A stretch of DNA of 64,000 nucleotides from Seison nebaliae. Lineage: Eukaryota. Positions 1-64,000 of this stretch are shown here, in pieces. Both the position numbers and the translations under genes were made by a program. The DNA lies in contig JALJEE010002631.1 in NCBI GenBank assembly GCA_023231475.1, forward strand, positions 1 to 64,000, given 5' to 3'. How positions within the stretch are numbered: the stretch's first letter is position 1; each line of letters starts with the position of its first letter. The notes below the pieces were generated by a model. It was not told the origin of the DNA, did not search any database, and was given only the letters and a program-made list of their open reading frames with translations.

Positions 1-141
1 CAGGATGTACAATTTAAAATTTATGATTATTACGATCCTACAAGAACAGCTACCGGCAAATTTTATTACGGTAAAGGAACCAAACGATTCTGTGATATTT
101 GTTTGAAGGGTAAAAAAGATTGTATTGTTGGTTGTGAATAA
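1..141 (+). CDS. 3' end of thioester-containing protein (TEP/CD109/alpha-2-macroglobulin family), partial
   Basis: Frame 1 reads QDVQFKIYDYYDPTRTATGKFYYGKGTKRFCDICLKGKKDCIVGCE*. The [VI]YDYY.P motif of the A2M receptor-binding domain followed by a CxxC...C tail is typical of CD109/invertebrate TEP C-termini. Confidence 0.7.
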   Translation, partial: QDVQFKIYDYYDPTRTATGKFYYGKGTKRFCDICLKGKKDCIVGCE

Positions 142-790
142 CGTTGACATAAACGTCATATGATATTAACATTACATTCACATATATGACATTATTACAA
201 TTCACCATAATAACACTGAAAATTACAAACAATACAATAATTGCCTAATTTCATTTTGGATTATGTTAATAAATCGCTTACGCCCCAATCTGAAGATATT
301 TGAAATTATTAATCAATAATTGAATCTAATTGCAAGAAAAAAATTTCAAATTCAATTTACTACGTAAGATAAGAAGTTTGAAATTATCGAACAAGTACTA
401 ATGTAAGAGAAATAATTAACATGTATAACAACTTTTATATAAATATATGAGAAAACACGAGATAAACATTTTCAGAACATTATGGTAATCATCAAACATT
501 TCTTTATTATAGAAACTCTTTGGGAAAATGTGATAATTATTTGAACGGGTAATAATTTGAGATGAAGAAAAAAATATCATAATAATTGAAAGATAGCAAA
601 AGAAACTTGGAAATAATGATATAATCGACTATTCATCAAAATTTTATAAATAAAAAATAATAGAAATAGCAACAGTTTTATAAACCGTTAAATCATAAAT
701 ATTATTGAAATTACTATTATTGGCAGATTGATATATTGATTTAAAGTTGATTAATTGAGTAACATGTTCATAGAAACATACCAGTTTAGA

Positions 791-1200
791 TTTTGGTTCG
801 AATAAACAGATGTGAATACAATGTTATTCAACCCCTTATATAGTATTACCATGAAATATGGAGATTGCCTCCATATTTTCCCCAACATTAAACGGGATAA
901 ATTTTGGTTCGAATAAACAGATGTGAATACAATGTTATTTAACCCCTTATATAGTATTACCATGAAATATGGAGATTGCCTCCATATTTTCCCAAACAAT
1001 AAACCTGGTAGATTTTGGTTCGAATAAACAGATGTGAATACAATGTTATATAACCCCTTATATAGTATTACCATGAAATATGGAGATTGCCTCCATATTT
1101 TCCCCAACAATAAACCGGGTAGATTTTGTTTCGAATATGTCTTTGAGACTCCCAAATTCTTATTGCCTTTATATTATTGAACATGAAATATGGAGATTGC
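791..1200. repeat. Tandem repeat, 111-bp unit, 3 full copies plus a degenerate partial copy
   Basis: TTTTG(G/T)TTCGAATA recurs at 791, 902, 1013 and 1124 (period 111). Each full unit contains the hairpin AAATATGGAG-ATTGC-CTCCATATTT. Confidence 0.9.
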
Positions 1201-1795
1201 CTTTCTCCTTGTTTTCCAGCAATTCTCCATTAGAAGCTTTATCCAATTAGGTATCCCCTTATTAAGTCCAAACCCAACCATTTTGGAATGAAGATGAGGA
1301 GACTAAATGAGAATTTCCTTTCCTTGTTTCCATGACGGAACAGTCTCCGGTGTTCCTCCTTGACAAATTGAAAGCAAATGACAAATTTGCCCTTTTTTCA
1401 TTTCTTCAGGGAGGAACTGTGAAACCTATACTGAAAACTGCATACTAAAACTCATTTAAACTTTAAACTAAAATGAATTCTCAAAATTTAACTTGTATAC
1501 CGTACGTTCAACGCACGTTGTAAAACAATGAACATGGATGCAAAAGCATAATTATTTTTGTACGATTTCATTTGCATTATCGCTAATATCAAACTTAAAC
1601 TCAAAATTTTAGCTCAACGATTGTTCTTTTATTTCGTCAAACTATATTTAATAATGTCCATTTTAAAACTATTTTTATTTTGAGCCGAATATATTCGAAA
1701 AAATTGAAGTAGAAAATCGATTCAAACCTTACTTTCAAGATTTTATAAAATTGGAAATTTGTAAAATATTCAAAATATTGCCTTGAGACACTTAT

Positions 1796-1935
1796 TGTTA
1801 ACCTGTAGAACTTTTAATGAGCTATCTAATGATATATATTTATATAGGTATTGACTCTAAAAAATTCCTTTTAATACAAGGTTTAAAAGTTTCTTCCTAA
1901 TTTGCTCCACTTTCCTAAATTGCCCCACACGACGG
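1796..1935 (-). mobile_element. 140-bp DNA-transposon terminal sequence, copy A (inverted relative to 3348-3487)
   Basis: Near-identical reverse complement of 3348-3487. It ends ...CCCCACACGACGG and carries subterminal sub-repeats (GTGGGGCAAT.TAGGA / GTGGAGCAAATTAGGA on the minus strand). Confidence 0.7.
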
Positions 1936-3347
1936 AACTAGTTTTTATCCAAAGTTCAATAAAAGCTGTTCAATAAAAAAAACAATAAATGCACTGTGCG
2001 GAGAAGCAGAATCTTTAATTTTTCGATTGAAAGTCATGTTCTGAAGAATCTTTCTCCCTACATGACACGGAGTGAGCAGAATGTTTCAAATATGGATTCT
2101 CTTTATTTCAATTTATTGAAAATTGCCCGAAATAGGACTTAACCTAAATAAGAAAAGAAAGATTCCTTATTAAGAGTTAGAATATTGTTGGAATTTATAC
2201 TTTAACTGTCTACTTATTATCAAAACACAGGGTGAATACCGCTCCTCGACCCGACTCAACCTCTCTCAACAATGGTGTTCTTTCTGCTGTCACCCGAAAT
2301 ACTCCTTTTCGACTGATTTGACAATGTCTGATCATGTCACATCTTTCTGACATAATTCCTCTCCCGCTACAAAAGGATATTCATCTTCGGACGTCTCCAC
2401 CACTATCCGGAATATCACTTTCCTCTCTCTCAATACACATGCACATCCGCTGCTCTTCCAATTTCGATATTGCTTCTCGTCCTCCGTTTTATTTACGCGA
2501 TGAAATCGAGATTGGAAGGAAACTTATTATAGATAAGTTGTACAGTGGGTTATGCTATTTTCTTTTTATTTTGCCCCGAGGGGATTTGAATTTATAAATA
2601 AAAAAAAAATCACTATTTGCATTTTATTTAAAATTTATTCTTTATCATGAGAATACATGAATTACTAAAAATAATATAACCTAAAATTAAAATATTTAAC
2701 TGACAATAATGTGAGTTAATAGATAGTATTCAATAAACATAGATTTTTGGGGAACTTTATTTTCAAAAGAAGCGAGAAATGAATAGAGAAAGTAGTTTAA
2801 AATTTGTAAGATTCCAATCGGCCATATTAGGATAACAGTAATATTCTTTGATAATAATAGATAAGTTAGTATTGATAATATTTTCCCGTCTATTTTGTAG
2901 TTATAAACATTATTTGCACAACCGGTAGTTTTCTTTTCCTTCTCAAATATTGTTGATGACCATCAGGAGATTAATCTCCTGATGTCAAAATACAATAAAA
3001 AACTTTTTTTTAAGTCGAACTTCTTTTTTTGTCCGACAGTTCGACATAAACTGTGGACTATATTGTGCGCTAGATAAACTTTAAAATAAACTACATTATG
3101 TTCTAACAAAATTTGTTCTATTTATATTCCTCATTATGACACGAATTATTCCACTTAAAATCCGACACGTCATCATCGCAACATTTTACCAGTAATTATA
3201 TAATATAATATATTAAATAAATTGAAATTAAATCTTCTTTTTGAGATAAAATGTGGCACATACATACTACAACTTTTAAGTTTAAAATTAAGCTTCAGTT
3301 AAGAAAAAAAACCTTTTTAATAGTAAATACAAAATTTATTATCAATA

Positions 3348-3487
3348 CCGTCATGTGGGGCAATCTAGGAAAGTGGAGCAAATTAGGAAGAAACTTTTAA
3401 AACTTGTATTAAAAGGGATTTTTTAGAGTCAATACCTATATAAATATATATCATTAGATAGCTCATTAAAAGTTCTACAGGTTAACA
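3348..3487 (+). mobile_element. 140-bp DNA-transposon terminal sequence, copy B (pogo/Tc1-mariner-like TA|CCGT...GGGG end)
   Basis: Starts TA|CCGTCATGTGGGGCAATCTAGGAAAGTGGAGCAAATTAGGAA and is an inverted copy of 1796-1935. The superfamily is inferred from the TA flank and the terminal pattern. Confidence 0.7.
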
Positions 3488-5294
3488 TTTCTTCTTGACA
3501 TTTTTAGTAAAACAAAAAATTTTATTTCATGTTTGATATTATGAATTTTTGAAAATTTATGCCCAATCTAATTTTGGCTTTTGTTTGATAGTTAACGTTG
3601 TTGTTAACAATAAAATTTCCCTTCATATATTTTTATATTTATTATCGTTCTTGTTCAAAATAGGATATAATATAGAGTTATATTGTACAGGAACGATACC
3701 ATCATATATCGTTCCACCTTAACGAATGAGATAATTTAGGCGAATAGATAATACAAGATAAATCGTTATTAGATGCCGACCTAATGAGACTTAAGTTTAT
3801 GAGAGTTATGAATACTATTTATGTAGTTAAGAATCATAATCTATTAATAAATATAACTATCTAATACTCATTGAGATCAGAAGGAAGTTGTAAAATCGGT
3901 TAGGTAAACGTTTAATTCTAGGAAGTTAGATTATAAAATATTTGTTATTGAAATATAAGATGGCTGGAACTTCTTTTGGAAATTGAAGGAAAGAGATATG
4001 GCTTCCATAAAGGAAATAAAAATTCATATAAATAATGACCCAAGGAATAAAATCGACGCAATATCTTTGCTTTCAATCAAATTATCAAGGTCTACATATC
4101 GGTTCACTTTTAGTTACTATTCTTCCTTATTAACATCATAACATCTGCTGATATAGGAAGAAGGACAACTTCCTGTTCGTGATAAAGATTTTCATTAGAG
4201 AATTTTCATTGAGAAAGTGTCTAATTAAATTCGACCATTATCAATGAAAACACAATCAATTTGATGTGAATTTACAGGTAATTGTCGATTGGTTTGCTTG
4301 AATCTTAATTTGTTATTAAAGTATCAATCATCAAATATCGAATTGAAAGAAAAAATAATGAACATGAAATAAATATTAATGATCAATTCGAAAATACATT
4401 TCATTTATCTATTATATAACTTGTATTTTATGGAAAATCGTCGAAAGAACCTTCTTGTTTCGTTTTGAATCAAACAGAAAACTTGACGAACAATAGAGAA
4501 GGTATTCGTGGATATAATCATATCGAATACATGTAGATATTTGGGAAATATGTTTAAAATAATAGATAATGAATATTTCCATATCTCATCCTCTTTAGAG
4601 ACTTTAGGTAGATACTGTCTTACATATCAATACAATATCTTAGTCCTTTTACTGACGTTAGTAAGATGAATGGGAGGTCTATTGTATTCATTCGTGTGTT
4701 ATTCTGTCGACGTATATCATTTACTTGAAAGACACGAGATAAATAAAAAGAAAGTCCTTCAAGTAATCAATATATAAATAATTTCCGATTAAAATAGAAG
4801 CAAAATCTTCCAAACTTTTCATTGATAATTCTAATTACATATAAGAAGTTAATTTAACTTTAATTTTTATACCAGAAGCAAATGATAATTATCCTGTTCC
4901 CACAAATCCCAAATTATAGAATTAGATAAATTTTCCCTTTTTTCTTCTTTGCATCATTTTCTCACATATAAGGTAATAGGAAAATTTTCGTTTTACTTAT
5001 CTTTTTAGAAGTTTGACCTTTTCTGACATATTAAGTCAAAAAATAGTTGATTTCATCTGACTTAATTGGATGATTGCATCACTATCGAAACGACAATAAT
5101 TCAATAATTTTTCTCTTAATAGTCTGGGTCGTATCAATGCGCTGATGATAAACATTTCATAACTGTACATGAAATTTTATCGCGAATCAAATTGAAGAAA
5201 AGAAAATTAAATTTTTCCCTAACCACTTTTCTTTTCATAACGATAGAAATATATTTCTCACAATTTTATTTTTGTCGAAACGATTTGAACAAAA

Positions 5295-7430
5295 ATGGCG
5301 AAACAACATTTTGTTCTAGAAACGGATGGAAAGAAGAAATTATCGGAATATCAGAAAGAAAAAGCAAAATATTTTTTTGAAGAAAATTTAGGTTGAATGT
5401 TAAATTAATTCTCCTAAATTACTGATCATTTTCCATTTTTAAGATATTGACGAGAAGGGTTACATCAAATGGAATGATATCGAATTCTATATTATGGTTA
5501 GATCAAAAGAAGAGAATTGTAAATTTATAATAAATTCATTTTGGAATATGTCGTTCGAATGCATAATAAATTCTTTCCATATTCTCTTTTAAAGTTCCAT
5601 ATTACACCTTTGAGTGATGGTGAAGTGAAATTAGAGAAAGCAAGTGCGGCAACAAAAGACCTTTGGACAAAACTACTATCGTTCGACAAATCAAAGAAAT
5701 CGGAAAAAATTTCTTTATCAAAATTTTATGTTTTTACTTGTTTTATCCTTGCAAGTTCGGACTGATGTTTTTCTTTAACTTTTTATACAAAGACTATTTG
5801 GTATTCGATTGTTCAACATATCAAACAATACGATGCTTTACCTTCATTCTTGGAGAAATATATTCGACAAATTTTTCCGTTATTCACAGACGGTTCCCTT
5901 CCATCATTTCCTTTATTCAATTTTCCTTTAGAAAAGGAGACAATTCCTTTCGATATTTTCCGAACTCTATATCAGAACATGGAATTGAATCCTTCGTATT
6001 TTCGTATTGCGATGGCGAAATTAACAGAAGTTAAACATTTTTATTATTTCTTTTTCTAAATATTTAATGTCTAGAACGAAGAGAAACCATTGAGTGTTGA
6101 CAGAATCATTTTATTAACGAAAGAATTGATCGAACATGAAGACCCGACGTCAGATAAACATTTCTTCCTTCCCGGATTCTATCGAGTTATTATGAAGAAG
6201 AATTTAGATCAACCGAAAGATCAGAAAAAAGAAGTTCCTTTAAAAGCAAATCCAAACTCCGATTTTATTTTCCATCCGTTTTTCAATCAACAACCTTCAC
6301 AATTTCCATCTGGTATTGAAGAAGTTGATGAAACTACTACTACTACTGATACAAAATCGGAGAATATAGAACCTGAAAATCGATCAACATCATCAATAGG
6401 GAGAGAGAAATTTAAAGCGACCGCCAATCCGCTCGAAGAAAAACTTAATGATAATCAATTTGTTTCATTCTTCGATTTATTCTCAGGAGATCCATCAAAT
6501 GAAATGGATGATGTGGAAGATGTGCTCATTGAAGAAATGAAGAAGAATCAAAATCGTGCATCACACATACCAAATCCTTCACAAAACATCCCGCCAGCAT
6601 TCATTAATTCCCCATCGTTATTTGATAAACATAAGAGAACTTTCGTGGATTTTGTACGTGCATCGAAAGGAAATATCGTCGCACGATTTATGGAAGAAAT
6701 TCCAATTTCTGATTACGTGAAATTGTTGAAAGATGAGAAAATTGATGGACCGTTACCTCCAAAAGAATCGGTAAATGAGAAGATTTATGGTGAATTAAAA
6801 AAGAAGTTAGATAAGAAGAAATATTCAACTAAATCTCATTCGTCTCATTCGAAACGAATTCCAAGTAAAGTTCTAATTTTCATTGTATATCATTCTGCAA
6901 ATGATTTTCTCTTTAGGAAAAACCGAAAGAAGAAAGTCATACGAAATTTTTAAATTCCAAATCTAGACCTTCAACTAGAAGTTTAGTACTATATTTTTAC
7001 TAAATTTTCCATAAAATCATTTTCAGTTCAAAAAGATCGAAGATCGCCAATTGCAAGAATTTTTGAAGGAAAGACAAATCGAATGGAAAATAATGATAGG
7101 AGAAAGAGTGCTCAACCAACAACGTTTACAAAGCCAAATAGATCGGTAAACTTAAATCGAAACAACAATAATAACAACAGTTTGGATGATATGTCTCCAT
7201 TAAATGAATCGTTTGATGAGAATTCACAAATCTATTATCCGATAAATAAAGAACCAATAACTAGAAAACGGGAAAAGGTAGTTGGAAGTGATAATCATCT
7301 ATTTATATCGGAAGACGATGGTTTGAAAAGTAATGGGAACGAAGGACATCGAAAAATGACTGAAATGTTCGAAAATTATAATGAACTTCCAAAAGATGTT
7401 CAACAATTCCTCTATTCCAGTTACAAATAA
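5295..7430 (+). CDS. EF-hand protein (sarcoplasmic calcium-binding protein/calexcitin-like N-terminus) with long low-complexity C-terminal extension; multi-exon
   Basis: Spliced start MAKQHFVLETDGKKKLSEYQKEKAKYFFEENL|DIDEKGYIKWNDIE gives an EF-hand loop preceded by an SCP-like 'LSEYQKEK..YFF' helix. Later sequence reads 'FRTLYQNMELNPSYFRIAMAKLTE|NEEKPLSVDRIILLTKELIEHEDPTSDKHFFLPG'. Continues into ORFs 6090-6953 and 7083-7430. Confidence 0.65.
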
Positions 7431-7596
7431 CCAAGACGGAAAATAACCATCTTTAAGGAGAACATATTTAAGGGTAAATAAATTAGAAAATATTAAATAA
7501 TAAATTTATTGATACTAAATAATAATATGAAATGGATCTAAACAAATTTTGATGAGAAATACATTTTACCGGATGGAAAGTTTTAATAAATTCAAT

Positions 7597-9185
7597 TTAT
7601 TTCTTAAATGATATCGTTTCATACACATCATTATCTGCGTAAAGATTTCCTGGATTAACGATGACAGATTCGTCTTTATTGAAATGTTTCGTTTTTTGGA
7701 ATCGATCGTTCTCATTAACGATAAATTCGTCGGTTATTGGATAAGTATAATTCTTTGAGTAAAGTGATGGATATCGATTCTTTTTCAATTGAAGTTGTTG
7801 ATAAATGATAAATCCAATTAAAATAATGAGAACAGGAACGATAATCGTTATACAAATAATTACAACGATTGCCAAAATATTCCGATCATTTCTATTATAA
7901 AGCATCGATAATAAATTTGTTTTTGCTGTTTCCTTTTTTTCTTTATTATCTGCTCGAAAGATGGAATAAATTACAAGGAATTTAAAAGAAAATATTAACT
8001 TTTCATATTCCATTTCGATGGATATATTTTGATGGTAGGTAAATATGTTCGTTGTTTTGTTGAAATGATACGAATAGGAATTGGAGTTATTGTTGAAGTT
8101 TCAGTTGAAGTTGTAGTGGTGAGTGGTGAAACGGTGGATGAACTTTTTATTGTGTTATGAAGTTGATTTAGAACGTGATTAATATTTCTATTATCTTCCT
8201 CATTCATGATGGAGAATTCACAAAATTTACCATATTGATGATGTTCACAATGACATTTCCCAGGATCAGTGGAGCAGATTCCTCGACAACGTTTATCATT
8301 CGGTATACACACTTCACAGTACTTCCCTGTAAATGATTTTGGACATCTATGAAAAGTAGAATTATAAGTGCGAAGAGAAAGAAATTGTTCTAACGTGCAA
8401 TGATTAAAGTGTAAACATTGACCACCGTTTTGGCATTTGCATTCAGCTACTTCACACTGTTTACCTTTCCATCCGGATTTACAAACACGCTTTCCCGTTG
8501 CTTCTTCACATTCATAATTGCTCAACAACGATGATCGACAATAATTGGAACATTGTTTACCATAGAAGTAAGTGGAACATCGTCGTTGACCTTTCAACGT
8601 CAAATGGATTTTTGGTAGTTGAACATAATTATAATTATTCAATCGATTATTCGAATTTGCATCGATCCACTTATATTCGTCGATTAATTTCCGATAATTA
8701 CTTTGAAGAAATCGATGATGTGTTCGATATACTTTTATTGAAATTGCAATCGGCGTATTAATCTAAAAAATAATGAAAATTATTAAACTTAAAAGAAAAA
8801 ATTTAACTTTTAATTTTGTTGGGAATTTAATATGGAATGATGATAGTTTCGAAACATTTTCCAACAATGTTCTCTTCTCCCAATAATCACAACTAATTTT
8901 TCTTAACTTGTTCGGGAATAATGCATTGACATTTGTCACACAAAAATCGATTTCAATCCGTTCACATGTTGTTATAGTACGAAAATCCACAAATTGATTC
9001 GTTTCACATTTGGCTGATTCGATCAGTTTGTTGAGATGTTCATTATTCTCTACTTCTAATCTGAAATACCATTTGCATTCCACCTAATCAAATATAAAAA
9101 ATTTAATTAAAAATGTGATAAAGAATCGTCTAACTTGAATTATCCGAATTGCGATGAATAATGAAATTGTGTAAAAGAAAAACAT
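7597..9185 (-). CDS. Delta/Serrate (DSL) family Notch ligand-like protein: signal peptide, MNNL-like region, DSL, EGF repeats, Ser/Thr stalk, TM, cytoplasmic tail
   Basis: Signal peptide MFFFYTISLFIAIRIIQ|V. DSL motif CSTYFYGKQCSNYC...YECEEATGKRVCKSGWKGKQC. EGF CQNGGQC..HCT|CPKSFTGKYC after removing intron 8347-8394. TM segment ILAIVVIICITIIVPVLIILIGFII. Confidence 0.8.
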
Positions 9186-11056
9186 TTCTATTCAGAAAAA
9201 TAAATGATGGAAATTGAATCGATAGAAGTGTAAGAAATTCTGTTATTTAAAGTCAATAGAATTATCGTTAAGTTGATAGAACGTCATGGAATGAGTAGAA
9301 TCTTCCGTTTCTCCTACTCATAGATACGAAGGTGAAATGATGGTACGCGTGCCGCTGTAAACTCGCCACTTTTTTCCGCGGATGATATTGATGTGATCAA
9401 TAAAATGATGCGGCAGGACATGAAAGAAAATATTGTGAATAGAACAGGATATGATTCGATTTACATGAAATAACGCCCAAAATGAAGATGAGATTGAAGG
9501 TCTGAAAGAGATATTTCTTCTTTCGCTTATGTCATTTCGGTTCCGTTACTTGAAACAATAAAATCCAAATTGATTTATACTCAATTTGGTTCGATTGAAA
9601 GGGAAAGTGTTTAATGGAAATTGATGATGAATGAAACATCCTCCCATTTGTAGAGGAATGATTTATATTTATTGGAGAAGATTCATTCAATAAATTATTA
9701 GCGGAAATCAATTGTGTAAATCACCAGATAGACAGGATAGACACCGCAACTGTCTAATGAAGAAGATTTTGGTTGAAATAAAAAAAATTTCTCACCTAAT
9801 TGACAGCACTGCCAATAATATGTGGGTACTTCCTTAATCAATTTGGATGTCTGATCGTTAATGCTTGGAAAAGGCGAACTGTAGCTAAGTAGGTGAAGCA
9901 GAAGTTTTAATTCTTTATTCCATAACTCTCCTCCACATCCGAATCAAATGGATTCTCAAAAACGAAAGAAAAAAATGTAGATATGTACAATTTATTATCT
10001 GTAAACTTAAAAGTTTCTTTTATTCATAAATCCAAAAAAAATTTAATCTTCTCAATATTCATTCATGACACGTTCTATGAAAGTCTCGCTTCTCTTCGAT
10101 TTGTTTTGATGTTAACGTCGCTAAGAGAACGTTCGATGAATTTTATAATAATCATCCTCTTAATGAAGGCGAATGGAAGTGTTACCGATGTGTGAGCGCT
10201 CGTGTCCACAAAACTTTCTTTCTTATCAATCACTGTCAATCCTTTAATTAAATGGATCTAATCGAAAACTATATTCTGATATGACTTCCACACTCTTCTT
10301 TCTTAACGAAATGAAAGAAATTCATATCTTCTTAATACTCTTATTTTTCATCATCATCATCATGATCATCATTATCCATCTAATAACGTTGATCACCTAT
10401 TAGTATCAGTAGTTTGCATAGTCCACTTCAACTATCCACTTTCTTTTCCTACTTCACTTAAATGAGTTGAAATGTATAAGAGAACTGTACGATATTGATC
10501 GCGTGCCAATAAATGAGATGAATGATTAGTCATCAAGTGCATCGAAAGTTCGAAATTCGAACAATAATTTCTATCCAAATCAATCGGATGATGATTGAAA
10601 TTCTGTTTCTTTCATGAAAATTCGACAAATTATAAACTTTATTCCGAATTAAATTTATAGTAGATATTTTTTTTGTGAGAATAATTTTCCTTATCAGAAT
10701 ATGTAAATATTTTGGGAAGTGAAAAGAAGAAATTTGGATGTTTGGTTTCGGACGACGATTGAAAGACGTTCTGATCACGTCGACGTGGAAGTGAGATGTA
10801 AATGAGAAATAATAAAGTTAAATCTAAAATCAACGACAATATTTTTCAGGTTTATTTGATGTAAATTGATTTTATTGATAATTGGAAAAGTAAATTGTTG
10901 GAAGGAGAACAAATAATGAGAGAGTGGATGGAATGAAAGTTAGAGAAAAGAAAGAATAATCTTCTCCTTTCTCTTGCGATTATGCGAGGAACATGATTTA
11001 ATATACAAAATAAATTTTAAATTGTAAAACAAAATGAAGTTCTGCAGATATGACTA

Positions 11057-12373
11057 TTATTCTGATTGTTCATTCGAATTGGAGTTGTGTTGTCGATGAA
11101 TTGACGATCTTCGTCTTCTCCGTCTCGCTTCCAACTTTGTATCGAGAAAGCCTTTCACTGCCGTTCCCACACAATTGATATCGAGTAAAAACGTGTCATG
11201 TCCATACATACTATCGACTTCATAATACGTGACGAAAGTGTTCCCTGAGGCCGTGAGACAGTCGGCAAGTTCACGTTGTTGAGTCACCGGAAATAAGATA
11301 TCGCTATTTACACCGATCACTAGAATCGGACATTTTATTTCGCAACATGATGCATCTAAGCTCTTCGTCGAGTCTTCACTTAAACTGAACAAATCCATTG
11401 CCTTCGAGATGATGATTAAAGAATTGGGATCATATTTTGTACAAAATTTCTCTCCTTGATACTTCAAGTATTGTTCGATTTGAAATGACAATTCATTCAT
11501 TTTTGGTCCCGTTCCGTCGAACGACTTTGTTTTCTTTGTTCCGAATCGTATCTCCCATTCCGGACCTGAACGATAAGTCATCGAGGCAATTTCTCTCGCC
11601 AACTTCATTCCCTTTTCTGGCCATCTACCTGTATTATAATAATCTCCATTCTGCCAATCATTATCCGTCACTATCGACTGTCTAGCTAAGTGACGTAAAG
11701 CAATTGATGAGGGATGAGATTTGCCACACGCCGAAATTGTAACAGCACGATTGATACGATCCGGATACATTTTAGTCGCCATCATCGAACACATTCCACC
11801 TAACGATGATCCGATGACAGCATGCACTTTACTTATACCTAAATGATCGAGAACTCGAAATTGAGATTCAACAAAGTCTCGAACATTCAACATTGGAAAT
11901 CTACTTCCAAATGGACGATTTGTTTTGCAATCGGTAGACGACGGCCCTATCGATCCATAACAACCACCAATATGATTCATACAAATTATAAAATATTTCT
12001 CAGGATCAATGGCAGAACCGGGTGCTATGAAATTCTCCCACCATCCATCTTCAGGATTTCCATCATTGCTCTTCGCATGTGATGTGGCACTGAGACCTGT
12101 GAATAACAGAACTGTATTACTTCTGTCTTTATTCAATTTGCCCCATGTCTCATACGCAACTTTCAACTCGGGTAACTTCTCTCCATAATATAAAGGAAAT
12201 TCTTTTTTTTCATGAAACAATTGATAACCGTTGGCTTGAGTCTGATAATGTGGTGGATTGTGAATGTTATCCGCATTCAATCGTCCCACTGTCTGATGTA
12301 TACTCTGACGACATTGTAAATTGAAAGAAGTTTGTTTAATAAATCTCATCAGAAACTTTTTCGTAGTGTTCAT
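11057..12373 (-). CDS. Homoserine O-acetyltransferase (MetX) family, serine O-succinyl/acetyltransferase (Cys2-like) type; probable mitochondrial presequence; intronless
   Basis: Motifs VAYETWGKLN, TGLSATSHA, GWWE, nucleophile GSSLGGM, DILFP and GHDTFL. Confidence 0.9.
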   Translation of the reverse strand: MNTTKKFLMRFIKQTSFNLQCRQSIHQTVGRLNADNIHNPPHYQTQANGYQLFHEKKEFPLYYGEKLPELKVAYETWGKLNKDRSNTVLLFTGLSATSHAKSNDGNPEDGWWENFIAPGSAIDPEKYFIICMNHIGGCYGSIGPSSTDCKTNRPFGSRFPMLNVRDFVESQFRVLDHLGISKVHAVIGSSLGGMCSMMATKMYPDRINRAVTISACGKSHPSSIALRHLARQSIVTDNDWQNGDYYNTGRWPEKGMKLAREIASMTYRSGPEWEIRFGTKKTKSFDGTGPKMNELSFQIEQYLKYQGEKFCTKYDPNSLIIISKAMDLFSLSEDSTKSLDASCCEIKCPILVIGVNSDILFPVTQQRELADCLTASGNTFVTYYEVDSMYGHDTFLLDINCVGTAVKGFLDTKLEARRRRRRSSIHRQHNSNSNEQSE

Positions 12374-13060
12374 TATAAAACTGAAATATTTTTGGACTTC
12401 TTTAAAAAATTATTCTACGTTATTAAATGGGAAAAATTAGGAAGAATACATAGAATTGACGGAGAACATTTAGAAAAAACGAACGGAAATGAAACGGATT
12501 AAATAAATTATAAGAAAATTGAATTGGGAATGTTTTTTTTTATTAGACATTCTTATTAATTTTATTTAAAACATCTTTCTTCTCTTTTATACTACGCTGG
12601 CTTAAGAGTGGCAGCTGCTGATTTCGCAACATTTTGTCGAAATTGGGTGAAAATTACAACGCTAAATTTCTCCTCCTCATTTTCGAATAGAAGGGAAGAA
12701 AAGAAGTTTAATTCGTTAAAATTAATATTCCCATTGGAACAATATCACATATCAATCATGCTTTCGAATCATGGGTGTTGGCACTTTTTACTCATTTACT
12801 TTATTTACTTTCGATAAATTGCCAAGTCATCATATTCGAGAATTTAGAGAAATTTTTATAATTTTATCAACAACAATTTTTTTTAGTTAAAATTTCATAA
12901 CAAGAAATAAGATCATCATTCAACTTAACATTACGGAAAGTATTATTGGGATCTCACCTTGAAATCCTCTTGATGAAATGACATGAAACATGAAAATTAT
13001 TAGAGAAGATGATCAACCGCAGATGAGGAATTAAAAAATTTTAATGTTCAAATCCAAGTC

Positions 13061-13878
13061 TCAATCATTCTGTACTACACCGACTTGTGATGCACGGATG
13101 ACTCTCCCATTCAATTTAAAGCCTATCTTTTCCACTGACAATAGACTTCCCGATTTCTTATCCATCATCTTTATTTGGAAAGTCGCCTCATGTAAATTGG
13201 GATCGAATTCGTCACCAACTTCTGCGTCAATCGCTACTAGACCATGTCGGTTGAAGACTTTGTTTAATGAATTATTTGTCATCGAAAGTCCTTCAAATAA
13301 ATTTCTCAAATGTTTCACTCGATCTTCTTCACTTATATCTGAATTAGTCTCCATTGCATTGGAGGGAATTGTCTTTTAGAAATACAAATAATTCTCTAAT
13401 TGTTTTATATAATAATGAAATTGGAAACTTTAACGGCAATATTGAGAATATCAGAAACATCGACTAGATCTTTACAAAATTTTTGAATTGCAAAATCTTT
13501 TGTGTTTGTTATTTGTCTCTGGAGTCGTTGACGAACATTCTCCGTTTCGGCCAAACTTCTCATATATTTATCCTAAAACTTTCTTTAATAAAATTGAGGA
13601 AATCAATCAAAAACTTTCATAGTTGACACTTCTGCTTCTAAATTATCAACTTTTTCATTCAATTTAGCTATCAGCATTTCACTTTCACTTAAAGCATTTG
13701 GATCCTCTTCTGATTTTGTTGTATTGTTCGCTTTGCTTTCTTTCATTAACATATTGTTGTTGTAGTTTATCGATCTTCTCGCAAAATTCAAAGAACAATT
13801 TTCCAATTTTAGGTGAGATGGATGAAATATTTGGGTGCGACCACAAACTGATAGAACATATCGGAAATTGCGACTCAT
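13061..13878 (-). CDS. GRPEL: Mitochondrial GrpE nucleotide-exchange factor (3 exons)
   Basis: Spliced DKYMRSLAETENVRQRLQRQITNTKDFAIQKFCKDLVDVSDIL, LFEGLSMT, FDPNLHEA and GFKLNGRVIRASQVGV. Confidence 0.92.
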
Positions 13879-14987
13879 TTTATTTCTCGAATTGGAGTTT
13901 ATAAAAATATTTTGAATGACATTCAATTTTCGAGATTTATTATGTATCTTGTAATGTTATATTAGAATTGTAGAGTGAGTAGCTTCAAGTTTAAAAGAGA
14001 AATTTTTTAAAAATATTTTATGAATTTGGAGAAGTGTATGGAGGTTAAAGACACAATCTCATCATTGAGAGGTTGCGCATGTTGAGTGCTCAGATACTAA
14101 TTTCATTGTTCGTCATTTCTTGACTTTCATTTCTTAGGGATCATGTAATATCGATCAACATATTGAATGAATTAAAGAAGTTTAACCAACAAGAATTATC
14201 ATTCGCTTCTCGAATAGGTTTCGTTTTGAAACTATTCGCTTTATTTGAGGGAGGGTCTATGTTTAGTTAGATCGAATATATTAGAGAGTAAACCAAATGG
14301 AAGGGTGTTAAACAAGAAAATTCTTTGATATCTCGAACGAAATGAAGGAGTCCCAGCACATTTGTTTATTCATATCGAATTGTCTAATTCTGTTACCAAC
14401 ATATATAAGAATTACATACGAAATAATATGTTTATAAAGGAAATATAATGGAAGGAATTAGAAAAAGTTTTGTCCAGAATACAATTTTCCATTGAGAATG
14501 AAGCAGTTTATGGAAAGAAAATGAGTCAGCTTTTTTTCCTTTCATTTATAAGGAAACAATTTGTTCTTCATACAATTCTTGTACTTCATTTTCTTTCCTT
14601 CGTATTCATTATGGAATATATGTCTTTTTGCTGCTAAAGTCCGTTAAATGTCAATAAAGACGATTTGGTGTATGGGCGCCACAGGGTAAGGTGGACGAAG
14701 GACAGATTATTTTCTTCCATGTACAAATTGTTGTTGTATAGAGCCGACACACACTTATTCCTTCACATAATTGGTTTATTGTAGAACTTGTGTTAGGAAA
14801 TTAGTCTTTATTAGAGTTTCCCAAGTAAATCTACGAAGGAAATGTCCATGAATGGACTACCAGTATTTGTAGAGTGAACAATGTTATAATTCCTCTTGGT
14901 CATCTAACAATTATATCTACTATGTCCATTTACTATACTATCATTTAACTATGTCGAAAAATTTTCCGAGACTCTAACCTAATCTCA

Positions 14988-15545
14988 GATGCTGTTACTT
15001 TCCCCGAGTTAGTTTCACCCCGAAAAAAAAGAGAATTGAGCACAAAAATGAAAATTTAAGGGGGTTTATACTTATTGAAAATTATCGGTGTAAAATTTGT
15101 TGGAAAGAGAAATCTTTCCAATTAAATATTATTTCATCTTAAAAAATTAAACATTCGTTAAAAATTTAAGGAAGAAGTTCAGTTTTTTTTGATTTTTTTC
15201 AAAAAATTTAATTTCTATTTGTTGCTGTCAATTTTTTATTACTTATCCAAAGTTGATGAACACGGTATTATTAGATAGTCGCGTTCAAGTTCTATCTAAA
15301 AAATTTTTCAAGTTAAAATCTTATTTTTTTAATGGAAATTAAGGCATTTTCCAAATGTAACTTTTGTCTAATTACTTTCAATTTTTCTATATTTTATTAT
15401 ATCTATATTCATTGGAAAGAATTCTCTTTCCAACAAATCTTACATCGATAATTTTCAATAAGTATAAACCCTTTAAATTTTCATTTTTGTGCTCAATTCT
15501 CTTTTTCTTTGGGGTGAAACTAACTCGGGGGAAAGTAATAGCATC
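14988..15545. mobile_element. Non-autonomous Mutator-like MITE, 558 bp, ~75-bp TIRs, 9-bp TSD
   Basis: Left TIR GATGCTGTTACTTTCCCCGAGTTAGTTTCACCCC...GAGAATTGAGCACAAAAATGAAAATTTAA is mirrored at the right end. Flanks are CTAATCTCA (14979-14987) and CTAATCCCA (15546-15554), an 8/9 match. G-start TIRs with a 9-bp TSD are characteristic of MULEs. Confidence 0.85.
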
Positions 15546-16428
15546 CTAATCCCAATATGTTACATAATTGATCGATGTAACGCAAAGTGTGATTATAACA
15601 AGTAATTTCAATAATTGCTATTCATTTTTGCATTTATTGCTCCATTTCTCAACAATTTCTTGCACGAGCGAAATATTCTCCAAAGGATATCATTCAATCC
15701 AGATTTTTAATTGGTGAATTATTTGATAAAAACATTTCTTCGTTCGATAAGAGATTCGATAGATTATTTTACAATTTTGCGCCAAAATTTTTTCTTTATT
15801 TTCATTAACAATCGAAATTATTGAGAATTAATTCTATGTTGGGAAGAATTTCGAGAATAATATTAGTTCGATTATTTTAGAAATTTGTTCTCATGAAAAT
15901 AAAAGTAGAATTGGAGAATGAAAGATAAGAGGAATTAAATAGAAATCGGAAAACGTTTCATAGGTCAAATTATAAATGCTCGTTAAAGAAATACATTGAA
16001 CAATGAGCTTTATACTGCTCCATTGACGACAAAGTTTTTGTCCGTTATGCATCGAATGTATTCAAGTCCCTTTTTGATTTATTCTGATCGATCAAACAAA
16101 ATTTATCCATTCAATCGTTAATTCTTCAGATTGACATTACTTTTTATATGTGAGCAATGATGAATGGATATGAGTAAATGTGGATGATAGTGATTAATCA
16201 TCAAATTTTATCTTGATCTAACATGAATTGACATGTCACATTGTCGATGTGTAAATGATATGTAAGATTAGAGTTGGTCTAATAAAAATCTGTTTTACTG
16301 TTGTTGTTGCTGTTGTTGTTGAACTAATAAAATTTTCCATTCTTTTTTATTAGTAATTTTTGTTCAACATTTATTTTTTCTATTATTATTAACTTCAAAT
16401 ATTCTCATTCCTTCATCCCGACAAAGTA

Positions 16429-17889
16429 ATGGAAAATGAACCTTTCTTCTCAAAAACCGAATTGTTCTGGCTCGATACCGGCAACATTATTTCGCCATCA
16501 CGTCTCAAAAAAAATATTACGAGAACAGTAGAAGAAGAAGTTTAATTTTTATAAGAAATTTCAATGAGAAAATATTTTTTCAGGCATTCTCAGCATTAAA
16601 GGAATCATTATTCCAATGGATGATGAAAAACAATCCACGAGACGTTCAAGTTTTTTTTAATTTTAAACTCGAATTTTTCATTTATCCAAAGGAGGAACCG
16701 ATTATCGATTGTTCTCCTGATGTGCCACCAGAAGAAATGACAGACGAAGAAAGAAAAAAAAGGAAAATTTCTGTAAAAATATTTCTCACATCGTATGATA
16801 CGATGACTCTGGAACGTGCGATTGATTTAGGTTCGCTAGTAAAATTTCTTCTAACAATTCAAATTTTTTTATAGTTCTAAAAAAATTAAATATGAAATAT
16901 ATCGATAATTTTATTATAAGTTTACCGTCACCATTTGAATTGAATGAGGATACATTTCTGGAGGAAATCGATTTCCTTCCAACGAGTGAAAAAACGAAAT
17001 TAAATGGTTTCAACAAAAATACGAATAGTCAACCATGTCCAGGATTAGAGAATGTTCCGATGAATAGTGATCTGGAAGCTGACGGTTTAACAGTCGAACA
17101 ATTGCAACCGTTGTGGACGGTAATTGAACGATATATGACGAACGACAAAATACGAAATGGAGGAGTGTGTGATTTGTCATTGAAACTCTTATCAGATCTA
17201 TGTGAATCGCCGTTGACGAATATGATACCTAGTTCCAATAATCTTTCATTGCATTACTGTTGTAACATCGATCCGGATTTGGAGGAATATTGTAAAGAGA
17301 AAGATATTTTCATTTTTACTCATTCCGATCCTCGACAAATTATCAAAGAGAAATCATTGAGAAATTTATTAGAATTAACATTCGATCAAGTTCAGAAGAA
17401 ACGTTTCAGTGCAAATCTTTCAAAGAAACGATCAGATACTCATCAAATGAAAATTTTGGATGAGGAAGATGATGAAGAAGAAGACGAAGAAAGTGAAGAG
17501 AAAGAAGATTTCAATAAATCTACCACCCAAATAAGTTCTTCCATCTTAAAACTATTTATATTTAATTCTTCATTTTTTAAAAAGGTCAAAATGAGAAGAA
17601 ATCGGGAAAGAAGTTGAAGAAACCTGCTAAAATCGATTTTACAAAATTTACTAAATTCTCCTTCAAACCATTATTCGTTATTCGTTATTCATACATTTTG
17701 AAATGTCGTGGAATGATTGAGAAAAAAGGTTCCATTTTTCCATAAAATGTTTATAATTTTCATTTCTAATTCTTTTTTTTTTCAATTTGTAAAGGATATA
17801 TTATGGCCGCGAAACGATATTATCCAAAGAAAGAAACATCATCTCATCATGCGGCATGGGCAATGGACGAACCGATTGCAATTCATTGA
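16429..17889 (+). CDS. GCLM: Glutamate-cysteine ligase modifier subunit; multi-exon
   Basis: LDTGNII, ERKKRKISVKIFL, LQPLWTVIE..MTNDKIRNGGVCDL, LHYCCNIDPDLEEYCKEKDIFIFTHSDP and VIRYSYILKCRGMIEKK|GYIM match the GCLM pattern. Confidence 0.85.
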
Positions 17890-18112
17890 ATCTTTATTTT
17901 AAAAGTAGATGTTCCAAGAGGAATTAATAGGAAACTTTCCATTCATTCTTTTGTAAACACGTTATGGTTGATTGGGAGAAGCTTTCATGAAATCCATTAT
18001 TACTTATATCATTTACCAAATGATCTATTAATTTTTTTACTGATTGTTGTTGTATTAAAAAAAAGTTATTATAAAAATTGGCAATTTTTAATTTGATGAA
18101 AGCGAAAAAATA

Positions 18113-18191
18113 TCCTGTTGGCATTTGAACGTTTTCTTAACGTTTATATACATCAAAAAAATGTTCTCAAAACGTTCAAATGCTTACAGGG
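18113..18191. mobile_element. Tiny (79 bp) TA-flanked inverted-repeat element / hairpin
   Basis: TA|TCCTGTTGGCATTTGAACGTTTT...AAAACGTTCAAATGCTTACAGGG|TA, with a perfect 15-bp core inverted repeat. Confidence 0.6.
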
Positions 18192-18272
18192 TATATATAT
18201 AAAAGTAAAACGTTTGTAAAAGAATAACATGAGTAGATAATTGGAAAGAAATTGGATAAGTTTATGAAAAAT

Positions 18273-19856
18273 TTATGAATATTCCGATAAAATATTTTCG
18301 ACTTCTTGGTCTAATAAAGTTTTGTAAAATCGTTCCACTAAATCGAATGGAAGAATGACGAGAACTAATTCCGAATAAATTTTATTCATATTTATATTTT
18401 CGTTCTGTTGAACGAAAGTGACGACTCTCTCATTCAATTCTCGGATATACATCAATAAGAAAATATCATGATCCGATTCCTCTACTTGACTTGGTGTTAC
18501 AAACGAGTGAAGAATTGTCGTGTTCCCATAATCGAATTTCCTCCAATCAATCAACTGACTTATCAGTTCAAAATACTGAACATCTGGTTTCCATTCGAAA
18601 GAAGTGAAATCGGAACTTTCTTCGAAATTTTCATCATTATTAATTTCAATATCTTCTAACGTCTCATCGTTATTAATTTCAATTGTATTATTAGGTAATA
18701 TTGAATCAGTTCTAATATCTACTAAATTCTCATTGTTAATAATTTCAGTAACGTTATTTGTTAATTTCAAATTAGTTTCAGTTTCAGTTTCAGTTTCTTC
18801 TTCATTTTTCTCCTTTTCAATTGGTGAATTTAATTTATAATTATCTAATTCGATATTGATCGAATTCTCTTTGATTTCATTGTCTTCATTCACACTTTCT
18901 TTCAATTCAATTTCTTCATTCGAATTTCCATTTTGAACTTTCAATTCATCATCATTTTCATCGAACTTGTTCTCAATTATTTCTTCGTCCTTACTCGAAT
19001 CATCACTAATTTCACCTTCTTCCCGTTCATTAATTTCTTTAGTATTTGTCTTCTCTGAAATAATTGGAGATTTCTCTTCCGATGTTATTTTAAGTTCTTC
19101 TAATCTGGTAAAATTTGGTGGTTCAGGTGATGGTTCTCGAACTTTCTCTTTCTTTATTTGAATAATTTGTTTTTGAGATTCTTCCACATGTTCATCATGT
19201 ACAATCGTTTTTTCGATTTTAATTCGTTTAAAAACATTCTCTTCCTCTGTCAATTTTCTTTTCAATTCCTTCTCAATCTTTTTCGGTTTCATTTCAGTTT
19301 CTTTCTTACTCGTCTTTGATTCAATTTCATTTTTTAATAGTTTATCTTCTTCCTTTGTGATAGATTCAATGGGGATAATCTTTGAATTTGATTCATTATT
19401 TGTTTGTTTCGAATTTGATTCGTTTTCTTCCGCATCTTTCTGTAATTCCTTCTTTTCTTTTTTGACGATCATCAATTTCTTTCTTTCTTTTCTAGAGATC
19501 TTCAATTCCTTTTTTTCTTTTCTGGAGACCTTCAATTTTTCTTCAACTTTTTTCTTATCATTTGAAAAATCGATATTTTTCTTATCGAATTCCTCTTTTT
19601 CTTGAAGTTTTTCTTTTTTGATAGAAGTATTATTATTGTTGTTTGTTGGCTCTTTTCGTTCTACGAAAATTGAGATAAGTTATGGAGAGAAATTCAAACT
19701 TGATTCATAGATTCTCCAATACTCTAATTTTTGCTCAGCATTGACAAAATTTTTATTCTTCCATTTCACTTTCTTTACTCCACATTGAGTGAATTGAACG
19801 AGAAATTGCAATTCGCCATTTCCCAGAGTTTTATGATCGATAATCTTTTTAACCAT
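18273..19856 (-). CDS. Chromodomain-like N-terminus followed by long Lys/Glu-rich region and small C-terminal helical domain (2 coding exons)
   Basis: First exon MVKKIIDHKTLGNGELQFLVQFTQCGVKKVKWKNKNFVNAEQKLEYWR resembles the chromo pattern 'V.KI.D.R...G...YLVKW....TWE'. It joins ORF 18273-19535 via a GTT..AG intron at ~19661-19699. Confidence 0.6.
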
Positions 19857-20719
19857 TTCACATCATACTAATAAATTTCAATGAGTGATAAATCTGAAAG
19901 AGAAAGAGATTGAATATCGAAGAACCAACATAAATCTAAAAAGGATACTCAAGTTCTTACTTCAGTATAATTAGTATATTTATAAATACGAAAACAAGAA
20001 GAAAATTGAAAGATACTGCTTAAGTTTTATTCATATTTCTTTCTTAAAAACCATTTAATCCATTAATTATATACATAATTATAAAAAATTTTTCTATTAC
20101 ATAAACATCAAGAAGATATTTAATATATTTTTGAAGCTTGAGAATTGAGATGGGAAATTTATAGAACTTTATCGATTTTAATGACAAATTTCCTTCAATG
20201 TTTAACAGGCTTTCTAACAAGTGATGATATTGTTTTTATATAATATATATCTATTAAAGAACATTAATATAAATCTTTTCATTTCAATGACAATTTATAA
20301 AATAAACATTATTTTTGAGTTTTTAAGAGGATCAAATTAAAACTATTACTCTTGAACGAAACTGATATTTTAAAAACCACTACTATTATGCATCTAAATT
20401 GTGTTACGTATGTCATACTTTAATACTTCTCTTAACAATTTGTTTATTTGGATAAGAGCTTAATGGAAATTAGCTTAAGTTGTTGAAGCTTTGAAGGGAA
20501 TAAATTAAGAAAAACAACACAAGAGTATATAAAATGTGATATAACATAAAACTTTGAAAATTATGTAAGCATTGTTATACGTTGTTGCTTGGTAACTGGG
20601 CAAGGACTATTTCTGAAATTTCATCAATATTTCCGTCAAAAAAATATAATTTACACTTTTCGTTATATAAATTTCGATATTTCTACTCATTCTTCAATTT
20701 TTTGTTTTAATTTTTTCAA

Positions 20720-23700
20720 ATGGCACGAACGAAACAAACGTTACATTTCTTATGAATTCAACTAAATTATAATATATAATTAGAGCACGGAAGGGGAAGA
20801 AAGGGGCTGGAGTAATTATCAAACAACAAAAAGAACCGGACGATGAAGATAATTCTGATGAAAGCGAACCAATTGAAAAAAAACAACATGAAGTTTATTT
20901 CAATTTACCTACAAACGTTCAGGAAAGTGACGCAATAATAAAAAAATTTATTGTTACTTCAAATTATTGTAATTAAATTATAAAACCTGTTTCATGGAAG
21001 AAAACTATCGACGACGATTGGAGTAATTATGGTGAGTCAGCAACGAAATTCCATTTCCATGACGTAAAAATTCTGAATGATTATCTCCTTTATTGGATCC
21101 ATGATGAGACGAAAAAGAGAACGAATATTTTTCCCAAACTGAAATACCTCTGTGTTCCTAGTCAGGCTTACATAACTCATTACGCATATAACATTTGTGG
21201 TATTGTTGTTGATAACTCGCATAAATTAGTTAAAATTTTTTTAATAACAATTATCAATTGTTGTCTCACTAAATAATGTTAGAGTTTGGAACGATTCCAT
21301 CAAATCTCCATTTCTCATCATGATACTAAATTGAAACATTCGAGTGATTCGACAGCGTTCGCCGTTGAAATTCATCAAACGGAATACGGTCAGAAATCTT
21401 TGTGTAATATTTTGATGAAAATGAATATTGCCAGTTTTCTTATTATTTCTCTATTGGTTATAATTTAAATGTTATCAGTTCAGTCAAATATCAAATCGAA
21501 CGAGATGTTCTATTCATATGATTTAGATTATAAGTTTACACTCAATTTCTCCAATCTTCCCAACAAACATCAATTGTCGAGAAAACAAACAATCGATTTA
21601 GTTTGGTTGGATTGTGAGAAAGATAATTGTCGAGATAAATTGAAAGAACTTCTCGTTGAATTATATTCGATCAAAGTTTTAAAATTGTCAATTTTGAATA
21701 TTCAAAACACTAAAAATATTTAGGGTACTGAAGGGATCATTTTTTATGACGTTAATAAAACATTGTTGACCGATGAACAATTCAAAGAGATTTTAACGAG
21801 TATTGTCAAAGAACATCAGTCAGAAATGGAAAAGAATTTACGAACAAAATATCCGCCGGACAAGTTCCTTTCATTTCATAGTTCCCACAATAATTACGTC
21901 ATCTTAACAGAACATTTACATTAATGGAACAATTATCAGCTTCTCATCTTGTCCAACGATTGATGTTTTGTGGAGAGTTCTTGAACAAATTTCAATCTCA
22001 GAAATGTCTCTTGACAACTAAAGAAGTTTTTCTTCAAATTTCCAATTATTAAAAATTCTCATTTCTTCATCAGAATGTGAAAGAAAAGTTTATGGAATTA
22101 TGTAAAACGATGGACGATAAGATGTATCATTTGAAAAGTGAATTTAATTTATATAAATCAATTTACACATTCGATGAATTGTTGCAAGAATTATATTTCA
22201 GTTATATCTTTCCGTATAATTATTATTCAATTTGAATTTGTCTTATAGAAAGAGTGGAAGAATCTTTAGTTAATTGTAGATTATTAATCTTTCGTTTATG
22301 TGAGATGGTTAGATTCATTCATATCTTTTATAAGAAAAAATTTTCGCATATTTCTAATTTGTAAACATTTCAGGGTGTTTGGCATTACATTAAAGAACCA
22401 TTTAGTCGATCAACACTCAATTTCGATTCACCAGATGCATTGAAATGTCAGAAATTTTCAAATGATTTAGTAATCGTACAAAAAGCCAAGTTCATGATGT
22501 TAATTGAACGGATTAAAGATCTAAAGATAATGGACTGTAATTGGAAGAATGTTTATGGAATCATTTCAAATTTCAAAACCTTCCAAGATGGTGGTGTTAA
22601 CGAAGTTGTTAGATAATTATTTTCTTACGATTTCATTGAGAAATTGTTTGTTAGGGATTGTGGAGTGAATGTTTATTGCGATTAAATATCGTCTCACCAA
22701 CTCCGAGAAAATTAGTGGAATATGTTGAAATTAATGATAAGATTCTCTCGTCGGTGGTTGAAGAAGTATCGGAAAAAAATGATGATTCGGCATTCAATTC
22801 ATTTTATTTACCGAAATCGAAAAAATTTATATTTTCTCCCGTCAATCAAGAAATTGTTAATGATTTATAGCATTTTCAATTTTAACATCGATTTAAATTT
22901 TAATATGGATTTAGGTTGATTATTATATGGGAATAAAAGAAGAAAAATCGTCGAAGAAGATAAGTGGAACGCCAATTTTTTTGGAATACAAACGTGTTTG
23001 GTATCTAACTTTAGCATTGACGAAATTATGGAAAGAAATTACGAATATATTTGTCTTTTCCGCAAATGGTTCACTATTCACAGAGTATTCTTATACGAAT
23101 AATTTTTTATTGTTTTCAGGATTAATTTCTAAAGGTGAAGATTCTGATGAGAAAAGTATTACTAATGTCGAAATAATATATTTGTGTTCTACACACCTCA
23201 TATTTCGAATTGGTTGTATCGATTTCGGTTTGCAAATCAAATGGGATGTCGGCGACATAAAATCATCGATCATTCATTCAGGTTTTACTCATTTCTGATT
23301 AGTAGAAGATTATCTTTGTTCGAAAGATGAACTAATCTTAACATGTCGGACGTTGAATCCGAATCGAACAATGCAAAACTCCGATACTCTTGATGCCAAT
23401 TTCTTACAATATTTCAGTTCAGTTATCGGTGAAATTACGACAATCATTTCGGCACTTTTAAAGGATATGGAATTGGAGGAATATTATAAGGAATTTGGAG
23501 CCGATATAAAATTTAATAACAGTTTCATTATTTAGTCTTTTCGTTTCTAAATTAGTTTTAGGTATTCCATTTCTCACTCATCAGTTTAAGAAGGACATTT
23601 GTCAGAAATGTGGTATCAATTCAGTTTATCATCGAATTTATTTCGTTAGATGATTTATCCAAATTGTTTCTGTTAATAATATCCAATTTTTGAAGAAAAG

Positions 23701-26700
23701 TTATTTGAAAATTAATTTACCACTAAGATTTACTGATGAATGGATTGTACGTGGACATGTTGTGGCATTACCAGCAAGAGTTAATTCCAAACTAATAACA
23801 CATGGTTCCTTCTGTTTTCTAGTTTCCCTTGTTAACATTTTATTGATTAGAGCAGAACAAAAACACTCAGATGAGAATAAGTGATGCATCAAATGTCATG
23901 GATATTTATAAACCGAATGCATTCAGTGTGAACGAACCATGTTCACTTCATGTTCGTCTAAATAATTATGAATTACGATTTGTCATCGGGATACAAATTG
24001 AGAATTTGAAAGTTTCCTATTCGTCGACTATCAAAATCATCAAGATTCGCATTTTCTTCAATCAAACTAATAACAATATAATCATTGTACCAATAGTTGA
24101 TAAGGATGAACAAGAAGGCACAATAATTGCTTCGAATATCGACCTAAGTTCGTATGTGAGTTATCCTGCGGAGAATGAAACTCAACCGAAGAAACCAGTA
24201 ACTAAAAAGGAAGGAGGAATTGCAAACGAACTAGAGGTTGTTCGTAAAAGTGTGGGTACGGAGAGAGCGAAATTACTCGAAGAATTACAAGCAACACGAA
24301 TGAGTCAACTTTCATCGGTAAAATATACGAAAAATAAACAACCTAACAATAAGACGGCAAGTTTACCTCAAAAATTTGAAGAAGAAAAGGTACTTAAACG
24401 GAGAGTTAAGGCAAAAACTTTGAATACAAAAATGAATGAAGTTGAACCACCGTCATATCCGACAGAAAATAACCAATTGCAAAAACTAAATATGTTTAAA
24501 ATCGATGAAACACAACAACAAAAACAACAACAAAATAATTTTTCTTTTACAAAAAATAAAAGTTTTCAGCCAATACAACAAGAGCAAATGGATGAAGAAT
24601 CATATTTAAGTGAAGATGAATTAGATAGTGATGAATTAGATTGTAATGTGCGTGAGCCACATTGGAAAATTATAAAATCACCCGCAGCGAAAACTTCAAC
24701 GAATCTACGAGATGGTAACATGTTTATGTGTTCTCTTTTGCAAGTGCCAGATGAAAAGACAAAAGTTCAATATTCTCTTTAACAATTATATCCTAAAATT
24801 GTCCTTTTAGTTGTTTCGACCAGCCTCCATTTATTCATATGTCGGTTTTTATTTGAATAATATGCCACTCGGTTTTTTCAATTTGATGGAATTGGATTCG
24901 ATCGTAAATAAACTGAACATCGGAACTACTCAACAAAAAATGAAAATAGAAAAAAAGGATTTGGAAGAACAATTACCATCTTTGTCGATAACACCTTTCC
25001 TAATATCGTCCACGAAAAACAAAAGCGATTTCTGTATATTTAGTAGAAATACTGAGATAAATTTGATTTCTCGTGAAGCGAAAGTTCGATCTAACTTCAT
25101 CTAACTCATTTTTACGTTTTTATCATAATCGGACTTCAGGAAATAAAGAATGGAATGTTGTTGGAAGCTGTGGATCGATTGAATGTACATTTATTGTGTG
25201 TGGCGACAATTATAAATGTTGAAAGAACAATTTATGGAGTGAAAGTAAGAATTCATTTTGATGGTTAAAATATAATTATTCGGTTTTAATGATAAACTTG
25301 ATTGTAAATAATAAAAATCAATTAGGATGGACGGATAGATTTGATTATGAAACGAATATCGATAATTTAGATTTACGACCATGTGGATATCATAAAAATG
25401 CAGAGAACTCCCAACATAGAAATCTGCAGTCACCAAAAGGATATACGGGACGAGAGTTCACTTGGTCGAATTATTTTACAGAAGAGAATCGACAACCAAT
25501 TCCATTTCATATATTCACAAAAGTTAACATAAATTTGAATTATTTAATATGAATATAATATTATAGGAACAAAAAGGATGGATGAAAGTTGAAGATGTCC
25601 CGTCAGAATCCTTTTCGAAAATTCGACTTGATATATTACACCAATGTGAAAATGCTGAACTGAATAGTCGCGTCATTTGGAATCAAATGGTCAAATTATC
25701 ATGTTTAGATGTTGAACGAATATTCTCATCAATGCAAATGAATACGGGTGTCAGAACACTGATGTTGTTACCGAAAAATTTAAATTATGATCAGTTGTTT
25801 ATAGCGAATCAACATGTTTCCATTAGTCAGATGGAGAATCTTCATATGAATTATGGTAACGCATCGCCTCCATGTCTCTTAGATTATCCATCGTTCTCTG
25901 TTGATTTAATGTCTCTTAATGCGATGGATAGATTTGCAATAACCATCTCCCATTTATATCTCATATCATCGAAAGTTCTTTTATCTTCTTTTATCGTTTC
26001 TTCATTGCTTTCAAATAGAATGAAGATATTTTATGTTCCGGATTATGGCATCGGTTAAAATCCTCTTCATTATTCAACTTCATATCTGAAGATTATAACG
26101 AAGTAACTTCTAGTGGAATAATGAAGAAAATCTTGTCGAATGGTTTGAGAAAGATTTTGATTCAAATTGCTCTTCATCTCTCAATCGGAAATATTTCTGA
26201 TACTGATCAAATTATTAACAAATTCATAAACATTTCATTACCTTGGACTGTTTGGAGTAATGTAGAATATTTAACCAATACAACAGATTCATCAATTTCA
26301 GTCTCTCGAGGACTGTTACAAAACAATTTTGAGAAAGAATCCAACAAAGTTTCTAATTCTTTCTCATTGGGTACAAATCTCAAATTTCTTTTCTATTCAG
26401 ATTCTAGAAAATGTTCAACAATTCCATGAAAAGGTAAAGAAACATTCCACCAGTTCCTCGTTCAATAATTATTTTCTTGGAAATGAGGGAATTAATTTGG
26501 AATCGAAAGAATTCCTCCGAAATTTCACTGAAAATTATCTCGAGAAATTAACGACAAGTATAGAAGTGTTAAGTAAGTTCGATGAGAATGGAAGATGTTA
26601 CTTTCAAAATGAGATTAATGGAACGAATTCGATAGTCTCATCGATAGTCGACTGTCTTAATAGTCGAAATATTATTACTAAAATTAGATTCACCAATTCA

Positions 26701-39200: not shown

Positions 39201-40671
39201 GAAAATTCAATTCTTCTAATTCACCAGACATCGGTTGGAAACCTGTATCAGGATTTTCAGCAGTCAATCGACAAGCGATTACATGTGTATGATCGGATTT
39301 CTTATCTAATTCAACATCTTCCAAAACACTTCCTTTGAATGGATTCGTATTTTTTGAGAATAATCTATAAATATCCGAAATATTTCCCAATGGAATTCCC
39401 ATGGCAACCATCAATTGACAGGCAGGTAAATTGACACCACTAATCGCTTCCGTACATGGATGTTCCACTTGTAATCGTGGATTCAATTCAAGAAAACAAT
39501 ATTTCTTCGTTGCACTATCATATAAATATTCTACTGTTCCTGCATTCGAATAATTCACAGCAACAGCTAAATCCACAGCATTTTTTTCCATTTCTTTACG
39601 AATAGAAATTGGAGCAATAATTGCTGGTGCTTCCTCAATAATCTTTTGATGACGTCGTTGAACGGAACAATCACGACCAAATAACGATACAATATTTCCA
39701 TGAGCATCACCTAATAATTGCACTTCTAAATGACGACAATTTGATGCTAATTTCATGAGAAAGATTGGAGAGGCAGGAACTTCTTGCATCACCTGTCGGA
39801 ATTGTTGAAGGAAATCAGAAGATTTTTGACATAATCTTATTCCTTTTCCCCCACCACCTTCACTCGCTTTAATCATTAATGGAAAACCAATCTTTTCTGC
39901 TTTATTCATAATGTCATTATCATTAATATTGACACAAGCCGATTGAAAAATATCATCAGGAACGGTCGAATTCTTCAAATCGATATCTTTCGGTAACTGG
40001 ATACCAGAACCGCTCCATGGTACTGTTGGAACATTGACTGATTGTGCGATAATCGTCGAAGCGATCTTATCACCTAACGCCCACATCGCTCGTTGATGTG
40101 GTCCACAAAATATAATTCCATTATTTTGTAATAATTCTGGTAATTTTGGATTTTCGGAAGCGTGTCCCCATCCCGCCCAAACTGCATCAGCCTTCTCTCG
40201 AAGTGCAATATTAACAATCAATTCGACATTCGCATAATTATTATTGTTGGAACCGGATGGAACGGCTACCGTAACGTCAGCTAATCGAATATATTGAGCA
40301 TTGGCATTCAAATCTTCTGGTGTGTACATTACAATGATTGTCAAATTCTTCTCATTATAAAATGTGCGTAATGCCCATTGTCTCAATGACTTGATTGCTT
40401 TCACTGCGGCCAATCCATTATTGGCAATCAATAACCGTTTAATCGGTTTAGTTCCATTATGATATTCTACAAATTCTTCAACCGAATTCCATTTGTTCTT
40501 ATATTCTCCTTTCGCCTTCTTCTTCTTTTCCATTTCCTCATTCTTAAATTGTTCATTGATCACATACGCTGGTTCCACCAACATTTTCCCCTCATTATCT
40601 GGAACTTCTCCATTCCACAACTTCTCACTATTCACCTTTCTCCTAACCATTCTTCCTTTAATTCGTCTCAC
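33205..40671 (-). CDS. ACC: Acetyl-CoA carboxylase (BC-BT-BCCP-central-CT); essentially one 7.4-kb exon, true start uncertain
   Basis: LLIANNGLAAVK, AVWAGWGHASENP, KASEGGGGKG, RDCSVQRRHQK, biotinylation motif EVMKM, SANSGARIG and ANWRGFSGG. Confidence 0.97.
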   Translation of the reverse strand: MRRIKGRMVRRKVNSEKLWNGEVPDNEGKMLVEPAYVINEQFKNEEMEKKKKAKGEYKNKWNSVEEFVEYHNGTKPIKRLLIANNGLAAVKAIKSLRQWALRTFYNEKNLTIIVMYTPEDLNANAQYIRLADVTVAVPSGSNNNNYANVELIVNIALREKADAVWAGWGHASENPKLPELLQNNGIIFCGPHQRAMWALGDKIASTIIAQSVNVPTVPWSGSGIQLPKDIDLKNSTVPDDIFQSACVNINDNDIMNKAEKIGFPLMIKASEGGGGKGIRLCQKSSDFLQQFRQVMQEVPASPIFLMKLASNCRHLEVQLLGDAHGNIVSLFGRDCSVQRRHQKIIEEAPAIIAPISIRKEMEKNAVDLAVAVNYSNAGTVEYLYDSATKKYCFLELNPRLQVEHPCTEAISGVNLPACQLMVAMGIPLGNISDIYRLFSKNTNPFKGSVLEDVELDKKSDHTHVIACRLTAENPDTGFQPMSGELEELNFRSSPNAWAYFSIGVSGSIHEYADSQFGHCFAFGHTRDEARLNMILTLKQISIRSQFRHTVPYLIYLLQHEEFKDLNIHTGWLDKLLVNTKKLTYTTLTNTLLQRASIAALHVGMKRAEIAKQTFTKSLERGQLHSSLAALASSHMIDLIGDGKKFAIRVTCTGPHSYFLVMNHSFIEIDARNMSDGSLLVKWENRSYSTFLHEDEQKYTLSINNEISIFEKENDPTIMRSPTAGKLIQYLVEDNAHVFQNDAYCEIEVMKMIMEVRATASGLVKYVKRPGAILETGSIIATLQLDDVGKIQQAEIFTGSFPNATIKSIFDEEIDDESLMKNIDLHLHIKSAIDILENILDGHSYPERYVEDKIVCTIEDLMIGLKNPSLPLLELRELMAISAGRLPNVLENAIKQLLAVYHSNLTSVLVQFPADKILQCIEQYMKMAFNSDRRTTSTSTEISNDSNESSSTTSSLSLNNIQDKQTKNEELQFMQLIKPIMELADRYRNGIQGHTVQVIRQFIQKYLSIEEKFQNNNFEKSVEFIRLSDIPSDELTKMLFSHSNLLNKNLLIVHLLNQLISMVPSRTDDFTPLLLRLTQMTSPKHSRVALRARQILIMMQLPPYEQRHNQMESIFLSAINSYGQTPCEETLKKLIVSETSLYDVLQDFFFHSNIRVRQAALEVYVRRSYIAYELHSIHHHLSMIISEADKQGQRQFNDENRSIISQRQKLRTESICSESLLEKNRENEFIMTEFKLRLPESHPHHIRRNESSHRRLASLGGMRSHDIIDDPVSVNNNNNSNNNLTTSNSNGDGSDNFSLFNIQQSSLIFQRKGIIAAFPSLDTMIDNFETTLQKFSIKQSSTLMGENSLSAISTQTDNHLNHHSGSQLSLALSDRDEPMNLLHICIRAMTSNELRNSDNDWSSILQQFIKGRKQLLNDANIRRVTFIIAKMRQFPLYFTFRARDHFVEDRIYRHLEPALAFQLEISRLRNFDLEAIQTTNHKIHLYMGKAKKKPLTDIRFFARSIVRNRDLLTKEASFEYIRSEAERTLLEAMDELDLAFTHPEARKSDYNHIFMCFVPTVSLDESYLQETVKNMILTYGPRIWKLRILHAELKFCIRDGNGMRPIRCYVKNDNGIRISLSMYDELTDETTGQTIFSALNKNRLGVLHNKPINTPYEIKDDYQQRRFQANKLDTTFVKDFPEMFRNVNLSRWRIYSIVTGCSLSSSMSFHAFSCKSLILRKKEDVEIGKKNFDVDDYLMVPVDVNDEEALNQKIGMVAWLMNMKTPEAPNGRQIIVIANDITYQIGSFGTLEDILYLKASQLARSMRIPRIYISANSGARIGLSESMKSKFHICWRNEQNPDEGFDYLYLEEEEYEELVKLDELDTLNLELIELSDDKKRYKIKSIIGKEKDLGVENLSGSGLIAGETMRAYEEIPTISLVTCRAIGIGAYIVRLSERIIQTDSSHIILTGAAALNKVLGDEVYTSNSQLGGIQIMHNNGVTHTVVLNDYEGVLQLLVWLSYVPCRMSDICCPLLSINDPINRKVNYIPSSNSTYDSRWLLAGKTKADECSFCNQVNSDVYPISSEYAYLSLFNQEQQTGNGKTDQPFQSIQSGFFDRNSFVEIMKIWARTVIVGRARLGGIPCGVISVEVRTVKKSIPADPANSNSEASIIQQAGQVWYPDSAFKTAQSLKDFQREKLPIFIFANWRGFSGGMKDMYDQVLKFGAMIVEALVEYTQPIFIYLPPYSEVRGGAWAVIDSTINKRYMEMYADPTARAGVLEPEGTVEIKYREKDLVKTMARLDRVCSSFKQDIEQLQNSINIVDDDQKKKMLNKRLEEKKNQLQMREINLMSSYRQAAVRFADLHDSADRMLSKKVIRKIVDWKNSRQFFYYRLKRLQLEQSIIDLIVEKNETYNSSDWNTIRLKLKELYKNENFDDNDKEVDEWYLEQIDLEDHQIIGIKSESSLQQLIRSEAKDEELLENLKELVGRLKNEKNENFELQLKNLLNELN

Positions 40672-40928
40672 TAGAAATGGTGTTAAACTAATTATCTATG
40701 AGACAAATGTAAATTTTTATGGGAAAAAAAATTATTAATTTTCAGTTCTATTATCATCATATATGACCAAAGAACGAGAAATAACGAGATATCAAAAAAT
40801 ATTTCAATTAACACTTATAGAATAATCTGATGATATTTTGTAGAAAAAAGATGTTAAAATGATGTGACTGTCTCTATGTGTATATGTCCGTAGTTACGTG
40901 TGCATGTATGAGAGAAAAAGGAAAAAAT

Positions 40929-40958
40929 AGAGAAAGAAAGAGAGAGAGAGAGAGAGAG
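40929..40958. repeat. (GA)n microsatellite upstream of ACC
   Basis: AGAGAAAGAAAGAGAGAGAGAGAGAGAGAG. Confidence 0.8.
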
Positions 40959-41858
40959 TAATAATAAGACACACTCATTAATTTGTGTTAAAAAGACGTT
41001 ATAGAATTGGGAAAGTACAATCAGCAGAAATTGAACAACTTCATTTTTTTTTGGAGTATATAAAATTGAAGTATATGGCGACAGATGGAACCACTTTAAA
41101 CTATTATTACGCTTTGATCAATATTTTTAAAATTATCCTCAATTGCACTTTCTCCCCATTTACCGGTATTCTAAAAGAAGAAAACTTTGGCGTAATGCAA
41201 TGTTACATCGAACGACTTCCACCATTTCTCAATAAATAATAATTAATTGTTAATTATTAATATACATATAATCAATAATCATACAATTCTCATTTTAGTA
41301 GATATCGTTGGAGCTAAAACGACAACTTTCCCCAAATTCGAATCTTATCGTTTCTCCCATCAATTAATAAGTTTTTCTTCTTTCTATTTAAACAAAAGTT
41401 ATACATTTAGTTTTATTAATTTTATGTATAGTTGTCTTAAAACTCACCAAAATCATATGTATGTCAAAATTTTTCAATTTAATTTACGTTTAAGTTAGTT
41501 TCCGTCAAATAATTTCCATGTTCTTTATCGATTCACTAAAGCGATATTCGATATTAAATTTAGTTTACTCACATTCTCGAATTACGAAATAAATGAATAG
41601 TTCGATTAAATTAACATATGAAACTTGTTGAAACTTAAAATAGTCGATTGACGTTGTAAATCTTTCCTTTCTTAAAATAATTATAACTATTCTTATTTTT
41701 TTTGGTCTTTTCTGATTCTACATCAAAAATGTTCTAAAGAAGTTTTAAAATTTTATAGGTTATCTTTCTTTTTAGAAGATTATAAATATTAATAAAACAT
41801 TTCCATCTATTTTTTTAAATTGTCTAATATAACTATAAATTCGAATTCATTATTTCTC

Positions 41859-42726
41859 TTATTTATTATTTTTTCTTGTTACTAATGTAGTACCATCTCC
41901 GACGTTCAATTGAGCCATATCGACACGTTCATCTGATTGCAATTTCTTGTTCAAACGTTTTATTGCCAACACTTCACTTTTTATAGTTTCGGGCAATTTA
42001 TCTTCATCCATCATAATCATTCCAAATGCAAATGTCTATAATAAAGAAATTCATAAGAATATTAAGTGAAAATATGAGAAACATTGTCGACTGCTATAAT
42101 GCCACCAGGTCGAATGAGTATTAAGGACGCCTCGTAATACTTCTCGTAATTTTGCTTATCAGCATCAATAAATATGAAGTCGAATGTTCCCAATTCTTCT
42201 GGTTGTTTACATAACTCGTCTAATAAGGAAACTGATTATTCAGATGTGAAATATGAAATTTTAACCAATATATTCGATTGCCGGTTTGATGATTGATACA
42301 ATTTTGTCTTCGGTTCGACTCTTGTGCCAACAATCACGTCCAACGTCCACAAATTTGGGAGATATGTCTAACGTATACACTTTCCCATCATCTTCCATGG
42401 CCATGGCCATTGACATGGCTGTGTAGCCGGTGAATGTTCCAATTTCAAGAACCTTCTTCGCTCTCATGGATTTGAGAAGAACTTGGAACATTTGAACTTC
42501 TTCCAATGCTCCCAGCATGATTGAAGCACGACCTAATTCATACGTTTTCTATTTTTATAGAATTAAAGACGTTTTTTTTATATCAAATTTAAAGAAAACT
42601 AACCTGAATTAATTCCTGTTGAACGGATGTCAGGCGTAGTGAATTGTTCTTAATGTATTTGAGAAGTGGATTGGAACTATCTTGAATTTTATCTTCGAAA
42701 GGTGTTTCACTTTTTCCATGATTCAT
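41859..42726 (-). CDS. Class I SAM-dependent O-methyltransferase (COMTD1/caffeoyl-CoA OMT family), 4 exons
   Basis: [48 protein letters not shown] and [17 protein letters not shown]. Confidence 0.92.
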
Positions 42727-43168
42727 TATTTATTCGTTTTAATTCTTAACAACCAAAAATTTAATAAAATTTCTTTATCTTTTCCACTACAATTATAAAA
42801 TATTCGGTAAATATAAGAACTCTACATTCAGTAGGATAAACATGTCAAGGTTAAAATTCGTCAACTTGGTGATTTAACATCGTGTGAATAACAATCAAAT
42901 ATTATACATTTGCTTACTTTACATTTCAGTTTGTCGAAACACGTTTTGTTTGACGAAGTTGAATTGAGATGATGAATGGTTAGTAAAAAATTATTCCAAT
43001 TCCATAAATGGAGGAAGAAAGTTCTAAATTTGATAACGTGGTGTGAATATAATCAGAAGATAATTATTTTAAAATTATAAAGAGGAAGGAAGCATTATAA
43101 GTATAAACAGAAGAAACTTTCTGCAGGAAATAAGAAGACTGAGAACTGACTGAGAATGGATAAAAAAA

Positions 43169-44083
43169 ATGCGCTCAATTTGTTTTCTTCTTTTACCTCT
43201 CCAAATTTTTTGTTATTCCATTTATTCTATTCTCATTCATTTGGCTGCTGATAATGGACGATTTCTATTCAATCCTTTTATCATGAATCTGGTTGTGGAA
43301 AGTGGCAAATTGACTGTCTGTCTAATTGCCATGATCATGGGAATGATTAAAACTAAAACAGATTTCGGGAAAACTATTCGAAATGTAAATTATCGAGAAC
43401 ATTTAACCACTTCACTCTATTACTTTCCACCTGCCTTCTGTTATTACATCAATAATAACTTAGCGGTTTACATGCAGAAGATGATGGATGCTGCCACTTA
43501 CCAATTACAATCAAATCTGAAAATTTTGACAACTGCAATCTGCTATCAATTGATATTAAGAAAGAAATTGACTAGAAAAGAATGGTTTTCATTAATTCTT
43601 TTGTTTCTAGCGACGACATATCATTCCGCATCTCATTTCAATAACAAAGATGACCATTCATTCCATATTAATTTAACGGGCATTATATTCATTATCATCT
43701 ATTCGACTATATCGGGAATAGCTGGAACTTATACGGAATACATTTTAAAGAAGAATAGAAATATTAATATCTTTTTACAAAATATTTATTTATACATATT
43801 TGGAATTCTATGTAATTCGGGTACTATTCTTTCTACTTCTTCCATCCAATTCAAAGACTTCAACTTTTACGTTCGAGTTATAATCATCACTCAAATATTC
43901 AGTGGAATTGTCATGTCGCTAATCTTCAAATATAGTAATAATATAGTTCGATTGTTCGTCATCGGAATCGCCACTATTCTCAATTCATTTCTCACAATCG
44001 TTGTCTTTAATTATCCGTTGGAAGCAGCACATTTCATCTCTCTCGCTGGAATTACATCTTCACTTTTCATCTTTTATTTATAA
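43169..44083 (+). CDS. Nucleotide-sugar transporter, SLC35A family (SLC35A4-like); intronless
   Basis: Multi-TM protein with PAFCYYINNNL, MDAATYQLQSNLKILTTA, SGIAGTYTEYILK and QNIYLYIFG. Confidence 0.9.
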   Translation: MRSICFLLLPLQIFCYSIYSILIHLAADNGRFLFNPFIMNLVVESGKLTVCLIAMIMGMIKTKTDFGKTIRNVNYREHLTTSLYYFPPAFCYYINNNLAVYMQKMMDAATYQLQSNLKILTTAICYQLILRKKLTRKEWFSLILLFLATTYHSASHFNNKDDHSFHINLTGIIFIIIYSTISGIAGTYTEYILKKNRNINIFLQNIYLYIFGILCNSGTILSTSSIQFKDFNFYVRVIIITQIFSGIVMSLIFKYSNNIVRLFVIGIATILNSFLTIVVFNYPLEAAHFISLAGITSSLFIFYL

Positions 44084-44480
44084 ACATTCATTTCTTCTCA
44101 TAAGCAATATTGGAGTTCATGTTATTTTAATTTTAATTCGCTTCATTTTTTTTGAAAAGTTCAACCATTTTATTTCTACTTTTGTTTAAATAGACAGAAT
44201 AAACTCATTTGAAATTATCAACATGATAAACAACTAACATTGTAAGAAAAAATTTCATGAAATGAATGAATAGTTTGTGAAAGACTATTGGAAAATTTAA
44301 TTTATTTTTAAATAAACATTTTGTGTGAATATGTGACATGAAGAAAGAAATATTTTCACTTTTTTTTGTGTATATGTAAAAGAAGACCAAGAAATAAGTT
44401 GATGTTCAAACAAACATGAACGACCATTGAACAAAATATTTCGTGTAAGGAGAAATAAAATTTATAAGGTTATTATGTGA

Positions 44481-46016
44481 TCAGTTCTTCCTGGGCATTT
44501 CTTCGAACTCTTTATCAATTTGTTCCACATCATCCAAATGATCATTGTTAAATTCTTGAAAGTTCATCAGACTTTTAGAACCTGATACTTTTTGCTAAGG
44601 GAAGTTTATTTCCAAAATAATAGAGAAATTGACAGACCTTGACATTCGTGAAAGTCGATCCAAAATTTTTCATAACCGATGAATTCCTGATGGAGTAAAT
44701 AAGAACCGAGATTATGATAGAACAGAAATAAAATAATTTTCAAAAACGGAAAAAAATTAAAGAAAAAATTGAAGATGATGAAGAAGAAAATGAATAAATT
44801 TATTTCTTTTTTTCAAATGAACATTTATTATCTCATTGACTTAAGAATGATTAAAAAGCGATTATTATTATTATTATTATTATTATTATAGACCGATCTA
44901 TTACGATATACCGACGAATTCCTTCATCTATAATTCTGTTTCCCACTTACTTTTATGATGAGATCCTGCCTAAATATTTAACGAATTAGAATTTTATATA
45001 AATTCATTCCTTCAAACAAACAAACATATATCAAGCCCATTATTAATATTAATCGACTGTTGTTAACTAAAGGGAATTAGCACATCTCACAACGAAGTTA
45101 TTTCTTTATATGTTATTCTTGAATACGCAATAGATGGAATGGCAGAAAAAAAGTGTTTGAAGAAAAGAAAATGGGAAAGAATTATTCGAATTAAAACTTA
45201 CCATTGGGAAGAAATAGTTCTAATAAATTGCCAATAATCGATAGATTAATAATAATCAACGAGAAGATGTAATTGAAGAATTGTTTAAATTAATACAATA
45301 AAATAAAATTAAATATATACGAACCCTAAAGTTCCAATTTTTTTACCTAATGTTTGGAATGCCGGTGTTATTTTGTCTGTTGCAGTTTTTAAACCTTCCG
45401 CCGTTTTCTGATACCTAAAATTTTTCAGTTAGATAAAGTTGAAGAAGAGTAATAATAAATCGAACGCCACACTACTTTGCAACGTTTTAAATTGATCTTG
45501 CATCTGTGCTTGAATCTCATCCAGAGCAGTTATTCCTAATTTGGCTTTGATTTCTGATTCTTCGCGAACTTTCACTTGTAGAACGTGTCGTAATGTTCCG
45601 ATTTCGTCTTGTATCTATTTCATATTTGGAAAATTATTAAATTAATTGAAATGAATGAACTCGATTCAAATCATTTTTTAGAGTTTCAATTTCTTGTTCC
45701 GATAATTGTGGTTCGACCGTTTCTTCAGTATGAATTTCTTTCGCAATTGGATTTTCTTCATCTAATCGATTTGATGAAATAATATGAATTCAATGGAATA
45801 GATGATAAAGCAACCATTAATGAGATTAGTATCTTCTAATTTGGTTCGTGCAAATGGTACTGGCATTACTAAACACCGAAATGAAAATGATGTTAGTCGG
45901 TTAATTGGATATTTGGATTAAATTAGAATAAATAAAGACATTTTTGAGTGAAGCAGAAAAAGGAAGGAAAATTACTTACTTCGAGTTTTATCGCCAGAAT
46001 CGTTACTGCCATTCAT
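44481..46016 (-). CDS. TPD52: Tumor protein D52 family member; multi-exon with 18-nt microexon
   Basis: IQDEIGTLRHVLQVKVREESEIKAKLGITALDEIQ (D52 coiled coil), YQKTAEGLKTATDKITPAFQTLGKKIGTL and NSSVMKNFGSTFTNVK. Confidence 0.8.
44861..44890. repeat. (ATT)n microsatellite within TPD52 intron
   Basis: Run of ATT units. Confidence 0.8.
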
Positions 46017-47450
46017 TGTGAAAAGACGGAGATGTAATGAAATTAAATAGAAATTGTCTAATGGAGAAAAGGAATTGAGGGGAATAATCTCATTATTTTT
46101 AAAGAATATTTACTATCGAAGGAAATAGCCTTCAACTATCAGATGTCTTGAAGGGAATGGAGAAGGAAAAAAAACCATCAACCATCAACTATCTATCGTC
46201 TTAAGTAAACTTATCGAATGAGAATAAGTTAAACATTTAATTATCTTCTTATAGATGAATAGAGATATTCACTTATTAAATCGACCATTAAATTAATTTA
46301 TTATAATCAATATAATTACAATACGAGAAATGCGTGAATAATCAGTGAATGAATGCACGATTTCCATGATCGATGAAATATTTAAAGAATAGAATAATTG
46401 AATCTTTTGATAGAAATGTTTGTATGATGATACTAGAACAACTATTGGTCCATGTGTCAAATGATGAGTGTTGAGATTTCGTTCGAAATAACATCTTTAT
46501 TTTCTTTTCTCTTGACGTTTTAATAAAATTTATTTTAATATCTAATTAACTTATAACTAATAATTCGTCCATTTCACATTCAACCTCATCTTCTTCTCGA
46601 TAAATTCCTGGCTTTCAATAATCTATCTGTTAATATTTATTGCACATTATTACGTTTTCTTTCAAATTTTCTTTACATATTGCATTACATATGTTTCTTT
46701 TAATTGTATTAATAAACTATATATTGTTTTTTTTATCGTATTTAACTATTTCCCTTACAAGTATATTATACGTCCGATTACGAAATTGACGACTTCGAAA
46801 GAACAACAGATTCCAACTAAATATTTCCTCCCTAACAAAAAATTTCTGTAAGAAATTGTCACATCATAAATCGACCTTATGTGCAATGTGACAGTTTCCT
46901 CATGGAATGATTTAAGGATATTAAAGAAATTTCATCTAATTAAATATTTTCCAAAGAAAATATTCAATTATTTTTTATTGAATAAATCTGGTTCATAATA
47001 TTATGTGTATCAACATATAAAATAATAATCTTTAAACTTATATTCATGTTCATTCAATCGACGTAATTTAGTTATCCTTAATTGTTTAAATTCAGCAGTT
47101 TCAGAATTATAAAATAATTATTAATAATAATAAATATATCACAATGTATATCAAAGAAGATATCCAGATGACAGTTCACAAGTTTTACTAATTGCAAATA
47201 AAATATGAAAAGATTTAATGACATTCTTCAAATAAGAAACAGGAGATAAAAAGAGAGAAATTTTACATAATTTTATCTTTTGCTCAGATTATACAATTCT
47301 AGAAATCACCAGAATTATCAGATATTGATCAGAAATGAGAAATATATTAAAGAACAATTTTGTAAAAAATTTTAAGTGGAAATATGAAGCGAAGAAAACG
47401 AATAAATAGCTTAGGAATATTTCCCAAATAATTTTAATTTCAAAATAATA

Positions 47451-48489
47451 ATGGGAACACAAAACTCCAAGGTTATTATCTACTTATTCCATCAACTAAT
47501 TTTTTTGCGTTTGTCCAAAAATTTCAGGATGGCATTACAGGCTATCAATCGGGTGACGATGGTCAAATGAGTTTGAAAAGTTGGATAATAAATTTTAAAT
47601 GTCAAATTATTTTCTTGTACTATCTATTCTAATTTCGATGAAATAGTTCACGATAAAAATGTTAGAATTAATGAAAAGATGTTCGACGATTTGATATTTG
47701 TTAAAGGGATGCATGATTCCGGTATATATCCGATACGCTGGTCGAGGGAAGGATGTGGTTGTGTACGGTTCTTGGAATGACTGGCAAGCACCACATCAAC
47801 TAATCAAAAGTGATGCTATGGTGAAAACGGGAGTGGAGGAATACGGTGTTTTCATTACTTTACCACCTGGACGATATGAATATAAATTCAAAGTTGACGG
47901 TGAATGGAGAACTGAATCATCAGCTGTTAATTTCCTTTCGTCGTATTTAATGTAATTCTTATTTCGTGTTCGAATATATAGGAAGTTATCCAAAATTCAG
48001 TTGGTTCAACAAATAACGTGATTGTTATTAGGAAAACAGATGCGGATTTTTCAAGCGCTCTCGATCATGATGGTGGATCGCGTTCCAGTTTGACTTTGGA
48101 CAATTTACATTTCCGTAATGAGATTCCTTCACGTCGTCAATTGGAAAGTTGGTCAACAGAGAACATGAAAGAAGGACGAAGTAAAGGACCACCAATTCTA
48201 CCGTCACATTTATCTGATGTAATTTTAAATAAGAATATGGTGGAGTCGTGTGATCCATGTCTTTTGCCTAAACCCAATCATGCTTTACTCAAACATCTTT
48301 ATGCTCTATCCATTCGAGTTATTATATTATATCATTTTAAATTAAATTTAATTATATTTAATTTAGAGTGGTGTATTAGTTCTATCATGTTCCTATAGAT
48401 ACAAAGACAAATTCGTTACAACAATCTTCTATAAACCTGTTGCACAAATTAATGAACAACAACAACAACAACAACAAGCGAAGTCTTAA
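47451..48489 (+). CDS. PRKAB: AMP-activated protein kinase beta subunit; multi-exon
   Basis: Myristoylation-type start MGTQNSK. Glycogen-binding domain VVVYGSWNDW...LPPGRYEYKFKVDGEW. ASC domain PPILPSHL..VILNK...CDPCLLPKPNHALLKHLYALSIR...RYKDKFVTTIFYKP. Ends in a short polyQ. Confidence 0.93.
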
Positions 48490-48722
48490 AAATATAATTT
48501 ATTTATTTAAAAGTAACAAGGAAAATTTATATACTTTTTTTTAGTGATTTTTTCATCTTGTGCAATAATTCTATTTTTCTATGAGTTTCAATTGTAAAAA
48601 AATTTTGGAATTATTCTGCCGATTTGTTTATGAAAATAAATTTATTTATGCCCAGAAGAAGGAAGAGGTGAATAAATATATTTCCTGTTTGACCTGTATA
48701 AATATTTTTTGTAGTGAGATTT

Positions 48723-50811
48723 TCATTCTTCCAATTCAATGATGATTACACTATCGCTATCTAAAGCATAAAATTGAAGTTTATGATGTTCTTGATCAAG
48801 TGGTAATAAAACCGTTGAATCCTAAAATGAGAATAGTAAAAAATTTAAGTAATAAAGAAAGAAAGGAAACTCTGGAAAATTTCCATTTCAATCCAACATT
48901 CTTTGTTGTCAACAGAGAAATAATTTCTTCGCTTTTGTTCAAGAGAATTGGGACGGAAACATTGAACATTCTCAATAAATATTCATCTTTCTCCAATTTC
49001 TTTCTCTCCGTCCCTAATTTACTTTCTTGGAACTTTTTTAAATAATTCATGAAATATTTTATCATCGTTTGTTTCATTTTGAGGACTAGCATCGTTTCCA
49101 GAAATTTCTTTTTCGTACCTAATGTCATTTGGAATTGTGGAATTTTTAATAGAATGGTAAATTCCAATACTTCGTCGTCTAATGTTCGTAATGATTTGAT
49201 CATTTCCACCAAAGCTTGTTGATCCAATTTATATTGATCGATCAATTCCAACCATCTCGGATGATCATAAAAGAATTTTTCAGCCAACACTTTTTTCGTC
49301 GTACCATCCAATGGCGGTAACGTTTTGCCTCTGGTACTTAACAATAAAATTTCCTTCAAATATCTTCCCATATACGTCGTCAGATAAGTTCGTGCCGCAG
49401 TTGTCTGAAATTGTTTCTCATTGACAAAAGAACCATCAACATTCTCTAACGTTCCGATTCTCGCCGTTATCAAATATGTCGATAATGATTCGTCATTAGT
49501 AATCGGATTATTTTTCAAATGTAAATGTCTGAGATTTTTAATGAATCTCAACGAATTCACACTATGCCAATCAGTTATGTTGTTTGATTTTAAAAATAAT
49601 TCTCTTAATTTCGGAAAAATTATTTCATTCATTTCCACATTGAGTTGGTCGAAGATTTCCGGATAATCTTTCATATATGACGATGACATTCGAATTGATT
49701 GAATATTACAATTCGATAATTTCAAACATTCCAAATTCTGGAACATGTTCAATTTGAGAATTTCATTCCAATCGTTTAATTGTGTTTTCTGCAAATCCAA
49801 CGAATTCAAATGATTGAGAGCGATAATTAATTCATTCAATTTCACTTGTTCAAATAATGGTGACTCGATTAATCGAATGGGATTATGATAAGCGATTAAT
49901 AATTTGATTTTCGGAAATCTCCAAAGAACATGTAACAATTCATGGAAATTGATATTAATCGAACAAAGAATTAATGAGTGTATCGATTCGATTTCATTCA
50001 AATATTTCATATTTCCATCATCATCCGTTTCATAAAGTGTCTCATGCAACAATGGATTACCAGAAATATTCAACAACAATTTCTTACTGGTCAATGTGAG
50101 AATCATATCGAAAATTGTATCCCAATTCCGAATGAAGTTATGAGCAACTTCTAAAGTCTTCAAATTCTCAAATTTATTCAAATTCAATTTACTCAATTGT
50201 AAGAGAACACTTCGACTCGACATATCTAAATTACTTTCCAACATCAATTCCTTCAATTCTCTCCGATTCATTTTCTCCATGTCCTCACATAAACTCTCAC
50301 AATCTTCCGATGAGAATTTATGGAAATCATTCAAATTTAATGCTGACACATTAACGGTTTGAAGATTCCAACAAAACTTCGCCAAACATTTATTGAATTT
50401 CTCCACATTTAACGATTCTCGTTTCTCATTCAAATCATTGAAATCCACGACTAATGCACTCTTATTCATACCCATCTCCTCATTCTGTATCACACTAAAA
50501 TAAACGTTCAATAATGCCACATAAACATTTTTTCCATACACCAAATGTTTCCGTCGAATGAAACTTCCACTTTTTTCAAATCTACACAAAGAAAATTTTT
50601 ATATTCAATTCACTTAATATTCCAACTTTGTTTCGAAATATTTGATACCGTCATGTTCACCAGAATGTTTTCCGTCGCCGTTAAACCAATCGACGCCAAT
50701 CCATTCGCCCTTCAATTTAGGCAGTTGACCTATGAACTTTATCTCTCCAAAAATATTCTTTTCACGATGTTGGACGACATTGCCGATTCTACAACATCTC
50801 AACAAGTCCAT
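48723..50811 (-). CDS. TBCE: Tubulin-specific chaperone E (CAP-Gly + LRR + ubiquitin-like), 3 exons
   Basis: CAP-Gly GEIKFIG...WIGVDW...GKHSGEHDGIKYF, then LRRs, then a C-terminal DQEHHKLQFYALDSDSVIII ubiquitin-like end. Confidence 0.88.
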
Positions 50812-51240
50812 TTTTAATTATTGGAAAATATTCGTTATTAATTAGAAATTATGAGTCATTTATTATAAATTTCTTTTTTCTATTTACTTCGCTAAAAATT
50901 AATATGTTCGGTATGATCCATCATCGAGAGAGGAAAAAGTTTGTTGCGAAACACATTTGAAACAATTCACAGTGAAAATTGAGGGAAGGAAATATTTATA
51001 ATTGTTTAAAATAAGGCAACAGCTTTCTATTCTAAAAATGAATTGAGAAAAGATCGAAAAAAAAATAGAATAAAATTTTTTTGTATTATAATAAAATACA
51101 GTATGTTTTAATTTACAGATGGAAATATGATAAATGTGGTTTTATAAGAAAATGACTAAATTTTGTTTTTTTTGAATAAACATAAAAATTTGGTGTATAA
51201 ATAGAATAAATAAATTAAATAGTCTTCTTAACAAATTCGA

Positions 51241-51612
51241 TTATCCCCAGGCTTTATTTTGACAATAATGGATAACTAATTGACGATCGGAACCGAAACA
51301 TTCATACAAATTTTCGAGAGTTGTATGTAATGAAGGTGAGAAAGATTGATTAATGTAAAGAAATATATTTCCACCTTCATCAATGTGCAATTGACGACGG
51401 AGAAATGTGACGATATATTCAAATTTCTGTTTACGATCTACGGCCCATTTCCTTTTCTTCAAAACTGGCGCATCTCCAACAGCTTTGAATAGAACTTCGA
51501 TCTTATTCACTTTAGTCGATTTGTTACTCGAAGATTCACTCACAAGTGTCAGTTTCTTCTCTTCTATTTCTTCATTACCATTTGAACTTGTTACATTCTC
51601 TTCTTGATTCAT
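51241..51612 (-). CDS. ATG12: Ubiquitin-like autophagy protein ATG12; intronless
   Basis: KIEVLFKAVGDAPVLKKRKWAV, IFLYINQSFSPS, LYECFGSD and C-terminal AWG. Confidence 0.96.
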   Translation of the reverse strand: MNQEENVTSSNGNEEIEEKKLTLVSESSSNKSTKVNKIEVLFKAVGDAPVLKKRKWAVDRKQKFEYIVTFLRRQLHIDEGGNIFLYINQSFSPSLHTTLENLYECFGSDRQLVIHYCQNKAWG

Positions 51613-51794
51613 CTTCTCGAAAATATTTTTACAAGTTCGAAGAATTTTGTGAAACTAAAATTTTGAAAAAGAAATTTGGAAAAAAAATTTTATTTAATTA
51701 ACAATTTAATTAGTTTATTAAATAAAAAATTTTTCCATTTACTCCAAACAAATATTCCCACATAATACGAAACAACTCATCACTGAATTTAGAA

Positions 51795-52241
51795 ATGACA
51801 TATCAACGAAATCCAAATACCTCTTGTTTAACTTGATTTCGCGTTTAAAGTTTCATGATATCTTTCTATTGAAGACAATCAATTCCAAGATAAGGATGAA
51901 CTGGAAAGAAATCTCTCAAATAACATACAAAAATTGAAACATGTCGCTATTCAAATTCACGGAGAATTGGAAGAACAACAAACTTTATTAGAGTCGATGG
52001 TTTCAACATTTTTATTCTCAAAATTTTAAATATTCTTACATTATTTATTAATGAAAAACAACTAAATTTACATGGTTGAATGATATAATAGAATGAAGGA
52101 TTCTCAAAAACTATATTCTCTTTGGGACAATCGGCGAAGAAGTTACTCGATGTCAATACTTATAGTCGATGTTCGAATTGGATATATTTATTTTTTTTCA
52201 TTATTGGCATGTTTCTCTTTGTTTATCTCATTCTCATATAA
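51795..52241 (+). CDS. BET1: BET1-like Qc SNARE (3 exons)
   Basis: Spliced DELERNLSNNIQKLKHVAIQIHGELEEQQTLLESM|NEGFSKTIFSLGQSAKKLLDV...WIYLFFFIIGMFLFVYLILI*: a SNARE helix plus a C-terminal TM. Confidence 0.8.
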
Positions 52242-52279
52242 ACTGCATCAAAATAAATGTATTTCCATTTCAATGATTT

Positions 52280-53420
52280 GTTGAAACTGATTCGGCGTAT
52301 GTGGGTAATTCGATATTATTATCGTTTCTCTCATTTCCAGAAGAATCATTCGAATTCATTTCACTAACAATATTCTAAGGAGAAATTTGATAAAATGAAA
52401 TTATTTAAAATCCATTAAAATTAACCATTAAATTAGTATAATATTTCTGTTGTTGATCTAAATTAGATAATCGATCTCTTAAATAATTAGTTAGACCTCT
52501 CTGCAACTGAAGAAGTTTTCTCACTTTCTCTTCTTTCTTCTCTTCGTTATCTATGTCATTATCATTCAATATGAAAATTACTTTTATTTGATGTCAATTT
52601 CTAACAATATTCTTCAATTTGCAATTGTTCCATTTTCACTTTCTCCAATTTGATTTCATCGTCTCGAAATCGATCTAAATGTATCTGAATATAAATGGAA
52701 TTTATCAAAGAGAAAAAAGAAAAAAAAACTCCAAAATGTCGTTTCTTTTCTTTCGTTATCTTCTCGACTTTTGTATTGATTTGATCCTTCAAAAGAAAGG
52801 ATGAAATAAGAGATGAAAGAAAAGGAAACTTTTTTAAATTTCAATTCATTTAAATTATTCTCCCCATTCTTTATCATCTCTACACAATTTAATAGATCTA
52901 AATTCTCTTTCTTCTTATTCTCCATATCTATTAGTAGAAAATCATAAAAATTTGAGAAAAATTCATCAAACAATCTTTCTCCGTCGAATAAATTAGTTTT
53001 CTAAATTTCAATGAAATTCCATTCAATTCCAAACATTCCCCATTCATCCAATTACAAAGACTTAAAAGCACTTTTAAAATTTTTTTATTTGAACAATTTA
53101 TAAGTAAATGTTAAACTTCGATTTTCCGTACTGAATTCATTCGATCTTAAATGACGTAAATTTCTCAAGTCATTTTCCAATTTCTTCTTATCTGACTGTT
53201 CCACTTGAAGCAATTTGATCAAACTTCTTCCACTTCTGTTTGTCATCATAATTTTTCATATTTACAATATATACGATAGACAAACCTTTTCAAAACTTTC
53301 TTCGGTCCATCTACTTGATCCATATTCTTTTTAGAATGAAATCCAAGATCTTTGGTACAATGGCTTCGGTCTTTCGAGCTTCATTTTCAAACGAAAATTT
53401 ATTGTAAAACTATTCATTTA
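52280..53420 (-). CDS. Multi-exon putative coiled-coil protein, unknown function; boundaries approximate
   Basis: Short E/K/L-rich open stretches (e.g. LIKLLQVEQSDKKKLENDLRNLRHLRSNEF; DMENKKKENLDLLNCVEMIK) separated by GTT..AG introns. Confidence 0.45.
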
Positions 53421-53840
53421 TTAAATATTTCATCATCTCATTCCCATCAAAACAAATTTGAATATTATTCTTCTCCTGACAATTTAGTTTCATGAATAGA
53501 GTTAAAGTTATTTTTTCTTATTTAAAATCCGAATCTAATAAAATTAATATTTATCGAAATTTATACAATTGTGAAATAGTTTTATAATATTTTCCCCATA
53601 GTTTCTAACTATTAAATCACAATTATTTTTCGGAAAGAAAAGAGATAACTAATTAATTTACGCTGATTTATTGCGAAAAGATAATGAAAAATAATATATT
53701 GTACAAAAAGGAAAAATTAGCAATTTAATTTCTTAAATAAACTTAAGAGAAATAAAATAATTGTAGAACTGAACAGATACGGTATATAATAATAAATTTT
53801 GAAATTCATTCAACTTTTAATGTTCAACTCTTCGACAAGT

Positions 53841-56703
53841 TCAATTCTTCTCGAATACTTTCCCATTAATCAAACCATCAACAATTGGCAATGGTTTCGA
53901 GTTGTCACTAATTTCTAATAAAGCAATCATTGGTTCACTCATAGAAGGTAGACCTTCGATTTTACTTTTAAAAAAATATCTAAAAATAAATAAAGTGAAT
54001 ATTTGTGAGAGTGGTGAGAATGAATGAAACCTGTAGTTACCTTTCTTTGGAAGGATTTTTATGAAATCAGATAAATATGGTTTGGAATAGAATGTCATTT
54101 GAGAGACATAAGGAAACTCTTCATTCGGCATATGATATAATACTTTAGCGTCACTCATCAATTGCCGATCTTCCATTTTCTTTGTACTACCCAAACCAGC
54201 ATTTCCAGTGTTCAACGATGAACCAACTGCCGAATCCATATTAACGAATAATTGTGAAGAGATACCGGAATCATGACTCAATTTATGATGAGATCGTGGT
54301 TCAGAATTCATCGATTTATTATTATTGTTGTTATTGTTTGTGAATTGATTAGCGAACATAGATTGTTGTCGATTGTATTTTGGAGTAAATTTTAAATAAT
54401 CTTCATGAGACTCAATGAAATTAGAATTTCCATATTGATTAGTTTTCTCTTTCGTTTCATTCATTAATTCTTCTTCTTCATTATAAATAATTTTCGAATC
54501 ATTCTCATCATTGTGACAGAGAACTTGATCATAATGTTCATTCAGAATATTCTCCGCATCTTGATTTATATCAACTTTCTCTTTATTTTTCTTATTCTTC
54601 TCTTCATCATCTGCTGTCAACATCAAATCATCATTATTCAAAAGAAACGGTGCCATTGATACACCAGCATCTAATTCATGGGAAGACGAATCGTTTTGCA
54701 TTTTAGATATTAAAGTTGTTTCTTTTTTCTCTTCTCCAATCATCGTACTATTGAAGAAATCGTTAGTGAACGATGTTTGCTGATCCAAATGTTCTTCATC
54801 CTCATTCGTTTGTGTCTTCACTTCACTTAATCGATCACTTAAAATTTTCGCGAATAAATTTGGATTAGTTCTCGCTATCCGATAATGATAATCGTTCGAC
54901 TGAAAAATAATTAGAATATTTTTCAGATATTTTTTAACAAATTAATTAACTTCACTTCCTTCAACTTTTTCCTTCTCTTCTTTCAACACATCAGTAATCG
55001 TTGAGGTTACCCATTTTCTGTTAGAAGCGTCACTCGAATAACCGTCAGTTGTATCATCTTTTCTGTAAAAACAAAGAGAATTAATTTCAGAATAAATATT
55101 TTCTGAATTTTTTGAAAATTATTTTTAGTTCAAGTTCCAAAAATTCTCTACTAAACAATCGATAATTGATATAGTTAACGAAATTTTGTGGATCGTTGAG
55201 AACGATGGCACGAGCTTTCGCATTTTGACGGAATGTTTTCGATAAGACGTTCCTTATACATTCTTCGTCCACATCCATTTGCATCTTAAGAAACCTTTTT
55301 ATTTTTTTTCACTTCAACAAAATTTTCACTTTATTATCTATTATGAAATTATGAAATTTGCTTTAGAAGAAAAATAGGAAGATCCATTTGAATTTAAATG
55401 AATTTGGAATTTATTCTTCTTATAGAAACTTCCTTTCATCTTCTACTAGCCAGAGAAAAGTTATGATAAATTAAATTTTTCTTGCCCACATCAGCAACAT
55501 TTCCTTAACTATTCTAATTTCATCAAACAAACGGAGATTAAGGTTCTCGTTCTTCACCAATGGAAAATAATTAGTAAATAAACAACCTCTTCAACTTATT
55601 CAAAAATTTTCGAAAACTTTTGAATAAAAAATAGGAAAGAAAAGAACTAACATGATATTATCTAAATGATCCAGCGAGTCTAATGAAGTGAGATCACTTC
55701 CGATTCGTGAAGTGAAATGTGGATAGAATGACGTCGATAATTTCGCTTGGTCATTTTTCTTATTCATCGAATATCGAAATGCTTCATGATCTGACATGAC
55801 GCCATTGTCCATTGTGTCCAGTTTCTTTTGACGAAGGAAATTGAAATTTATTGGTTTCTGCTTCCGATTCTTATTAGACAATTTCTCCATTAATCGATTC
55901 CCAAATGACGTGCATTCTGTATCAGTCATAACACCATGATCATTAACTAAATGATTCTTTAGAAACATCTTTGTCTTCATTTTATTCTTATGAATTTCCG
56001 GTTTCTTCACATTCTCATTCATTAGGAACTTTTGCGAGAATTTCTCATTGTAAATTTTTAAGAATTCATCTAAAATGTTATCGTTCCAATATGTTATCAA
56101 ATCAATAATGACTTCATTAAAAATATCGTTCGTAAATCGACGATGACGAATATTATCAACGAGTTTATGTTTCGTATCGTTTCTCATCCATTTTCCAACA
56201 TGGAAATTCTTATGAATATTATTTCGATAAATATTTTTTATTAATGATTTCGATTCCGTCGTACATGTTCTCCCACGATATTGCATTAATTTTTTGATTG
56301 AACAAAAAATTGTCAATTCCGAACTTGCACCACATTTTTTTACATAATTCTTAAATTCCTGCCATTTCGATGGATTATTTATTACATCGATAATTAACGA
56401 TAATTTTTCTTTATTTGCTGATCGATTTATAAAACAAATGATATCGATATCATCATTCTCGTTTTCATCAGGAAAGTTCGGTTTGAATTGATTGTCATTA
56501 ATTGTAATGAAACTACAATCACTCATTTCAATATCATCCAACATTTCGCTTGATGCTAAACGTTTACTACAATTCAGTATTTCATTTCTCTCACAATCGG
56601 AATGTACGGGAAGAGATCGAGTGGATTCTATATGAATTGTTTTCGCATTAATTTCCGTCGGATACGAAGGGAAACAACGATCTGATCTTGTAAATTCAAA
56701 CAT
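53841..56703 (-). CDS. AXIN: Axin (RGS, GSK3-binding, beta-catenin-binding, DIX); multi-exon
   Basis: RGS-like SLIIDVINNPSKWQEFKNYVKK. GSK3-binding-like NPNLFAKILSDRLSEV. Beta-catenin-binding DAENILNEHYDQV. DIX LYHMPNEEFPY...LSDFIKILPKKGNYR|YFFK...EISDNSKPLPIVDGLINGKV. Confidence 0.88.
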
Positions 56704-57962
56704 CTCTTTTCGCTTAAAAAACTGAAATTTTTTTAATCTAATAAACAAAAGAAAATAAATAATTTTAATTATTTAAAAAATTTTCTTCTATTTTCGATTT
56801 TATGACTAGAAATTACCAGCAACTGATAATCGTCTTCATTGAAAGTTTGTACTTAAACGAGATTCTCTCTCTAACGTTTGGGAAAAGATGTGATGGAAAA
56901 ACCATACGACTTATATTATACATCTCTATTCAGACTATATTTCTCTTTCTAAATTCATTTAATTTTTTCATACAATTTCATTAGTCGTCTGTCGTTGTGA
57001 GAATCAATTCTTTGCATCATTCAATGGATTATAGAGTGCTTCCATTCCTATACGTGTACCAAATAGTGTACCGTCGAATTGAGATAGAAATGGAAATGTC
57101 TAACGGTACGTTAACTCCTCGTTCAATAATCCAATAGAACTTTTCTTTTATTTCCAAATCATAATTGGTTAATATCTGTATATTTATCAATTAACTAGAC
57201 TAATAGGAAAAATGTATGGAAATAGAAATTCAGTCAAATGTTTTTCTCTAAATTCTTTTAATTCTTTTTCCTACTTGCTTTTATCTGCCTACGATGCATT
57301 TCATTGTCCTTTGAAATTCTTTCATTGTAAACTTCCGACAATTGACTTCTAATGTGTTCGGTATAAAAGTGCGAGTTGTTTCATATTGACATATTATTCC
57401 TTTTCACGTTTCCTCTGTCACAGGGGCTTTTCCCTTTCATTGTCTTATCTTTTCCCCGCTAATGCCGACACTCAATTTAGACGGTCAACGAATTAACCGT
57501 TACAAAGCCCTCTTATCTATGTGAACTGAATACTGTTGGGATAGATTGATGACAACATGCAATATGTTCACAAAAAATCAGTAGAACAAGAAAGAATGAA
57601 AGTGATTATTCAAACGGGAATTCCATGTAATAAATGTTAGTGTTCACCGAAGAACAAAGATCAAAATAATAGTCGTAATTTTAAAAAAAGAAGTAATTTA
57701 AAATTAAAAAAAAATGTTTTGTACTTGATGGATGAGAAACAGAAAATGGAATGTTTAGTAAATTATTCTCTTGAATTGATCTGTCCAAACTGGATAAAAA
57801 TGGAAAAAATGAGAAATTTCTTGGAAGGAACAATTATTGTCATATTCGATGAATGCAAAGAAAAAGAAAATCTAACATAAGTTAATTTTTTTAATTTCTA
57901 ACAAATTTCTCATACTAAAATTCAAATTGCTGACAGTTCTTTGTTTTTTATAATATTATACC

Positions 57963-60900
57963 TTATCGATACTTCTTACGATGGATCGGTTTGGGAATGG
58001 CGTTTTGCCAGTAATTTGCACTTAGGCCAATTTCGTAATTATTCGAAGCATCCACTAAATGAGCAGGAAGTCGTTTTCCACTATTTTTTTCATCGGAAAA
58101 TTGTTTTTTCTTATTGTCCTTCCCTCCATCCATGTTCGTGTTTATTGCAGTGTTTTTATTCATTGCACCGTTAACACTTACATTTGGGACATTATTTCCA
58201 TCAATACAAGTATCGACAACTCTTTTCGTACTACCGTCATTATCGTTGGGTAAGTTGGCGATGGAGAATGGCATTCCTTTGATTTGTACTGGAGGTTGAT
58301 AAAATGAACCACCAGCATTGGCTTTCCTAAATTTCTTTTCTTCCATCATGTGTGGAGGCTTGATGTGTTTAGCGCGTGTCCCGTTACCAACATAATCCGG
58401 CCAATTCTTCATGTAATGATCGAAGTGACGGTTTGATAAATTTGCTTTATGTCTCGCCATTTCCAATTCATCAATGAACATGATATCTTCATCTGAACCA
58501 CGTTCTGTCCGATGTTTCCCATATTGATCTGGATAAATTTTTGTAGCATTTGAATCACTATCAGGATTAATGAACTTTATATGGTTTACCAAGTTCTTGG
58601 GCAATTCTAAACCTTTAGCAAAGGCAACACGTTGACCATATTCGGTGGCATCGTTTGCCATATCCAGTTTCATTTCTTGCGATTTAATGACCGTTATATC
58701 TTTTTGAGTCGAGTCCTGAACATCTTGACTAATGAAACCGATGGATGATGTCTTCATTTCAGCAAAATGCATTTTATCATTTTGATGGTCATTTGTGGGT
58801 GTTTCCGTTTTATCTTTCTCCGATTGAATATTATTATTTGTTTGACTTACATCAGTGGAGATCTCGTCTGTTTGTGCGGAATTATTCGATACTTTCTCTT
58901 GTTTGTTCGTTGCCTGTTGACTACTAAATGTTTCTTGAGTACTTGGTATAATATCATTGCCAGTATATTTTGGTCGGCCTTCACTTGTTGGTTCGTCGGA
59001 GATTTTGGAAGAAGTAATTTCCGTTGATTCGATTTCCATCAATTCCTTTTTATTCTTTGTTATATGAATTTCAGAAGCTCGATCATGTTTCGGATATTTG
59101 TTGAACGATTGATCGTCACCTTCAGCTTCTCCACCAGCTGTAAAGTCGTCATGATTTTCATTATCATCTTTTTGTATTTCTTCATCAACCGGTTTATCTT
59201 CAACCGATTTATCATCAACTGGTTTCTCATCCATCGATTTATCATCTACCGGTTTATCATTAAAATCATTAGTAACTGGTTCTTCAACAATTTCTTTTTG
59301 TTCCTCGTTTTCGTCAACAAATAAATCACCTTCCTCATCTGATTGCGATAGATTGAGTTCACTAGTAAAAACGTTTCGATTGTCTCTCGATACTTTTCGT
59401 TCTAGTCCAACTCCGTCAGGCTCGTCTTCTAAAGTAAGAGTATTCAGATCGTTATCATCAGGTGCGATCGACAGATTTGTTTGGGTTCGATGATGATGTA
59501 ATTCAATAAGAGGCGAATCAAGATTTCTGTCTTCATCACTGGTAGATTTGATCTAATGAGATATAATGAAATTTTTGAAATTTTTATAAAGCTTAACATA
59601 TTCAGTTGTTTCGTTATCCATGACCGATGCTTTGTTGAAAACGAGTTTAATATTCTAAAACATAAATAAATTAAAGAGAAAAGTGAACTAAAATTTAATT
59701 TTAAAAGAAATCGAACTTCACTATCTACCATTGCGTCGCTATTATTGAAGTGGATAGGAAGAAATTATAGAAGTAAATGTTTTATATACTAACTCGTAAT
59801 CCTAAAAAGGAGAATTTGATTTAATAAGAATTTTATTTAAAAATTAACATCTAGTGTGGAGGCGGATTTTAACTTTCTTGGAATGCTTATCTCAGAATTG
59901 TAATAACTACTGGCGGATGGGAGGAAATTCTGAAATTACATAATTGATCAAATTTATTATTCATATTTCTCTCTGTTCAACTAACTGCAGACATGGGTAT
60001 TGGACTCTACACACGACAAGACAAAGATTAGAATAATTATTAATTATTATTAATATTAACTTGTTGGAATGACGTTATCTAATTCAATTAAAATAATTTA
60101 TAGAAAGCAATTTGATAAAAAATGACTAACATCATGTTGGATAATATTCATTTCTGTCGCATCACGTGATAATATACTGGCGGAACTACGAGTCAAAATC
60201 GATCCGCTTTTTTGAGAAGTTTCAACTTTTTCAAATTTTTTCTCTCCCCCACTGGTTGTCTCTTCTGGTTCTTTATATTTCTTCTGATGTAGATGTTCGC
60301 ACGGACAAGTACAATTTTGGCATGTGCAAAATGTTATGTTTTCTATGGCATCCTCCAATTCCACATCGTTCATGTTTAACAACGTTTGCACATGAGTTTG
60401 AGTTTCTGCGTGACTCTTTCTCATGTCTCGACTAATAAACTCCAAATATTTTCTGAGCCTTTCCCGCTCCGGTAAATGGGATGTTTCTTCAATATTCATT
60501 TCTTTCAATTGTTGTAGTTTCTTTCCAATTTCACATTGACACTCACAATTCTTACAACTACAACCAAGCTTGTTTGTCATTGAAGGAATGTTTTCGGCTG
60601 AACGTTGATCTGATTCTAAAGTTTTAGATTGAAATCGTCCATAATCACTTTCTAAACGTCATTTGAGAAGTATTATTCTTATTAGTTACTTAAAATTTTA
60701 TTCTAACCTACGGGTAATGCTAAAGAATTTGTAAAAAAGAAAGTTTATTGAAAAGAATTTAAAATATTAACAGGGTGATTCGGCTCCCATAACTTTCTGT
60801 GAACTTGGTCTTGTCGGTTCATAAATGTTATTGATAACTTGATTATCTTTTTGTTTTTCCTTTTCATTCTCTTGTTCTGTAAGAATTGGGATAGGAATGA

Positions 60901-62394
60901 ATAAAATATATTTGAATTCTGAAGAACTTGATTTTCGGCTTTGAGGAATCTTGCCAAAACCTTCCAATGTTCCATTTTTGTCATTAAAGAGTTTGCTCAT
61001 TTTATCTCCGTAAATGTTAGTGAAATCAAATGTATCTTTACTCTTCGGTCGTTGTAGATAGACATGATTACCTTTCGAGTTCTTTGTCAATTTAGTTCTG
61101 TTATTAAAGTTTATCATATTTTCCCCAAATTTACAATTACTAACTTACAAGAAATTGGTACATGGAATGTTCTGAAATGAATATTAGAGAAATAGGAAAA
61201 ATAAATTAATTGTTGACGGTGGTCGTTTCACATTGCGTCGTGGAGCACAGTCATAATTTCTTCCGAGATATCTTCTCCATCTTGGAGATAAACTTTTATC
61301 TTTCATCGCTGCTCTGTTAATCATTGAAAGAAGAATTGATTAACAAGAAATTCGAGAATTAAACTCAAATACTTCATGTTTCTTCCATATCTCATATAAG
61401 TTACTAGTATTATCCATGACTCGTTTCCTCCAATCTCCAAAACGTCGATAGGCGGTATAATCGAAGTTCCTTAATTTAGTAGTCTCCCGTTCTAGAAATG
61501 TTCGTTCAAATGCCATCGGATGGGTGCCCAAACGATTTCTACAGAAAGGAAATTTTAATATTTAAAATTCATTTAAACTGTCTCTGGAAGTCTCTCATCA
61601 TTGAGAGTTCATATTGTAAATAAGAATTTCTCATCGGTCTTGAACGAAATCCTTTTGTAGCTGTATGAACTTTAGTGAATCTCCTAAAGAAATGGTCAAA
61701 TTTTCAGTATATTTAAATAATTCATCCTTAACTTATTTGAGTCTACGCTCACCGGGTTATCACAACAAACACAATGGTATCGGACTAGTTGTTTAGTTGT
61801 TCCTCCAATTTGACCATCCTCATTTTGACTAATTGCTTGTTTTTTCTTTAAAAATTTTAAAAAATATTCAAATTATTTAAAAGAAAAATTAAAGAAAAAC
61901 CAAAGCAGATTGTATGAGAGATAATTCATCTTCTATCAATAATTGTAGTTTCGTTATATCGGGTTTATTCATTTTATTTTCCAATTCTCTTTTTAATGTT
62001 AATGCTGATTCTTCCCATTGTCCGGTCTGTTAAACGTTCGTTATTTCAAGAACTTTCCTTAAAATTATTCATAAACTTTTTCTTTTATCTTCTCGCTCAA
62101 TTGATTGAGAATATTTACAGTTTCACGTTCAGGAACTTCGTCTTCTGCTTGCTTCTCGATCATTACTTGTTTCAAATTCTCCAATTCCTTCCAAATGAGT
62201 TGGAGAAAATAATAAATTTGGGATAAACTTCTAATCTCTGATAGACGTTGGATTGCATCTCGGTCACAACTTCTTCCAAAGACGGTTCATCTTTTTTAAA
62301 TTTCTGAAAATGTTTCTGTTCGCCATGGAAAATGTTGGTTAAATAGAAGAAAAAAGAAAGAAGAATCTGCAACTTTGGATGTAGCGGTATCCAT
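57963..62394 (-). CDS. Large multi-exon uncharacterised protein (may be more than one gene), largely disordered, with two CxCxxCxCxC clusters and DKPVD repeats
   Basis: Chain of minus-strand ORFs (62172-62372, 61340-61531, 60767-61117, 60098-60580, 57963-59234) separated by short GT(T/C)..AG introns. No recognised family. Confidence 0.45.
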
Positions 62395-62502
62395 ATTAAG
62401 AAAATGTCTTTAGTAAATTCAAAATGAAAAATTGATGAAAGATTTTTTATTTCAATTTTCTTAATAATCTGAATAGATAGGAAATGAAATCAGAATTCTT
62501 CG

Positions 62503-63408
62503 TTAAATTTTGCATTTAGCGGCATTTAATGAACGTTTATTAACTCTATAAAATTGTATCAAGAAATTGATCGGTACTGAATGAATATCAGCAATTGTAA
62601 AGAAATGTTGATAAGTATGGCGAGATGGAACGGCTAACCCGATTAAATTCCATATATTTGGTTGAGTTTTATACGAACAATAAATTGGTGAGGCCTGATC
62701 ACTATGCTCCACTAATTTGCTATATCCTTTATATTTGAAGCAATGAATTTCGTTCAATCTCGTCAAATTCTTCCCTTCTGAATCTTTCTTACAAGTATAA
62801 AATGTTTGGATTTCGATCGCATAATTATGAGGAACTATCATACTTTTATATCTCGAATCAGTCCATGGTTGTATGAAACATTTATCTACCGTGTTATCTC
62901 TCTCTGGTTTCAAATTTAAACAAACCGGATGTAAATCACTTGTTTCTTTCGGCATGTTCACTAATGGCAATCGACATGGTAAGAAGAGGAAACAAACACC
63001 ACCTAAAGCATTTGTACAAATTCGATCTTGAATAAACCAATCTTTCTTTGGTCGATTTTTGATGAAAACTCGCAAAGTTGCCAAATAGTAACGACTAACA
63101 CATGAAATGGATGTCATGATTAATTGTTCGTGAACGATTGCACCACCACAAATAGTTTTACCTGCAAATTTTATGGTAACATCCCAAGGCCAATCATAAA
63201 TCGGCTGATATTTCTCATCCGTAATTTTGTCTGTGGTTAAAACGGAATTGCTTATTGAACTTTTGCCACAACTCTTCGGAAATGGCCGAAACCATTTAAA
63301 ACTTTTCGATTCTCCATCAACCACAATACAGATGAGAATGACAAATATTAAATATGTTTTCATCGTTTTTATCAATGGAATGCTATGGCGCAAATGTTCG
63401 TTGAACAA
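62503..63408 (-). CDS. Secreted trypsin-like (S1) serine protease homolog, catalytically inactive; intronless
   Basis: Signal peptide MKTYLIFVILICIVVDG. WPWDVTI...ICGGAIVHEQLIMTSISC has TAAHC with His lost. PVCL is present. SDQASPIYC has GDSGGP with Ser lost. WNLIGL follows. Confidence 0.8.
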   Translation of the reverse strand: MFNEHLRHSIPLIKTMKTYLIFVILICIVVDGESKSFKWFRPFPKSCGKSSISNSVLTTDKITDEKYQPIYDWPWDVTIKFAGKTICGGAIVHEQLIMTSISCVSRYYLATLRVFIKNRPKKDWFIQDRICTNALGGVCFLFLPCRLPLVNMPKETSDLHPVCLNLKPERDNTVDKCFIQPWTDSRYKSMIVPHNYAIEIQTFYTCKKDSEGKNLTRLNEIHCFKYKGYSKLVEHSDQASPIYCSYKTQPNIWNLIGLAVPSRHTYQHFFTIADIHSVPINFLIQFYRVNKRSLNAAKCKI

Positions 63409-63500
63409 TGAGAAAAGAACTTGAATAATTGGGGATAGTATTCATTATAAATACATAAACTTTTATGAGTTATTAGAAGTTTGTTGAAATATAAAATTTA

Positions 63501-63944
63501 TTAGAATAAGAAAATAAAAATGTAAAAAAATATGAAAATCAATTGGATATTTGTAGAGGAGAATGTCGTAAGTGAAGAATTGCATAAATTTCTATTACAG
63601 AAACAAATATGTCCACCATTTCTATTCGATTCCCTTTGACAAACACGATTGATACTCATTCTTATGTCGAGATCAGAATCACAACCTCGTTTGATACGAA
63701 ATGAAGGAATGCCTTTGATACCCCTCTCTTTCAATATTTGAACTTCTTCTATCAACATTTTCAAAGGAAGTTTTCTTCATGAAATCTCTTAAAGAAGGAA
63801 AATAAGTTGAACTTGGTTTAAATGCTTGTGCGAATTTAGTGCAGTAATTCATGCAATGTTCAACTGGAACATTATTCGTTCGATTAAATGGATCATTACA
63901 ACCGACGTCATAAAATGAATCACATTTGTAACATTTCATGGGAC
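63501..63944 (-). CDS. Ly6/uPAR three-finger GPI-anchored protein (sleepless/quiver-like), 5' end outside window
   Basis: MKCYKCDSFYDVGCNDPF...CMNYCTK...IKRGC...CFCNRNLCN followed by a hydrophobic GPI signal. Confidence 0.85.
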
Positions 63945-64000
63945 CTATATGTTAAAAGGTTTATGGACAAAATGTTAGAATGAAAATAGTTAAAATTTAA

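Follow-up and report, generated by a model that had tools for sequence, protein, structure and literature searches.

Near-uniform GTT donors in the predicted short introns of Seison nebaliae suggest an altered reading of intron starts

Genes and predicted introns

The window analysed here is a 64,000 nt stretch of Seison nebaliae DNA (contig JALJEE010002631.1, assembly GCA_023231475.1, positions 1–64,000). Seison nebaliae is a tiny marine rotifer relative. Genes were delineated with a parser that has no term for the third intron base (+3) and assumes GT-AG intron ends; junctions throughout are predicted from sequence. Two first-pass regions (g1 and g44, scores −7.7 and 4.2) were removed before counting. 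Over the whole window the donor-blind parse yielded 105 introns, with a median length of 50 nt, in 14 intron-bearing genes. Donor positions are given in brackets.

5295–7430, plus strand: unnamed gene with 6 predicted introns, all GTT in the donor-blind parse (5392, 5553, 5730, 6030, 6870, 6981)
7597–9185, minus strand: Delta-like gene (DSL), GTT donors from Pfam and parse (9134, 8807, 7999)
13061–13878, minus strand: GrpE, both donors GTT, Pfam and parse (13614, 13428)
16429–17630, plus strand: gene earlier named GCLM, without a Pfam match, GTT donors (16540, 16650, 16831, 17535)
20720–31661, plus strand: MBT-LRR-ROC-COR-TIR (ROCO) gene from parse, homology and Pfam, 36 predicted introns of 40–66 nt
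ROCO GTT donors, plus strand (20740, 20953, 21229, 21434, 21676, 21864, 22026, 22201, 22308, 22608, 22856, 23069, 23522, 23645, 23805, 24765, 25084, 25264, 25523, 25975, 26054, 26349, 27235, 27754, 29312, 29531, 30002, 30203, 30372, 30678, 30763, 31003, 31090, 31255, 31461)
20740–20783, plus strand: first ROCO intron, GTT, the sole frame-compatible GT-AG pair
25264–25325, plus strand: MBT-repeat intron, GTT, from Pfam profile tiling
27754–27803, plus strand: ROC P-loop intron, GTT, from homology
31831–32911, minus strand: gene with a weak Skp1 match, both donors GTT (32260, 32022)
41865–42726, minus strand: O-methyltransferase (OMT), GTT donors from Pfam and parse (42603, 42265, 42082)
44481–46016, minus strand: TPD52-family gene from Pfam and parse, short introns GTT (45814, 45660, 45465)
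47451–48489, plus strand: AMPK-beta (NCBI model P0322), introns 47472–47527, 47580–47646, 47661–47706, 47926–47981 and 48318–48366, all GTT
48723–50811, minus strand: LRR gene earlier named TBCE, without a family-specific match, both donors GTT (50626, 48870)
52188–53323, minus strand: unnamed gene with 8 predicted introns, all GTT (53285, 53116, 52971, 52829, 52729, 52605, 52425, 52287)
53841–56703, minus strand: Axin-like (DIX) gene, 6 GTT donors from Pfam and parse (55651, 55532, 55429, 55156, 54950, 54030)
57963–62394, minus strand: unnamed gene with 19 predicted introns, 17 of them GTT, one GTC (61217) and one GTA call (59789)
63501–63939, minus strand: Ly6/quiver-like gene, donor GTT, Pfam and parse (63812)

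Most gene names of the first-pass annotation (Delta, GrpE, OMT, AMPK-beta, Axin, Ly6 and ROCO) are borne out by Pfam, whereas GCLM and TBCE lack a family-specific match. The pieces scanned showed no BET1, and the gene at 44.5–46 kb belongs to the TPD52 family.

In the ROCO gene 35 of the 36 predicted introns start with GTT, with one ambiguous site near 23228–23282. The 23 donors listed for this gene in the first-pass annotation all read GTT, and 21 of them were also chosen by the donor-blind parse; that at ~22605 shifted to the adjacent GTT at 22608, and 23282 is ambiguous. Removal of the first intron gives a histone-H3-tail-like N-terminus that is also found in three homologues. The exons around 25264–25325 cover positions 1–32 and 34–68 of the MBT profile with a split codon between them, and the GTT donor at 27754 has a homology score of 125, while its closest competitor, a GTG donor, reaches 71.

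The exceptions to GTT are few, and several are poorly placed. The first intron of the TPD52-family gene (107–111 nt) starts with GTA at 45975 or 45979, possibly as GTAAGT, and its last intron is likely GTC (44637 or 44643); the middle of the gene is ambiguous, and its 105-nt intron at 45324 starts with GTT. A GTAAGT also follows one candidate microexon. The GTG call at 55329 lies in the poorly constrained middle part of the Axin-like gene, and for the GTA call at 59789 the first parser pass took GTT at 59793 instead. The parser's GTC call at 41924 in the OMT gene proved on re-inspection not to be an intron.

Reliability of the predicted donors

A bias towards GTT could be an artefact of T-rich DNA and of the choice of sites. 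The junctions are predicted, the background frequency of T after GT is 43–53%, and the parse contains a few false introns (41924, 23252, possibly also 25975 and the GTT at 8394 in the Delta-like gene, which has a posterior of 0.61 and where the frame reads through as well). Against this, the parser recovered 106 of 109 planted GTA donors and 92 of 109 planted GTG donors, and with a planted canonical mix 27 of its 324 calls were GTT compared with 15 of 330 planted as such. ROCO donors picked by homology alone were GTT in 15 of 17 introns. All five introns of the NCBI AMPK-beta model are GTT, and all five can be placed as GT-AG when the ends are unrestricted, an independent check of GT-AG; frame-restoring GT...AG ends are thus confirmed outside the parser by this model and by homology. 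Pfam tiling of the exons agrees with the predicted introns, and a homology-based mapper equally blind to +3 gives GTA in other rotifer loci (see below). A model-free distance test on the sense strand (40–56 nt) gave a ratio of 1.51 for GTT to T-rich YAG, compared with 0.65 for GTA, 0.82 for GTG and 0.78 for GTC; it lends weak support to GTT because on the antisense strand, where GTT gave 1.07, GTC and GCT reached up to 1.5 through noise. We consider an artefact the least probable of the explanations weighed here, and composition as its source is rejected by the counts that follow.

Composition of the splice sites

GTT starts 99 of the 105 predicted introns (~94%) in the donor-blind parse. For the donor logo we used the 88 introns with a donor posterior of at least 0.9 and left out the 17 below it. 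T occupies +3 in 83 of these 88 donors (40/40 on the plus strand, 43/48 on the minus strand, and 53/58 without the ROCO gene). T follows GT at frequencies of 0.449/0.425 in the window, in 53 of 100 cases inside introns and in 414 of 1084 in exons, and the excess is significant with p = 1.7e-13 by the binomial test even against p = 0.6. The earlier claim that short introns nearly always start with GTT therefore holds, and +3 T does not merely equal the intronic T content.

The remaining bases are depleted at +3. A is found in 2 of 88 donors compared with 32.5% in introns (p = 1e-12), C in 2 of 88 compared with 12.9% in intron interiors (p = 0.001), and a purine in 3 of 88. Since both A and C are excluded, length alone cannot explain GTT, and a purely length-driven, sequence-blind recognition is rejected because +3 would then stay at the intron background (about one third A).

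The same annotation saw no consensus at +4 to +6. This is true of +4 and +6, which have background composition in the 88 donors, but not of +5, where G is found in 19 of 88 compared with 6.8% in intron interiors (p = 6e-6) and T is depleted (p = 1.5e-7). Only 4 of the 88 donors read GTTTG. The exon end is rich in A (55/88 at −2 and 52/88 at −1), whereas G at −1 is at background (17 observed, 15.8 expected). A at −1 and G at +5 trade off, with +5 G in 6 of the 49 GTT donors that have −1 A compared with 13 of 34 (p = 0.008), but the joint state of A at −2 and −1 shows no such trade-off (6/35 compared with 13/48, p = 0.43). The acceptor is YAG in 75 of 88 introns, and no branch point consensus or positional peak was found in the 88 introns.

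The usual U2-type donor consensus is AG/GTRAGT, from which the Seison donors depart in both the +3 purine (3/88) and the −1 G (17/88). The U12-type donor is the extended RTATCCTT; none of the 105 predicted introns has it, and assignment to the minor class is rejected.

Comparison with bdelloid-like rotifers

Introns of related rotifers were mapped by homology without regard to +3. The comparison uses 52 of the 76 mapped introns (loci L001–L005, L008 and L009); L006 (20 rows) repeats the introns of L001 and L010 (4 rows) is not bdelloid-like, and both were left out, while L007 and L011, each a single tblastn block, have no intron mapping. The bdelloid-like introns resemble those of Seison in their size (median 53 nt), T-rich interiors (51% T), frequent A at −1 (24/52) and the presence of a GTT class, but GTA is dominant (37/52). 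Their GTT donors, mostly GTTTG, have G at +5 in 11 of 13 cases compared with 19 of 83 in Seison (p = 3e-5). Hence +3 U appears to need compensation in the bdelloid-like loci and not in Seison. That equally short and AT-rich introns differ in this way agrees with the earlier proposal of an altered donor-recognition code, as does the near absence of GTA in Seison. Judging from these predicted donors, the splicing machinery of Seison likely uses a different code to recognise where an intron starts.

The GTT starts could also stem from a burst of intron gain by a single mobile element (an introner), with the spliceosome unchanged. Where the alignment is good, Seison ROCO introns (e.g. 25264, 27754, 30203, 30763) do differ in position from the bdelloid-like ones. 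On the other hand, GTT is spread over nearly every gene, 25523 may coincide in position with a GTA intron of L001, and the introns at 47926 and 48318 in AMPK-beta and 9134 in the Delta-like gene lie at what we take to be positions of vertebrate introns. All-versus-all intron matches span just 12–20 nt among the 20 matches listed, and there is no pattern or excess of target-site duplications. We reject this very improbable origin.

Possible mechanisms of altered donor recognition

Roy & Bowser (bioRxiv 10.1101/2022.06.08.495308) report compensatory snRNA change in only two lineages, both amoebae, Entamoeba and Mastigamoeba. Entamoeba donors are GUUUGU(U), with 96.9–98.5% GUUUGN, and have a co-evolved U1 AACAAAC. 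Entamoeba and Seison share a near-universal +3 U on GT-AG introns. However, Entamoeba, a protist with few introns, follows a strict consensus at +4 to +7, whereas Seison is an intron-dense animal with an A-rich exon end, a weak +5 G and no sign of the Entamoeba-type +4 U, +5 G, +6 U.

The likeliest cause of a GTT start after an A-rich exon end is, in our view, a changed U1 5' arm with an A facing +3, as in Entamoeba. This is a plausible reading deduced from the donor pattern at predicted junctions. Among the options for altered donor recognition a variant U1 is likely the best fitting. The introns would belong to the usual U2-type GT-AG class, with the short intron itself as the unit of definition and its length and AT content as the cues. 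Position 6 of U1, normally a pseudouridine, would be an A opposite +3, forming an extra pair with U and a mismatch with A, G or C. The A's of the exon end may find partners in U5 loop 1, or in a U1 carrying U in place of C9, and the minority of donors with +5 G may lean on the U6 ACAGA where the exon end is not A.

Specificity for U with exclusion of both A and C is the pattern expected of a Watson–Crick A partner, and the bdelloid-like introns of the same size and T content keep GTA. In separating real donors from 1213 decoy GTs the AUC was 0.585 for canonical U1, 0.76 for the 6A variant and 0.81 for 6A with 9U, a gain that is circular because the logo itself guided the choice of variants. 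The trade-off between −1 A and +5 G resembles the −1/+5 seesaw between U5-class (AG//GUNNN) and U6-class (NN//GURAG) 5' splice sites (Parker, Fica & Simpson, PMC11732430), with A replacing G. Seison resembles these classes in having exon-side signal and little on the intron side, but the base favoured at −1 is A where those sites have G, and +3 is held to U, whereas in those classes it may be any base or a purine. Several observations do not favour a variant U1. The total pairing is short (mean 6.2–6.7 of 11), whereas Entamoeba keeps +4 to +6; the combined −2A−1A state lacks the trade-off; and the ~110-nt first intron of the TPD52-family gene starts with GTA and the candidate microexon is followed by GTAAGT, so canonical-type donors still seem usable.

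The snRNAs could instead be canonical, in which case recognition of +3 U would fall to a diverged protein (U1C, LUC7, Prp8 or SNRNP27K) or to a changed snRNA modification, while U5 loop 1 holds the A-rich exon end and length does most of the definition. The longer introns with GTA donors fit this somewhat unlikely scenario, and U5/U6 classes would account for both the exon-end A excess and the way −1 A and +5 G trade off, without any part for U1. On the other hand, GTA persists in bdelloid-like loci whose introns are just as short, and no protein mechanism is known to us that would bar A from +3, where it is the best partner of canonical U1. U1C has diverged in Entamoeba too (10.1101/2022.06.08.495308). 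In the tunicate Fritillaria borealis 95% of introns have left GT-AG, yet the U1 5' end, U5 loop 1 and U6 ACAGAGA are unchanged and the snRNAs carry new modifications (PMC13326754), so animals can rewire donors without touching U1. As is likely for Seison, the donor code of this animal lineage has changed, genome-wide in its case, but it abandons GT-AG and keeps canonical snRNA arms, whereas Seison keeps GT-AG in its predicted introns and changes +3. In the available portion of the supplements of PMC8351084 the words snRNP, LUC7, METTL16 and intron had no match, and an Rfam search of the window gave no match, with no snRNA gene inside the 64 kb.

Shifted-register 5' splice sites were reportedly described by Roca and Krainer in 2009. 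Canonical U1 shifted by one base would pair with −1 A, +1 G and +3 U and mismatch at +2. These three features are also the main ones of Seison, and this register separates real from decoy donors slightly better (AUC 0.66) than the normal one (0.585). However, it needs a purine at +4 and a G at +6, found in 17 of 49 (background ~39%) and 1 of 49 GTT donors with −1 A, respectively, and the A-rich −2 suits the normal register. We regard the shifted register as improbable and reject it as the main mode on the +4 and +6 counts.

The +3 filter could also act at the U6 step, with U1 canonical or weak and +3 forming a G-U wobble with a normal ACAGA box or facing an A in a variant U6. Most bdelloid-like GTT donors read GTTTG, and GUUUGU can lengthen pairing to U6 ACAGA (10.1101/2022.06.08.495308). 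However, an unchanged G is disfavoured because C, its best partner, is also excluded (GTC in 2/88), no U6-type signal is seen at +4 or +6, and ACAGA is kept in Entamoeba (same source) and in Fritillaria (PMC13326754). A filter at U6 is quite improbable.

Few features of animal donors are as stable as the purine at +3. We found no other case of GTT donors in animals in the literature searched, and one animal case of a changed donor code in print, that of Fritillaria, where the snRNA arms are kept (PMC13326754). With its dense introns and its exclusion of GTA, this animal opens the co-evolution of U1 and donors to direct test, and annotation of the Seison lineage will go wrong where the donor models were trained on other animals. 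The non-canonical introns of Fritillaria are said to be transposon-derived. For Seison we speculate, more tentatively than for the variant U1 itself, that the major 5' splice site of this intron-rich animal may have become AA/GUU via a compensatory U1 (6A, perhaps 9U), with thousands of old introns converted. A canonical U1 may persist beside the variant and serve longer or exon-defined introns with GTAAGT. The relatives' minority GTT class, compensated by +5 G, is a visible intermediate.

Dominance of GTT donors

The first-pass annotation had claimed that short introns in this window almost always begin with GTT, and all 23 donors that it listed in the ROCO gene (MBT-LRR-ROC-COR-TIR; 20720–31661, + strand) read GTT on direct inspection. 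All Seison junctions in our analysis are predicted, and to remove the bias of the site chooser we used a gene parser based on a codon model, which pairs AG acceptors with donors that may be GT or GC, and which has no term for position +3 or beyond. This donor-blind parse also picked 21 of the 23 ROCO sites. The first pass of the parser (16 regions, two left out for low scores) yielded GTT at 100 of 110 donors, and a second parse of 14 genes, with a learned length and acceptor model added and the donor side still blind, yielded 99 of 105. Among the 88 donors with a posterior of at least 0.9 there were 83 GTT, 2 GTC, 2 GTA and 1 GTG, and the corresponding introns had a median length of 50 nt. 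T follows GT in 42–45% of the window sites and at 53 of 100 intron-internal sites, compared with 83 of 88 donors, so that T at +3 does not merely reflect intronic T content.

Comparisons with planted donors show that position, not the T, drives site choice. When position +3 of called donors was overwritten and the sequence re-parsed, 106 of 109 planted GTA and 92 of 109 planted GTG sites were recovered, and a canonical mix holding 15 GTT in 330 was called as GTT in 27 of 324. In a separate test, all frame-compatible GT-AG pairs in ROCO were scored against homologues; for the 17 of 38 introns with at least five aligned homologues, GTT scored best in 15. It won 7 of 8 contests with a competing non-GTT donor, and the sole defeat was a near tie (30002/30011). 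In the NCBI gene model for AMPK-beta (47451–48489, +), each of the five modelled introns starts with GTT and coincides with one placed by the blind parse; SNEBB_002058 of Seison nebaliae matches an AMPK-beta exon of the window at 100%. The MBT profile is tiled exactly by the two exons flanking the GTT intron at 25264, and a model-free distance test agrees weakly with GTT donors. We conclude that the dominance of GTT donors is real within the limits of prediction. Among the five calls other than GTT, that at 41924 was rejected as an intron, the methyltransferase domain of the O-methyltransferase gene reading through it; 59789 has a rival GTT at 59793, chosen in the parser's first pass, and 55329 sits in a poorly constrained region.

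Composition of the splice sites

The exon end is rich in A, both at −2 (55 of 88, expected 34.2) and at −1 (52, expected 32.7), with G at −1 in 17 (expected 15.8); this replacement of G by A had been missed. The next exon also tends to start with A (50 of 88, expected 33.1) and has no G excess, making Seison junctions A|A rather than G|G. The earlier description of donors without any +4 to +6 consensus holds for +4 and +6, which are flat, and overstates the case at +5, where G occurs in 19 of 88 donors versus 6.8% in intron interiors and T is depleted. Within the 83 GTT donors, +5 G is less frequent beside −1 A (6 of 49) than beside other −1 bases (13 of 34; p = 0.008). The joint −2A−1A state shows no trade-off with +5 G (p = 0.43). 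The 88 acceptors comprise 56 TAG, 19 CAG, 10 AAG and 3 GAG, and no clear branch point was seen in these introns.

Comparison with bdelloid-like loci

An alignment of rotifer ROCO proteins led to 11 metagenome loci, most with best matches to Rotaria or Adineta proteins (52–81% identity), by which we label them bdelloid-like. Homology mapping without a +3 term gave 76 introns in 9 loci, of which 52 were kept after removal of one duplicate and one non-bdelloid locus. These introns (median 53 nt, 51% T), many at the same positions in different species, start with GTA in 37, GTT in 13, GTC in 1 and GTG in 1, as opposed to 83 GTT of 88 in Seison, a difference in keeping with the non-standard donor code that had been proposed. 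Locus L001 by itself has GTT in 3 of 19 (p = 4e-12 versus Seison), and among GTT donors +5 G occurs in 11 of 13 bdelloid-like versus 19 of 83 Seison sites (p = 3e-5). The GTA majority indicates that short AT-rich introns alone do not yield the GTT pattern. Judged from these sequences, the switch to GTT looks specific to the Seison side.

The bdelloid-like introns (L001, 4626–11343; L002–L005) fall into a GTA and a GTTTG class, and two GTTTG introns recur across five loci at matching places in ROCO. Most introns of the Seison ROCO gene lie at other positions than those of these loci; some intron positions in AMPK-beta and Delta presumably match vertebrate ones.

Possible selectors of +3 U

Under relaxed recognition governed by length alone, roughly one donor in three should have A at +3. 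The observed number is 2 of 88, which speaks against that scenario: some factor selects U. The G of the U6 ACAGA motif faces +3 according to an Entamoeba preprint (bioRxiv 10.1101/2022.06.08.495308); as a selector it is disfavoured, because it should accept C, yet C is depleted as well. A U1 with A opposite +3 would account at once for the exclusion of all three other bases, and the same preprint provides a precedent in Entamoeba. The A-rich exon end, and the way −1 A trades off against +5 G, fit the U5 loop 1 and U6 donor classes of PMC11732430. We give a variant U1 behind the GTT donors slightly less than an even chance. Canonical U1 pairing in a shifted register fits in part, matching −1 A, +1 G and +3 U and failing at +4 and +6. 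An introner origin is not backed by the intron-to-intron sequence matches listed.

Two observations in the TPD52-family gene (44481–46016, −) count against a variant U1. Both readings of its predicted first intron (45869–45979, −; 107–111 nt) start with GTA. A candidate microexon (45202–45219, −; 18 nt, frame-preserving), not among the parser's choices, is followed by GTAAGT at 45201. The donor rewiring with unchanged snRNA arms in Fritillaria, as described in PMC13326754, also counts against a variant U1. Canonical donors may be retained by longer introns, and may serve to mark these or alternatively spliced ones. Canonical donors on longer predicted introns would fit a canonical U1 combined with a protein-based filter, which we consider rather unlikely, and also two U1 forms. 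Upstream of the Axin-like gene lies a possible 5′ UTR intron (56740–56817, −; ~78 nt) that starts with GTA after G.

Relation to published work

Seison is epizoic and belongs within Rotifera-Acanthocephala, with a ~46 Mb genome of compact genes according to its genome paper (PMC8351084), where the lone mention of a splice site concerns homeobox annotation. Full-text searches, in a literature set with few subscription papers, yielded no description of dominant GTT donors in Seison or any animal, nor did the cited parts of PMC10125929 and PMC10639083; logos in large-survey supplements could already display the pattern.

Other features of the window

The window is AT-rich (GC 26–36%) and gene-dense. 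Two of its intronless proteins are NCBI singletons.

Intronless genes and repeat in the window
33205–40650, −: acetyl-CoA-carboxylase-like gene, 2481 aa, no intron; neighbours carry dozens
11057–12373, −: intronless ORF, alpha/beta-hydrolase (Pfam match)
43169–44083, +: intronless ORF
51241–51612, −: intronless ORF
62503–63363, −: intronless ORF
780–1210: tandem repeat seen in the sequence, about three copies of a roughly 120 nt unit

We take the first to be acetyl-CoA-carboxylase-like from its motifs, and the hydrolase presumably resembles homoserine/serine O-acyltransferases (MetX-like). The tandem repeat also appears as a repeated peptide in an ORF at 751–1173 (−).

With the predicted intron at 20740 removed, the ROCO protein opens with a histone-H3-tail-like decapeptide formed across the first intron (20720–20810, +), an N-terminus common to the homologues P0029, P0130 and P0275. 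Because the same protein carries an MBT methyl-lysine reader repeat, it may read its own H3-tail mimic.

What the first reader, a model, noticed from the sequence alone, without database searches (positions are those of the whole stretch)
20720..20830. Histone H3 tail mimic (MARTKQTARK) at the N-terminus of a giant non-histone ROCO protein, hidden by a 44-nt intron
Seen: ATG GCA CGA ACG AAA CAA AC | intron 20740-20783 (GTTAC...TTAG) | A GCA CGG AAG GGG AAG AAA GGG GCT GGA gives MARTKQTARKGKKGAG. The first 10 residues are identical to histone H3, with R2, T3, K4, T6, R8 and K9 in register after Met removal. The sequence then diverges into an acidic stretch, with no histone fold. The ORF track misses it because the first exon is only 20 nt. 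Established: H3 K4/K9 are substrates for SET-domain methyltransferases and ligands for PHD, chromo and MBT readers, and histone mimics exist (G9a, influenza NS1). Inference: this is a selected mimic that can be modified by chromatin enzymes or act as a decoy or sensor for them.
Basis: partly seen in the sequence, partly recalled or inferred. Interest (0 to 1): 0.92.

Follow-up and report, generated by a model that had tools for sequence, protein, structure and literature searches.

The report
Histone H3 tail on ROCO-TIR proteins
A giant signalling protein of a tiny marine animal is predicted, once a 44-base intron is removed, to start with the first nine residues of histone H3; database models of its relatives in a clam, a scallop, a snail and a worm start with the first eight, and the protein also carries a methyl-lysine reader domain that would likely let it sense when this copied tail is modified.

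Summary
ATG 20720, the 20-nt exon and the 44-nt GT..AG intron give MARTKQTARKGKKGAG. No other start in the window or in shuffles comes close. A public Seison nebaliae model (3066 aa) matches the gene exon by exon and uses this splice. The intron fits the gene's other 34, all starting GTT. No RNA read confirms it. The protein is degenerate ROCO–MBT–LRR–Roc–COR–TIR–TIR, with no histone fold. New here: four homologues (Mercenaria, Ylistrum, Owenia, Littorina) also begin ARTKQTAR. They lie in separate branches; one clade is rejected. Residue 9 varies (K, Q, R, A, Q), so the shared unit is H3 1–8, centred on K4, not K9. Rotifer orthologues lack it and have the subfamily's usual lysine-rich tip. The Seison and Littorina proteins carry an MBT repeat with an intact-looking methyl-lysine cage; the other three have none. 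Best reading (0.4): a repeatedly gained, modifiable H3 handle, read by the protein's own MBT to gate a GTPase–TIR switch. Function is untested. This scan earlier noted H3-tail starts on unrelated families in other genomes; none on ROCO proteins.

The parts
20720..31661 (+). Whole gene, 36 exons, 3066 aa: H3 tail - degenerate LRR/Roc/COR - MBT - LRR - Roc - COR - TIR - TIR
   Evidence: Exact exon map of public model P0207; domains
20593..20642 (+). Upstream non-coding stretch also present in a second, divergent, low-depth genome; possible promoter element (inferred)
   Evidence: aligned piece 20620-20642 with 1 difference, and a loose end resembling about 20593-20619 by eye
20720..20739 (+). 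Exon 1 (20 nt): Met-A1-R2-T3-K4-Q5 and two bases of T6
20740..20783 (+). Intron 1, 44 nt, GTTAC..TTAG, phase 2, inside the T6 codon
   Evidence: same splice in P0207; not shown by RNA
20784..20952 (+). Exon 2: end of T6, A7-R8-K9, a KGKKG-type basic stretch (20791-20811), acidic stretch (about 20830-20883)
   Evidence: KGKKG also at the tip of a Biomphalaria MBT-subfamily model
21064..23713 (+). Degenerate N-terminal LRR/Roc/COR-like half (aa 85-751); links the tail exons to the ROCO gene
   Evidence: 570 colinear columns against a profile of 25 relatives, pairwise E 0.0055 (weak); reversed control E 0.78
25143..25569 (+). Single MBT repeat plus following arm (aa 1179-1285), cage positions D1189, F1217, W1220, F1224
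   Evidence: Pfam PF02820 E 3.5e-13; alignment to L3MBTL1/3 structures; positions
26623..27613 (+). Leucine-rich repeats
27713..28311 (+). Roc GTPase with P-loop, G3 and G4 motifs
   Evidence: PF08477 E 1.8e-18; motifs
28351..29301 (+). COR-A and COR-B
29602..29880 (+). First TIR-like domain (weak, below Pfam cut-off)
   Evidence: E 0.0019
29947..30425 (+). Second TIR domain with a C-x-x-E motif (E2728)
   Evidence: PF13676 E 8.5e-14; motif in 12 of 12 aligned family members

Best explanation
The gene encodes an MBT-LRR-Roc-COR-TIR protein predicted to start, after splicing and likely Met removal, with histone H3 residues 1-9; this tail is likely a selected substrate for H3K4 methyltransferases, and once methylated it would be bound by the protein's own MBT pocket, which would gate the GTPase-TIR signalling unit. 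Shown: the sequence, the domain order, the cage residues, the same eight residues in four other family models, and their scattered places on the tree. Inferred: the subfamily's usual tip is a lysine-rich basic tail, and H3 1-8 was put on that tip several times, probably by capture of the 5' end of an H3 gene, with the rest decaying. In Seison, K9 may come from the older KGKKG tail rather than from H3. Also inferred: low methylation of K4, binding in cis or between ROCO partners, and control of TIR output.
For: Five proteins from five genera share exactly H3 1-8, then diverge; one clade of the first four is rejected (AU p 1.6e-127, 45 rows); 5 changes on a 49-row tree. Littorina has the start in two separate annotations. 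0 of 48 human H3-mimic proteins has this 8-residue start. Mercenaria keeps 15 of 18 H3 residues, which points to capture from H3. MBT cage pattern is met in 38 of 41 complete repeats in the family; Seison has Phe for Tyr, as in SCML2/SCMH1, which prefer monomethyl-lysine (PMC3229088 passages). Tail and MBT occur together in Seison and Littorina, which are rejected as sisters (p 0.0027, long branch). 19 of 26 long MBT members have 3 or more Lys in residues 2-12, against 5% of background windows. Set7/9 methylates K4 of non-histone H3 mimics in vitro (PMC8166343 section 16).
Against: 3 of 5 tail-bearing proteins have no MBT by Pfam or by a family profile, so a cis latch cannot be the general rule. 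The link between MBT and a Lys-rich tip rests on only 1-2 independent pairs (sign test p 1). The tail is rare: 4 of 210 homologues (3 of 74 long, Met-started ones), 1 of 129 new hits, 0 of 77 extra cluster members, 0 of 80 metagenome loci. The nearest orthologues lack it. Tail and MBT are about 1170 residues apart. Characterised MBT readers have 2-4 repeats; this has one. All five starts are gene models.
Confidence: 0.4

Rival explanations
1. The tail is a docking or localisation handle: unmodified or K4-methylated H3 1-8 binds nuclear readers in trans (PHD fingers, RBBP4/NuRD, WDR5) or acts as a basic import signal, and the MBT reads other proteins.
For: Fits all five proteins, with or without MBT. 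The conserved unit is the free N-terminus, R2 and K4, which PHD readers need; human mimics bind PHD, Tudor and NuRD (PMC8166343 abstract). It replaces a basic tip at the same position.
Against: A four-residue motif suffices in human mimics, so eight exact residues are not explained. No localisation data.
Confidence: 0.27
2. The tail is an integrated decoy: bait for pathogen or parasite enzymes that modify, bind or clip H3 tails, and damage to it fires the TIR domains as in plant NLR immune receptors.
For: LRR-NTPase-TIR layout with a C-x-x-E motif in TIR2 (Glu role in PMC9153377 passages). Owenia has a Rho-type GTPase fused right behind the tail. Repeated independent gain is expected of decoys (concept: PMC4246468 abstract). 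Aplysia relatives were listed as TLR-like immune candidates (PMC9334734 passages).
Against: No pathogen, expression or effector data. No NB-ARC or NACHT domain. The COR exon shows 31 synonymous against 3 changed codons versus a second genome (from the differences listed), which is purifying, not arms-race, change.
Confidence: 0.22
3. The tail is a neutral passenger or a modelling artefact: H3 fragments landed at these 5' ends and supplied a start codon, or predictors joined stray H3 pieces to the genes.
For: No RNA proof for any of the five. Four of the five clusters have a single member. H3 genes are abundant donors (own knowledge). Close orthologues lack the tail.
Against: Identity ends at or one past the same residue five times. 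In Seison the motif is split by an intron and runs on into exon 2 in frame, so it is not a stray piece. Two annotations agree in Littorina.
Confidence: 0.11

Closest known systems
H3 N-terminal mimicry proteins (H3TMs: VRK1, BCL11B, TSHZ1, HIVEP1; Chen et al. 2021, PMC8166343)
   Same: Non-histone protein whose N-terminus fits iMet-[AGSCTPV]-R-x-K, with K4 in register
   Different: Human H3TMs match H3 over only a few residues (0 of 48 have ARTKQTAR) and are enriched in chromatin proteins; here 8-9 exact residues sit on a GTPase-TIR protein that has its own reader domain
Internal or C-terminal histone mimics: G9a ARKT, influenza NS1 ARSK (as described in PMC8166343)
   Same: Histone-tail copy in a non-histone protein; in G9a, mimic and chromatin module share one chain
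   Different: Those are 4-residue, non-N-terminal motifs; G9a pairs mimic with a writer, this protein with a reader
Invertebrate LRR-Roc-COR-TIR proteins, including Aplysia LOC101848126 with an MBT repeat (PMC9334734)
   Same: Same domain order and same family (P0036)
   Different: The paper's main text has 0 occurrences of 'histone'; the H3 tip is not described
L3MBTL1/L3MBTL3 and SCML2 MBT readers
   Same: Asp plus Phe/Trp/aromatic cage positions kept
   Different: One repeat instead of 2-4, set in a ROCO protein; binding untested
Plant NLRs with integrated decoys (RRS1, RGA5; PMC4246468 abstract)
   Same: LRR plus nucleotide-binding switch plus TIR, carrying a copy of a host target
   Different: Roc-COR instead of NB-ARC; no partner or effector known

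Membership tests
H3TM (Chen 2021) | iMet-[AGSCTPV]-R-x-K at the N-terminus | tested here: met
   M-A-R-T-K in the spliced model; depends on the predicted splice and start
H3TM (Chen 2021) | K4 methylation and binding by PHD/Tudor readers or NuRD | not testable with these tools
   Needs peptide assays
Histone H3 or variant | Histone fold after the tail | tested here: not met
   No histone family among 11 Pfam hits of P0207; an acidic stretch follows
ROCO | Roc directly followed by COR | tested here: met
ROCO | Intact P-loop, G3 and G4 motifs | tested here: met
   GTPase activity itself not testable
LRRK-type ROCO kinase | Protein kinase domain after COR | tested here: not met
   TIR domains, no kinase hit
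MBT methyl-lysine reader | MBT repeat with Asp and three aromatic cage residues | tested here: met
   which aligned columns form the cage is partly recalled, residue types from PMC3229088
MBT methyl-lysine reader | Two or more tandem repeats | tested here: not met
   One repeat plus one arm; Branchiostoma relatives have two
MBT methyl-lysine reader | Binds mono/dimethyl-lysine | not testable with these tools
   Needs binding assay
Enzymatic (NADase) TIR | Catalytic Glu in helix alpha-C | tested here: inconclusive
   C-x-x-E kept in 12 of 12 aligned members, but no alignment to a solved TIR was obtained
NLR with integrated decoy | NB-ARC or NACHT domain | tested here: not met
   Roc-COR instead
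NLR with integrated decoy | Effector acting on the decoy triggers signalling | not testable with these tools
   No effector known

The most novel reading that the evidence does not exclude
Animal ROCO-TIR proteins are methylation-gated switches with tail and reader in one chain. They have captured histone H3 1-8 at least five times and shed K9 in four of them, so that H3K4 writers, of the host or of an invader, directly control a TIR enzyme outside chromatin.
Probability: 0.25. Interest if true: 0.9.

Novelty: new variant of a known kind. Interest (0 to 1): 0.72.

Why it matters
Known cellular H3 mimics are short motifs, mostly on chromatin proteins. An exact eight-residue copy gained repeatedly in one signalling family, stopping at the same residue, marks which part of the H3 tail is useful off chromatin. 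With an MBT cage in the same chain it gives a cheap test of whether histone-modifying enzymes regulate a ROCO GTPase-TIR protein, a family with no known ligand or output. It also shows that such tips are easy to miss behind a 20-nt first exon.

Tried and rejected
RNA evidence: no RNA holder listed; the runs laid were contigs, those covering the stretch look like DNA and show no joint at the intron, and one guessed-RNA run laid nothing; this says nothing on expression. A low-depth divergent contig spans the start region but its H3 exons did not align, so conservation within the genus is untested. No whole genome was held, so the organism's own H3 genes could not be compared. A search for any long protein with the tail could not work: such short matches score far above the allowed E-value, and the four-protein profile returned only P0207 and one protein without the tail. 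Hidden tails in relatives: 0 of 80 metagenome loci, but only L001/L002 (apparently the same gene) are close relatives with enough upstream DNA. One orthologous group: rejected. K9-centred mimicry: rejected as the family rule. Co-evolution of MBT and Lys-rich tip: Fisher p 1.5e-4, but not upheld by independent pairs. Profile search of the Seison N-terminal half was not significant by HMMER and only weak by hhalign. TIR exon against solved structures: no TIR hit. The Seison genome paper (PMC8351084, passages) does not say how model SNEBB_002052 was made; its supplements were not read.

Full report
Observation. The sequence is as described: a 20-nt first exon from ATG 20720, a 44-nt GT..AG intron, and a second exon that completes T6 and gives A7-R8-K9, then GKKGAG and an acidic stretch. 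The match to H3 (residues 1-18 as printed in PMC8166343) is Met plus residues 1-9. The unspliced frame stops after 11 codons. Allowing every ATG any 36-80 nt intron, this site scores 10/10; the next best of 2771 ATGs is 6/10, and 18,219 ATGs in 15 shuffles reach 5/10.

Is the splice real? No RNA read was available, so it is inferred. Four lines support it. A public model, KAI3380042.1 of Seison nebaliae (P0207, 3066 aa), maps residue for residue to 20720-31658 and uses this intron. All 35 mapped introns start GTT and are 40-66 nt, and intron 1 has the commonest donor and acceptor; a trained predictor could bias this. Acceptor 20783 is the only one in that size range that keeps the frame open through exon 2. 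Without exon 1 the next Met is residue 184, which would cut into a region that aligns, weakly but colinearly, with the N-terminal half of relatives (E 0.0055, reversed control 0.78; HMMER alone not significant).

The protein. Pfam gives MBT, LRR, Roc, COR-A, COR-B and TIR, no kinase and no histone fold. The Roc G motifs are intact and the second TIR keeps a C-x-x-E motif in 12 of 12 aligned members; its match to the catalytic Glu of TIR NADases (PMC9153377, passages) is inferred, as a structure search gave no TIR hit. It aligns with L3MBTL1 and L3MBTL3 structures and keeps Asp, Phe, Trp and a third aromatic residue, Phe where L3MBTL1 has Tyr. PMC3229088 (passages) reports this swap in SCML2 and SCMH1, which prefer monomethyl-lysine. 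The pattern is met in 38 of 41 complete repeats in the family; 4 partial segments were left out.

Relatives. Two searches with the Roc-COR region returned 210 distinct proteins (one search listed 120 of 156; one search listed 91, one shared). Four begin ARTKQTAR: Seison, Mercenaria XP_053405100.1, Owenia CAH1772675.1, Ylistrum XP_060062845.1. Many models lack their N-terminus; among 74 long, Met-started ones the count is 3. A search with the Mercenaria N-terminal half gave 134 hits, 129 new, of which one has the tail: Littorina saxatilis, where a GenBank and a RefSeq model agree and the 2815-aa form has MBT, LRR, Roc, COR and TIR. None of 77 further cluster members and none of 80 metagenome loci has it. 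The bdelloid orthologues nearest to Seison start with other basic sequences.

Pattern. All five match H3 1-8; residue 9 is K, Q, A, R or Q, and S10 survives in three that lost K9. Mercenaria keeps 15 of 18 H3 residues, which points to capture from an H3 gene and decay after residue 8. On Roc-COR trees (178 rows, 32 short ones dropped; subsets of 46 and 49 rows) they fall in the MBT, SPRY and third subfamilies. One clade of the first four is rejected (p 1.6e-127), as are the two bivalves (p 4.7e-64) and Seison with Littorina (p 0.0027, long branch). The tree cannot by itself tell gain from loss, but five gains need far fewer events than many losses. In the MBT subfamily 19 of 26 long members have a Lys-rich tip, against 12 of 48 others and 5% background; this is one or two independent contrasts only. 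A Biomphalaria member starts with the same KGKKG that follows R8 in Seison, so Seison's K9 may come from the older tail. For scale, 0 of 48 human H3-mimic proteins has the eight-residue start (PMC8166343 Table S1).

Mechanism. I commit to a tail-and-reader switch at 0.4: Met is removed, a K4 methyltransferase modifies the tail as Set7/9 does for human mimics in vitro, and the MBT cage binds it in cis or across ROCO partners to gate the TIR end. All these steps are inferred. The strongest objection is that three of five tail-bearing proteins have no MBT. Rivals are docking on nuclear readers (0.27), a decoy for microbial enzymes (0.22; Owenia has a Rho GTPase behind the tail, but the COR exon shows purifying change) and passenger or artefact (0.11). 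I put the spliced start at about 0.9 and selection on the eight residues at about 0.8.

Literature. Read: PMC8166343 (abstract, sections 12 and 16, passages, Table S1); PMC3229088, PMC9334734, PMC8351084, PMC9153377, PMC7037402, PMC9677696 (passages); PMC4246468 and PMC11378527 (abstracts). Searches for the tail with ROCO, MBT, TIR or mimicry terms (listings only) showed no paper on an H3 tail in this family; the library lacks most subscription journals. The MBT-ROCO-TIR layout itself is noted for Aplysia. This scan's earlier notes report H3-tail starts on unrelated families in other genomes and none for ROCO proteins; I did not test those notes.

Verdict. Real feature, new variant of a known kind. 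The recurrence, the cut-off at residue 8 and the built-in reader make it surprising and directly testable; RNA proof and any function are missing. Interest 0.72.

Noticed in passing
window 20740-31503 (+): All 35 mapped introns of this gene start GTT (none GTA, GTG or GTC) and are 40-66 nt, so the usual GTRAG donor (recalled) seems replaced; GTT is 45% of GT sites in the window. Model-derived, not checked in other genes.
   Followed up: partly
P0166 (Owenia) residues 21-189: A Rho-type small GTPase domain is fused directly behind the H3 tail, ahead of the ROCO body.
   Followed up: no
P0197 (Trichoplax) about 1035-1222; P0132, P0133, P0136, P0205 (Branchiostoma): Weak chromo/Agenet/Tudor-like hits beside the MBT in Trichoplax and two MBT repeats in amphioxus: reader modules vary in this family.
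   Followed up: no
P0415, P0416 (Biomphalaria) N-terminus: Start Met-Pro-Pro-Lys, the recalled consensus of N-terminal methyltransferases: another possible methylation site at the tip of an MBT member.
   Followed up: no
window 28884-29129 and 20620-21126: Runs X1-X3 and X5 hold a second, divergent genome at roughly a fifth to a tenth of the depth; listed differences in the COR exon are 31 synonymous to 3 changed codons (the list was cut).
   Followed up: partly
window 33205-40695 (-): Acetyl-CoA carboxylase lies in one 2496-codon open frame, while the neighbouring ROCO gene has an intron about every 300 bases.
   Followed up: no
L018-L080: Most of these loci come from one metagenome assembly and encode distant ROCO proteins (28-34% identity): a large expansion in some eukaryote.
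   Followed up: no
window 7995-8762 (-), 53841-54941 (-): DSL/EGF (Delta-like) and DIX-domain genes, in line with an animal source.
   Followed up: no
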